Shown here: in pieces, positions 1-45,227 of the stretch
Position numbering within the stretch: position 1 is the stretch's first letter
Layout of the letters: the number at the start of each line of letters is the position of its first letter
Source of the DNA: a virus
Lineage: Duplodnaviria; Caudoviricetes
Virus record (IMG/VR): IMGVR_UViG_3300036943_000278
Coordinates: 1 to 45,227 of that record
DNA: 45,227 bases
Strand: one strand, 5' to 3'
The notes under the pieces: model-generated
Told to the model about the DNA's origin: nothing
The model's input: the letters and a program-made list of their open reading frames with translations, nothing else
Databases searched by the model: none
Position numbers and translations under genes: made by a program

Positions 1-146
1 TTTTTTAATAGCACCCAAACCCCCCCCCTCTAAATATATCCCTATACAACAACACACCCCTACACAACCACACTAACACTATCCCACACCACCCGCGCCC
101 CCAAAACCCCCCCGGTTGACTATTGACTACTGACTACGTTGACTAG
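1..146. repeat. Terminal direct repeat, left copy
   Basis: 1-146 matches 45083-45227 except for one C in a homopolymer (C9 vs C8). Confidence 0.95.
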
Positions 147-160
147 TCAACCAACTGACT
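114..160 (+). repeat. TGACTA iteron-like array containing the palindrome GTTGACTAGTCAAC (138-151)
   Basis: ggTTGACTAtTGACTAcTGACTAcgtTGACTAGTCAACcaacTGACTAc. Confidence 0.85.
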
Positions 161-290
161 ACGCAAAGATGGATTACAACTCCGGCCACGTGGTTCATCC
201 ATGCCGCAATCCCTCCACGCCGCTTGGCGGCGCTGTACTAATCCCTAGATATTCTACATCCATTCCCCTACCACCCACGCCAACACAGGC

Positions 291-305
291 GTAATCTGAG
301 ATTAC
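291..305. promoter_or_regulatory. Dispersed palindrome copy 1 (GTAATCTGAGATTAC)
   Basis: Matches GTAATYYNRRATTAC, flanked by GC and AC. Confidence 0.85.
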
Positions 306-411
306 ACCCTCTCCGGCCACGGTGCCCATTATCCCTACCTACCTAGACCGGGCCAAATCTATCTCAACTAATACCTAGACATACCCCACCACCCAGCAAC
401 CCATAAGCCAC

Positions 412-440
412 AAAAAAGGAGGCGACTTTTGCCGCCTCCT
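412..440 (-). terminator. Intrinsic terminator for 474..893
   Basis: AGGAGGCG/CGCCTCCT stem followed by U6 on the minus strand. Confidence 0.85.
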
Positions 441-473
441 CGGTTCAAATAGGTGCAGGGGTGTTGGTTCAAT

Positions 474-893
474 CTACATCAAATCCTTAACATCAATGCC
501 TTGTTTCAGCAACGCGGCCCGGATCTGTTCCGGCGTGGCCTTGGCCATCGACTTGGCCAGCTTCTCCGCCGGATCGCCTGCCACCCTTGGCGCCTCAATC
601 TTCACGGCGTCAACCGCTGCTTGGCGATCTCCATCCTTCACCTTGTTGGTCCGCCTCGCAGTTTCACGGCAATCAATGACCACTTGAGCCAGTGCCGTCA
701 GCACCACGGCCTCCACGCCGAAATGGTCGATCACTTTCTGGCACTCCTCCTCCGTGGCCGCCGTTGGAAACCACTCCGGCACTTCCACCGTAAACGCGGT
801 ATCCCTCGGCCCCTCATCTGCCTCCATTGCCTTGTTGTCCGTCGTCGGCAACAACCTATCCTGCATGATCTGATAAATGGACTTCTGTGCCAT
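474..893 (-). CDS. Hypothetical protein, paralog of 38572..39009
   Basis: GGAGG RBS before the ATG at 893; has its own promoter and terminator; C-terminus EKLAKSMAKATPEQIRAALLKQGID resembles that of the 38572 protein. Confidence 0.85.
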   Translation of the reverse strand: MAQKSIYQIMQDRLLPTTDNKAMEADEGPRDTAFTVEVPEWFPTAATEEECQKVIDHFGVEAVVLTALAQVVIDCRETARRTNKVKDGDRQAAVDAVKIEAPRVAGDPAEKLAKSMAKATPEQIRAALLKQGIDVKDLM

Positions 894-953
894 CTTGGAA
901 ACCTCCAATTTTGTCCCCCTGCCCCCTATTTACCTATCAATGAACGTACTCAA

Positions 954-982
954 ACCATACCTCAACCCCGCAACCTTGTCAA
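954..982 (-). promoter_or_regulatory. Sigma70-type promoter
   Basis: TTGACA-17bp-TATGGT on the minus strand. Confidence 0.75.
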
Positions 983-1115
983 CTACTTCACGAAAAAAGT
1001 TTCCCGCCGGGCAACCGCCCACTCCAACCAACCAATCCACCCCCCCCCCTTGGGTGGGTGGGCTTGCTGTGTGTTAGAATCCTGCACTAAATTACTGCGT
1101 AGCATATTGGGGTAG

Positions 1116-1151
1116 GTACCACAATGTGCCACAAGGTGCGGTTTGCCACAA
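1116..1151. promoter_or_regulatory. Tandem RCCACAA boxes upstream of the late operon
   Basis: GTACCACAA-T-GTGCCACAA then TTGCCACAA; the same 10-bp-period pair occurs at 44620-44638. A -10-like TATAGT at 1200-1205 has no good -35. Confidence 0.55.
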
Positions 1152-1253
1152 CTCCACCGCCCACCTATACACCAGCTCGGCTTTTTGTTATCCTGCCCGT
1201 ATAGTGATGGTGGATAATAAGGAGTTGGAATATGGGAAGGTTGTCTGAGGGGT

Positions 1254-1625
1254 TTGGTCATCATGGTGGTTGTGGGCCTGTTGGCTACAGCGGCATTCGC
1301 GAGGCAGATGGGCAAGGTGATTGATGCCACAATGAATAGTACCGAAAATGCGAGCATTAGTGCCGACGAGTTCGGGACGTATCATCAAATTGAATTTTCC
1401 TGCTCTGCAATGAATGCGGGGGCCAAGTATAACGTGTATCTTCGGACTAGCGAAGATGGCGAGTATTATGCCCTGCGCGATAGTGACGGGAACGAGATTC
1501 AGTTGCTCATGGAAAATGGTACATTGGTCTATGGGATAAATGCGCTGGCCCGGTCGATTCTACTCGAACCGGATGGCTGGGGCGGTGTTGGAGAATGCAC
1601 CGGGGTTTATTCGAGCAAGGAATAG
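1254..1625 (+). CDS. Hypothetical beta-rich protein with N-terminal signal peptide
   Basis: VIMVVVGLLATAAFA/RQ hydrophobic leader with an AxA site; exact start uncertain. Confidence 0.75.
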   Translation: MVIMVVVGLLATAAFARQMGKVIDATMNSTENASISADEFGTYHQIEFSCSAMNAGAKYNVYLRTSEDGEYYALRDSDGNEIQLLMENGTLVYGINALARSILLEPDGWGGVGECTGVYSSKE

Positions 1626-1636
1626 AAGGGATGTTA

Positions 1637-2113
1637 ATGATGACTCGCCTCATTTTTGTCCTCGCCCTGCTCCTGACCATGCTGGCTTCTCCAGTCCATG
1701 CCCACACATTCGCGTTCTTCTCGGTCACGGCCACGGCTGGCGAGGTTGCCGGTCTTGAGATTGTGGAGTCGTTGACCGGGAACCAATATGGCGATGACGC
1801 CTATGTGCTCAGGCGCGGGAATTTTTTGAGCCAGCCGTGGAATCCGAGTTTTCCGAGCAATGTCAAGGTCTTCTATGAGTCTCCTGATTTAATTCTGCTT
1901 TCGGTTGTGGTCCCGGACTGGTGGGCGAATATATTGCCCGAGCTTCCGCAGGGGTTTTTGCCCGAGACGGGCGTCACGTATCTGGGCGAAAGCATCGAGG
2001 ACGTGCGGGCCGCGTATCCGGAGCTTGCCGGCATGGAGATTTACGATTGCCTTACCGTCGAGGGCGAACCGGCCACGTGCGAGCGGCCGATTCTGAGGGG
2101 GTACGCATGGTAG
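1637..2113 (+). CDS. Hypothetical protein with Sec signal peptide
   Basis: MMTRLIFVLALLLTMLASPVHA/H; start reassigned from 1595. Confidence 0.75.
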   Translation: MMTRLIFVLALLLTMLASPVHAHTFAFFSVTATAGEVAGLEIVESLTGNQYGDDAYVLRRGNFLSQPWNPSFPSNVKVFYESPDLILLSVVVPDWWANILPELPQGFLPETGVTYLGESIEDVRAAYPELAGMEIYDCLTVEGEPATCERPILRGYAW

Positions 2114-3378
2114 CCCGTATCCTGCTTACGATCCTGCTGTGCCTGACGGCCCTGCCCGCCCTGGCGACCGACCCGCTCATGGATTGGGAATCAGAAGAGC
2201 TTGCCACATTCGTCCGCTCGGGCACGGCCACCTACATCGACGCGGACGGTATCATGCAGACCGCCGCAGAAAACGAGCCGCGCTTGCAGTTGGTTACGGG
2301 CAACGGATTGGCGCTGCTGTTGGAGGGGGCGGCGACCAATAAATTGCTATACTCTCATCTCAAAGCGGGTGGCAGCAGCAGCAGTTCATACTATGTGAAT
2401 TATAGCGCGATTAGAGCAGGGTATACAACAGGACCAGATAATGTGAGCGACTCTGCGGTTATCTTCGAGTTTCCTACAGGAGGAATGGAAATAGCCTTTT
2501 ATCGGTTTGATGATAATATCCCAGCGGGAGGAGCTGCTACTTTTTCAGTGTGGGTCAAATCATTTGATTTGTCTCAAGCGAACCAGTTGCAGTTTGCAGG
2601 GCAAATGCATGACTTAACAACCGAATGGCAACGGATAGTTGTAACAGCTTATGATGGAGAAAGCCCAAATAGTTATATAAGTGCGTATTTAGACGGAGGC
2701 AGTACTCCTGCTGGAACTCAAATAGCCCTAGCATTCGGTCAAACTGAGGAACACCCTTTTGCCACTGAGTATATTCCTACTACAAGCTCCATTGCCTCCC
2801 GCGCCACCGAGGCCGCCGACGCCACGGGCAACGGCTGGTCGTTCGCCCTGGCCGACAATCCGGCCTTGGCCACCATATTCGCAAGCGCTGGGCGTTGCGA
2901 GTTCACATTCATTCCCGGCCACGACCTGACGCACATCTCGGGTAATCCCGGCCTCATCTCCGTGGGCGACGGCGCGGATCTGGTGTTCATCGACGGCTCC
3001 GGCATCGCGTCTAGCGACGGCACGACCAACGCTACTAAGGCTGTGAGTTACGAGTCGGGCACCTCATACGACATTTCCGTACGCTGGGGCGGCGGCAAAA
3101 TGGCCGTGAGCGTGGACGGGACCGAGGGCACAGAGCAGGATTTCGACGGTAGTTTCAGCCCCGGCACTCACCTGCGCCTTTCCTGGGCCAATCCCTATCC
3201 GTGGCAGATTTCGGGCCTCGCTTTCTACGACGCGGCCACGGGCGGGGATCGGGTGGCGTACTGGCCGTTTAACGGATCCGAGTATGTGGAAGATGGCGAC
3301 GACACCACCGACGCCGGGGTGTTTCGTACATTTACACATAATCATATACCAAACCCATTAAGAAGCCCTCTTCGCTAA
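2107..3378 (+). CDS. Tail-fibre/adhesin-like beta-sandwich (CBM/ConA-like) protein with Sec signal peptide
   Basis: MVARILLTILLCLTALPALA/TD leader after a GAGGGG RBS; motifs FVRSGTATYIDADG...NEPR...LLLEGAATNKLLYS and FGQTEEHPFATEYIPTT resemble phage fibre proteins. Confidence 0.7.
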   Translation: MVARILLTILLCLTALPALATDPLMDWESEELATFVRSGTATYIDADGIMQTAAENEPRLQLVTGNGLALLLEGAATNKLLYSHLKAGGSSSSSYYVNYSAIRAGYTTGPDNVSDSAVIFEFPTGGMEIAFYRFDDNIPAGGAATFSVWVKSFDLSQANQLQFAGQMHDLTTEWQRIVVTAYDGESPNSYISAYLDGGSTPAGTQIALAFGQTEEHPFATEYIPTTSSIASRATEAADATGNGWSFALADNPALATIFASAGRCEFTFIPGHDLTHISGNPGLISVGDGADLVFIDGSGIASSDGTTNATKAVSYESGTSYDISVRWGGGKMAVSVDGTEGTEQDFDGSFSPGTHLRLSWANPYPWQISGLAFYDAATGGDRVAYWPFNGSEYVEDGDDTTDAGVFRTFTHNHIPNPLRSPLR

Positions 3379-3399
3379 CTCACACAAGTAGGTTCCATC

Positions 3400-3741
3400 A
3401 TGACGCTATCTACTGATGACCGTACTGAATTATCCAAGCTCGTAGGTGAAAGTGTCCAGGAAGCAATGCGGCAGTATACACCCATATGCCCCTGTAACCT
3501 TGATGAGGAATCTCTCAAGCATGTGGGCCATTTCTTCGGAATGCTTCGCGATATTGGTGAGGGCGATGTAGGCAAGGGATGCGAACGCATGCGCGATGTG
3601 GCCGATGCCTACAAACGAGGTGCCTGGATTGCGGAGAAGGTTGGATGGGCAATTATTATCACCATAGTTGCTGGCACACTAGGCTTACTTTGGGGGATAA
3701 TCAAAGTAGGTATGGCTGTAAAGACAGGTATAGGAGGCTAA
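3400..3741 (+). CDS. Small membrane protein with one C-terminal TM segment, possibly lysis-related
   Basis: VGWAIIITIVAGTLGLLWGII hydrophobic segment. Confidence 0.65.
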   Translation: MTLSTDDRTELSKLVGESVQEAMRQYTPICPCNLDEESLKHVGHFFGMLRDIGEGDVGKGCERMRDVADAYKRGAWIAEKVGWAIIITIVAGTLGLLWGIIKVGMAVKTGIGG

Positions 3742-3742
3742 T

Positions 3743-4231
3743 ATGGTTGCGCCGCTGCAAAATCTTCGTACAAGACACAGGCAAGTTGCCTGGATGGAGC
3801 TGCTCGGATATGGTCGAAAGGAAATAGCGGCCAAGCTCGATATGGATCCAGTCCGTGTGTGCCAAATTCAACGTGAGCCTCTATACCAAGGCTATCTGAA
3901 TCAGCTCATTGGGGATATGGAGGATCAGGTAGTTGATGTCCGTAAACGCATACAGCAAGCCGCAGGTCCGGCTATTGAAAAAGTCATAAACCTCATCCAC
4001 TCTGAGGATGACAAACTGGCTCTAAAAGCTGCCCAAGATGTACTTGATCGTGCGGGCTACGCGCCAGTGAAACAGACCGTGATGAAAGAGGAAACCACAA
4101 GAATCGAGCGTGGCGAGATAGTCGAAGTTCAACAACGCTGGCGAGCCGCTTTTGAATCAGGAGTTGTTGTAGATGGAAAATCTGCTTCAAATGAGCCCAT
4201 CGACGTGCCTGCCCCAACAAGCACCGAGTAA
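3743..4231 (+). CDS. terS: Terminase small subunit (N-terminal HTH)
   Basis: HTH GYGRKEIAAKLDMDPVRV; LKAAQDVLDRAGY motif; directly upstream of TerL. Confidence 0.75.
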   Translation: MVAPLQNLRTRHRQVAWMELLGYGRKEIAAKLDMDPVRVCQIQREPLYQGYLNQLIGDMEDQVVDVRKRIQQAAGPAIEKVINLIHSEDDKLALKAAQDVLDRAGYAPVKQTVMKEETTRIERGEIVEVQQRWRAAFESGVVVDGKSASNEPIDVPAPTSTE

Positions 4232-5819
4232 TACGGGTTCCATCTTCCTCGACGATATTCCACTCGTCGAGAATCCTTCGGCCTTCGGTATCAATACCGC
4301 GGAGGCCGAGTTTCTGGATATGGTCAAGCAGAGCCAGAACAGCACTGCTCTGTTTGGCATAACGATGTTCCCTAATCACTTTTCCATCCCCTTCAGTGAC
4401 TATCATCGTTACATCTTTGGCCCTATTGATGACCCGACAAAACAACACGTCGCACTTGCCGCGCCTCGTGGTTGGGGCAAGACTACCATAATCGAACTGG
4501 CATACCCCTTACGAATTGGGTTATTCCAAATTCCACCGCTACACTGGATATCTTTGGAGAACTACAAGCCCTTTATCATCCTCACTGCGGCGACGTATGA
4601 CCAAGCTGTAGAACACCTCGATACGATCAAAGCTGAGATTGAAACCAACGATCGGATTGAGCTAGCCTTCGGGAAGCAGAAAGGCAGGATTTGGCGAGAA
4701 GATCGCATAGAGCTTGTTAATGGTACATATATCGTAGCTAAAGGTGCTGGCCAACAGCTCCGTGGTTTGAAGCATGGCGCAACACGCCCGACGCTCATTA
4801 TTCTCGACGATATGCTTACAGCAGAACTCGTCATGAGCGAGGACAGACGCAAGAAGCTCAAGCGCTGGCTGTATTCAGACGTTATGTACGCTGGAGCTAA
4901 CTCAGGGATAGACGCAAAAATCTCGGTTATTGGCACATTGTTGCATCAAGACGATCTCTTGTCCAACCTGCTTGAAGATGAGAATTGGTATGGCTATCGT
5001 CTCGAGGCCTTCGATGATAATCTCAACTCCAATTGGCCCGAAAAAGAAAGTAACGAATACATCCAGAAACAATACGACCTCGCGCAGAGTCAAGGGCAGC
5101 TCAGCGAGTTCCTGCAGGAAAAGCGCAATATAATCATCGCCGTTGAAGATGCAGCTTTTCATCAAGAAGATTTTTTACATTACGACATCGGGGACTCTAT
5201 CTATCAAATGGTCACGCATCTTATGTCCAAAGATGCCGCTCCTCGATGTGTGATTGTTGACCCAGCCCGGACGGTAAACATGGCGTCCGATTTCTCAGCG
5301 GCGGTCGGAATCGTCATTGACCAACGGGCTGGGTCAGCCTTTTTCCATAGCACATTAAATAAACGCTTAACACCAGAAGCATTAATTCATAGTGTATTCG
5401 AGATGGCAGATAACCTCAATACAACGAAGATATTTATTAAAAATACAGGGCTGGAACTATGGGGCCTGACAGCTTGGCGATCAGCAATGCTAGAAAAGGG
5501 CAAGATCTACGACCTGATGGCTATTCCAGAAAAGGGCAAGAAGGAAGATAGGATAGCCAAACTTGCAGCCCTTTATCGAATCAAAATGATCCACCATAAC
5601 AAGAGGGAATGTGCTGCTCTGGAACGTCAACTCCTCGCACATCCCCGTGCCAAGCATGACGACTTAGCTGACGCGGCGGCAGATCTCATCTTCGTGCTCG
5701 ATAACCTTGGTGGTTGGGACTATACCAATCCGATGCAGGACACTGAAAAGGCTTGGCAAGAGATTGATGATTCAGATATAGAAACCGAAGTGGCGCCAGA
5801 GGAATGGAACGTCATCTGA
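4173..5819 (+). CDS. terL: Terminase large subunit
   Basis: Walker A APRGWGKTT, Walker B LIILDD, nuclease motifs VIVDPA and HDDLADA. Confidence 0.95.
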   Translation: MENLLQMSPSTCLPQQAPSNTGSIFLDDIPLVENPSAFGINTAEAEFLDMVKQSQNSTALFGITMFPNHFSIPFSDYHRYIFGPIDDPTKQHVALAAPRGWGKTTIIELAYPLRIGLFQIPPLHWISLENYKPFIILTAATYDQAVEHLDTIKAEIETNDRIELAFGKQKGRIWREDRIELVNGTYIVAKGAGQQLRGLKHGATRPTLIILDDMLTAELVMSEDRRKKLKRWLYSDVMYAGANSGIDAKISVIGTLLHQDDLLSNLLEDENWYGYRLEAFDDNLNSNWPEKESNEYIQKQYDLAQSQGQLSEFLQEKRNIIIAVEDAAFHQEDFLHYDIGDSIYQMVTHLMSKDAAPRCVIVDPARTVNMASDFSAAVGIVIDQRAGSAFFHSTLNKRLTPEALIHSVFEMADNLNTTKIFIKNTGLELWGLTAWRSAMLEKGKIYDLMAIPEKGKKEDRIAKLAALYRIKMIHHNKRECAALERQLLAHPRAKHDDLADAAADLIFVLDNLGGWDYTNPMQDTEKAWQEIDDSDIETEVAPEEWNVI

Positions 5820-5820
5820 C

Positions 5821-5835
5821 GTAATTCAAGATTAC
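5821..5835. promoter_or_regulatory. Dispersed palindrome copy 2 (GTAATTCAAGATTAC)
   Basis: Lies between the TerL stop (5819) and the next ATG (5845). Confidence 0.85.
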
Positions 5836-5844
5836 GGGATAACT

Positions 5845-6282
5845 ATGCCAAAGCAACCTACACCATTACAAGCCACTGCGGTACGTATTCACGAAGCCCG
5901 GGAAATCGGGGACATCGCTGTGGAACATACTCATAACAGTGAGTATTACACCCAAACCTTACTCGATGGAGGCCAACTTGATAGCCGCTACTACACGGAA
6001 ACTGAATGCGATGCCAATTTCCAAGCCATCGGTGCATCCTACTCCGCCACATGGGATCCAGCCTCAATTGCTGATGGTAGCATGGCAGAGGCCGACTTCA
6101 CCTGTACCGGCGTTACCTTGGGTGATTTCGTCATCCCCTCTGCATCTATCGATCTCGCAGGCCTTGCGCTCGTCGCGCATGTAACGGCTGCCGATACGAT
6201 CACAGCCATGTTGATAAATAATTCTGGTGGAGCCATAGACCTCTCCAGTATGACAATAAGATTCTTAGTCTTTAGCCATTAA
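5845..6282 (+). CDS. Putative virion accessory/fibre protein
   Basis: LDSRYYTETE motif and a WDPASIADG...VTAADTITAMLINNSGGAIDL beta domain of the kind seen in phage fibre/decoration proteins. Confidence 0.55.
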   Translation: MPKQPTPLQATAVRIHEAREIGDIAVEHTHNSEYYTQTLLDGGQLDSRYYTETECDANFQAIGASYSATWDPASIADGSMAEADFTCTGVTLGDFVIPSASIDLAGLALVAHVTAADTITAMLINNSGGAIDLSSMTIRFLVFSH

Positions 6283-6292
6283 AGGATATATC

Positions 6293-8260
6293 ATGCCAGT
6301 TACAGTACAAGGAAATAACCGCAATGCATCGAAGGGCAATATTGATGCAGCTAAGCGGGCCAATTTCAACTATGATTATCCTTACAACCTTGACCTACAT
6401 CCACGGTCAAAGTTGCACAAGAAACTTGTGGATAAAATTCTCGAACTCGCTCGCGTAGCGAATGAGGAAAAGAACAAAAGAAAAGATGAATGGGACAAGA
6501 CGGATGATACCCTATCTGCCTACATCCCCCTCAGTGTGGCCGAACAAAAGCTAAAGACAAAAGATGTCACTAAGCCCACAGCCATCGTGGTGCCCTATTC
6601 CTACGCAACACTGGAGACATTGCTCACATATCTAATGATGGCTTTTGTGATGCAACGACCAATGTTCCAGTATGAAAGTGTTTCAACGGAAGATACCATT
6701 GCGGTGAAACTCCTGGAAGTGCTAGTGCAGCGCCAAGTCGAACATCTCAAAGTTCCTCTATCCACCTACGCATGGTGGCGGGATGGGCTTGGTTATGGCA
6801 TCGGTGCGGTGGCTCCGATATGGACCACTGAGCGTCGACAAGTGACGGAAACTAGGGAAGTGGAAAAGCAAACCCTCACGGGTAATACCATTATCGAAAA
6901 CGAAACCGTGAGGGAAAGCCGAATTGTATTTGAAGGTTCGAAGGTTAAGAACATCGGCCCACGTTACCTCCTCCTCGACCCGAACGTATCCGCGCATAAT
7001 ATACAGTCCGGGGAATTTGTGGGCTGGATTGAAGAAACCAATCAACAACAATTGTTGAAGAAAGAACAGACTCCTAAAACTCCTTGGATCAACGCGAAGT
7101 ATGTGCATACAGCTGGGCCTGTAGCATCTCAATACACCGTTACAGATAACTTCTATAAGTCCACGGATGGCCTCAAACCTTTAACCATCCTTCATATGTA
7201 TGTTGATCTTCTACCAAGAGAATGGGATTTGCCCGGCGCGGAAGGAAATGAGGATGGTTACTACCCGGAAACCTGGTTATTCTCTGTCGCTGATGATTGG
7301 TGCATCGTCAGTATCGATAGGGATGATTCTAGCCATGGCAAGAAACCCTTCGCCATCAATGCACCAGACTATGATGGTTATAGCACCTATCCGCTCAGCC
7401 GGATTGAAATAATTAATGGCCTCCAGGATGTATTAAACTGGTTATTTAATAGCCACATTGCGAACGTCCGCAAAGTCGTGAATAACCAACTCATCGTTGA
7501 TCCTTCACAGGTACGAGTGGAAGATCTCAAAAAAGGCCGCGAGGGTGGAATTATTCGCTTGAAGTCCAGTGCTTGGGGGAAAGACGTGCGTACCGCCGTA
7601 TCCCAACTCCAAGTCACTGACGTAACACGTGGGCACATCGCGGATGCCGATGCTGTTATATCCATGATGCAACGTGTTGGTGCGGCGACTGATAATATTA
7701 TGGGCATCCCAAGGCAAGGTGGAGAACGGCACAGTGCAACTGAAGCTCGCGCCGTAGCCACCTCTGCGACCAACAGGCTCGAAAAGATTGCTTCACTTAT
7801 ATCCTGGCAAGGGATGCAAGATTTGTCCATGTTCATGGCTATGAATACACAAGACTACATGGAAATGGAATTGAAGCGTAAAGTGCTGGGTAACTGGCCC
7901 ACGGAGCTTATACAGGAATATCAAATTGGCAATGATGTTCAGATTAACCCTGACATCATCAACGTCCCATTTGACATCTCGCTTCGTGATGGTTCTCTAC
8001 CGGTCGACACCTCTGGTGTAGCTGAGTCATGGATTCAACTTCTCCAGACAGGTATGTCCGTTCCACAAATTGGGCAAACATTAGATTTCCCAAGGGTCTT
8101 CCTCCACATTGCCCGTTTACTCGGCGCGAAGAACGTCAACGACTTTATGATCCAACCTGGCGTACAAACCCAAATTCTCCCTGACGAGACCGCTATGAGG
8201 GAACTCGAAAAGGGTAACATTGTAAAACCACAGGACGCCGCTGATGCCAAAAACAGATGA
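6293..8260 (+). CDS. Portal protein (podovirus type)
   Basis: 655 aa following the terminase; DGLGYGIG, RYLLLDPN and ERHSATEA portal-like motifs. Confidence 0.88.
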   Translation: MPVTVQGNNRNASKGNIDAAKRANFNYDYPYNLDLHPRSKLHKKLVDKILELARVANEEKNKRKDEWDKTDDTLSAYIPLSVAEQKLKTKDVTKPTAIVVPYSYATLETLLTYLMMAFVMQRPMFQYESVSTEDTIAVKLLEVLVQRQVEHLKVPLSTYAWWRDGLGYGIGAVAPIWTTERRQVTETREVEKQTLTGNTIIENETVRESRIVFEGSKVKNIGPRYLLLDPNVSAHNIQSGEFVGWIEETNQQQLLKKEQTPKTPWINAKYVHTAGPVASQYTVTDNFYKSTDGLKPLTILHMYVDLLPREWDLPGAEGNEDGYYPETWLFSVADDWCIVSIDRDDSSHGKKPFAINAPDYDGYSTYPLSRIEIINGLQDVLNWLFNSHIANVRKVVNNQLIVDPSQVRVEDLKKGREGGIIRLKSSAWGKDVRTAVSQLQVTDVTRGHIADADAVISMMQRVGAATDNIMGIPRQGGERHSATEARAVATSATNRLEKIASLISWQGMQDLSMFMAMNTQDYMEMELKRKVLGNWPTELIQEYQIGNDVQINPDIINVPFDISLRDGSLPVDTSGVAESWIQLLQTGMSVPQIGQTLDFPRVFLHIARLLGAKNVNDFMIQPGVQTQILPDETAMRELEKGNIVKPQDAADAKNR

Positions 8261-8525
8261 ACGTAGCATTGAGGAACAACTGGCTGAGTTTGAAGAACAG
8301 TACATGGATTGGCAAGACCATCCGTACACAAGAAAATTCTTGGCCTATTGCAATGAGCGTATGGAAACACTGGTTAATCAAATAGTAAACGAAGATGATG
8401 AAAAATCAATCTTCCGTATACAAGGGAAATTGCAGGAACACAGTCATCTTGCCAATCTCCCTGCTATAATCATTGCAGATTTAGAAGCCGATCTCAAAGA
8501 TGCCGCTGAAGAAGGAGACGAATGA
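8244..8525 (+). CDS. Small helical protein following portal
   Basis: IFRIQGKLQ motif and typical post-portal position. Confidence 0.65.
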   Translation: MPKTDERSIEEQLAEFEEQYMDWQDHPYTRKFLAYCNERMETLVNQIVNEDDEKSIFRIQGKLQEHSHLANLPAIIIADLEADLKDAAEEGDE

Positions 8526-10021
8526 TGGCCCTTGATCCAACCAAACCACTGGATACTGTTCCCATCAAGGATTTACCCAGCTACATCCGGGAAACTCGTG
8601 AGTATATTGAGGACCGCTGGGTTAACAATGTCTCATTCGAATCGGGTGTGTCTGACAACGAGCCTGTGTATTATGACACAGCTACGGGTACATGGAAACA
8701 ATCTCTCGATGGTGATGCGAATCGGGGATTTTTCCATGGTTTTGCTGACGTGACCAACTCGAGAGTTGTCCTGTATGGCACTATTGAAAATGACACTTGG
8801 GATTGGACTGCCACGTCCACAATCTATGTGTCAGATTCAGTGCAGGGTGGCTTGACAGAAGTCGACACTGGCCTCCCTGTTGGTGTCGCAGTAACAGCAA
8901 CGGAGATACTCATTGATACACAGCTCAATGTTGGTGTATCGGACATTGTTGCGGAAATCACTGCAGCTCGCGGTGGTGAGGTAGATCTGGATACACGCCT
9001 TGACAATATTGAGTCTGACGTAGCCACCAACGAGAGTGACCTCGATGTAGTTGAAGCGGAAATTATCGCTGGGCGTGGTGGGGAGGTTAATCTTGATACA
9101 CGCTTTGATAATATCGAAACTGAAATCACCGCGGCGCGTGGGGGTGAATCCGATCTAGACACTCGTTTAGACGGCATTGACGATGAAATATCTGCTATTG
9201 ATACAATACTCCCCGCCTTGACTGGGCATGCCAATAAAGTAGCCCTAGTAAAGGATGATGAATCTGGTTTTGAGTGTATAGCACTCACTGCCGGAGATGG
9301 TATTGCAATTGCGGCTGATGGGGTTACTATCTCTACTGACGTAGATTATTTACCTCTCACTGGAGGTACACTAACGGGTAATCTCACTCTCGATGATGGT
9401 GTTACAAATTCACCTTATCTGCAATGGGTTGGTGGCACCAATGATGATACTATCAGCCTCCGTTTAATTGAAGGTGGTAGTGTTAACACTAGTGTGTTAG
9501 AAATGATATTGTGTGATAATGGGGGCAACTCTCAATTTCGTATAGACAGTGCAGATGGAACAGAAGTGTTCAAGGTCACATCTGCGGGGGATTTAACCAT
9601 TACTGGTGCACTTTCAAAAGGTTCTGGCACATTCAAGATTCCGCATCCCTTAGATGAAACAAAACATTTATATCATGGCTTTATTGAAGGTCCTCGATAT
9701 GACTTGATATATCGTGGTACGGTGGTACTTGTTGATGGCCAGGCTGAAGTAAATATAGACACGGTAAGTGGAATGACTGCGGGTACATTCGAGGCACTTA
9801 CCCAAAATGCTGAAGTTCTTGGTCTCCATAACAAAGATTCCTTTGATCGTGTAAGGGGCGAAATTTCCGGGGCAACCCTAATCATTTACTGTGAGGATGA
9901 GACTAGCACCGACGAAATTAATTGGGCTATAATTGCCGAGCGTGCTGATACCCATATCCTTGCCTTAGATATAACTGACGAAAATGGTTGTCTTATTCCT
10001 GAACAGGATAAGGAGGAATAG
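8522..10021 (+). CDS. Tail fibre protein
   Basis: Three coiled-coil repeats EITAARGGEVDLDTRLDNIE, YLPLTGGTLTGNL motif, C-terminal SKGSGTFKIPHPL domain. Confidence 0.8.
   Translation: MMALDPTKPLDTVPIKDLPSYIRETREYIEDRWVNNVSFESGVSDNEPVYYDTATGTWKQSLDGDANRGFFHGFADVTNSRVVLYGTIENDTWDWTATSTIYVSDSVQGGLTEVDTGLPVGVAVTATEILIDTQLNVGVSDIVAEITAARGGEVDLDTRLDNIESDVATNESDLDVVEAEIIAGRGGEVNLDTRFDNIETEITAARGGESDLDTRLDGIDDEISAIDTILPALTGHANKVALVKDDESGFECIALTAGDGIAIAADGVTISTDVDYLPLTGGTLTGNLTLDDGVTNSPYLQWVGGTNDDTISLRLIEGGSVNTSVLEMILCDNGGNSQFRIDSADGTEVFKVTSAGDLTITGALSKGSGTFKIPHPLDETKHLYHGFIEGPRYDLIYRGTVVLVDGQAEVNIDTVSGMTAGTFEALTQNAEVLGLHNKDSFDRVRGEISGATLIIYCEDETSTDEINWAIIAERADTHILALDITDENGCLIPEQDKEE
8954..9182 (+). 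repeat. Intragenic coding repeat (three ~20 aa units)
   Basis: Peptide repeat with diverged synonymous codons. Confidence 0.8.
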
Positions 10022-10023
10022 AT

Positions 10024-10410
10024 ATGGAACGCTTCAATCTTTCTCTCCCCATCGGTTATGTAGAATCCACTGTGTGGAATCCTATGGGTAAACTCGGCAA
10101 GAATGTGTTTGCCGCATTTAGCCGTACACAGCCCATCATTTGGTATTTCCCACGCTGGTGGATGTTCCCTATCTGGTGGGCTATTAAGCCCATCATTCGC
10201 AACCACGAGCGTGGCCATGCTTGGGGACTCAAGGGTTGCCAAAGTACTGATCGTCGGTGCATTATGCTGGAAGAATCCCAGATCGGTAAGAAGGAAACAC
10301 TCTGGGCAAAGTTCACCATGTTGCCCAGACAAGCAATCTTTGGCCGTGGCCGATTCTGTAGTGCTTGCGCTAGAGAACTTCGTAAAGCCTTGAAAGAGGA
10401 GGAAATGTAA
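10024..10410 (+). CDS. Archaemetzincin-like zinc metalloprotein
   Basis: HERGHAWGLKGC-x6-CIM ... FCSAC signature. Confidence 0.6.
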   Translation: MERFNLSLPIGYVESTVWNPMGKLGKNVFAAFSRTQPIIWYFPRWWMFPIWWAIKPIIRNHERGHAWGLKGCQSTDRRCIMLEESQIGKKETLWAKFTMLPRQAIFGRGRFCSACARELRKALKEEEM

Positions 10411-10940
10411 TGTTGCCGCTCATCGCCGCTGGTTTAGGTACATTAGCTAAAGCCGCAGTGACTGCCGCTGGGGCTAAAGCTGGTGACTGGATTAAGGAAA
10501 AAACGGGCGTGGATGTCAATGAGTACATGGATGGCAAACAGGCAATTCCGCCAGAAATTCAGCAACAACTAATGCAATACCAACTTGAGCATGAAGAAGA
10601 ACTTGCTCGGTTGGCGAAGGAATGGGACGTGGCCCAAATGGATGCCAGAACAGAACGCCATAAGACGGATATGTTATCCGACTCGTGGCTGTCTAAAAAT
10701 ATCCGGCCGCTGGCATTTGGCACCGTGGTTCTCCTGTTCTGTTATGCCATTGCCGATGAGTCTATTGACCAAACAAAAACGGAGATGGTCAAAGACGTGG
10801 TGATCTGGTTTGGTTCCTTCTACTTCACCTTGCGTACAGTCTTTGACAAACGATATAAATCAAATGCCCCTGCTGATACCATCGGTGGTATTCCTGCAGA
10901 AGCCATTAAGTCATTGAAAAGTTATTTTAAACGTGGTTAG
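10410..10940 (+). CDS. Holin (GTA 3TM-holin-like)
   Basis: DSWLSKNIRPL motif plus hydrophobic segments; close to the endolysin. Confidence 0.75.
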   Translation: MLPLIAAGLGTLAKAAVTAAGAKAGDWIKEKTGVDVNEYMDGKQAIPPEIQQQLMQYQLEHEEELARLAKEWDVAQMDARTERHKTDMLSDSWLSKNIRPLAFGTVVLLFCYAIADESIDQTKTEMVKDVVIWFGSFYFTLRTVFDKRYKSNAPADTIGGIPAEAIKSLKSYFKRG

Positions 10941-11352
10941 AGCCTCCTGGCTACAACATAAAGGAGATCTCCAATGCGGAAGTTTTTCAAGCGCGCGCTT
11001 GCGGTTCTGGCAATCCTGAGCATCTTGGCTGTGGGGACAGCTACGCTTGTTCCCGCTGCGCGGGTGCCAATTCAGGAGTTCATCAAGATCAACTACAACA
11101 AGATCATTATGTCATTGTATAATACCCATACCGAAGCTATTCAGCGGGTATTTGGGTATGAGACCAATGGCACTGTGGGCTGTATCTGGTGGTTTGCTGA
11201 TTCTACCAATGCTACCCGGGACAAGGCATATTTGTGTGTTGACATCGCCGAAGATGGTAGCTTCGAAAATGCCACGATGGATACCGTACCGCCCTGGGAT
11301 GGTGCGGCTAGCGCTACTAGCATTTCGGACTAAGTAACAGGAGGCTCTAGCC
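10935..11352 (+). promoter_or_regulatory. Long-range inverted repeat (10935-10949 / 11338-11352) covering the holin stop and the endolysin RBS
   Basis: GGTTAGAGCCTCCTG pairs with CAGGAGGCTCTAGCC: 14 Watson-Crick pairs plus one G-U on the + strand RNA. Confidence 0.7.
10974..11333 (+). CDS. Secreted hypothetical protein
   Basis: AAGGAG RBS; MRKFFKRALAVLAILSILAVGTA signal peptide. Confidence 0.75.
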   Translation: MRKFFKRALAVLAILSILAVGTATLVPAARVPIQEFIKINYNKIIMSLYNTHTEAIQRVFGYETNGTVGCIWWFADSTNATRDKAYLCVDIAEDGSFENATMDTVPPWDGAASATSISD

Positions 11353-11697
11353 ATGTCTTTAGTCGCTGAACAGAACAAGTTCTTGCAAGATGTTGTAAAG
11401 CTCCTCGTAAAAGCATGGGAAATGGGCTTTACCGTTACAGCAGGAGAAGTCTATCGGCCAACGGAAATGCAGGCAATTTATGTGAAAACAGGTAGATCTA
11501 ACACCATGCATAGTAAGCACAACCTACGCCTTGCAATAGATCTCAATATATTCAAGGACGGCCAGCTTACCTATGATCCTGAAATCATTGCTCCTTTAGG
11601 AACGTATTGGCAAAGTCTTTCGAGGAAAAACAAATGGGGTGGTAACTTTTCGACATTGAAGGACACACCCCATTTCGAACGCAATCCCTGGGCGTAA
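11353..11697 (+). CDS. Endolysin, peptidase M15 family
   Basis: SKHNLRLAIDL (SxH-x6-D) and WGGNF...DTPHFE motifs. Confidence 0.9.
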   Translation: MSLVAEQNKFLQDVVKLLVKAWEMGFTVTAGEVYRPTEMQAIYVKTGRSNTMHSKHNLRLAIDLNIFKDGQLTYDPEIIAPLGTYWQSLSRKNKWGGNFSTLKDTPHFERNPWA

Positions 11698-11708
11698 TTC
11701 AGGATTAC
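11694..11708. promoter_or_regulatory. Dispersed palindrome copy 3 (GTAATTCAGGATTAC)
   Basis: Overlaps the endolysin stop codon, upstream of the scaffold gene. Confidence 0.85.
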
Positions 11709-11728
11709 ACCATAATGGAGGTTTTATC

Positions 11729-12583
11729 ATGGGCGCGGAAGGATTAGCACAGTTTCTTGGTGGATCAGCCAACGACACCAAGCCTGACAATGGCACGGCG
11801 ACTCCTGAAGATTCCACTTCTCTAGAAGACAAGGAAGTGGTTGACACCGAGGAGACCCTGGAATCGGACGACGACCTCGAGGAAGTCGAGGATGTGGACG
11901 ATGACGATGATGACGAGCCAGAAACTCCCACCCTTAGCCCCGACATATTGGAGCTTAAGGGTATGGTTTCCGAGCTTGTTAAAAGTCAAGTCCAGGCCAA
12001 GTCCAAAACAGACACTACTGATGAGGGCGACCAGGATGATATTCCTGTCTACCAGTTTTTCTCCGACGAAGAAGCCGAGAAACTCTTCGAAGACAGGGAT
12101 ATCTCCATGTTGAATACGGCCATGTCCAGATCAATGCATGCTACGCAACAGCAGGTTTTATCCGCGTTGCCTCAGATCATGCGCAAGCAAGTTCCAGCTA
12201 TGGTACAGGAAATGCTCACCGTTGAACGGTTCTATGACAGGAATCCGGATTTGCTCGATCATCGGCAACATCTGGCTCTCCATGCAGAAAAAGTTCAACG
12301 GGAGAATCCTGGCCTCAGTGCGAACGAGTTGCTTGATAAGGCTGCAAAGTCTTTTCGCAAAGCGTTCGGAATGCCTGAGCCTAACAAACAGGGCAGCAAA
12401 GAAAAGCCCAAAACTCCCGAGTCCTCCGGGCAAGCGGCTAAGAAGAAACGTAAGCCGAAGACGCAAGCGGATGGTGTGGGAGGCAAGGCAGGTGGGCCGA
12501 ACAAGTCTGAGCCAAAGTCGACAGAAGGAGCATCCAAGCACATCGACTCTATGCTTGATTATGTCCGTGGCACGAGGAAGTAG
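11729..12583 (+). CDS. Capsid scaffolding protein
   Basis: Acidic N-terminus, helical core, located directly before the MCP. Confidence 0.7.
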   Translation: MGAEGLAQFLGGSANDTKPDNGTATPEDSTSLEDKEVVDTEETLESDDDLEEVEDVDDDDDDEPETPTLSPDILELKGMVSELVKSQVQAKSKTDTTDEGDQDDIPVYQFFSDEEAEKLFEDRDISMLNTAMSRSMHATQQQVLSALPQIMRKQVPAMVQEMLTVERFYDRNPDLLDHRQHLALHAEKVQRENPGLSANELLDKAAKSFRKAFGMPEPNKQGSKEKPKTPESSGQAAKKKRKPKTQADGVGGKAGGPNKSEPKSTEGASKHIDSMLDYVRGTRK

Positions 12584-12620
12584 TACGCCGCTGTAACGTA
12601 CTAATTAAGGAGAACATATA

Positions 12621-13910
12621 ATGGCTCTTGACATTCTCACTGGCATGATGTACTCGTCCGGGTGGAATGATACTGATCGTCGTCCGATGAACTGGCGGGA
12701 AACCATTTCGTACCTGTACCCCAATGGCAAAGCTCCGCTCACGGCTCTTCTTGGCCTCATTGATGGCAAGGAACTGACCGACGACGCGCAGTACCATTGG
12801 TGGACCAAGACCCTGGTCGAAAAAGGCATTAATGTCGCGGGCATCTACAGCGACGCCAGTCTCACTACTGCCTATAACCCGTCCGGAGAAAGCTCCATTG
12901 CGGCCATTGGCGATACGTTGTATCTCGACATTGACGACGATGACAACGCCAGCGATGACTACAAGAAGTTCCGCGCTGGTCAAACCATCATGCTCGTTGA
13001 CAAGGACGATACGCAGTATCGCTTCGTAGCTATGATCGACGAAGTGTCGTCCACCCAAATGACCATCACCATGCTCACTGCCGGCGACTGGCAAACTACC
13101 AAGTGTGAACTGGAAGATGTTGACCGAGCGCTCGTTGTTGGTAACGCTAACGAGGAAGGTGCTGGAATTCCCGACATCATCACCTTTGAGCCTGTGAAGT
13201 ACTACAACTACACGCAGATCTTCCGCACACCTATCGGCATCACCCGTACGGGTAAGAAGACCCGTCTGCGTACTGGTAACCAGGTCGAGCAGGCTAAGAA
13301 GGAAGCCCTGGAAGATCACTCTGTTGATCTCGAAATGGCCTTCCTTTTCGGTTCTCGCTCGGAGCGCACTGGTCCCGGTGGTATGCCCATTCGCACCACG
13401 GATGGTATTTACCATTTCAAGGACAAGGACGACGAGCTGGTCGTGCCCCGTGCGGCCTTCTCGGGCACCTGGGCAGGTACGGAAACTTCCAATGGTTATT
13501 ACTGGTTGATGACCCAACTGGAAATCCTCTTCCGTTACGGTTCGGATACCAAGATTTGCTTCTGCGGTAACGGCGCCTTGCTGGGCATCAACTGGGCCGC
13601 AGCGGGCAACCATGACCTCACCATCGAAGGTGTGAAGACCGACTTTGGTATGAACTTCCAGCAAATGACCACTCCGTTTGGGCAGGTCATGTTCAAGACC
13701 CATCCGAAGTTCAACCAGACCACGCATCTCCGCAAGCTCTGTATGTTCCTCGACCCGGCGAACCTCAACTACCGCTACATTGATGACACCGACTACTACC
13801 CCGAGCGTCAAGCCAATGACATCGACGGCGAAAAGTCGGAGTACCTGACTGAAGCGGGCCTGGAACTCCACCACGGCGAGACCTTCCGTATCTTGGAGAA
13901 CGTCGGCTAA
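12621..13910 (+). CDS. Major capsid protein (DUF5309/SU10-like)
   Basis: YNYTQIFRT, DLEMAFLFG, TPFGQV and YLTEAGLE motifs; strong RBS and biased codon usage. Confidence 0.92.
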   Translation: MALDILTGMMYSSGWNDTDRRPMNWRETISYLYPNGKAPLTALLGLIDGKELTDDAQYHWWTKTLVEKGINVAGIYSDASLTTAYNPSGESSIAAIGDTLYLDIDDDDNASDDYKKFRAGQTIMLVDKDDTQYRFVAMIDEVSSTQMTITMLTAGDWQTTKCELEDVDRALVVGNANEEGAGIPDIITFEPVKYYNYTQIFRTPIGITRTGKKTRLRTGNQVEQAKKEALEDHSVDLEMAFLFGSRSERTGPGGMPIRTTDGIYHFKDKDDELVVPRAAFSGTWAGTETSNGYYWLMTQLEILFRYGSDTKICFCGNGALLGINWAAAGNHDLTIEGVKTDFGMNFQQMTTPFGQVMFKTHPKFNQTTHLRKLCMFLDPANLNYRYIDDTDYYPERQANDIDGEKSEYLTEAGLELHHGETFRILENVG

Positions 13911-13926
13911 TTGAGTCAACCTAAAT

Positions 13927-13954
13927 AGGGGGTGGGAATACTCACCCCCTTATT
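13927..13954 (+). terminator. Hairpin terminator after the MCP
   Basis: AGGGGGTGGG-AATA-CTCACCCCCT followed by a short TATT tail. Confidence 0.65.
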
Positions 13955-13965
13955 AAGGATTCGCC

Positions 13966-14691
13966 ATGCAGCTATCGGAACAAATTGCAGATTTCAAAGA
14001 CTTTGCTGGTCGTGACGAGTTGTCGGATGACCAAGTAAAGCGGTTGCTCAATCGGGGAATTGAATTCCTCATGCCAATGATCAGTGGATACTTGGCAGAA
14101 TCCTACACCCCGACGGTATTGCCAGCTGGGCGTAACATGATCGAAGTATCGTCATGGCTGATGTCAGTACGAAAAATTTATTACATGAACCCTGATGATT
14201 CCATTGCCAGTGGGCGAGCTTACCGAGAGATGGTCCAGTACTTCGATCTGGCCGATTTCATCGAGGACTTCCCTACTCAAACCGGTACTGGCACACCCAC
14301 GAGTTTTGTTGTAATGGCCGCATTACCCCCGCAAGAAGCGGATGATACGAGTGTAATATTCGATGCGGGCGAGATGTGGACAGCGGCGATGTTTGGCAAT
14401 TTGAATGCCGTCAACATTCTGTTCAGTACCGCACCTGAGGAAAACATTGATCTACGTATCGTAGGTAAACGGAGAATTAATAAACTTAACGAATCTGATG
14501 ACTATAACTGGCTGACTGTACATACCCCTGAATTGCTCAACCATGCGGCTTTGTATTTCTTGCTTATGCAACAGCGGCAATATAAAGGCGCAGCTGATTT
14601 GCAAATGATGATTGATCGGTTAATCACTACCTTGAACGTACAATCCTCGGAAGAAGATGCCGAGAAGTTAGGGAACCAAATCGATGGCTAA
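13966..14691 (+). CDS. Head-tail adaptor (tail tubular protein A-like)
   Basis: Follows the MCP; NWLTVHTPELLNHAAL motif. Confidence 0.7.
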   Translation: MQLSEQIADFKDFAGRDELSDDQVKRLLNRGIEFLMPMISGYLAESYTPTVLPAGRNMIEVSSWLMSVRKIYYMNPDDSIASGRAYREMVQYFDLADFIEDFPTQTGTGTPTSFVVMAALPPQEADDTSVIFDAGEMWTAAMFGNLNAVNILFSTAPEENIDLRIVGKRRINKLNESDDYNWLTVHTPELLNHAALYFLLMQQRQYKGAADLQMMIDRLITTLNVQSSEEDAEKLGNQIDG

Positions 14692-14938
14692 TCCAGATAA
14701 GTTACTGCTTCCCCTCCCGGAGTTGAAGCATGGTATCTCGACAACGCCAGATATTCTTCACCAACATCCTGATCTAGCCACGATCAAGAATGCGCGTGTG
14801 ATGGAGAACTATGAATTACTCGGCGTTACTAGCTATGATACCAATGTTGTCACGGATCCGTTGAACTCCACCCTCGCCGTAGTGTCAGGGAAAGTTGTCG
14901 TTGTCGATCAAGACATAGGGATTACGATCTATGATTGA
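14684..14938 (+). CDS. Putative tail protein
   Basis: Translationally coupled ORF in the tail block. Confidence 0.55.
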   Translation: MANPDKLLLPLPELKHGISTTPDILHQHPDLATIKNARVMENYELLGVTSYDTNVVTDPLNSTLAVVSGKVVVVDQDIGITIYD

Positions 14939-16079
14939 TACAGCACGGATTGGCACTGAACTGTTGGTTAGGAAATCTGACGGTACAGCCAAACTATTAC
15001 GATATGATGAGAGTATCGAGAACAAGACTCTCATATCCCATACCGGACGTATCTGTTCCTGGCATGGTTCTGTAATACTCTGTAATTATCCTGTAGCCGG
15101 CGCGTTCTTTATTAACCAGCCGGTTCTGGTTCCTGAAAGTGGGTTCCTGCCTTCGCCAGCCAATGACGGAACTACCTCGTATAGTGATGCACATCCCCGC
15201 AACGGACTTGTATTCACTCTCGATAATAGTTCTAATGTCTTTGGTGCACACCCATTTCAGAATAGCCTCATGGTCTACGGCAATGCCTCCTCTGCCGTGA
15301 TCAGTCTGGGTTCGCCACCTGCTCAGAAGACTGTAGGGGTTGGCTGCTTAAACGATCATGCATGGGCAGGTGGAGAACGCGTCGGCTACTGGATAGGTAC
15401 AGACAAGAACCTCTGGACGATCAATGAAAAAGGTGTGCAGAATATTGGATATGGATGGATATTCAAAGATTACAGTCGTGCCCATCTTTGGTACGTCGAG
15501 GAAACTGCTGATCTATTCATCGTATTGGATAAGAATACAACTGGGGCATTAAGCGAAGCAAAGATGTACTGGTTTATGCAGGGATTGGCTGAGATGGACA
15601 ATATCTATCTCCACCCTGCATACCATCCAACCGATGGATTACTTGCATTGGACACTGACGGAAACCTAGTGTCATTCAACCTGCCCAAGCAGGCATCCAC
15701 TATCGAGTATGACTGGGATGATTTTTCATACAGCTTTCCCACGAGGGGGCCCGATTTCGTCACATCCTGGGCAGATTTCAAAACAGGCAATTTGAAATCT
15801 ATTACTGGCCTTGAATGTGCCACTACCCCTGTACATCCCATCTACGTACAGATTGAAGCCATGGCACCGCCTAGCACTACAGTAACTACAAAACAATTTG
15901 TTATCACGGCAAAGAATCCAGTCGGAGAAGTATTTATCGAAGGAGCGAGGTTTAGATTCAAATTATGGTTTGCGACCTATGAAGATGCTGGCGCAATGAG
16001 GATATCACAATTCCGTGTTCATGTTAATGGTGATGACTTGCGAGGTATCTATGCTGCTGCAGAAGGTTCATTTATCTAG
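14931..16079 (+). CDS. Putative tail nozzle/stabilisation protein (beta-rich)
   Basis: Position in the tail block and beta-propeller-like composition. Confidence 0.55.
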   Translation: MIDTARIGTELLVRKSDGTAKLLRYDESIENKTLISHTGRICSWHGSVILCNYPVAGAFFINQPVLVPESGFLPSPANDGTTSYSDAHPRNGLVFTLDNSSNVFGAHPFQNSLMVYGNASSAVISLGSPPAQKTVGVGCLNDHAWAGGERVGYWIGTDKNLWTINEKGVQNIGYGWIFKDYSRAHLWYVEETADLFIVLDKNTTGALSEAKMYWFMQGLAEMDNIYLHPAYHPTDGLLALDTDGNLVSFNLPKQASTIEYDWDDFSYSFPTRGPDFVTSWADFKTGNLKSITGLECATTPVHPIYVQIEAMAPPSTTVTTKQFVITAKNPVGEVFIEGARFRFKLWFATYEDAGAMRISQFRVHVNGDDLRGIYAAAEGSFI

Positions 16080-16464
16080 ATTAACAGAACTCTGGCCCGC
16101 GCTTACGGCAGCCCCTGTGCAAGCAGGGTATGACCAAGCGGAAATGATGAAAAACTGCCTATTAAACCTCGTGGATGTGTATATGTCCAAAACGCCAGCT
16201 TGCTGGTTTATGGTCAGTTACATGCACGACGCAGTGGATACGAAGTGGCGTGTCCTACGGGTACTTTGTGGCTGGGCGGAAACAAACATCCACGAGTATG
16301 TCGAAGACATCATTAACGACTTTGTGCAGGTTGCACGACACAATAATTGTTCTGGTGTGATGTTTAATCGTGATGGGTATTTTTTACACAAAATGCTCAC
16401 CGTTGCCGAAGAACTCGACAGCATACCTGATCTGGAGGCGATATGGCTGAAAGTACAATGGTAA
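16051..16464 (+). CDS. Hypothetical virion-morphogenesis protein (possibly GNAT-like)
   Basis: GAGG RBS before the ATG at 16051; position between the nozzle and internal proteins. Confidence 0.5.
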   Translation: MLLQKVHLSRLTELWPALTAAPVQAGYDQAEMMKNCLLNLVDVYMSKTPACWFMVSYMHDAVDTKWRVLRVLCGWAETNIHEYVEDIINDFVQVARHNNCSGVMFNRDGYFLHKMLTVAEELDSIPDLEAIWLKVQW

Positions 16465-17408
16465 CAAGTTATCCCACTTGGGTACAGAATGAGTGGACAG
16501 ACATGTTTGATGAGGTGGAAAGCCTTGTCGGAGACTGCTCACTTCCAGGTGCATGGGGGGATATCGATGCCGAAGATTACCACGGCGCGACTCCGGATGC
16601 TACAGAGTATACCAAAGCTGTTGTAGCCGCATTGAATGATTTCAACCTAGATACTGAGACAAGTAGCTACTGGGTTACACCATTCACTGGCGCACCAGCA
16701 TGGGATACTGGGCTGGGTGGGAAAGAAGACGACCTCTGGACTACCTGGGGTAACTATGACAGTCCAGCGGATCTCCAAGATACGATCAACGATATGGTCG
16801 AGGACTATATTGAAGATCAGTTGGATAAACTGGATAGCCAGATATTCCCTGAAGCTATCAACAACTTTGTGCCGAATAACACAGTATTTTCCTCTATCTA
16901 TTCCCGCTTCGTCTTGGATGCCTATCTCGACGTGAACTACAAGGCAGAGAAAATGCGCAGTGAATTGACGGTTGATCTGGTTGACAAGACCATGACCCGT
17001 ACTGTAGAACTCATGAAGGCCGCATCTGCTCGCAAGGCACAGATGGATGTTGCACGGGCAGATATTGCAATTAAGCGTGGGTTAGCAGATGGGCAAATGC
17101 AGGAACTCAAAACCAAAGTCATTGCTTCTGCTAACCAACTCATGCTGGCCGATAAATTCACCACTGATAAGGCTGAATACGTGAATGCCATTGCAGAAGC
17201 ACGCTTTGACCTGGACACTTACAAATACCTCTTCGAAGCTATGGCGGCACTCCACGGCGCTACACCGCTGAGAGAGGAGAGTGCAGTGTCTGGTTGGAAA
17301 GCTATGTCGAGCCAAGAAAAGGCATTTGCCACCATAGGCACCGGGGTGTCAATTCTCAGTGGTATGGGTGGACTGGCCAAGGACATTCATTCATTATTTA
17401 AGGACTAG
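16443..17408 (+). CDS. Putative internal virion/ejection protein
   Basis: Helical protein in the ejectosome position. Confidence 0.55.
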   Translation: MAESTMVTSYPTWVQNEWTDMFDEVESLVGDCSLPGAWGDIDAEDYHGATPDATEYTKAVVAALNDFNLDTETSSYWVTPFTGAPAWDTGLGGKEDDLWTTWGNYDSPADLQDTINDMVEDYIEDQLDKLDSQIFPEAINNFVPNNTVFSSIYSRFVLDAYLDVNYKAEKMRSELTVDLVDKTMTRTVELMKAASARKAQMDVARADIAIKRGLADGQMQELKTKVIASANQLMLADKFTTDKAEYVNAIAEARFDLDTYKYLFEAMAALHGATPLREESAVSGWKAMSSQEKAFATIGTGVSILSGMGGLAKDIHSLFKD

Positions 17409-17415
17409 TTGAGGC

Positions 17416-17430
17416 GTAATTCAAGATTAC
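17416..17430. promoter_or_regulatory. Dispersed palindrome copy 4 (GTAATTCAAGATTAC)
   Basis: Intergenic, within 17409-17442. Confidence 0.85.
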
Positions 17431-17442
17431 ACCGAGGGTTCT

Positions 17443-19014
17443 ATGTGGAAACTTAAATTTACGAATGTCCATTTCTGGGATGCTGATAGTGGCAATGAAG
17501 GCACACCAGGTGGTGGTACTACGGCTGGTGGTGGGGGCGGCAATACCAGTGGCGTTGGAGGTAGTGCTGGCCATAACATGGGCATGGGCCCTGGGCAGTC
17601 TACAGTAGGCATGGGTGCAGATGATGCGTCTATGATGGGAGGAAATGATGATGGTGGCTGGCGGGCATTTGTAGGGTCAGGCTTTCGTGGGCCAGGTATA
17701 GGTTCATTGCTTGGGCCAGATGACCTTGAGGTAGCTGCAAACATGGCCCGTAGTACACCCGGTGGATGGGGGCCTGGGATTGTCTCCGATATGGACGCAG
17801 TTGACCAATCAACAGCCACGTCTATTGATAGCCTTAGCTCACGATACACCCAGAATGTACCATTATCCGACGAAGCTCGTACAACAGCTATTCAACAAGC
17901 TGAAGAAGCTGTACGGATGGGGACGGAAAAAGATAAAGCTGTACAACAGGCTGTCCAGGGGCTACTCGACACCTTCACAAACAAGGAAGAGGAAGATCTC
18001 GAAGCGGTTACTCCATCATCTGTTAGAGCACATCAACGGATGAACTTGAATCCTGTGCAAGAAGTACAGCTTCAACAAGCTATTAATAGTTACCAAAATA
18101 GAATGTCTCGGCAGATCGAATCTTTTCGTACAAACACTGCCAGATACAACGCACCTATAGAGAGTATCCCGCAAGACTTTGGTACCCCGCCGCATATTAG
18201 TACACCTGAAGTATCTGCTGTTAACCCTCGCGATGTACGTGCGGCATTGTCTGACGAAGCCCTTGCTAGTCATTCCCCAATCGAAATTGCTGGTTTGATG
18301 GAACAAGGTGCAACGTTAGATCAGATGCAGGATGCAGTGGATTTTGGCACCAGTGATGTTATAAATAGCATCACCGGATTACTTGATCCTGTCTCTGCAC
18401 CAATATCCATGATTGGCCTATTACGAGGTTTGCCTAACGCGAGCCTCTCGACAAAGATGGCACTCAACGCAATGGTTAATCCAGGCAAATATGCCCTCGC
18501 TGATAAGGCACTAAGCACTGCCTTAACTACGGGGACATATTTGTCTGCCAAAAAGGGTATGTATAGTACTGCAAAAACACTATCTCAACTCGGCGCATTT
18601 CCTGCGTCAGGATTGATTAGTGGATTTCTCGCAGGTATCCACACACCTCATGTGACTGTTCCTAATGTTATGGATGTACCTGATGCTGGATTTACTACAG
18701 CCCAGTTGGAAAGTTTAGGCGTGTCGTTCCATGATGGTACACCAGACGATCTTGTACCAGATGTTGGGTTAGAGCAACGGGTAACCAAGTCTGATCCCAC
18801 CACTGGTGCTATGCCCACTCGTTCACGTACACAGGATGGTGATGGATTTGATGAGGATGATGATCCCATTATCAAATTCTTGGGTGGTATTATACCAACT
18901 GGAGTTAAGGGCAAAAAGACATTAGGTAAATCGTTGCGTTATACAGCCAAGACAATGTCACCTAAATCTCTAAACCCGTTATGGGCATTGTCAAAGATAA
19001 AGTTGGAGTTATAG
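17443..19014 (+). CDS. Putative internal virion protein with Gly-rich N-terminus
   Basis: 523 aa, low complexity, hydrophobic Gly/Ala segments. Confidence 0.55.
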   Translation: MWKLKFTNVHFWDADSGNEGTPGGGTTAGGGGGNTSGVGGSAGHNMGMGPGQSTVGMGADDASMMGGNDDGGWRAFVGSGFRGPGIGSLLGPDDLEVAANMARSTPGGWGPGIVSDMDAVDQSTATSIDSLSSRYTQNVPLSDEARTTAIQQAEEAVRMGTEKDKAVQQAVQGLLDTFTNKEEEDLEAVTPSSVRAHQRMNLNPVQEVQLQQAINSYQNRMSRQIESFRTNTARYNAPIESIPQDFGTPPHISTPEVSAVNPRDVRAALSDEALASHSPIEIAGLMEQGATLDQMQDAVDFGTSDVINSITGLLDPVSAPISMIGLLRGLPNASLSTKMALNAMVNPGKYALADKALSTALTTGTYLSAKKGMYSTAKTLSQLGAFPASGLISGFLAGIHTPHVTVPNVMDVPDAGFTTAQLESLGVSFHDGTPDDLVPDVGLEQRVTKSDPTTGAMPTRSRTQDGDGFDEDDDPIIKFLGGIIPTGVKGKKTLGKSLRYTAKTMSPKSLNPLWALSKIKLEL

Positions 19015-19015
19015 T

Positions 19016-20512
19016 ATGGCTAAAACAACGAATAAAATTGTGCAGGCAGAGTCCAATGGTCGTAGTAATGCCAAAAATGCACGATCTTCTGCATTAGGCC
19101 CAGGCCAGTTCATTGATTCCACTTGGCTGGAGTTGATGAATAGGTATAAACCAAACTTGGTTAAGAACAAATCTCGTGAACAAATACTCAATTTGCGTAC
19201 GGATAAAGCGTTGGCTAACGAGATGGTTCAACGCTATGCAGATTATAACCGGCAAATGCTGGAACAACATGGCTTACCCACTGATGAAGGTGCGATATAT
19301 CTTACACATTTCCTTGGGCCGAGTGGTGCAAGGGCAGTATTATCTGCTGACCCAACACAACCATTTACTCCAGAGTTATATCCTGGGGCAGATAAAGCGA
19401 TTAAGTCTAATAGGCCGGTATTGGCAGGACGTACAGTAGGTGACGTGCAACGATGGGCTCGAAATAAAATGGGAGTAGCTGACATGGCTAATGATAAAAA
19501 GAAAGGGAAGAAGGCTACGGTGGACGTGGAATTCATGCTCGAGCCGCCAGTGATTAAGGATTCTGGTGCAGGGATGCCGGCCACACGCCACCATAGTGCA
19601 TCTGGCCCTGTAAAAAACCCCCCGAAGCAAGTAATAGATTTGGCTAAGTTAACGAAACAAGCTCGTCTTCAAGCAACCAAGAAGAAGGATGCGGAGATTA
19701 TGGCCAATGGCCCTATGAGAGGTCAGGTGGCCCCAACAGATTTAGCTCGCCAAGCCCAACGGCCTTCTGGTGCAGGTGGTGCAACAGATAATCCCAAAGG
19801 GCTTGTGGCTGAGATGTTGGAAGGTTTGTATAACCAACGCGCATCGGAACAGGGATTTCTTGAACTCCTCGAACTTGTCAATAATGCCAATGCGTCCGGG
19901 ATTACTCGAAAGGATGAATACCTTGGCGGGCGTGGTGCGGGCATAATGGACGCTCTGATTGGGTTTGGTGGAAAGCTCGGGCAGGCATTAACCAGCTTTA
20001 GCGGTCACCAAGGTGCAATGGGTGCAGCTAATGTCATGAATGATTATGGGCAAGCAGCAATCATGCGCCCATATCTCAATGCCCTAGCTGGTGGTGAGGT
20101 ATATGATACACCTGCAGGACTGAATCAGGAAGGTACGAAGCTCATGCAGGATGAGCTGCTAAAAACCTTGGCTATGGATCAGGAAGAAGGGAAGGCTAAT
20201 AAGACTCTGGCAGCTACATTATACAAAATCGCTGAGGATGCTGAGGCAGCTAAGGCGGCGGCTCAGTTTGACGCCAGAAAATTCCTTACCGAGTTTGGGC
20301 TAGCCCAACAGAAAGCATCGGAAACAGGTCGACATAATTTGATGATGGAACAGCTTATGGGCCAACGAGCCATGAATCAAAATAATATATTGGATCAGCT
20401 AGAAACAATGTATGAGCTAGCCAATACCTTGCCAGAAGAAGACCGCGATCTTGTCAAGGATCAAATTCGCCTCGAGCTCTTGGGACTGTTAGGTAATCAG
20501 GGAGCTGAATAA
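19016..20512 (+). CDS. Internal virion protein with N-terminal lytic transglycosylase (lysozyme-like) domain
   Basis: IVQAESNG...SSALGPGQFIDSTW...YLTHFLGPSGA. Confidence 0.8.
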   Translation: MAKTTNKIVQAESNGRSNAKNARSSALGPGQFIDSTWLELMNRYKPNLVKNKSREQILNLRTDKALANEMVQRYADYNRQMLEQHGLPTDEGAIYLTHFLGPSGARAVLSADPTQPFTPELYPGADKAIKSNRPVLAGRTVGDVQRWARNKMGVADMANDKKKGKKATVDVEFMLEPPVIKDSGAGMPATRHHSASGPVKNPPKQVIDLAKLTKQARLQATKKKDAEIMANGPMRGQVAPTDLARQAQRPSGAGGATDNPKGLVAEMLEGLYNQRASEQGFLELLELVNNANASGITRKDEYLGGRGAGIMDALIGFGGKLGQALTSFSGHQGAMGAANVMNDYGQAAIMRPYLNALAGGEVYDTPAGLNQEGTKLMQDELLKTLAMDQEEGKANKTLAATLYKIAEDAEAAKAAAQFDARKFLTEFGLAQQKASETGRHNLMMEQLMGQRAMNQNNILDQLETMYELANTLPEEDRDLVKDQIRLELLGLLGNQGAE

Positions 20513-23500
20513 TGGCTAACGATAAATCCACTCCGGCTACCAATACTGTAGATCGTCGTCGGTTGCTCAAACGGGCAATCCAATTCCGCGTGGATGGTGG
20601 GCAACTCACCGAAGATACGGCATGGAAATTTGTCGACGAGGAGTTCAACCAAGCTGGCATCTCGCCCACAGCGCAAGAACGCTCAGATCTAATGCGTCAG
20701 GCATTCCCGCAGTTTGAGCCGGGCCTGATGGATGTTGGTCGTGCACTGGCTGGAGAATTAGCTGGAGGGACGGCTAAAGGGCTCATGGATGTGGCCGCAC
20801 TTATTCCTACCATAGCCGGTGCGCTTGGAAGTGAGGCTGGGAAGGAGTCCTCAGAGGAAATCCGTAGCTATGGTCAAAAGGCCAAGGAAGCATTAGAATC
20901 TGACTGGCAACCAGCAGAGAATGATATCCTCGGGCGTGGAGTTGAGGGCATTGTGGGCTTTGCTGGAGAGACTGTGCCATTTATGGTCGGTAGTGCCATA
21001 CCAGTTGTCGGGCAAACTGCAGCTATGGCAAGGGTGAGCCAAGGAGCAAAGGTACTCCAGCGTGCTCGTAAGCTACAAAAGGCTGGCTTTGTAGACGATG
21101 CGGCCAAGCTAATGAAGACTGTGAGTAATACCAAAAAGGTTGGTATTGGTCGGGCCGCTGGGGAGTTCTCGCAAGCCGCGACGAAGAAGTGGGGAGAAAA
21201 ACTCCTTGCCTCCGAGGCATCATCTGGTCGAATTATGCAAACATTGGGCAAGATAGCTGCTAGTCGGGGTGGGCAGAAGGTGGCCTTTGCGGCTGGTGTA
21301 GGTGGCCCCTGGGGGGTAGGCCTTGGACTGCAGAATCCTGAAACTCAGCAAGCCCTTGTTGAGCAACGGTTCGGCGATGCTGCAAAGGTTATGCGGAATG
21401 AGCTTGCCCTCAACATTGCAGGTGGAGCTATTATAGAAGGGATGTTATTTCCCGCAATAGCCAAAGGATACCGAGCGTTCAAAACACCATTGGAATCCTT
21501 AATCCAGCGTCATGCTCAACGAAGCATGAGTGCCAAGACTAATTTCGATCAAGTAGTTAGGAATCCTATGAATGGAAATCCCGAACTACTCGCAGACTAT
21601 GATCGGATTATGATGCTGGACGATCTGAAAAAGCGGCTCGATGTAGCCAATATGGATGGGGATAGAGAGGCGGCCCTGGCGATAAGGGAAAAGATTGCTG
21701 CCATTCAACCCCCTAATGAAGCCCGCACAGCAGAGGTGATGTATCAGGCGATAAGGAATCTGCACAAGGCTTATATGGATAAGGCTGTCGGTGAAGGTTC
21801 ATTGATGGACTATATAGAACAATTCCATCATAATGATATATTCGCCGTGAAGGATATTCTCGACGCCGCAGATTTTATGAACAATGCTCGTCGGACTATG
21901 CGACGGTCATTGGCGAATGTGCCAGAGGCACAACAGAGGCAAGTCTGGCCCTTCTTGAATGAGGTATCGAGGTTCCGCAAGAACTTGCTAGACGGGATTA
22001 ATAGGCTCGAACCGACTACGGTTAGCATTGCGAAGAAATTGCGTAGTGGGCGCGCATTAACAGACTTTGAGCAAGTTCGCTGGGATACGTTAAAGAAAGC
22101 TTCCACGTTTAGTCCTGCTGAGAGGCCTATTGATATCCCTGCTTTACAAGTAATTGCACGGTTGGATTTAGATGTAGCTAGGAATGCACTTGGGGGTACA
22201 GCGGAGCTGAACTATGCCAGTACCAAGCGATTGCAAAAAGCTGTTGCCGCAATGAATAAAGATCTGGATAATGAGTTGTCTCTGCGGACCATTTTACAGA
22301 AATATTTCATGTCTCCATCAGGGGTTAACAGAGATGCGGTTTGGTGGTATCTTAGTGGAACAAAGCAAGACTTAGATGCCTTGGTTATCCCTGATGAACT
22401 TCATCAATTTGTTGTGCATTCTAAGGGCAAGACAATAAAGCAAGTAGAAACGGAATTGCTTGATTATTTGGAAGCAGCTATAACCAAGGAAGCAAAAACC
22501 GTAGGCATGAATCCAGCTGAATATGCCGTGGATATGATGGCAACACCAGCTACAATAGCTAACACATCTATAGCAGAAAGACTTATGATGGAATATTTTC
22601 CGGGTACATTTACACGATACCCCATTGAGCCTACACAAAAAATGCCTGGGGGCATACTTGATACATTTGCCCAATTGAATACTACTGCCATAGCTACGAA
22701 TTACAACATCGGCTATGACAAAAAGACAGTGTTGAGTGTGCTTAATAAGCAAATCACCGCGCTGAAAAAAGAGCGCGCGAGTTTGATTCCCACATATGGC
22801 GCATATCACACAACTGCACAATCCATAGACAGGCAATTATCTGCACTACAGATTACCAAAGTATTTATGGAAGCAACTGATACGAAGGGCAAATTTCCTG
22901 CTCAACTAGTGCACTTAGCTACTAATATGGTTGGCGCAGATGGTAGAGCGTCAAGGGTTTTTGGTCGCGTACAATTAGATCCCATGGCATCAGATCAGGT
23001 AAACACACTCATGCATGAGATTGGGCATACGGTGTTCCATGCAATGCCTGATGATTTCAAAGAGGCGTTTATCAAAACTATTGACCACATCAATCAGACA
23101 AATCCAGATGCCCTCCGTAATGTTATGGGGCATGCTAGGTGGGACTACCTACCAGAATGGTCTCGTAATGCTGCAGAAATCTTTGCAGAGAGTTTTGGTC
23201 AATTAGGGTCAGATCACTTCTATGATCATATGGCCCTGAATTTGCCAAACATAATCTCAGATATGCCTGAGGATGCGGCCAAGGTGCTGATGGAGCAAAT
23301 TGACAACATTCAGTCCTTCGCCACAGTACATCCCGATATGCCAGCGGAAATGCGCGAGCTGGTCGCGGCATTCTTTCCTAAAGTGAAATCCAACTTAGCC
23401 TATCGGACTGATCCATTGGTCCGTCAAATGAAGGACAAGATGGCTAAGATTCGCTTTGAAATGACGGATCAGGTTGCCCGGCAAATGCACGAGCCGACCT

Positions 23501-26500
23501 TTTTAGAATATAGCTTTGTGACTAATGTATTTCCGGAGAGTTTCTTTCATTACGGGCAGCGCACTGTAACAGCGGCTGGAGGAGCTAAACGGAAGGTGCC
23601 AATGGCAAAGCTAACTAAGGAAGGTGCAGAGTATTTCAAAACCACTTTTAAGGAAGATATTCCTGTCGGCACAGATTTGGAAGACGTGACCATGATGGTG
23701 AGGGATAGATTGCACGTGATCGCTGATGAAGTTGCACTAGCGAAGACACTCCCCTCACAGACACGTGATCCATTAATCATGCTCGATAGGTTACTACAAA
23801 CAAAAGCTGAGCTTGATTGGCGGTTGAATGATAACCTTGCACTGGTGAAGAATGAGGAAGGCCAGGTTGTCAATTACTTCAAATGGCGCATGGGAGGTGA
23901 TGCTAGGGTAAAAGAATTTGAAAGCATTTTCGAGCGTAGAGTACCGGAATGGATGTCACAAATGCTGGGTGAGGATAAGGATAAGGCAAAGGTCGCCTTG
24001 GATGAACTCTACCAATTCATGACAGATATTGAAAAATTCAAAGAGGGCATTCAGAATCTCCATCCAACAATCTGGGATAATCTGGATACGTCTGTTTTGG
24101 ATACTCCACTGCGAAATGGGCTTAGGGCTATCGCGGAACAAATTCCAGCCATGGAGCCCTTGTATAAATTGTCTGCAAGGATGGGGCCGATCAGTAGGAT
24201 GCTTAACACGCCACAATATTGGGCACGTAAACATCCACATATGTATCCAATCTTCTCGGCCATGCGATCCATGCCGGCACATATTCGAGAAACACAGGCA
24301 TACCTGTTAGATAACAAGGATGATATTCTTGGCTTATCTAAGGGTAGTAAAACACTACAAGAATTGGCACAGCTGCATCATACCGCGAATAGAATCAGGG
24401 GCACATTTTCTCGTTTCGGTAAGGAAGCTAAAACCATCATGAACGCAGCTAGAGACATGATGTGGGAAGGAAACAGATATGCAAACTTACGTGTGGACAA
24501 TGATACGTTGCTTAATGACCATCTCATATGGCGGAATGAGAAAGGCGTTGTCGCGAAGGATCGTATGGTGGATACTCTGGTTAACGAGTACGGATACGAT
24601 GCAGGAGTCGCAGAAGCGGCATATGGATATTATAAGGGGGCTGTCGAGACCCTGCACTGGGTCAATGAGCAAAGATTAAGATTCCTTGCACAGAAACGAG
24701 CTGCGACGACAAACGAGATTCGTCAACAACAAATGGAATCTTCTAAACTATTGGGGTATATGCCACAGTCGCAACGTGGCAAATACGTTGTACAAGCATA
24801 TAGGAAAAACAAGAAAGGGAAATCGGTATTGGCACATATCTATTTCACTGACAAATGGGATGATGCTAAACAGGCCCTTGCTAAACTGAAGAAGGAAGGG
24901 ACATATATTGATACTCCTGAAGGATATCAGCATATATCCCCTGGGGAGTTACGCATTAAGAACATCGCCCGTGCGAAGGAAAGGGCGACAGATATGTACT
25001 TCGGTGCCTCGCCTACACACATGAAGAACTTTTTAGAAGAGGCATTGGAGAAAGCTAATCTTGATGATCCTACTTATGTAGACAAGATCAAAGATCAGCT
25101 TGGGAAGTTGATTGGTCAAGAGATGAAAGCGGGCCAATTACTTCGGCACAGTAGGCATAGGGAGAATGTGACTGGGTTTGAAAAGGATAATCTGTTCAAT
25201 GCCATATTTGACTACGTTTCTGCTTGGTCGAGCTATACCGCCCGTACGGATGCCTTAGAACAATCCTTGAAGTCCATGCGCTATGTGAAGAACGACCCGA
25301 GGTTGTATAAGGAAGCTAATAAGCTCATTCGAGATATGACCATGGGTGCGAGTGAGGAGGCCAAGTGGAGTCTGCGAATCAGACGTACAGGATTTATGGT
25401 ACAACTTGCTGGTAACCTTGCAACTGCTATTATTCAGCTCACGCAGAATCCAGTCATGGGTGTACCAAGAATGGCAATGGATGGAATCCCACGGTCGGGT
25501 AGACAGCTATCTCGGGCCATGTGGGATATTGTGCATGAAGATATTAAACGGATGAAGTTTACCAAAAGCTTCCGTACGGCCATGAAGGGAGGAAAAACGG
25601 ACGGGTATAAAAGTGGCCTTGGGGATTTGGAACTGAAAGCGTTGGAGCAGGGATACTTGTCTGGGCAAACCTATTCCAACTACGCTGATGCCATGTTAGG
25701 GCAAATGCGTCAGAATGGTGGTGGACTAAGTGAGCAATTACTCAACGCGTCGTCTCTGCCATTGAGGTATATGGAAAGTCTGAACAGGCGATCCACATTG
25801 TTGGCTGCATTTAGATACCATAACAAGCGTCTGTTGAAACAAGGAATGGATGCCGATAGAGCTTATCGTGAAGCATTAAGTCGTGCTTCAACAATTGTTG
25901 ATGATGCGCATGTGATATACGAAAAGGCTAACCTACCGTCATGGGCGCGAGGCGAAGGTATTGCACCACTGGCGGGCCGGACATTTTATATATTCAAACA
26001 GTATACGCATGGGTATTTCCAGATGTTAGAATACCTAGCGAAGAATGGTGGACCTGGTGAGAAGGCCGCGGTGCAGAGTTTTGCAATGCTGGCAACACTT
26101 GGTGGGATGAAGGCTGTGCCCGGATGGGATGTGGCCGACAAACTAGTGTCGATGATTGCAGGGAAATCTACCGAGGAGCTGTTGGCTGAAACGGCTGGGT
26201 ATGAGCAATCGATGGGTATTATTCAAGGACCATTGTCGGCTATCTTGCCTACCCATCTTGGAGATCGGCTCAACCCGACGCCTTGGAATGGCAAGGATGC
26301 CGTATTCTTCGCAACGTATGATGATATTGTAAAGACGGCGGATCAGTTCAAACGTGGGGATTATTGGGGCATGGCGGAGAATTTCCCCCTTGCGCCTAAG
26401 TTTGTCAAGAACCTCGCAAAGGGCCTCGAGCAGTATAAGCACGGCTATCGAACACGTGGAGGTAAGTTGATATCAGTAGATGGGTTTGAACCTGTCAAGT

Positions 26501-26781
26501 CTGACTTCGGCGATATGATTACACAGTTTGCTGGGTTCAGTCCTGCCCACCGTGACCTCACAGAATTCTTCTGGCGTAGAGCGGAGGAAAAGAAATGGCG
26601 GGAGAAGAAAGCATTATATGGAGTCAGGTTGCGGAATAAGATTATCAACAAAGAGTCCGTGGATGATAAGGACTGGAATGAGTTTTGGGGGTTAAAAAAT
26701 AAGGCCATGGGTGCTGGCTATCCTTGGTCAGCCAAATCACCCTATGACCTTATCAAGAAGATCTATACAGATGGAATTTAG
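20512..26781 (+). CDS. Large internal virion/ejection protein with zincin motif
   Basis: 2089 aa, last late gene; TLMHEIGHTVFH...EIFAE. Confidence 0.75.
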   Translation: MANDKSTPATNTVDRRRLLKRAIQFRVDGGQLTEDTAWKFVDEEFNQAGISPTAQERSDLMRQAFPQFEPGLMDVGRALAGELAGGTAKGLMDVAALIPTIAGALGSEAGKESSEEIRSYGQKAKEALESDWQPAENDILGRGVEGIVGFAGETVPFMVGSAIPVVGQTAAMARVSQGAKVLQRARKLQKAGFVDDAAKLMKTVSNTKKVGIGRAAGEFSQAATKKWGEKLLASEASSGRIMQTLGKIAASRGGQKVAFAAGVGGPWGVGLGLQNPETQQALVEQRFGDAAKVMRNELALNIAGGAIIEGMLFPAIAKGYRAFKTPLESLIQRHAQRSMSAKTNFDQVVRNPMNGNPELLADYDRIMMLDDLKKRLDVANMDGDREAALAIREKIAAIQPPNEARTAEVMYQAIRNLHKAYMDKAVGEGSLMDYIEQFHHNDIFAVKDILDAADFMNNARRTMRRSLANVPEAQQRQVWPFLNEVSRFRKNLLDGINRLEPTTVSIAKKLRSGRALTDFEQVRWDTLKKASTFSPAERPIDIPALQVIARLDLDVARNALGGTAELNYASTKRLQKAVAAMNKDLDNELSLRTILQKYFMSPSGVNRDAVWWYLSGTKQDLDALVIPDELHQFVVHSKGKTIKQVETELLDYLEAAITKEAKTVGMNPAEYAVDMMATPATIANTSIAERLMMEYFPGTFTRYPIEPTQKMPGGILDTFAQLNTTAIATNYNIGYDKKTVLSVLNKQITALKKERASLIPTYGAYHTTAQSIDRQLSALQITKVFMEATDTKGKFPAQLVHLATNMVGADGRASRVFGRVQLDPMASDQVNTLMHEIGHTVFHAMPDDFKEAFIKTIDHINQTNPDALRNVMGHARWDYLPEWSRNAAEIFAESFGQLGSDHFYDHMALNLPNIISDMPEDAAKVLMEQIDNIQSFATVHPDMPAEMRELVAAFFPKVKSNLAYRTDPLVRQMKDKMAKIRFEMTDQVARQMHEPTFLEYSFVTNVFPESFFHYGQRTVTAAGGAKRKVPMAKLTKEGAEYFKTTFKEDIPVGTDLEDVTMMVRDRLHVIADEVALAKTLPSQTRDPLIMLDRLLQTKAELDWRLNDNLALVKNEEGQVVNYFKWRMGGDARVKEFESIFERRVPEWMSQMLGEDKDKAKVALDELYQFMTDIEKFKEGIQNLHPTIWDNLDTSVLDTPLRNGLRAIAEQIPAMEPLYKLSARMGPISRMLNTPQYWARKHPHMYPIFSAMRSMPAHIRETQAYLLDNKDDILGLSKGSKTLQELAQLHHTANRIRGTFSRFGKEAKTIMNAARDMMWEGNRYANLRVDNDTLLNDHLIWRNEKGVVAKDRMVDTLVNEYGYDAGVAEAAYGYYKGAVETLHWVNEQRLRFLAQKRAATTNEIRQQQMESSKLLGYMPQSQRGKYVVQAYRKNKKGKSVLAHIYFTDKWDDAKQALAKLKKEGTYIDTPEGYQHISPGELRIKNIARAKERATDMYFGASPTHMKNFLEEALEKANLDDPTYVDKIKDQLGKLIGQEMKAGQLLRHSRHRENVTGFEKDNLFNAIFDYVSAWSSYTARTDALEQSLKSMRYVKNDPRLYKEANKLIRDMTMGASEEAKWSLRIRRTGFMVQLAGNLATAIIQLTQNPVMGVPRMAMDGIPRSGRQLSRAMWDIVHEDIKRMKFTKSFRTAMKGGKTDGYKSGLGDLELKALEQGYLSGQTYSNYADAMLGQMRQNGGGLSEQLLNASSLPLRYMESLNRRSTLLAAFRYHNKRLLKQGMDADRAYREALSRASTIVDDAHVIYEKANLPSWARGEGIAPLAGRTFYIFKQYTHGYFQMLEYLAKNGGPGEKAAVQSFAMLATLGGMKAVPGWDVADKLVSMIAGKSTEELLAETAGYEQSMGIIQGPLSAILPTHLGDRLNPTPWNGKDAVFFATYDDIVKTADQFKRGDYWGMAENFPLAPKFVKNLAKGLEQYKHGYRTRGGKLISVDGFEPVKSDFGDMITQFAGFSPAHRDLTEFFWRRAEEKKWREKKALYGVRLRNKIINKESVDDKDWNEFWGLKNKAMGAGYPWSAKSPYDLIKKIYTDGI

Positions 26782-26966
26782 AAAGTTTTCATAGCGATTG
26801 CACAGGCTTCTTTGTAGGTCTGGTTGAGTTCGGTTAGGGTTATATGGATTGTCATAGGCCCTAGCCGAACTTCTACTTTGTCCCGCGCGATGGGCGTAAC
26901 ATACAGATGCACTTTGCACTTAGCGAATGGGTCATAGCCAACAACTTTCGCAGATTCCAATTCCAT
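26778..26966 (-). CDS. Hypothetical protein
   Basis: GGAGG RBS; converges on the late operon. Confidence 0.6.
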   Translation of the reverse strand: MELESAKVVGYDPFAKCKVHLYVTPIARDKVEVRLGPMTIHITLTELNQTYKEACAIAMKTF

Positions 26967-27348
26967 AATAACCTCCGAGTACAGTTGTAATTTCAGATTG
27001 CGCCCAGGTGTCTAGTAATTCCGAGTGGGTATAGAATGTAATAGGATGGCCACGCTTGCAGCACCAATCTATTTCCATTGAGATACCCGCCGATTCATAC
27101 CAGCCCGGAAGCTTCAACAAGCCAAAATCACTAGAAACTGCCATAACTGCTTCGTTCATGGTTTGCCAGAATAGTGCATCTCGAGGGAGACTATGTGCAA
27201 CTGCGATTGGATGCCAATAGGCAATAGGGCTAAAGACGAATGTGTTTAGCTTGCGTGTGAGGATGGGGATCACTTGGCTAACCATCTCATACCGCGCTTG
27301 CATTATCTCTTCATCTACGTGTGTATACGGGGACATTAAATACAGCAT
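26932..27348 (-). CDS. DUF1937 / nucleoside 2-deoxyribosyltransferase-like protein
   Basis: LYLMSPYT, VFSPIAYWH and LPGWYESAGISMEI motifs. Confidence 0.8.
   Translation of the reverse strand: MLYLMSPYTHVDEEIMQARYEMVSQVIPILTRKLNTFVFSPIAYWHPIAVAHSLPRDALFWQTMNEAVMAVSSDFGLLKLPGWYESAGISMEIDWCCKRGHPITFYTHSELLDTWAQSEITTVLGGYYGIGICESCWL
26987..27001. promoter_or_regulatory. Dispersed palindrome copy 5, one mismatch (GTAATTTCAGATTGC)
   Basis: In the 3' end of the DUF1937 gene, 20 nt upstream of the 26966 start; minus strand reads gcGCAATCTGAAATTACa. Confidence 0.65.
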
Positions 27349-27351
27349 AAA

Positions 27352-28548
27352 TCACTCTCCTACCCAATAATAATAATGTACGTTGTCCTCTGCCTGCGTA
27401 CGAACCATCCCAGTCGAATGCATTGCGTTGAGGTAGAGATCAATATCTTCTGGCAATGCGTCCATTTGGAAATGCTTAATGATGTCCTTGCGTGTAACGC
27501 GCTGACGTAGTGCGATATATGACGCAATGTCACCGACGATTTCGGCATGTTCCCCTCTACCAACACCACGGAATGCCCAAGGCATCTGAGCTTCCGTTTC
27601 GAGCAAGATAGACATGGCTTCGTTGAAATGGGCTTGGGTAATTATACGGTCGTTGCTAGTAGCTACACTCACAACCATGAGTAGTTTGCGGAAGTGGTCA
27701 GCCCTTCGCGCATTGTAGCCAGTGAATTGACCGTCGGATAATTCCTGATCATGCCGATTCTGGTACCAATCAACATATGATTGTAGGGCATCTTTGGTAA
27801 AGGAAAATGGCCCACGAATCATTTGGATTTTATTCAGATCTTCTACCAGATGTTCATATAATCGGATTTCCTCCACGGTGGGAAAGGCAAGGGGGACATC
27901 TTTATACGCCCCCTGGGCGACGACGAATATGAAACGGCTAGCTAGTCCACCCCCAACTGCCCCACCACTCAGGGCTTGGCGTAGAAGGGATGGGGTGATA
28001 CCTCCGATGATGTTTAACCAGACATTTTGTAGCGAACTTTTACCTTTGTTCTTGGTAGTGTAACGCCACTTCTGTTTACAGTCGTACAGGTCTGTCAAGG
28101 TAGTTAGCATCATCGGATCACTGTCGCGGAGGAATAGAGCCAACTCATCTCCCACAACTGTGAGGGAATGGTGGTAATACTCCTGCTTTTCATCTTGGCC
28201 AGTTTCGGGATTAGGGAGCATTATGCTGTGGTTATCCTTCGCGTCCTCGATCTCTAGAACGAGAGCTGCCTGGGTAACACAATCACTCGAGACGACTATA
28301 TTGAGTCGGTCAAGCATACCTCGCCCGATGGTCATAGCTGTACCTTTACGGCCGCCAGGTGGGCCAACAAGTGCAATATAGAAATTGGGGTATATGTCTT
28401 TGAATCCCCAGTTAATCCAGCACTTTCTTTTGAGGCAAGCCGCGATGGTGCTAATGGCAACCCATGTGTGATATAGTGGGTGAGGCTCTGTGTTCTCGGT
28501 GCATTCCAGGTACGCACGTATCCAATGATCAAGTTTACGTTGCGACAT
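27352..28548 (-). CDS. DUF3987-type P-loop ATPase, putative replicative helicase
   Basis: NFYIALVGPPGGRKGT Walker A, VVGDEL Walker B, GGLASRFIFV arginine finger, C-terminal wHTH-like region. Confidence 0.75.
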   Translation of the reverse strand: MSQRKLDHWIRAYLECTENTEPHPLYHTWVAISTIAACLKRKCWINWGFKDIYPNFYIALVGPPGGRKGTAMTIGRGMLDRLNIVVSSDCVTQAALVLEIEDAKDNHSIMLPNPETGQDEKQEYYHHSLTVVGDELALFLRDSDPMMLTTLTDLYDCKQKWRYTTKNKGKSSLQNVWLNIIGGITPSLLRQALSGGAVGGGLASRFIFVVAQGAYKDVPLAFPTVEEIRLYEHLVEDLNKIQMIRGPFSFTKDALQSYVDWYQNRHDQELSDGQFTGYNARRADHFRKLLMVVSVATSNDRIITQAHFNEAMSILLETEAQMPWAFRGVGRGEHAEIVGDIASYIALRQRVTRKDIIKHFQMDALPEDIDLYLNAMHSTGMVRTQAEDNVHYYYWVGE

Positions 28549-28557
28549 TGGGAATCC

Positions 28558-31011
28558 TTATGACTTATTGTGTACATCATCCCACGCTTTCTTGATGAGG
28601 GCAGGATCAGCGGCTTTGATCTCTACCATACCGTTAGGATTTTGCTCGGATTGGCGTCCCCAGTTATAGCCAATCTTGAAATCAATACCAATGGTAAACT
28701 CACGGCCATCCTTTCCAGTCAATTGGATAGTCATGAGTTCCTCAAGGCGGGGGATGATATAGAGTGCATTGTCGAGGGTTGCGGGGAATTGGTTTAACAA
28801 AGAGTCATGCACTGTGCCGAGAAGCTGAAAGTCACGCTCGTAGAGATCATCTGCTTGCGTGATCTTCACTAATGCACGGTTGAGTACCTCCGCAACGGTG
28901 GACTGTGGCTTGAAGGCATAGGCAGCTTTGAAAGTGTGGTCATTGAGCATACCTAAGAATAACCGATGCCGTCCGAATAGGTTCAATAAACGACGTGAAC
29001 GGGTGAGTTCTTCTCGAATACTGTTATGCCAGCGGCGAAGTCCAGGGTAGCGGGAATGATACGCATTTAACAGGAGCTTCGCTTCTCGTTCCGGCAACTC
29101 AGTTTGTAAGGCGAATGTTTTATACCCCATGTCATAGTTAGACGCGTGGACAACTTTCTTCCCAAGTTGTCGTTGGTCTTGCATTACCTGATCCATAGTA
29201 ACGTCAAAGATGTTTGAGGCATTGTAGGTGTGGACATCCACGCCGGATTCAAATCCCTCAATCATCTTTTCATCCCCGGCAAGGTAAGCTACCACTACGG
29301 CTTCGGCTTGTTTCTCGTCAGCTTCGAGCATAATGTAGCCGTCATCTGCGTGGTAATAGGGCTTGATTGCAGGGGGTTGATTTTGTAGATTTGTGCCTGT
29401 ACCAAACAACGTGGAGCTAGATGACAGTCGCCCAGTTTCTGTTCCCGCGATGTTGTAAGAACATCGGAGGCGACCGTCACTATCTGCTCGGTTGACCAAA
29501 TAGGTAGATGATAGCTTTTTATATTTACGTATTGACTGAATCAATGTGGCTTCTTCATAACCACGCCGAGATAGTCGTTTGAGTGCGGTGTCATCAGTGG
29601 TCCAATTGCCTGTTTTTCTGTTGGTGTAGGGCTTGATCTTTTTTTCCACATAGAAATAATGCTGGAGCTGTTTGGACGAGTTGGGATTCAATTCCTTCCC
29701 GGCCATTTCATTGAGTTGCTTCTGCATTTCTACTACGGCTTTATCCGTAGCTTCCTTGAGTTGCTGGATGCCCACACGATCTGTGCGTATGCCACGGTAT
29801 TGCATTTCCATTAGTGGGGTATGAAGATCCATGAGAAACCAGAATTCCGTCAATTGGCCATAAGATTCTAACTCATTCATAAGAGTGGGGTAGAGCTCAT
29901 GCACATACGCGGCGTCTTTGCAATTGTATTGCCAGAAACGTGTGTAATCAGACACATTGCGCCAGTCTTTGCCCTCGTCCTTATAATATGGGTGGGTGGT
30001 GTAGTAACTGACCAATGCGTCGAGGCCTTTTGGCAACTCAGCATAGCACAAATGATGTGCCAACATGGAATCGAATGTGAAATTGTTGGTGAGAATAGAC
30101 ATGGTTCGGAGGAGGAACGTGAAGTCAAACATGCCATTCTGGGCGAACTTAGAAATCTGTGGGTCGGATAGAATTTTAGAGATGAGTTCCCATATGATAA
30201 CTTCTTCATCTTCTGTGAAGTAATGCCCCTCGGGGCCGTAGAATGGAATACACATTACTTGATCCGCCCTGCCTTTGGTGAAGGCAATGCAGGAAGTCTG
30301 TGTATTACGAAGTTCGATATCTACGGACGTTGTGAGTTTACGATTATAAATTTCCTCCAACCATGCATAGGCTTCATCAAATGTAGGACTAATATGCATG
30401 TTGATGACTGGCTCATTGAAGCCATGCTCAACAATATGGATGGCCTTTGTCAAATCGATCTGCAATACAAATTGCATCTTCGGGTCACGGTAGCCAATAC
30501 AGCGAGCGGGGTGGATGGTGCAGAGTAACACTTTACCTGCCAACTTGGTGTGTTTGTCGCCGAGCCATTGCACAATAGCCGGATCGTTGTGGGCATAAAT
30601 GCTACCACGATATTTATCCACATGGACATTTCCAGTGAGTGCATGTAATGGTGTTTCACCACAAAGGATCACTACCTTGGCAGAGCTTCGCTCAATTGTA
30701 TCGAGTAAGCGATCAAGCAGAGCTGTCCATGCTTCATGGTGGAAACCCTTGCGGGTCCATAGTTTACTCGTATTGTTTTTTGGTATTTGTGTCTGGCAAA
30801 AGTTATCTATGTAGCACTTCGTTCGTGGGATGCCTACATAGGACAGGGCCATGTCTAATCGTGTACCAGCCTGCCCAGTGAAAGGTACGCCAGACTGCAT
30901 CTCAGTCACACCGGGTGCTTCGCCTACAATGAAGTAATCACAATGGCCCAAATCACCAGAGCCATACACATCAGTTTCTAGAGGATCCCACTCAGTCCTA
31001 GCGGCAAACAT
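28558..31011 (-). CDS. polA: Family A DNA polymerase with N-terminal uracil-DNA glycosylase-like domain and 3'-5' exonuclease
   Basis: IVGEAPG...PFTGQAG and TIHPA (UDG family 4-like); SVDIE, QNGMFD, YNCKD (exonuclease); TGRLSS, ADEKQAE, KKVVHASNY, TVHDS (polymerase). Start moved to the ATG at 31011 after AAGGAG. Confidence 0.93.
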   Translation of the reverse strand: MFAARTEWDPLETDVYGSGDLGHCDYFIVGEAPGVTEMQSGVPFTGQAGTRLDMALSYVGIPRTKCYIDNFCQTQIPKNNTSKLWTRKGFHHEAWTALLDRLLDTIERSSAKVVILCGETPLHALTGNVHVDKYRGSIYAHNDPAIVQWLGDKHTKLAGKVLLCTIHPARCIGYRDPKMQFVLQIDLTKAIHIVEHGFNEPVINMHISPTFDEAYAWLEEIYNRKLTTSVDIELRNTQTSCIAFTKGRADQVMCIPFYGPEGHYFTEDEEVIIWELISKILSDPQISKFAQNGMFDFTFLLRTMSILTNNFTFDSMLAHHLCYAELPKGLDALVSYYTTHPYYKDEGKDWRNVSDYTRFWQYNCKDAAYVHELYPTLMNELESYGQLTEFWFLMDLHTPLMEMQYRGIRTDRVGIQQLKEATDKAVVEMQKQLNEMAGKELNPNSSKQLQHYFYVEKKIKPYTNRKTGNWTTDDTALKRLSRRGYEEATLIQSIRKYKKLSSTYLVNRADSDGRLRCSYNIAGTETGRLSSSSTLFGTGTNLQNQPPAIKPYYHADDGYIMLEADEKQAEAVVVAYLAGDEKMIEGFESGVDVHTYNASNIFDVTMDQVMQDQRQLGKKVVHASNYDMGYKTFALQTELPEREAKLLLNAYHSRYPGLRRWHNSIREELTRSRRLLNLFGRHRLFLGMLNDHTFKAAYAFKPQSTVAEVLNRALVKITQADDLYERDFQLLGTVHDSLLNQFPATLDNALYIIPRLEELMTIQLTGKDGREFTIGIDFKIGYNWGRQSEQNPNGMVEIKAADPALIKKAWDDVHNKS

Positions 31012-31252
31012 ACATGGACTCCTTGTCATCATAGTCGATGTTGATAATTTTATCACACTTGGTGCAGATGACTGATGTAGTGCGCATCTTGGTGGCCTTG
31101 GATAATGTGACGTCACCCCAGGTAAAGACAGGGATGTTCTTATCACCGTTGAAATAAAGCCGGTGTGTGCCGAACTCAAAGGTCAGCGGCACATACACGT
31201 GGTTACACGCTACCGGAGTCTTCGTCGCTGGCTTGGTTGTCTTGGTTGTCAT
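30998..31252 (-). CDS. Small putative Zn-binding protein
   Basis: CNH...CTKC ligands; GGAG RBS. Confidence 0.6.
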   Translation of the reverse strand: MTTKTTKPATKTPVACNHVYVPLTFEFGTHRLYFNGDKNIPVFTWGDVTLSKATKMRTTSVICTKCDKIINIDYDDKESMYVCR

Positions 31253-32627
31253 TAGACTGCTCCATTAAGTTGTGCATACGGAGTTTGAATGTGGACAGGT
31301 AATGTGGGGCATTAATGTCTGCACCACAAGGACGCATGTGATACTTGGCCGCGGCGACCATACTGTTACCCGAACCTGCAAAGGGGGAAAAGAAGTAAGT
31401 GTAGGGTCGAGCAGTTGCACCGATCAAAACATCGTACAGACCCTCGATGGGTTTCTCCCACTGATGGACCTTACGGGAACCGGCAATGTTTTTTGCAGAT
31501 ATGGCAGCGTTCACCATGTGATTGAGTCTAGGTTTTCCCCATGCCATAAGGAGAAAGAATTCGTAGTTGGATACTAGGTTTGTGGAAACAGTGTTACAGC
31601 CACCACCGCCAGGTTTGTACCATATGCCTGGACGTTGAATGCGGAAGCCATGCTTTTTGAAAAGCTGTTGAGTGTACTCAACCCATTCATATCCTACCCA
31701 TACAATTACCCACGAGTCAGGTATGAGCTTATACTTGGACATTTCAACTAAGCGCGACATGGCATCTTGGAATTGGTCAGGTGTCCAGTCTTTAGCGCGT
31801 GAGGCTGTCTTGGACATTTGGCCATATGTTGTGTCGTAGTTGATGGCATAAGGTGGGTCGAGTTCCATAAGACCAATGGTCTTGTCCTCAAATTCTGTGA
31901 GTACCTCATCCCAGTTGCCATGATGATAGAGAAAGGTCGGAGCCGTTGCAGCGGGTACTTTGGGGGAGGGGACAGGGGTTCCAGCTGCATCCTCGGCGGA
32001 TGACTCCGACCCTTCTGGAATATCCTCAATACTTACTCCAGCCTGTTGGAGTACACTGAGGATATTGTCATTGTTATCATCCAGCAATTTGGCTGCTTCA
32101 ATATCTTGGGCTTGCTTAACCAGCCCGTTGTATTGCTGTTTAGCCTTGGACTTAGTATCACAGTTACGGAGAGAGGGGAAGGTTTGGATGGCAACCCAAA
32201 GATCGACATCTTTTTGTATCGTGTTTCTCGATGTGCCGAGGAGTCTGGCTGTATCGGCATACGCCCAATCCGATTTTGTATCGGCATGGTAGGCATGGAC
32301 ACGGGCACGAAGTTCTGTTTCCTCTGCCCAATGGAATGGTGCCCGCGCTGTATTTTCCACAAGTTCAATAGCGAGCTTCTGGTCAGGTGTGAGGCCGGGG
32401 ATGATGCGGGCAGATATTGTTTCCCATTCTAACAATTGGGCCGCACGATACCTGCGTTCACCGGCCACGAGTTGAAGGTCACTGTCGAGGATGATGGGAT
32501 TCAATAGGCCAGATACAGCCATGGAATTTTTCAATTCATCTAGATTCCCAACATCCTGGCGGACCCGGTCGAGAATGGTAATGTCAGCAAGGGGAATTTC
32601 TTGGACGTGGTATTGTTTATTCGACAT
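31203..32627 (-). CDS. ParB-like CTPase domain + HTH + beta-class N6A/N4C DNA methyltransferase fusion
   Basis: GLLNPII...VAGERRYRAA...ELVENTAR (ParB N-domain); AYADTARLLGTSRNTIQKDV (HTH); DPPY followed by SPFAGSG (MTase motif IV then motif I). Confidence 0.9.
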   Translation of the reverse strand: MSNKQYHVQEIPLADITILDRVRQDVGNLDELKNSMAVSGLLNPIILDSDLQLVAGERRYRAAQLLEWETISARIIPGLTPDQKLAIELVENTARAPFHWAEETELRARVHAYHADTKSDWAYADTARLLGTSRNTIQKDVDLWVAIQTFPSLRNCDTKSKAKQQYNGLVKQAQDIEAAKLLDDNNDNILSVLQQAGVSIEDIPEGSESSAEDAAGTPVPSPKVPAATAPTFLYHHGNWDEVLTEFEDKTIGLMELDPPYAINYDTTYGQMSKTASRAKDWTPDQFQDAMSRLVEMSKYKLIPDSWVIVWVGYEWVEYTQQLFKKHGFRIQRPGIWYKPGGGGCNTVSTNLVSNYEFFLLMAWGKPRLNHMVNAAISAKNIAGSRKVHQWEKPIEGLYDVLIGATARPYTYFFSPFAGSGNSMVAAAKYHMRPCGADINAPHYLSTFKLRMHNLMEQSNDNQDNQASDEDSGSV

Positions 32628-32887
32628 TAGATTATTCCTTTATCTCGAAGCTCTTGGAGAAAGATAGCCCTTTTTTCTTCGGGCATGGAATGGAGCAACT
32701 TAGCCATTTTTTCCTGCATTCTGTTTTGTTGCTTCTTAGACGTAGCCCGCTTTGTGGTGGAGGATTTCCGCTGAGGTTTGGGTGGCTCATACTCACGGCG
32801 CTTGCGAGCCTTTGTAACAAGCATGTGTTGCTCATGCGAGGGTAACTCATGAAAAGATGTGCAGGGAATACGATACATGTTTTGCAT
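32627..32887 (-). CDS. Basic hypothetical protein
   Basis: GAGGAG RBS; coupled to its neighbours. Confidence 0.65.
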   Translation of the reverse strand: MQNMYRIPCTSFHELPSHEQHMLVTKARKRREYEPPKPQRKSSTTKRATSKKQQNRMQEKMAKLLHSMPEEKRAIFLQELRDKGII

Positions 32888-32889
32888 AA

Positions 32890-33162
32890 CTACTCCTCAC
32901 CACGCTCCATCTTGCCCGCAATTACGCAGGCATAATGGGCGATCTTCAAGAGGTCACGATGGATTTCGTCCTTGCGACAATTCTGGCGAAGATTCCTATT
33001 AACGTATCGTTGAATGTGCTTGAAGCAATCTTCGATAGTGAACTCGGTAGCTATTTGGTCAGTGGGGTAGTCACCATATTGCGGTACGGTGTAGTTAGCC
33101 ACATGTTCTTCGACCTTAAGTGCAAAGTCATACCACTCTAATTGTCTGTTGGAAGTAGGCAT
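32890..33162 (-). CDS. Small all-alpha protein, possibly DUF3310 or NTP-pyrophosphatase-like
   Basis: IQRYVNR...RDLLKIAHYA pattern. Confidence 0.5.
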   Translation of the reverse strand: MPTSNRQLEWYDFALKVEEHVANYTVPQYGDYPTDQIATEFTIEDCFKHIQRYVNRNLRQNCRKDEIHRDLLKIAHYACVIAGKMERGEE

Positions 33163-33164
33163 GG

Positions 33165-33365
33165 TTACTCCTTTGTGACCTGAGGAAGAGTCAAGGTGGC
33201 ACGACCCTCAAGCCATTCAATAATGTTCTTACGTCCATTATTCTCGACTTCCGTTGCCATTGCGTTGACAAACCCACGGATAATTTCTGCGAGTTGGCCA
33301 TACGGTAACTGCTTGGTGAAACGCAGATACTGTTCGGTATCCACATCAACAGATACTCTAGCCAT
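33165..33365 (-). CDS. Putative ribbon-helix-helix DNA-binding protein
   Basis: RVSVDVD strand followed by two helices (LAEIIRGFV); AAGGAG RBS. Confidence 0.55.
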   Translation of the reverse strand: MARVSVDVDTEQYLRFTKQLPYGQLAEIIRGFVNAMATEVENNGRKNIIEWLEGRATLTLPQVTKE

Positions 33366-33801
33366 TTTTCATCTCCTTGGTTATGGTGTAATTCGAGATT
33401 ACGCGCTTGGTTGGCGTGATTACATATTCCAATATAGTATGGTCGTCATGGAGATTATAGTAATTCATGGCACGTTTAGCGCCTTTGAAAGTTCTGTATA
33501 TGTAGCCCGTGGGAGAATATTGTGTGGGCTGCTTGGGGGCAAAAAAGAGTTGTGTATCATCGTGTTGTATACGGTAGACATACGCAGGACAATTCATGCA
33601 TATTTTCGTGCCTGCTTTGGTAGTGCAATAACCACTGATGTATGTTTTGTTACGACGAATGAGTTTCTTTTCCACTAGACGACGCAAAAGCCTTTCCCCA
33701 TAGGTACGATTGCAGGCGTGTTCGGATATTATTTTTGTCATGGCTTTCTGGGTTGCAAAAATATCCCGTAAAAATTTTATCTCAATATTACCAATCTTCA
33801 T
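33358..33801 (-). CDS. Hypothetical protein with winged-helix-like N-terminus
   Basis: LLRRLVEKKLIRR...YCTTKAG pattern; AT-rich. Confidence 0.5.
   Translation of the reverse strand: MKIGNIEIKFLRDIFATQKAMTKIISEHACNRTYGERLLRRLVEKKLIRRNKTYISGYCTTKAGTKICMNCPAYVYRIQHDDTQLFFAPKQPTQYSPTGYIYRTFKGAKRAMNYYNLHDDHTILEYVITPTKRVISNYTITKEMKNG
33388..33402. promoter_or_regulatory. Dispersed palindrome copy 6 (GTAATTCGAGATTAC)
   Basis: Minus strand reads gcGTAATCTCGAATTACac, 22 nt upstream of the 33365 start. Confidence 0.85.
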
Positions 33802-35560
33802 CTGCTTTCACCCCTATACGATTAAGAGCTTCATCCCAAGTGATAATTTCTATCCCACGTTCCACAGCTTTTTTATACTTATTTGTAGGTGTGGTCAGAT
33901 TTGTGATTAGGAGATTGCATGCTTTGGTTACACCAGAGGCACTCCATTCCCAGCCATGGTTTTCTAATAATTGCGCTGCTTCAACACGGTCGAGAGGAAG
34001 TGGCCCTGTGATGGCAAAAACAATTCCGCTGGGTTTAGGTAAGGGGAGAAATTCAAATCCCCATTCTTCCAGATCCTTCTTTGCTTGTAATATCATGGGG
34101 TAGTATTCAACAAATTTATCTATGTGAGATCGCTTAATGAACTTGGTATGGGCGCCTTGCATGAATGCCATGATCGACCGGATGCGGTTGGGGCCAAGAT
34201 CAGTGATGCCAAAAGCGGAGGCAAGATTAGCAATGGTCTTCTTGCCACGAATTTCATACGCACTTGCAATAATATACGCCGCACGATTGCCGAGGATATT
34301 ATATAATTCACTCGGTATACGATACGCGAGGAAAAATAAAAACCAAGGCTTTTTACGAAAGGCATAGAGATAATGTGGATGTTGCAATATCTTTTCTAGG
34401 GTAGATTCCTTTATACCTTTCACGCGCATGTTATTGAGAGAATAAAAATGGCACAACTGTTTTATGATTTGGCGAATACACTGAATGTTATCACACATTA
34501 AGTCTTTGTCAGAAAGATAAAGTGGGCCACCGCAAGTAGGACAAGTAGTAGGCAGGCTAACATTACTAGGATCTCCGTCGCGCACTGAAATAATTTTAGG
34601 TATGATCTCTCCGGCTTTGCCGATAGTGATGGTCGCTCCAACTCTGATTCCGCGATCCTTAATCCACTCTGCATTATTGCCAGTTGCTCTAGTGTTAGTT
34701 GTTCCGGCGAGTTCGACGGGGGAATAGATAACTGTTGGGACGACGCGACCTGTGCGTGAGACATTCCATTCAATCTCTTCCACGATGGTTTCCGCAGTCT
34801 GAATAGGCGGCTTCCATGCGATGGCCCAATAAGGGTAATCGCCATTGTGCCCGTCGCGAAGCCTAATTTTATCCGACAGGACTTTGAGCACAACACCGTC
34901 GAGTGGAAATTGTTTGTGCCATTCATTAAATAACTCCAGACATTTGTCCCACGCTTCGGTGGGGTCATTGGTGGGAAGGGTATAGTGAAGCTGATTATGG
35001 GGAATGAAATGAATCAAGCGTTGATAATCGTCAGCCAAATAATCACGACTAACAAAGCCAGCGACAACATTACGGGGATGCTTTCCGAGGTCAGGCCGCC
35101 ATAGATGCCAAGGGATAAGCAACTCACCTTCAACCCTGTGTTTAGCATCCGTAGAAACTTGTGGAATATGGGCATATGTTAGCTTCCTCGTTACATCTTT
35201 ACCTTGTATGCCATCACCCGAGAGTACAACACGGTAGTGGGTAGGGGTAGGATAGATGACAGCGGCCACACCGTCGTATTTTGGTTGGGCAATAATGGTT
35301 TCATTAGCATACCGTTTGAGAAACACTTTAAAGGTAGGGAAATCCATTGCCTTGTTAAGCGATAATAGAGGCCTCGGGTGGGGGAAGTTGCCAACGAGTG
35401 TTTCCTTACCCGTGTGCCACAAGGCATCGTTGGATGGATCACGTAGGAATACTTCCCGCCAGAGTTGGTCATACTCCGGGTCCGTCATGATAGGTTGTCC
35501 ATTGGCGTAGGCTTTATTGGCCAATGATAAACGATAAACCTTACCGGGCAGATCAGACAT
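33788..35560 (-). CDS. ligA: NAD-dependent DNA ligase
   Basis: TDPEYDQL, KYDG adenylation motif, DGVVLK, WAIAWKP, VSRTGRVVP, KAGEIIP, Zn finger and C-terminal BRCT (FAITG). Confidence 0.93.
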   Translation of the reverse strand: MSDLPGKVYRLSLANKAYANGQPIMTDPEYDQLWREVFLRDPSNDALWHTGKETLVGNFPHPRPLLSLNKAMDFPTFKVFLKRYANETIIAQPKYDGVAAVIYPTPTHYRVVLSGDGIQGKDVTRKLTYAHIPQVSTDAKHRVEGELLIPWHLWRPDLGKHPRNVVAGFVSRDYLADDYQRLIHFIPHNQLHYTLPTNDPTEAWDKCLELFNEWHKQFPLDGVVLKVLSDKIRLRDGHNGDYPYWAIAWKPPIQTAETIVEEIEWNVSRTGRVVPTVIYSPVELAGTTNTRATGNNAEWIKDRGIRVGATITIGKAGEIIPKIISVRDGDPSNVSLPTTCPTCGGPLYLSDKDLMCDNIQCIRQIIKQLCHFYSLNNMRVKGIKESTLEKILQHPHYLYAFRKKPWFLFFLAYRIPSELYNILGNRAAYIIASAYEIRGKKTIANLASAFGITDLGPNRIRSIMAFMQGAHTKFIKRSHIDKFVEYYPMILQAKKDLEEWGFEFLPLPKPSGIVFAITGPLPLDRVEAAQLLENHGWEWSASGVTKACNLLITNLTTPTNKYKKAVERGIEIITWDEALNRIGVKADEDW

Positions 35561-35582
35561 TTTTTGCCTCCTAGAGATAAGA

Positions 35583-35607
35583 GAGAGGCCAAGAGTCTTG
35601 GCCCCTC
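35583..35607 (-). terminator. Hairpin terminator after the SSB-like gene
   Basis: GAGGGGCCAAG-ACT-CTTGGCCTCTC followed by a pyrimidine-rich tail on the minus strand. Confidence 0.6.
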
Positions 35608-35614
35608 GATAGGT

Positions 35615-36031
35615 CTAGGAAGTGAACTTACGAATCTCGTTCACATCCTCGCCGTTGTTGTTCTCAGCCACGCGCAGGTAGGCTTCGAATGACAGGCCGC
35701 GCATTTGTTCGGCTACACCCTTCAGGGCATCCACGTCCTCGGTATCCACGTCGGCAGGGAACTCGAACCCGGTGGCCTGACAGAAGTACTTCAGCCCACG
35801 GCGCATGTTATCCTGCTTGCCGGGGTCATCCTCGCCGATGGGCATGGCGATCATGTGGTAGACTGCCTTCGCGTTTTCCTCGCCCTCGATACGACAGACG
35901 ATGTTGAAGTAGGGGCGATGGGGAGCGTTCTGGCCTGTCCTCACATCAGCGGCACTCACGTTGAGCTTGTACTCGCCTTCGGGAACTGCGGACAGTTCGG
36001 GGACTTCGTCGAGATTACCAATGAAAACCAT
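35615..36031 (-). CDS. Single-stranded DNA-binding-like protein (DUF669-like)
   Basis: AVPEGEYKLNV N-terminus, NEIRKF C-terminus; next to the Sak4-like ATPase. Confidence 0.75.
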   Translation of the reverse strand: MVFIGNLDEVPELSAVPEGEYKLNVSAADVRTGQNAPHRPYFNIVCRIEGEENAKAVYHMIAMPIGEDDPGKQDNMRRGLKYFCQATGFEFPADVDTEDVDALKGVAEQMRGLSFEAYLRVAENNNGEDVNEIRKFTS

Positions 36032-36064
36032 GATGGCCTCCTTCTAGGGTAAAAGGTTACGGTG

Positions 36065-36850
36065 CTACTTGCCTTTGGACTGTTGGGGTTGACGTTTGTG
36101 GATATATGCGTTGAACATATCATCCATTGTCAAGTCTACGACAGACTTGGGGAGGATGGTTCTTGTACCGGCTTGATATATCCCGGTGCCTTTGAGGTGA
36201 AACGTGTGACGGCCAGCAGACATAGCGATGTAGATCAAGTCATCGAAGTGCATGGCTTGTTGTGGGCCGTAGGTTTTGCCCACCGTGGTGGGGAAACCAA
36301 TGAGCTTACCACTGACTTCATCCTTCTCCGTACGGGTGTGGGCAGTTACGGCCACGGCGCAGGGTAGGGTGGTCACAGTGTTGATAAATTCTTGCATGAT
36401 TCGTACACCAGAACCCCATTGCGGCTGGGTGGCTTGGTGTGGGATGCTATCTGCGTCGAAGATGGATTTGTGATTCTTGTAGATGACCAAACGCATGATA
36501 GCATCGGCCATAGTGGTGGTGGATTCAAACACGACCAGAGCATTGTCAGCTTGCGCCTGCTCGAAGAATCCATCCTTGCCAGCTTGTTGGAGGTCTTTGA
36601 TGAAATCCTTCCACGACGCCGCCTTATTGCGGTCAGGCTCCATGTACTGTGCGACCATGATCTTATCGGAATGGGGCATCTTACGATATGTCTTAGCTCC
36701 ACCTTCGTCGAAAGTATAGACATACACGGGGCCTTTGGTATATGTGCCGCAGAAATGGGACTTCCCGGTCTTGGGTTCACCGTAGATGAGCATCTTGAGA
36801 TCGAAGATACCCGACTCCTGCATTTCTGAGACACGTTGCATTGTGGCCAT
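36065..36850 (-). CDS. Sak4-like AAA ATPase (recombination)
   Basis: LIYGEPKTGKS, VVFESTT and VAVTAH motifs. Confidence 0.8.
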   Translation of the reverse strand: MATMQRVSEMQESGIFDLKMLIYGEPKTGKSHFCGTYTKGPVYVYTFDEGGAKTYRKMPHSDKIMVAQYMEPDRNKAASWKDFIKDLQQAGKDGFFEQAQADNALVVFESTTTMADAIMRLVIYKNHKSIFDADSIPHQATQPQWGSGVRIMQEFINTVTTLPCAVAVTAHTRTEKDEVSGKLIGFPTTVGKTYGPQQAMHFDDLIYIAMSAGRHTFHLKGTGIYQAGTRTILPKSVVDLTMDDMFNAYIHKRQPQQSKGK

Positions 36851-36851
36851 G

Positions 36852-37160
36852 CTAATCCTCCAGGTTTAAGTGTTTCAATGCCGCTTGCACCTGCTCAGGA
36901 TCAACCGCAACCTGGCCTCCACCTTGCAGGAATGCCTTCAGCTCCGCGAGTTCAGCACTAGTGAGCGTGTCTTTCTTCATCAACGTGGGTTGGGTTTGAT
37001 GAAGAAATATCTCGAGGCATTTACGCATGGCATCAAATCCAGAGGTAGGGTTGAGCCGGAGCTGTGTAGCGGTACGAATGGCAGCCAGCATAGTCTTGCG
37101 CTGGACTCGCCCACCCACAGTTTGCGTCTTTACCTGGGTGTAGTCATCACTCTTGGACAT
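36852..37160 (-). CDS. Hypothetical protein (possible RHH-like)
   Basis: GAGG RBS before the ATG at 37160; TVGGRV strand followed by helices. Confidence 0.55.
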   Translation of the reverse strand: MSKSDDYTQVKTQTVGGRVQRKTMLAAIRTATQLRLNPTSGFDAMRKCLEIFLHQTQPTLMKKDTLTSAELAELKAFLQGGGQVAVDPEQVQAALKHLNLED

Positions 37161-38130
37161 TGTTTTCCTCAGGGAAAGGGCCCCATTCTTCAATCTTGTA
37201 ACCCGTGGGAGGTTCTGTGAAGGTGAGGGGATTGTTGCGGGCTAGACAGATGTCAAAGTAGGCACAGCGCCGGAAGTATAACGTACAGGCTGTGCCAGGG
37301 TGGCGAGGAAAGGGGAGGAAAGGGATGTTGCGATCAGTTTGCCAGTTGGGGTGGGCTTGCTTGAATAATTCTATGGCATCCAACCACATGTGGAACATCA
37401 TAACATTCGCACGAACCTCGTAGAGGAAGCGGTCAATGGCAGCGTCCCGGCGTGTGATGGGATGACGATGAAATTCTGGGCCCTTCGTTTTCTGGCACAG
37501 AGCACCAATAATTTCGACCCTTGGGAGTCGGTCGTAATAGATCATTCCCGCGGCGAGGTAGCCTTCAATCTGGAGGTTATTCTCGAACCCGGCTAACCAG
37601 GTGTCGTTGAAATACTTCGTGGTTTTGTGTTCGAGAATGGTGAGAATGTCGTCATCATGGTCGAACACGACTCCATCGAGTTTACCGATGTAGATGACAG
37701 GGAATGGTTGGCCGTCAAGGGGAGGGAGTTCGAGGGAGAATTTCAGCTCGGCCCCCATGATTTCATACCGTAGGAACTCTTCGAGGTATTGTGACCAGAA
37801 TGCGTTATACATATCATGGGCACGGGCAGGGGTTTTGGGAAAGATTTGCTCGAGGTTGAACTCACTTCCTCCTTCCTTTTCCCAGCAATCGAAGAAACCG
37901 AGCATGGAAATTTCGGCGGCAGTGGAAGGGTGGGTGGAGGATGTAATGTTACCGTTTTTGATATTATTCAGGGCCGTTTCCATTCCGGCATGCCATGCAG
38001 CGCCAAACACGAGGTCTTTAGAACGACCACCGTCTGGCACAAGGTGCATGATATGGCGGAAGAATCCTTTACGAGGGCATGTAAGGAAGTCTACATGCGT
38101 GGTATTGTCGATCTGTTTTGTAATGTCCAT
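37147..38130 (-). CDS. PD-(D/E)XK (Cas4/RecB-like) exonuclease
   Basis: TCPRK...FGAAWH, GKLDG, ILEHKTT, QIEGY and C-terminal C..C..C. Confidence 0.88.
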   Translation of the reverse strand: MDITKQIDNTTHVDFLTCPRKGFFRHIMHLVPDGGRSKDLVFGAAWHAGMETALNNIKNGNITSSTHPSTAAEISMLGFFDCWEKEGGSEFNLEQIFPKTPARAHDMYNAFWSQYLEEFLRYEIMGAELKFSLELPPLDGQPFPVIYIGKLDGVVFDHDDDILTILEHKTTKYFNDTWLAGFENNLQIEGYLAAGMIYYDRLPRVEIIGALCQKTKGPEFHRHPITRRDAAIDRFLYEVRANVMMFHMWLDAIELFKQAHPNWQTDRNIPFLPFPRHPGTACTLYFRRCAYFDICLARNNPLTFTEPPTGYKIEEWGPFPEENNVQE

Positions 38131-38149
38131 GGTCAGCGGCTCCGAGGGA

Positions 38150-38386
38150 CTAGGGTTGAATGATGATTACTTGGATGGATGCGGGATGGACGAGGACTGT
38201 GTGAGATTCTTGCTCGCTCCCTTCGATTTCAGCTTCAACCGCAACGAATCCAGGCGTGTAGTTCTGGAGATGTTGGGTGCCGAGATATTTGCCCCGTACC
38301 TGGATGGGCCTGTCCGTGTGATCGTTCGGCGTGATGTTGATGATTACTTGGGCATTTTCCTTCAGGAACAATTCTTTAGGTGTCAT
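38150..38386 (-). CDS. Small beta-barrel protein, possibly Sm/Hfq-like
   Basis: GGAGG RBS; VIINI..IQVRGKYLG..FVAVE..VLVHPASIQVI pattern. Confidence 0.55.
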   Translation of the reverse strand: MTPKELFLKENAQVIINITPNDHTDRPIQVRGKYLGTQHLQNYTPGFVAVEAEIEGSEQESHTVLVHPASIQVIIIQP

Positions 38387-38412
38387 GGTGTGCCTCCAAA
38401 GTTGTATTGTAT

Positions 38413-38461
38413 GTTAGTGGGCCGAAGGCTGTGGGGCTGATATTACCCTCGACCCACTAAC
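38413..38461 (-). other. 16-bp RNA stem-loop in the intergenic leader
   Basis: GTTAGTGGGTCGAGGG/CCTTCGGCCCACTAAC; both mismatches are G-U pairs on the transcribed strand. Confidence 0.6.
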
Positions 38462-38535
38462 TACTGGAGGTTAGACCCCGATGGCCAAACCAGACTAGGG
38501 TAGAAGGGATTCCACGCTAGGCTGATTGGGCCAGA

Positions 38536-38555
38536 GGAGGGGCCGAAGCCCCTCC
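38536..38555 (-). terminator. GC hairpin with UUCG loop after the 38572 gene
   Basis: GGAGGGGC-TTCG-GCCCCTCC; lacks a U-tract. Confidence 0.55.
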
Positions 38556-38571
38556 GTTGAACGTGCAGGGT

Positions 38572-39009
38572 CTACGCGAGCGAGGACAGGTCGAACCCGG
38601 CCTTCATGAGGGCGGCCTTGACAGCCTCGGGGTCCTTGCCGGACATGGCCTTGGCCAGCTTTTCCTCGGTGGACATGACGGTGCGGACGGACGGTTGCCA
38701 TTCGGACCAGGGCGTGATCTCGCCGTCCTCGCCAGTGAAGCCTTGCTGGATGGCCGAATCGTCGTACTTCGGATCGTTGTTGTCATCAGCGGCTTCGAGC
38801 TGACTACGGACCTTGGAACGCAGGTCGATCACGGATTGCTGCTGGAACTTCTGGACGATCACTTGATCGCCGACGAGTTCGCGGAGTTGGTCGAGGTCCT
38901 CGATTTTCATGCATTCCGGGGTTTGTACCTCGACTTCGCGGGGCAGGAACTCCGGCTTGTCGGGGCCGCCATTGGCCTTGGTCTTGATGGTGTTGGTGAA
39001 TTCGGGCAT
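38572..39009 (-). CDS. Hypothetical protein, paralog of 474..893
   Basis: AAGGAGG RBS, strongly biased codons, EEKLAKAMSGKDPEAVKAALMKAGFD C-terminus. Confidence 0.88.
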   Translation of the reverse strand: MPEFTNTIKTKANGGPDKPEFLPREVEVQTPECMKIEDLDQLRELVGDQVIVQKFQQQSVIDLRSKVRSQLEAADDNNDPKYDDSAIQQGFTGEDGEITPWSEWQPSVRTVMSTEEKLAKAMSGKDPEAVKAALMKAGFDLSSLA

Positions 39010-39060
39010 CGTGGCCTCCTTGGGTTAGAAGTGTGTTAAAAAATGGACTACAACTTGTGG

Positions 39061-39102
39061 TTGTTACAAAACGGTTGTAACAAAATCACCGGGGTTTGTC
39101 AA
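39061..39102 (-). promoter_or_regulatory. Sigma70-type promoter overlapped by the operator-like palindrome TTGTTACAA-N5-TTGTAACAA
   Basis: TTGACA-17bp-TACAAC with a TG extension; inverted repeat at 39061-39083. Confidence 0.65.
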
Positions 39103-39263
39103 GTACTGGGGAAATTTATTGTGGTCAGCCTTTTGCGCCTCTTGATCTCCGTGTGGATTGCATTGCGTACGACGACGGAGAGTGATGTGTTATAATGTTT
39201 GGCAATTGCCAAGAGTTCGGCCTTGCGACGAGGGTCGAGTCGAATGGTTATTTGGTTTGACAT
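39099..39263 (-). CDS. Ribbon-helix-helix (CopG/Arc-like) regulator, 54 aa, not in the ORF track
   Basis: AAGGAG RBS; MSNQITIRLDPRRKAELLAIAKHYNTSLSVVVRNAIHTEI. Confidence 0.8.
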   Translation of the reverse strand: MSNQITIRLDPRRKAELLAIAKHYNTSLSVVVRNAIHTEIKRRKRLTTINFPST

Positions 39264-39278
39264 AATGGCTCCTTGTGT

Positions 39279-39425
39279 TTAATCTTCACCATTTCCGGAG
39301 AAGATGATTGATAAGCATACGATGATGTGCAGAATCGGGAGTAGCCAGTTGAGTGGTGTAGGTAAAAGGAGATAAAACACCGCCGGGAGAGTGATTGTTA
39401 AGATATCTTTTTTCCGTGGATGCAT
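39279..39425 (-). CDS. Small membrane protein
   Basis: MHPRKKDILTITLPAVFYLLL...; hydrophobic; start uncertain. Confidence 0.5.
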   Translation of the reverse strand: MHPRKKDILTITLPAVFYLLLPTPLNWLLPILHIIVCLSIIFSGNGED

Positions 39426-39428
39426 GGC

Positions 39429-39443
39429 GTAATCCCGAATTAC
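39429..39443. promoter_or_regulatory. Dispersed palindrome copy 7 (GTAATCCCGAATTAC)
   Basis: Contains the stop codon of 39440..39646 and abuts the next ATG at 39425. Confidence 0.85.
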
Positions 39444-39646
39444 ACACTGGGTTCGCGTGGGGCAATGACCGCCGCCCACTTGCTGCAGAAATCACTACGT
39501 CTTACAACGGGTCTTTCAGCAATGATTTGTGCGAACCCATTGCGATGCTTGATATAGCCTGGTCTTGGTGGATAGCAATAGCAGAATCCATCATAAGTAC
39601 CATCAGGATCTTTTACAAACCACTTACAGTTTTCACATAAACGCAT
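39440..39646 (-). CDS. Small Cys-rich (Zn-binding) protein
   Basis: CENCKWF...GFCYCYPP...DFCSKW; AAGGAG RBS. Confidence 0.7.
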   Translation of the reverse strand: MRLCENCKWFVKDPDGTYDGFCYCYPPRPGYIKHRNGFAQIIAERPVVRRSDFCSKWAAVIAPREPSV

Positions 39647-39647
39647 T

Positions 39648-39917
39648 CTATACTCCTTCCTTGTGGTTAAATGTTCTATTAATCAGGTACGCTATGATAG
39701 CTATGAAAGGTACGATAGTGAAAATGAATAATGTAGCTATCGCCATAAGACTTACAAAACTTAACAGCAATGGTGGCCATGTGGTAAGTTGGGTTGATTT
39801 CTCGATGATAAAATCAAACCCATACAGGAGAATATGGGCACAACACCAAGTAAGGGCTAGGGCAAGGTAACCACTGGCTATGGTGATGAGTAGGGGTTTA
39901 AGATGGTCTTTTAGCAT
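39648..39917 (-). CDS. Membrane protein (2 TM)
   Basis: Two hydrophobic segments; AAGGAG RBS. Confidence 0.7.
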   Translation of the reverse strand: MLKDHLKPLLITIASGYLALALTWCCAHILLYGFDFIIEKSTQLTTWPPLLLSFVSLMAIATLFIFTIVPFIAIIAYLINRTFNHKEGV

Positions 39918-39929
39918 TGCTAGTCTCCT

Positions 39930-40382
39930 TTAGATTTTGCCCTTATGTAGTTCTTCTGAGAAGAAAAAGTCGTCAATCTCTCCGTTATCACAATTAGGGC
40001 AAAAATAGGTTGTTTGTAGTGTAGGAATCTCCCAAGATTCTTGTTCTACCTCGGTTTTGCATTTAGACAATGGGCCTATCCAGCCACATGAATTACACCT
40101 GCCGTAGTTGGGCAAGTCATCAGGTTGGTCTGGTATTTGCATTGTTAGCTCACCTAAATTAAAACTTTTTGATTCCTTTTCTACATAGATATAGCCACGT
40201 GGGAAATAGCGTAGCTTACTTTCGTCCCAATATTCTTCCGGGTACCCGAAACAGAACTTGGGACCGAATATTTCAAACACCTTAGCACGATCACCATTGA
40301 CAACTGCTACGCAGTCTTTATCGAATATTTTGCCGTCGATGCGGTGAATGTGTTCTTGTCCAAACGTGACGAAGGTTTTCAT
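39930..40382 (-). CDS. Hypothetical protein with C-terminal Zn ribbon
   Basis: CNSC...CPNC; AGGAG RBS. Confidence 0.7.
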   Translation of the reverse strand: MKTFVTFGQEHIHRIDGKIFDKDCVAVVNGDRAKVFEIFGPKFCFGYPEEYWDESKLRYFPRGYIYVEKESKSFNLGELTMQIPDQPDDLPNYGRCNSCGWIGPLSKCKTEVEQESWEIPTLQTTYFCPNCDNGEIDDFFFSEELHKGKI

Positions 40383-40391
40383 AGTTATCTC

Positions 40392-40613
40392 CTAGTAAAG
40401 CCCGCCAGGGTTATTTATTGAGAAGATGAAAATAGCTAAAAAGAAAATAGCTCCTGCTAGTGCGCCTATGATCACGTTCCTATGCAAACGTCTACCATAA
40501 TCATCAGCATCACCTTTGGTAGAAGTACAAGCCAAACATATTGCTGCTCCGAAACACATACACATAGCCGTAATCAATAGAGGAATGATAATATCGAAAA
40601 TAGTTTCTTGCAT
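40392..40613 (-). CDS. Membrane protein (2 TM)
   Basis: Hydrophobic segments; AAGGAGG RBS. Confidence 0.7.
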   Translation of the reverse strand: MQETIFDIIIPLLITAMCMCFGAAICLACTSTKGDADDYGRRLHRNVIIGALAGAIFFLAIFIFSINNPGGLY

Positions 40614-40856
40614 TTAATTATCCTCCTTGAGCACAGCGTGGGCTTTTGCGACAATAGGATCAGAATTATGATCACTATGCGGTGGGGGCAAAAGTAATCG
40701 GATGATTTGGGCTAATTTTTCGCACCGCTTGGTCATGTCGTGGAATAAATTACGAATATCTGCATAGTTTTCATCTTGCCAGGGACACTGCTCATTCCAA
40801 TCTGCGTCAGGTGAGTAGGCATTTCTGCCTAGACGTTTGTAATAGCTTCGTTTCAC
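40614..40856 (-). CDS. Hypothetical protein
   Basis: GAGG RBS, GTG start. Confidence 0.55.
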   Translation of the reverse strand: MKRSYYKRLGRNAYSPDADWNEQCPWQDENYADIRNLFHDMTKRCEKLAQIIRLLLPPPHSDHNSDPIVAKAHAVLKEDN

Positions 40857-40877
40857 TGTTAACCTCTGAAATATCTT

Positions 40878-41048
40878 CTAATGGGCACCAGGAGCGTAGA
40901 GTCTTTCTCCATCTGTCATGGTTGTATATGGTAGGGTTTTTCCTGCCATTCCGCAGTATGGAATGTTCGCAACCTTTCCAAAGCTCCCGCAATGGTCCAA
41001 ATGAGGACACCCAGAGCACTTTTTTATTCTGATCATTTTGTCTGGCAT
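40878..41048 (-). CDS. Small Cys-rich protein, 56 aa (possibly frameshifted at the C-terminus), not in the ORF track
   Basis: AAGGAG RBS; MPDKMIRIKKCSGCPHLDHCGSFG...YCG. Confidence 0.6.
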   Translation of the reverse strand: MPDKMIRIKKCSGCPHLDHCGSFGKVANIPYCGMAGKTLPYTTMTDGERLYAPGAH

Positions 41049-41052
41049 GAGA

Positions 41053-41355
41053 TTATCTCCTTAGTGCGTAGTAAATTGCACAATCTTCTGCGTTCTCGCA
41101 ATCAGTTTCGATAGCATCGCAGAAATATCCAGCTCCGTTGTAAGTCTTCCAAGGACAGGAACGTCTAAATTCCTCCCAATCATCTTGCTGGTCCCTGGTG
41201 TACTTTTCCTCTGCCGCTTTCCAACCATGCCGGAATGCTTCTTCCTCTTCTAGAGTATACATATTAGTAGGATAAACAGGATACGCTTGTCCGGGGTGGT
41301 ATGAGCTGAATCCTGCAGAAAATACTCGGTCAAGAGATTTTCTGTTAACTGGCAT
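41053..41355 (-). CDS. Hypothetical protein
   Basis: AAGGAGG RBS; Cys-rich C-terminus. Confidence 0.7.
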   Translation of the reverse strand: MPVNRKSLDRVFSAGFSSYHPGQAYPVYPTNMYTLEEEEAFRHGWKAAEEKYTRDQQDDWEEFRRSCPWKTYNGAGYFCDAIETDCENAEDCAIYYALRR

Positions 41356-41369
41356 TGTTTAATCCTCCT

Positions 41370-41591
41370 TTATTCTAGAACTATTGTTGCATTTGGGAAT
41401 GCCACTACTTGGTCATCAGGAGTCATACGCCGAAATTCCCCATCATTCAAACAGCAGGCTTGAATACCAAGATTGGTGTCATCAGTTTTGATGTAGACAA
41501 ACACACTATCTACATACAGTTTGAATGCATCTCCTGGGAACAGCGCAGAAAACCTTATAGTTGTTGTAGACTCATTTACAATTTTCATCAC
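41370..41591 (-). CDS. Hypothetical protein
   Basis: AAGGAGG RBS; FSALFPGDAF motif. Confidence 0.7.
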   Translation of the reverse strand: MMKIVNESTTTIRFSALFPGDAFKLYVDSVFVYIKTDDTNLGIQACCLNDGEFRRMTPDDQVVAFPNATIVLE

Positions 41592-41598
41592 TTCCTCC

Positions 41599-41889
41599 TT
41601 ATGGATGATTTAATGCTTCATATTTCCTAAGTGCTTCAAGTTCGATTGCAACAAAGATTTCCTGCAACACTGGAACCTCGAACTGCTTAACGTCAAGGAG
41701 AACTTCCGCATTGTTGTCAAGGAGTTCGTAGAGGATGATGTCCTCAAGACCAAAGTCCACCTCGGGGCCAATGGGTGGTGTCCAATAGTCACCTGGATCA
41801 CCAGGTGAGACTGCCACGGGCACGTCGCAGATATAGGTGTGGTCGGGTACGTTAACAATAGCCCTGACATCGAATTTAATAGGTTTCAT
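41599..41889 (-). CDS. Hypothetical protein
   Basis: AAGGAG RBS; DPGDYWTPP motif. Confidence 0.7.
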   Translation of the reverse strand: MKPIKFDVRAIVNVPDHTYICDVPVAVSPGDPGDYWTPPIGPEVDFGLEDIILYELLDNNAEVLLDVKQFEVPVLQEIFVAIELEALRKYEALNHP

Positions 41890-41901
41890 GGTTACTCCTT
41901 A

Positions 41902-42033
41902 TTACGCATCGTAGATACGCCAGTTTGTTCGATACCAATAACGCCGGCCATACCGATCTCTATCTTTCCACTTTCTTGGATCATACTGTATGGTGAGGAA
42001 AGATAGAAGGATGAGATTGTAGAAATTATCCAT
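41902..42033 (-). CDS. Small hypothetical protein, 43 aa
   Basis: Fills the gap between 41889 and 42026 with a coupled start. Confidence 0.4.
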   Translation of the reverse strand: MDNFYNLILLSFLTIQYDPRKWKDRDRYGRRYWYRTNWRIYDA

Positions 42034-42544
42034 TTTCAAGGGCCTTTTCGGGAATCTCTCCAGTCAGTTCATAGTGTAGCAGGTCATCACCACATAGGCG
42101 AATCTCCTTCTTTTTTGCCGGGACTACTATGTTTGTCTCGATGTATTTACACATACGGTAGTTGATGAAGGGATCGATGCGGATTTCGATCCCCATCAGT
42201 TTACCATGCAGAGTGTAGTTGTGCGACCATTTTAGTTCTAAATTGAAGTAGTCCAGCCAAACCTGCCGCATCTCATTCGCTACAGCCATGCGGAAGAGTT
42301 CCGTGTCGCCTTTGTTAGAAAAACAGGGTTCGATGCAGATGTCGTGCATATATACGATTTCAGTGGAAAACACCTTGCGTGAATAGACTGGTTGGGATCT
42401 AGGGATGGTATAGTGTGGCATGTGAGCCTCGATCTTTTCCACCTGCCACAACGCCTCGTTTAATCGCATGTATTGATCGAGCTTTTTGCGCTCGGTGAGC
42501 AACCATGCAGATACTTCTGGATGGATACGTTTGCCTCTATTCAT
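42026..42544 (-). CDS. Hypothetical protein
   Basis: GGAG RBS; ATGA overlap with the upstream gene. Confidence 0.7.
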   Translation of the reverse strand: MNRGKRIHPEVSAWLLTERKKLDQYMRLNEALWQVEKIEAHMPHYTIPRSQPVYSRKVFSTEIVYMHDICIEPCFSNKGDTELFRMAVANEMRQVWLDYFNLELKWSHNYTLHGKLMGIEIRIDPFINYRMCKYIETNIVVPAKKKEIRLCGDDLLHYELTGEIPEKALENG

Positions 42545-42759
42545 TGTATTTTCTCCGATATTTCACTCGTAGATTGTTTAGTTTCCACTACCACATAACC
42601 AAAGAACTCAGGATCAGCAAAAATGTATTCAAACACCTGGCCATACTCCAAGCCAAGTCGTTCATGGATTAGTTGCCAATAAGCACCATCAGAAAGTTCT
42701 AGTTCATCCACTTCGTCTATGACGGCTTTTACCTGTTCCTTTGTTGGCATGTGTGGCAT
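42541..42759 (-). CDS. Hypothetical acidic protein
   Basis: AAGGAG RBS. Confidence 0.65.
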   Translation of the reverse strand: MPHMPTKEQVKAVIDEVDELELSDGAYWQLIHERLGLEYGQVFEYIFADPEFFGYVVVETKQSTSEISEKIQ

Positions 42760-43010
42760 TATTTATCTCCTTTAGGTAACAATATTTTCCGGTAGCCAAT
42801 TACTGGCACCAGCTTTGCGGCGAAGAAAAAGATTTCTCGCTTGCGGAACGCTGTTAATGGTACGACAAACCCGCTGTAATAACCACGACGGGCAGAACGG
42901 TAAACCCGTTGGCCATAGGGATTCAAGAGGAATAATTGTTCCAACAGACAGCCACGCAATGGGTAGAATGAATCAGTTGGATGGATGTCTACGAGTTTGT
43001 AATACATCAT
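42759..43010 (-). CDS. Hypothetical protein
   Basis: AAGGAGG RBS. Confidence 0.65.
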   Translation of the reverse strand: MMYYKLVDIHPTDSFYPLRGCLLEQLFLLNPYGQRVYRSARRGYYSGFVVPLTAFRKREIFFFAAKLVPVIGYRKILLPKGDK

Positions 43011-43036
43011 GCTATTTCCTCCTTTGATAGGTACAC

Positions 43037-43249
43037 TTATTGGTTTGTCAACTCTTCTTTCAACGCTGATAACGCACGATTAAAGAAATGCCGTTCTTGT
43101 GGAGGCAGTTTGTAGTAAAGTTCAGTAAATACTGCTTCTACCACGTGTGGTCTATTGTAGTAATGTTCTACAAAGATTGCTTTGAGCTGTTCCTTAAGTT
43201 TATTTGTCTTCTCCATAGCCGCTTTCTTTCTTTCAGCTCTAAGGCCCAT
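43037..43249 (-). CDS. Hypothetical protein
   Basis: GGAGGAG RBS. Confidence 0.65.
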   Translation of the reverse strand: MGLRAERKKAAMEKTNKLKEQLKAIFVEHYYNRPHVVEAVFTELYYKLPPQERHFFNRALSALKEELTNQ

Positions 43250-43324
43250 CGTTTGTCTCCTCCAATTAAAGATTAACCCATAGTTCTGCCCACAAGTAAC
43301 CTTGTGGGCAGTGGATGAGTTGAT

Positions 43325-43639
43325 CTATTTGGATGTCTCCATAACCTCGGACAATGCTTCATCCATGTCCCATAGATGGCATTCAATCGCATCCATGACG
43401 CGGGACATTCGGGCAATGAAGCTTTGGGAGTCGCTTTCACTGCCTTTATTGGCCGCTTCTTGCGCACGTGGGCCAGAAAGGTAGTTGGTCAGGCCCTCCA
43501 CGTCCATAGAAACCCTGCCAGTTTTATGGCAGATGTTTAATAGGCGATCATAGAGACTTTCCAGTGGTGTGCTGAGTGCTCTTGATGCCATATCCTGTGG
43601 TTTTTCTACAACATTGTGTTCTTTTACAGATTTGTCCAT
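43325..43639 (-). CDS. Hypothetical helical protein
   Basis: AAGGAG RBS. Confidence 0.65.
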   Translation of the reverse strand: MDKSVKEHNVVEKPQDMASRALSTPLESLYDRLLNICHKTGRVSMDVEGLTNYLSGPRAQEAANKGSESDSQSFIARMSRVMDAIECHLWDMDEALSEVMETSK

Positions 43640-43665
43640 GATGGCTCCTTTAGGGATAGTCCCTG

Positions 43666-43860
43666 TTAAATGTTCCTTTGGATTGTGCCAAACACCAGCT
43701 GCACGATACGTCCGTTATGAAGTTGAAACTTCAATTTGGGTTCAGTGGACTTATTGCCCACATTATCCTGTCGGGAAACACACATGGCTGTTGTACCATA
43801 GTATTTCCCCTCAGGATTGCCCAGCACTGTAACCACATCTCCCTTTTAAATAATAGCCAT
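43666..43860 (-). pseudogene. 64-codon gene interrupted by an in-frame TAA at codon 5
   Basis: AAAAGGAG RBS, then MAII*KGDVVTVLGNPEGKYYG...QRNI*. Confidence 0.6.
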
Positions 43861-43875
43861 CTTGTTCTCCTTTTG

Positions 43876-44226
43876 CTATTCGATCAAACCAAGCTGCCGC
43901 GCCACGCGCAACTGCTCATCCTTTGACATCTGCTCGAACTCCTTGGCGAATTGGGCTAAGGACATAGTCCTTTTCTCCTTTACCTCACGGGGTGCCCGAG
44001 CTTCCTTCACCTTCGTGATGACCTTGCAGGTCTGCCACATCTCTTTTTCCAGAGCAATACGCAAAGCGCCAATCCGCTCAGCCATGAGGCCCGCGAGCTG
44101 GCGCTTCTTGTTGAGCGCACTGATTTGCGCGCTGTAATAATCCCTCGATGCGCGTAGATTGGTTTCCATCTTACCTAGTTCCATTACCGTTTGCTCTATC
44201 TCTTCCCATGTAAAATCCAGCTCCAT
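43876..44226 (-). CDS. Hypothetical coiled-coil protein
   Basis: GGAGGG RBS before the ATG at 44226 (MELDFTW). Confidence 0.7.
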   Translation of the reverse strand: MELDFTWEEIEQTVMELGKMETNLRASRDYYSAQISALNKKRQLAGLMAERIGALRIALEKEMWQTCKVITKVKEARAPREVKEKRTMSLAQFAKEFEQMSKDEQLRVARQLGLIE

Positions 44227-44257
44227 CGTGGTTCCCTCCAGTGTGGGTAGTATTAAT

Positions 44258-44277
44258 GGGCGGGTACCCTCCCGCCC
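44258..44277 (-). terminator. Hairpin after the first early gene
   Basis: GGGCGGG-6nt-CCCGCCC followed by ATTAAT. Confidence 0.45.
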
Positions 44278-44284
44278 CCTCATG

Positions 44285-44560
44285 CTATACGTCGGCAAAT
44301 TCGATAATTGCCTTGTTAAGCTCCTCTATACATTGTTCCATCTTTGGCACATCACCTGCGTAATATGCCCGTGTAATGCACCGTAAGAGATCTTCTAACA
44401 CTGGTATGTATGCACATTTGATTATTTGTCGTGATCGCGGTGACAAAGTATACTCACCGTTTTTTGCATTAAGCAACGTATGCTTTGTCCGAACAGCATC
44501 ATCACTTAGTTGCTGTAACAATGTGGCGGCCTCGTAGATGAATTTCTCTTGCTCATTCAT
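44285..44560 (-). CDS. First early gene, hypothetical
   Basis: AGGAG RBS; directly downstream of the strong promoter. Confidence 0.7.
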   Translation of the reverse strand: MNEQEKFIYEAATLLQQLSDDAVRTKHTLLNAKNGEYTLSPRSRQIIKCAYIPVLEDLLRCITRAYYAGDVPKMEQCIEELNKAIIEFADV

Positions 44561-44616
44561 GGGCTAACTCCTGTAGTTTGCAGGTTGTGCTATTGTGTAC
44601 TTCAACCTGTGAACCA

Positions 44617-44645
44617 ATAGTACCACAACGTACCACAAATGTCAA
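44617..44645 (-). promoter_or_regulatory. Strong early sigma70 promoter with tandem GTACCACAA boxes in the spacer
   Basis: TTGACA-17bp-TACTAT with extended -10 TG. Confidence 0.85.
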
Positions 44646-44709
44646 ACACTAACCCAAATTTATTCCCCCATCAGTTTGCCCGCTAATGGTTCCCCCTACA
44701 ACCCATCCC

Positions 44710-44724
44710 GTAATCCGAGATTAC
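44710..44724. promoter_or_regulatory. Dispersed palindrome copy 8 (GTAATCCGAGATTAC)
   Basis: In the right non-coding end, upstream of the early promoter. Confidence 0.85.
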
Positions 44725-44765
44725 ACCATACCTCACCCGGTTCCCCTCGTTGACCATGCCCCTAC

Positions 44766-44942
44766 ACGATGTGCCCGCACCACGCCGTTGCACGGCGCTG
44801 GCGCAGTCCCCACCGATCCATTCGGGCCAGCACCACGCCACTATCGTGGCGCTGTCCTCGCCATATCTGGCACCTCACCACCACTCTGCAACCTCGCCGC
44901 CAGCGGCGTCGTAACCACTACGATGTGGCCGCACCTCGCCGT
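44766..44942. repeat. 23-bp direct repeat (44766-44788 / 44920-44942) with degenerate GCACCTCGCC units between
   Basis: acgatgtgcccgcaccacgccgt vs acgatgtggccgcacctcgccgt (2 mismatches). Confidence 0.7.
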
Positions 44943-44950
44943 GCGGCCCC

Positions 44951-45007
44951 GTAGTCAGTCCGTTGACTAGTCAACCCGTCAACCCCGTCAATAGTCAGTA
45001 GTCAACC
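44951..45007 (-). repeat. Inverted counterpart of the TGACTA array, with GTTGACTAGTCAAC at 44962-44975
   Basis: Reverse complement reads ggttgactactgactattgacggggttgacgggttgactagtcaacggactgactac, closely resembling 114-160. Confidence 0.85.
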
Positions 45008-45082
45008 GCCCCCGGTTTGGGCCGCCGGGTGGCGTCCTTATAGTGGTATGCTCTTATAGTGGTAGTATGTCCTTATAAGAGA

Positions 45083-45227
45083 TTTTTTAATAGCACCCAA
45101 ACCCCCCCCTCTAAATATATCCCTATACAACAACACACCCCTACACAACCACACTAACACTATCCCACACCACCCGCGCCCCCAAAACCCCCCCGGTTGA
45201 CTATTGACTACTGACTACGTTGACTAG
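45083..45227. repeat. Terminal direct repeat, right copy
   Basis: Copy of 1-146; indicates a complete genome (physical DTR or circular overlap). Confidence 0.95.

Follow-up and report, generated by a model that had tools for sequence, protein, structure and literature searches.

The window analyzed here is a 45,227-nt stretch of viral DNA bounded by a direct terminal repeat (left copy at positions 1 to 146, right copy at 45083 to 45227, both on the + strand). On the − strand, directly upstream of the DNA polymerase gene, lies a gene (31203 to 32627) for a 474–amino acid fusion of a ParB nucleotide-binding domain, a helix-turn-helix (HTH), and a beta-class amino methyltransferase. Residues 1 to 100 (32328 to 32627) form the ParB domain with its GLLNPI, AGERRYRA, and ENTAR motifs; the HTH occupies residues 122 to 143 (32199 to 32264) and contains the recognition helix SRNTIQKD; and the methyltransferase domain spans about residues 230 to 450 (31278 to 31940), where motif IV (DPPY) precedes motif I (SPFAGSG). 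This order, with FxGxG as the motif I consensus, is that of the beta class as defined in PMC7544214. The initial annotation had read GERRYRA, ENTAR, an HTH, DPPY, and FAGSG from this gene, and Pfam and a motif search confirmed this reading. On the window fusion, Pfam returned only ParB_N (E = 5e-11) and N6_N4_Mtase (E = 9e-7) and no C-terminal ParB dimerization domain. The HTH aligns with those of Thermus Spo0J and Noc, R134 corresponds to R173 of Caulobacter ParB, and Noc and Spo0J are the nearest solved relatives of the N-terminal part.

Among 111 fusion proteins, the catalytic and nucleotide residues are conserved: G56 and R59 are invariant, and N92 and R95 are present in at least 90%. DPPY is kept in 73 of 82 fusion proteins. 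The Box II Glu is variable (often GGRR instead of GERR), and the usual Asp of motif I is missing from most of these proteins. The linker from the HTH domain to the methyltransferase measures 21 to 54 residues. A single-sequence structure model of the fusion was unusable (pLDDT of 37). The fusion is a core gene of its clade, present in 33/33 close relatives selected by primase.

The window also carries seven exact copies of the palindrome GTAATYYNRRATTAC and an eighth with one mismatch at 26987, all at the coordinates originally given for them. The expected number of exact copies is 0.00, and no match was found in any of 100 shuffles, so that the claim of an occurrence far above chance is borne out. 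In a blind scan of the window for spaced palindromes, GTAAT-N5-ATTAC ranked top. With a weight matrix, the eighth site scored 23.5 bits and the next-best position in the whole window 11.1 bits; because the scores break so cleanly, a ninth copy is absent from the 9.6-kb gap. An exact search of viral contigs with the extended motif of the window gave 0 matches, and thus no close relative sharing its site was available.

The first copy (291 to 305), with the GTAAT-N5-ATTAC core and wider G/C flanks, lies in noncoding DNA at the left end. The second (5821 to 5835) begins 2 nt past the stop codon of the terminase large subunit gene, with the next ATG 9 nt on; the third (11694 to 11708) spans the endolysin stop codon and lies ahead of the ribosome site belonging to the gene that precedes the capsid gene; and the fourth (17416 to 17430) is located where two genes of the structural arm meet. 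The mismatched fifth copy (26987 to 27001) is close to the convergence of both gene arms. The sixth (33388 to 33402) lies at the 3′ end of a winged HTH (wHTH)–like gene, with the start of the fusion gene 760 bp downstream, and the seventh (39429 to 39443) overlaps the stop codon of an early-arm gene. The eighth (44710 to 44724), in noncoding DNA at the right end, is 65 bp upstream of a sigma-70–like promoter match, TTGACA-17-TACTAT (44617 to 44645, − strand), which is located where the early arm begins and is a consensus match only. Stop codons are thus found at or under the sites at 5821, 11694, 17416, and 39429, while those at 26987 and 33388 fall within the final 60 bases of a gene; in five of the eight copies, the next ATG is 9 to 23 nt downstream. 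The originally described placement at gene junctions and gene ends stands, and the one copy near each terminus amounts to a close pair in a circular or concatemeric form, since the sites at 291 and 44710 are only ~660 bp apart across the ~146-bp terminal repeat.

The largest gap between sites in the window is smaller than expected with random placement at gene ends (P = 0.011), and the spacing is unusually even [coefficient of variation (CV) of 0.39, P = 0.003]. Compared to random placement anywhere, the P values are 0.030 for the largest gap and 0.009 for the CV. Across genomes, the median largest gap is 7.5 kb, and this gap is below that for random gene-end placement in 54 of 70 genomes. Genes of at least 4 kb contain 48 of the 93 sites located deep inside genes, although they account for 17% of such sequence (P = 6e-14), and site density is about fivefold higher within genes longer than 4 kb than within shorter ones. 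A site is present in 38 of 57 genes of at least 4 kb, and 41 of the 48 sites in these genes occupy the central 60%. The gap statistics and the long-gene enrichment agree with the earlier proposal that the sites tile the genome. The notion that the largest gap always spans a giant gene was rejected, since it is true in the window yet in only 13 of 54 genomes.

The initial annotation had called for a check of co-occurrence in related phages, and the association held. In 95 scanned genomes, a dispersed palindrome with an information score S of at least 50 was found in 75 of 83 with the fusion and in 1 of 12 relatives without it; at S of at least 90, the values were 64/83 and 0/12, and the maximum for shuffled genomes was 28 (48 shuffles). 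The score S was adopted because counts of refined sites picked low-complexity motifs in some genomes. An exact-dyad cutoff of 6.6 also gave 64/83 and 0/12, with the cutoff picked after the data were seen. The 12 negatives are not independent and all belong to distant clades, since the fusion is present in every close relative selected by primase. The two locus searches listed 80 of 369 and 80 of 207 confirmed loci.

Motif calls are doubtful despite S for G015, G055, G062, and the isolated phages with the fusion gene, Microcystis Mel-JY34 and Vibrio VS-ABTNL-3; better exact dyads exist for G015 and VS-ABTNL-3. Eight fusion genomes scored below 50, and a targeted look revealed the family motif in G076 and G099 but not in G072 and G060. 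Seeding with imperfect palindromes gave false positives in the negatives Kuura and G105 and was used only for G072, G076, and G099. MW202554, at one point a candidate motif-bearing genome without the fusion, was regrouped with the positives after Pfam revealed a divergent ParB-methyltransferase. No dispersed palindrome was found in two temperate phages with another type of ParB-methyltransferase, one of which was translated and showed no HTH.

The palindrome sequence varies from phage to phage. For the inner six motif positions, the partial Mantel correlation with the recognition helix was 0.29 (P = 0.005, 51 genomes), compared to at most 0.14 with any other protein or segment in the same genomes, and residues 132 to 139 ranked first among 4309 eight-residue windows from 13 proteins. 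For the outer four bases, the correlation is with primase and clade (0.50) instead of the helix (0.17), and the whole half-site distance also correlates with the small terminase (TerS), SSB, and primase (0.20 to 0.26). Close-kin pairs with an altered helix (G033/G046, G045/G047, and G049/G029) have altered motifs. At the residue equivalent to ParB R173 or the Noc Gln, Gln is accompanied by A in 4/5 cases versus 1/49 (P = 8e-5), a pairing that matches the ParB/Noc specificity code described in PMC7383237. The window departs from the Arg-G pairing, which for Arg alone reached 2/4 (P = 0.10); with His grouped with Arg it was 7/11 versus 1/43, a grouping picked after the data were seen.

Corrections for kinship weakened the association. 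In 25 independent pairs, helix change correlated with motif change (rho of 0.56, P = 0.003), but tree distance did likewise (0.68); the partial value was 0.24, placing the helix 544th among 3385 windows. When close relatives were given less weight (effective n of 30), the helix columns ranked high but not first: residue 134 was 8th of 2861 (for one base), residue 138 was 3rd, and the triple 133 to 135 was 5th of 1126. Of the predicted covariation, the top rank of the helix for the inner bases was recovered in the uncorrected comparisons; in the kinship-corrected tests, the signal is weaker and does not separate from kinship.

Judged from sequence, the palindromes are very probably the binding sites of the phage’s own ParB-HTH-methyltransferase. 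By analogy with ParB biology, a dimer of the fusion would read the palindrome through its two HTHs, bind nucleotide (CTP, by family), close, and depart from the site. Loading at the palindromes and spreading from them are probable. Beta-class methyltransferases act as dimers. Since the methyltransferase replaces the ParB dimer domain and enzymes of this class dimerize, it would close the ring and, from its place in the protein, would face the trapped DNA. The clamp may slide a few kilobases each way, methylating phage DNA and largely sparing that of the host, and the layout suggests that clamp reach would set site spacing. The product could label progeny genomes as self, with protection from host restriction as the simplest purpose. 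Selective methylation of phage DNA as the main job, and with it the mechanism as a whole, appears somewhat favored on these grounds. The broader idea of a widespread phage family that marks its DNA by address instead of target sequence, with a methyltransferase carried on a ParB clamp whose loading is restricted to a rapidly evolving palindrome, private to the phage and placed every few kilobases, also within genes, might equally well hold or fail. The interpretation in the initial annotation is partly supported: its testable core (co-occurrence, helix tracking, tiling, and neither a fixed-distance promoter nor a hairpin) is supported, helix tracking less so after correction for kinship.

Word counts gave no methyl-target signature, and avoidance of 4-base palindromes was equal with and without the fusion gene (−0.31 each). 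A relaxation of 6-mer avoidance (−0.51 versus −0.84, P = 0.014) was set aside, as two negatives drive the result and it is confounded with GC content and host. A methylome of Desulfofustis phage MD01 was not found in the portion of the pink-berry literature available.

The proposed system resembles ParB-parS and Noc-NBS in its ParB nucleotide domain, its HTH, a palindrome of similar size, and an R173-equivalent residue that covaries with one base; several family motifs, e.g., TGTTCAAA and TGTTTCGA, resemble the parS arm TGTTTCAC (PMC7383237). Unlike those systems, whose sites lie in the origin region, the sites here are genome-wide and phage-specific, and a methyltransferase stands where the C-terminal dimer domain would be. 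Of the hallmarks of ParABS, the ParB nucleotide boxes with an HTH and a repeated palindrome are present, and ParA, a ParA-binding peptide, and the C-terminal dimer domain are not. ParA, reported as missing from the window, was indeed absent there, and no hit to PF13614 was above the cutoff in 77 genomes (two short hits were below the threshold); the ParA-binding peptide was found in 0/83 fusion proteins and a tyrosine integrase (PF00589) in 0/77 genomes. In RK2 (KorB-OB) and N15 (SopB), a ParB-family protein likewise has inverted repeats scattered over its own replicon (PMC5016525). Those replicons are plasmids with a ParA-type ATPase, whereas the phages here have neither ParA nor a tyrosine integrase but do have a fused enzyme and sites inside long genes.

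The pairing of ParB with N6/N4 methyltransferases is known to be enriched in phages, and an anti-defense role was suggested (PMC12704722); neither a DNA site nor an HTH nor an array for loading is described for these fusions in the available text of that report. Its screen included N6/N4-methyltransferase fusions, none of which is named there among 11 nucleotide binders, and another methyltransferase fusion bound ATP. For phage ParB activators of thymine dioxygenases, the “directing” of modification machinery by ParB is described as an unconfirmed hypothesis (PMC13229309). These proteins, too, serve DNA modification, but, as far as that source describes them, they are without a DNA-binding domain and their nucleotide residues are dispensable, while an HTH and candidate cognate sites are present here. 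The beta-class enzymes M.EcoGII and M.EcoGIX come from mobile elements, and their broad activity is confined by a silent prophage or to single strands (PMC7544214, PMC7736820), whereas confinement here would stem from the loading site. Our results supply a candidate DNA address for phage ParB-enzyme fusions, making the steering of DNA-modifying enzymes by ParB directly testable. If correct, the proposal would mean discrimination of self from nonself without a shared methyl motif or physical compartment, through genome-selective (cis-licensed) modification, and nature would offer dozens of orthogonal clamp-site pairs. Site spacing would be a natural gauge of clamp spreading distance, and the helix and site sequences, matched in dozens of phages, could be used in studies of ParB specificity and as orthogonal tools for region-limited methylation.

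The main rival to selective methylation is KorB-like gene control, in which the same clamp would mainly provide long-range repression or timing of transcription, with the methyltransferase as a passenger or a switch acting locally. KorB, a ParB-family sliding clamp that uses CTP, acts at a distance and silences promoters from 4 bp to more than 1000 bp away (PMC11790492). Gene junctions hold most sites, many of them centered 20 to 30 bp ahead of a gene start, a site just after the capsid gene is present in 43 of 57 genomes, and the eighth copy in the window is near the early promoter match. However, the middles of the longest genes are enriched for sites, convergent junctions carry them, and the start of the fusion gene itself almost never has one nearby (1/70). 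The RHH and wHTH genes of the window include no KorA-like small partner conserved in 94 genomes, and every member retains the methyltransferase as part of the fusion. We consider this kind of control possible but unlikely.

Less likely still is a role in coating or licensing, where the clamp would shield or organize replicating DNA or mark it for packaging, and methylation would signal to phage proteins rather than defend against restriction. Even tiling, the relationship to Noc and Spo0J, and the half-site correlation with TerS, SSB, and primase fit such a role, as does the fact that some members still avoid restriction sites (GATC, CCGG, or ACGT is almost wholly missing from some of them). 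Neither a membrane-binding nor a ParA-binding peptide was seen, and inner bases correlate with TerS no higher than 0.14. This role shares loading and spreading with selective methylation, and the purpose alone differs.

Ownership of the palindromes by another factor, be it the small terminase, the primase, a small RHH or wHTH protein, or a host regulator, with the ParB-methyltransferase link a shared clade trait, is improbable. The core-gene status of the fusion confounds co-occurrence with kinship, tree-aware covariation is modest, and primase is tracked by the outer bases. The window RHH and wHTH proteins, named as possible owners in the initial annotation, are disfavored, having no homologue in 94 other genomes, and the recognition helix came first of all windows. 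Phages of 60 to 68 kb with another capsid but the ParB-methyltransferase in common have the motif GTTCA-N4-TGAAC together with the helix SLGGLS, and in the 45-kb clade, this half-site also accompanies xxGG helices. A host factor would not explain a motif that varies among phages sharing as much as 81% core identity.

A role as phage promoters, or as RNA hairpins that serve in processing or as translational operators, is highly improbable for the palindromes, even with ATGs closely following five of the window copies and G/C flanks following the direction of transcription in several. In agreement with the poor fit to a stage-specific promoter noted at the outset, the 575 sites examined have no −10/−35 box at a fixed offset, neither an RNA polymerase nor a sigma factor was found in the window, and 55 sites lie at convergent junctions and others in noncoding or mid-gene positions. 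Compensatory changes numbered 51 against 1066 broken pairs, so that the palindromes behave as DNA sites.

The palindrome that the initial annotation had placed at positions 291, 5821, 11694, 17416, 26987 (one mismatch), 33388, 39429, and 44710 (core GTAAT-N5-ATTAC) is present at exactly these coordinates as seven exact matches and one site with a single mismatch; none was found in 100 shuffles. A weight matrix assigned 23.5 to 30.7 bits to the eight sites and ≤11.1 bits to all other positions of the window. The claimed regular spacing was borne out: the sites are spaced more evenly than expected from random gene-end placement (largest gap, P = 0.011; CV, P = 0.003). The window is a complete virus record with direct terminal repeats of ~146 bp. 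Its genes form two converging arms and include an SU10-type portal and capsid, a primase, ligase, Sak4, exonuclease, and a family A polymerase with an N-terminal uracil-DNA glycosylase (UDG) domain (28558–31179; separate genes in Kuura).

The gene at 31203–32627 (minus strand, 474 amino acids) was confirmed as the claimed ParB-HTH-methyltransferase (MTase) fusion by matches to ParB_N and N6_N4_Mtase. Residues 122 to 139 align with the HTHs of Noc and Thermus Spo0J. The fusion-family profile matches Noc, Spo0J, ParB, and KorB as well as beta-class MTases such as CcrM and M.MboIIA. In fusions, the HTH domain and the MTase are 21 to 54 residues apart, and the MTase is located where ParB has its dimer domain. 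Motif I of the MTase is altered, and Box II varies among family members. No methyl-target signature was found in word counts of the genomes, and avoidance of some 4-base sites persists in some fusion-bearing genomes. All these observations weaken the mechanism proposed below. A divergent ParB-MTase (contig L073, MW202554, 573–1853), whose Pfam MTase match falls in two stretches, is accompanied by its own five-copy palindrome.

To estimate how general the array is, one blind motif procedure was applied to the window, 12 records from GenBank, and 82 from IMG/VR (95 genomes or long contigs in total), which were reached via the fusion protein, capsid, and primase, with only longer contigs taken among the loci returned. 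Most are an estimated 90 to 100% complete; some are fragments, small gaps are given as N, and CRP-810 is represented by 50 of 57.7 kb. The maximum score in 48 shuffled genomes was 28. Of the 83 fusion-bearing genomes (including three near-duplicates and about five doubtful motif calls), 75 scored at least 50, compared to 1 of the 12 fusion-free ones, a co-occurrence that the initial annotation had proposed to check; for scores of at least 90, the counts were 64 of 83 and 0 of 12. The fusion-free relatives (Kuura, PaMx41, vir526, P5, EBPR3, Tiera, CRP-810, and the genomes or contigs G101 to G105) gave no match to three fusion profiles, and G101 to G105 gave none to PF02195 either. Since all 33 close relatives picked by primase alone carry the fusion, these negatives come from more distant clades and are not independent. 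The palindrome array is a real, general, family-wide trait. The one scoring negative, Roseobacter phage CRP-810, has GTGTAT-N8-ATACAC-type palindromes (1705–16969 and 44190), which are probably repressor operators; it encodes an integrase and no ParB-MTase within the 50 kb read. No dispersed palindrome was seen in two temperate phages whose ParB-MTase is of a different type.

The palindrome sequence is private to each phage (median of 13 sites per genome). Desulfofustis phage LS06-2018-MD01, the closest named record, carries the fusion at the equivalent position (27% identity) together with a different palindrome, GTCCCA-N3-TGGGAC, in nine copies. In its clade, a 23-bp palindrome combines outer CTAT/CTTT or GATC/GTTC with a variable core (GTTTAA, ATTAAA, GTTCAA, GGGGA, GGTAA, GAATAA, GTCCCA, and others). 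The Vibrio/Microcystis-like clade has an even-centred motif, ATTAC-N6-GTAAT, while 60- to 68-kb phages with the same fusion but a different capsid have GTTCA-N4-TGAAC. Distinct from this tiling site, the latter carry a second, clustered CATTTAAA-N5-type palindrome with copies ~600 bp apart (2593–3830 in contig L021; 39958–41196 in G013).

Could another protein read the palindrome? Six small genes of the window, including both RHH-like and the wHTH-like ones, lack homologues in the other 94 genomes. Co-variation was assessed after de-duplication in 51 genomes (from 57 scoring ≥90) that have an odd-centred motif and the full set of core genes. The expected co-variation with the HTH was found in part: inner motif distance correlated with that of the recognition helix (0.29, P = 0.005, core-protein distance removed; ≤0.14 for others), but the signal weakened once kinship was handled, the helix being no better than tree distance in 25 independent pairs (partial correlation of 0.24, rank 544 of 3385). 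Residues 132 to 139 ranked first of 4309 eight-residue segments from 13 proteins, with 0.40 for the inner half-site (next region, 0.36) and 0.339 for the whole half-site (next, 0.333); when kin were down-weighted, recognition-helix columns ranked high, not top. Outer motif bases track the main clade split. Paired changes occur in close kin: SHAT/GGTAA in G033 versus SPMT/GTAAA in G046 (core identity of 81%), and SKAS/GTTTAA in G045 versus SQPA/GATC in G047. Residue 134 is equivalent to Caulobacter ParB R173, which reads G, while Gln at this position in Noc reads A (PMC7383237). Among the 5 genomes with Gln at residue 134, 4 have A, on separate branches, compared to 1 of 49 otherwise; the window, whose Arg lies over T, departs from the Arg-G pairing. 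We consider the fusion very likely to be the binder, partly because palindromes of this type are what a ParB HTH is expected to bind.

The kind of site was surveyed with 905 sites from 70 genomes (score ≥50; five rows removed as duplicate or doubtful). Departures from the consensus broke a pair 1066 times and were compensated 51 times, which argues that the palindrome is read as duplex DNA. No more than 28% of the cores fall entirely within called genes, compared to 90% of positions (genes defined by crude ORF tiling), and sites peak 20 to 30 bp upstream of start codons. A stage-specific promoter role had been judged a poor fit, and the survey agrees: no −10 or −35 box occurs at any fixed offset among 575 sites, and 55 sites lie between convergent genes. 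The start of the fusion gene itself carries a site in just 1 of the 70 genomes. The largest gap (median of 7.5 kb) is below that of random gene-end placement in 54 of 70 genomes. Most telling are coding-sequence sites where junctions run out, as selection for DNA coverage predicts. Deep-in-gene sites number 15.5 per 100 kb in genes of at least 4 kb compared to 2.7 to 4.7 in shorter ones; the long genes hold 48 of 93 such sites (P = 6 × 10^−14, genomes not being independent), 41 of the 48 within the central 60%. A site is present in 38 of 57 such genes, and the 6.3-kb gene of the window has none. A site directly follows the major capsid stop codon in 43 of 57 genomes and the primase in 27 of 67; in the window, the capsid gene is not followed by one.

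A partition system is argued against by the lack of ParA, claimed earlier for the window and upheld at our cut-off in 77 records, and of a ParA-binding peptide in all 83 fusion proteins; no tyrosine integrase was found in the 77 records.

Most simply, the array and the fusion are a candidate self-addressed methylation clamp, whose directly observed part is the sites, their tiling, co-occurrence, and co-variation. By analogy with ParB and KorB (PMC11790492), the palindrome would be the loading place of the fusion, followed by nucleotide-gated closure and sliding. Beta-class MTases are argued to act only as dimers (PMC7544214), so an MTase replacing the ParB dimer domain could complete a ring encircling the DNA that it modifies. 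The purpose may be selective marking of phage DNA; broad MTases of mobile elements need confinement (PMC7736820). ParB folds bind CTP, ATP, or GTP, and N6/N4 fusions are not among the binders named in a screen of ParB fusions (PMC12704722), which already describes the ParB-N6/N4 MTase architecture as phage-enriched. Steering of modification enzymes by ParB has been published as an unconfirmed hypothesis (PMC13229309), and scattered sites are likewise known for KorB and N15 SopB (PMC5016525). Searches of the open-access literature turned up no account of phage-specific sites that tile the genome in phages with these fusions; the array is apparently undescribed so far. Site-licensed methylation, if true, would be a categorically new system.

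Several other features of the window were observed. At the left end, 474–908 and 983–1357 (both minus strand) are likely real leftward genes; a search with the former matched only itself, and its end resembles that of 38572–39009 by eye. A GC hairpin with a run of six T after it (minus strand, ~412–445, by eye) is a probable terminator, past which site 1 lies. The terminal repeat is flanked and overlapped by imperfect inverted repeats with abundant GTTGAC/GTCAAC (86–163, 44950–45035, and 45167–45224), which are possible terminase or origin signals. The 2089–amino acid virion-type protein (20512–26781) has no convincing match in Pfam or PHROG and was matched by phmmer in only 4 of 95 genomes. 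A 499–amino acid tail-like gene contains three coding repeats of 63 to 105 bp (8946–9186).

Follow-up and report, generated by a model that had tools for sequence, protein, structure and literature searches.

Long-range base pairing within an mRNA is already known to couple the translation of neighbouring genes. In UTNI, described for rplJL, atpHA and the infC operon, coupling is achieved by upstream translation and new initiation via long-range pairing (PMC6728339). In the RNA phage MS2, the Min Jou pairing, which is 7 nt in length and located early in the coat gene, controls the replicase (PMC11339067). Control can also jump over a gene, as in the E. coli alpha operon, where rplQ is regulated together with the upstream ribosomal genes while rpoA, which lies between them, is not; the mechanism of this gene-jumping control is not settled, the repressor being the protein uS4, for whose route to rplQ strong evidence is lacking according to a review (PMC10931766). 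In phage T4, the start of the endolysin gene e is locked in an RNA helix, a guard against premature lysis enzyme (PMC3014915).

In our analysis of the window (the whole 45,227-bp contig, features of which are collected in Table 1), we found a helix of 19 uninterrupted base pairs that spans the stop codon of a holin-like gene on one arm and holds the Shine-Dalgarno (SD) sequence, spacer and AUG of the endolysin gene on the other. The initial annotation had reported two complementary 15-mers, GGTTAGAGCCTCCTG at 10935-10949 and CAGGAGGCTCTAGCC at 11338-11352, which pair with one U-G; they do so at exactly these places, and the full helix (10931-10949 / 11338-11356) has 4 pairs beyond the earlier 15. 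Because the helix runs these 4 pairs further out, the endolysin AUG is paired as well, so that the pairing described for the SD and the spacer up to the ATG extends over the start codon itself. The helix is composed of 10 G-C, 7 A-U and 2 G-U pairs (17 Watson-Crick), and the loop that it closes, of 388 nt, holds a complete gene. In the left arm, 10 of the 19 bases lie within the holin-like frame including its stop, so that the arm draws on upstream coding sequence as UTNI pairing does, and the 9 non-coding bases that follow carry the anti-SD CCTCCTG.

As in UTNI, the downstream start pairs with a part of an upstream gene, whose translation would, according to the folding models, free the start. 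In contrast to UTNI, the two partners here are not adjacent genes: the loop contains a complete gene with an initiation of its own, and the pairing is one uninterrupted 19-bp helix centred on the stop codon. The likeness to MS2 lies in a long-distance pairing of phage mRNA that would be opened by the ribosomes of an upstream gene (modelled here), whereas the pairing in the window is of 19 bp, lies at a stop codon in the lysis cassette of a DNA phage and covers the SD and AUG directly. Like the alpha operon, control would skip an intervening gene, but in place of the protein repressor uS4 an explicit helix here offers the mechanism. The resemblance to T4 gene e is that the endolysin SD and AUG lie inside an RNA helix, as a putative guard against premature lysis enzyme. 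No such element in a lysis cassette was found among the matches listed from the open-access literature. We consider it fairly probable, from folding and comparison, that the helix provides a long-range translational coupling which skips an independently translated orphan gene and replaces the usual stop-start overlap.

Table 1. Positions of the cassette genes, helix arms, predicted local structures and flanking repeated sites in the window.
Feature	Position	Strand	Remarks
GTAAT-N5-ATTAC	5821..5835	+	ahead of the portal module
Gene overlapping the holin-like start	10024-10410		
Holin-like gene, 176 aa	10410..10940	+	start overlaps upstream stop (TAATG)
Left arm	10931..10949	+	last holin-like codons and TAG (10931-10940), then 9 non-coding bases
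Left-arm local hairpin, predicted	10933..10954	+	8 bp, AGCCUC in the loop (local fold of 10925-10975)
Middle-gene SD AAAGGAG	10960..10966	+	in the helix loop, predicted open
Middle gene, 119 aa, orphan	10974..11333	+	hydrophobic N-terminal helix, two cysteines
Second local lock, predicted	11328..11364	+	11328-11334 with 11358-11364, in folds that lack the long helix
Right arm	11338..11356	+	SD CAGGAGG, spacer, AUG and next base of the endolysin gene
M15-family endolysin, 114 aa	11353..11697	+	Pfam PF13539, PHROG 465
GTAAT-N5-ATTAC	11694..11708	+	overlaps the endolysin stop; ahead of the scaffold-position and major capsid genes

The window is of a tailed phage, with SU10-type portal and capsid genes, a terminase, a family A polymerase and a ligase found in the ORF profile scans, and its sequence is present in oil-field metagenome runs. 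The cassette is located with a fibre-like gene on one side and the gene ahead of the capsid on the other. From portal to holin, the genes overlap or lie within 2 nt of each other, and this chain is broken at the middle gene. The gene at 10410-10940, earlier called a holin, matches PHROG 3427 'holin' (E 7e-9), but its match to Pfam GTA_holin_3TM (PF11351; 21.7 bits, E 3e-4) falls below the gathering score of 24.8, and we therefore label it holin-like. The gene at 11353-11697, labelled endolysin, passes Peptidase_M15_4 (PF13539; 37.1 bits, E 5e-9, gathering score 25) and matches PHROG 465 (E 4e-18). The holin-like stop and the endolysin start are separated by 412 nt and one gene, and are hence not a stop-start overlap of the termination-reinitiation type; both genes are on the same strand, and a consensus scan found no terminator-like site between them. 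The product of the gene at 10024-10410 carries HExxHxxG and cysteines, with a weak archaemetzincin match (E 0.0097, far below the cut-off) and M54 peptidases as structural neighbours (TM about 0.65, below the naming threshold); it is possible that a zinc protease heads the lysis cassette.

Ahead of the middle gene is a 33-nt leader that contains an SD for this gene. The middle protein is predicted to be exported or membrane-anchored; it has no family match in Pfam or PHROG, no homologue was found, viral contigs included in the search, and a protein atlas gave no usable feature match and, as best structure, a cluster without a name at a TM of 0.54. The structure model (pLDDT 55, low confidence; helix 5-23) gave no structure match at E 0.001. 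An embedded spanin was considered for the +1 frame at 11047-11337 and rejected, the frame being without a family match and, by eye, without a lipobox. A ribosome hop from the last Gly codon of the holin-like gene was likewise rejected, as there is no matching in-frame Gly codon before the endolysin start.

The initial annotation had proposed folding 10900-11400 in silico, and this fold bears it out: the helix is present in both the minimum-energy and the centroid structures, the region is unusually stable (z = -4.31; 0/100 shuffles as stable), and the pairing probability of the helix is about 0.99 in the folding model. When both strands of the genome were scanned for helices whose arms are at most 3 kb from each other, this one was the longest. 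None of 60 third-order Markov genomes had a 19-bp helix within 1 kb, and the analytic expectation was 0.009 per genome strand for such a helix and 2e-7 for the endolysin start region alone against 1 kb upstream. In 3.2 Mb of other loci, scanned on the + strand only, there were 9 helices of at least 19 bp (up to 3 G-U), so that long helices are commoner in real DNA than in the chance model. Of 13 helices inspected, none ran from a stop codon to the SD and AUG of a later gene, and one proved to be a palindromic DNA site in two copies. The excess of long helices, together with the very many windows scanned, in which rare coincidences are to be expected, and the lack of visible conservation where there are no alignable relatives, would favour a chance match without function. 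We hold such a match to be highly unlikely. The figure of 2e-7 stands before requiring that the partner be the stop of the gene which overlaps the endolysin in relatives, and an accidental block of 25 kcal/mol on the start of a lysis gene would presumably be costly.

The helix is not an assembly artefact, because contigs of metagenome run X4, which may share a campaign with the window, span both arms in the same orientation with 0 differences. In the 8 metagenome runs that were compared, of 14, we found no variant in either arm and no inverted or deleted joint, these contigs being of low depth, so that rare forms could have been dropped; gaps near the arms in low-depth contigs were left out of the evidence. 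There is one diverged strain (X14), whose contigs do not reach the arms. In Rfam, 4 weak matches were obtained for 10000-12700, all far below the gathering score.

These data also bear on whether the arms are DNA sites, either marking where a cassette that inverts or was inserted ends, or forming a two-orientation protein-binding site, with the RNA pairing incidental. A single orphan gene lies between the arms, both of which have the palindromic core GGYT-NN-AGCC, and a 21-bp 'helix' in another locus, L001, was such a repeated palindromic site. On the other hand, the arms have two mismatches at the DNA level, and both positions (G10933-U11354 and U10937-G11350) are G-U pairs when read on the coding + strand, against A-C on the - strand. 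Besides the failure to find inverted or deleted forms, there is no evident target duplication at the ends, no recombinase was found among the main ORFs scanned (a host enzyme could serve), and the looser core pattern occurs only 4 times, with the other two occurrences lacking AGCC. We give DNA sites a very low probability, slightly lower than that of chance. The earlier argument that the wobble points to selection at the RNA level gains from both mismatched positions being G-U on the + strand, but it is a modest one, as it has two positions.

We compared the usual arrangement of holin and endolysin genes in related phages. The best relatives had identities of 49% for the capsid, 37% for the holin-like protein and 61% for the endolysin, with none for the middle gene, and no close relative was found in searches of the middle and holin-like proteins against viral contigs, of the DNA against phage records, or with the capsid. 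In 161 capsid-family loci, the profiles matched 0 (holin), 5 (endolysin) and 0 (middle gene) times, and the 12 loci obtained when searching with the repeated late-gene motif have no protein in common with the window. Two annotated records that carry the endolysin, which lie outside the helix scans, gave no lead to a stem. From 264 loci including the window, 73 had both holin and endolysin genes, and removal of duplicates and of 5 loci with the endolysin upstream left 62 other cassettes. Here, the two genes overlap by 4 nt in 50, otherwise overlap or abut in 6, have a 27-nt gap in 1 and an inserted gene in 5; these counts are not independent because many of the loci, largely of related freshwater phages, are related to one another. 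The 5 inserted genes are of three kinds (an HNH gene and two kinds of small gene); they overlap both neighbours, and no long stem is found there. In locus L023, for example, the HNH gene (2926-3423) has a 4-nt overlap at each end. In the nearest syntenic phage found (L265), the same position holds an overlapping DUF5675 gene and a second gene without a family, which may be read, by position, as the lysis genes.

A long-range helix of at least 15 Watson-Crick pairs occurred at 0 of 194 other holin 3' ends, so the stem is not a family trait; the helix is a singleton, and its support is computational. The overlaps in the relatives, taken together with the helix in the window, thus suggest that across the family the endolysin start stays linked to upstream translation, with a helix instead of the overlap in the window phage. 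For the same gene pair, the predicted outcome is the same as that of the stop-start overlap in the related cassettes, but here 412 nt and one gene lie between. The helix would thereby show how an operon can accept a new gene and yet keep an old coupling, and stop-to-SD helices seem worth scanning for in phage genomes.

To open the endolysin start from -16 to +12, the folding model required 24.6 kcal/mol, in comparison with 4.5-15.2 for 31 other starts, which makes it the most occluded of the 32 starts tested in the window phage. It is also the most closed of 70 distinct homologous starts, the other 69 having a median of 8.7 and a maximum of 15.9 kcal/mol. The start of the middle gene requires 7.3 kcal/mol. 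The bacterial mRNA channel extends 11 nt past the first P-site base (PMC7282821), and therefore a ribosome at the holin-like stop would cover up to 10946 and leave 0 of the 19 pairs, whereas a ribosome at the middle-gene stop would reach 11339, remove 2 pairs and leave 17. In equilibrium folding under these constraints, with co-transcriptional kinetics and polysomes outside the model, the cost of opening the endolysin start was 12.1 kcal/mol with a footprint at the holin stop, 20.6 at the middle-gene stop and 7.8 at both. Keeping the middle gene open over its full length, or raising the temperature to 55 °C, did not remove the helix from the predicted fold. As computed, the helix dominates the fold and is abolished by the holin-stop footprint but not by the middle-gene footprint. 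The coupling of holin and endolysin that had been claimed thus agrees with the geometry, which suits a ribosome standing at the holin stop rather than at that of the middle gene, and with the overlaps that couple the genes in relatives; the dependence itself is a modelled one.

A helix of this size could instead be an RNase III site or a fixed damper, which would lower endolysin, and maybe free the middle-gene mRNA, regardless of holin ribosomes. With a few further flanking pairs predicted, the near-perfect 19-bp duplex is close to the roughly 22 bp of duplex that RNase III holds (PMC6212723). We consider this unlikely. The left arm straddles a stop codon that is translated and would thus be stripped by each ribosome finishing the holin-like gene, and a cut would hit the SD or the last part of that gene. 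In addition, G-C pairs, which make up 10 of the 19, are inhibitory at some positions for RNase III of E. coli (PMC1540722) and may be so here.

According to the coupling that we favour, the three cassette genes would share one late mRNA, on which the helix stays shut while the holin-like gene is idle, leaving the endolysin untranslated. A ribosome reaching the holin-like stop would unzip the helix and free the endolysin start, while the middle gene would be translated from its own open SD, independent of the helix. Endolysin output would then follow holin translation, as a stop-start overlap would ensure in the relatives. The 12.1 kcal/mol remaining after the holin footprint alone is still above that of a typical start and fits the local hairpin 11328-11334 / 11358-11364, the first strand of which holds the stop of the middle gene. 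This weaker hairpin is predicted to take over once the helix opens, and therefore full access to the endolysin start may need both genes to be translated. Conceivably, a gene-skipping coupler replaced an ancestral overlap when an independent gene moved in, and together with the second hairpin forms a two-input gate for holin and middle gene, a tentative extension that we regard as rather doubtful. If true, it would explain control across an intervening gene by a sequence-explicit model with one helix. By itself, the left arm can fold into a local hairpin whose loop contains part of the anti-SD; a wider local window gave a better fold than this hairpin, which would form before the long helix as transcription proceeds.

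In canonical cassettes, the holin, and not the amount of soluble endolysin, sets the time of lysis. Because of this, the helix more likely sets the amount of endolysin than the timing of lysis, and the 'lysis-timing control' of the initial annotation is probably too strong; control of endolysin dosage and of leak would be the more likely purpose, rather than a lysis clock. For the design of operons, such a coupler would offer a compact part that links genes 1 and 3 while gene 2 stays free, and, being a single 19-bp helix, it is cheaply testable with reporters.

The palindrome GTAAT-N5-ATTAC occurs in 7 exact copies in the window (at 291, 5821, 11694, 17416, 33388, 39429 and 44710), usually with GC before and ACC after it. 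Four of the 7 copies are located just ahead of the starts of module-heading genes (5845, 11729, 17443 and a minus-strand gene near 33370), and it is likely a late promoter or regulator site of the phage; the unit with the cassette likely begins at the copy that precedes the portal module. A promoter between the arms would allow a switch of the T4 gene e type, in which the endolysin start is locked in long transcripts and a promoter acting later yields RNAs that lack the left arm. T4 lysozyme is controlled in this way (PMC3014915), removal of the left arm lowers the opening cost of the endolysin start to 12.8 kcal/mol, and the middle-gene leader contains TACAACATAA, alike in 9 of 10 positions to TACACCATAA, which follows two copies of the repeated site. 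Nevertheless, the interval between the arms has no copy of GTAAT-N5-ATTAC, also when one mismatch is allowed, the first left-arm window in the ranking had a negative score (rank 1682/90402), and no sigma-70-like site was found between them on the + strand, a consensus that may not be that of this phage's promoters. The switch also leaves the position of the arm across the holin stop unexplained, and we deem it improbable, about as much so as a chance match.

Several minor observations were made in the course of these scans. In L001, palindromic TGTTC-N7-GAACA sites at 7430-7450 and 8398-8418 each lie directly before a gene start, and are perhaps the counterpart of the repeated site of the window. 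At the ends of the window (44950-45227 and 1-150), which overlap, there are repeated TAGTCAGTAGTCAA-type elements in both orientations, possibly an origin or packaging region. L265 has a 16-bp helix (11343-11358 / 11512-11527), in which the SD of a post-capsid gene pairs with its own coding sequence 153 nt on; this could be by chance. The family A DNA polymerase ORF of the window (28558-31179) has a uracil-DNA-glycosylase-family domain before the exonuclease.
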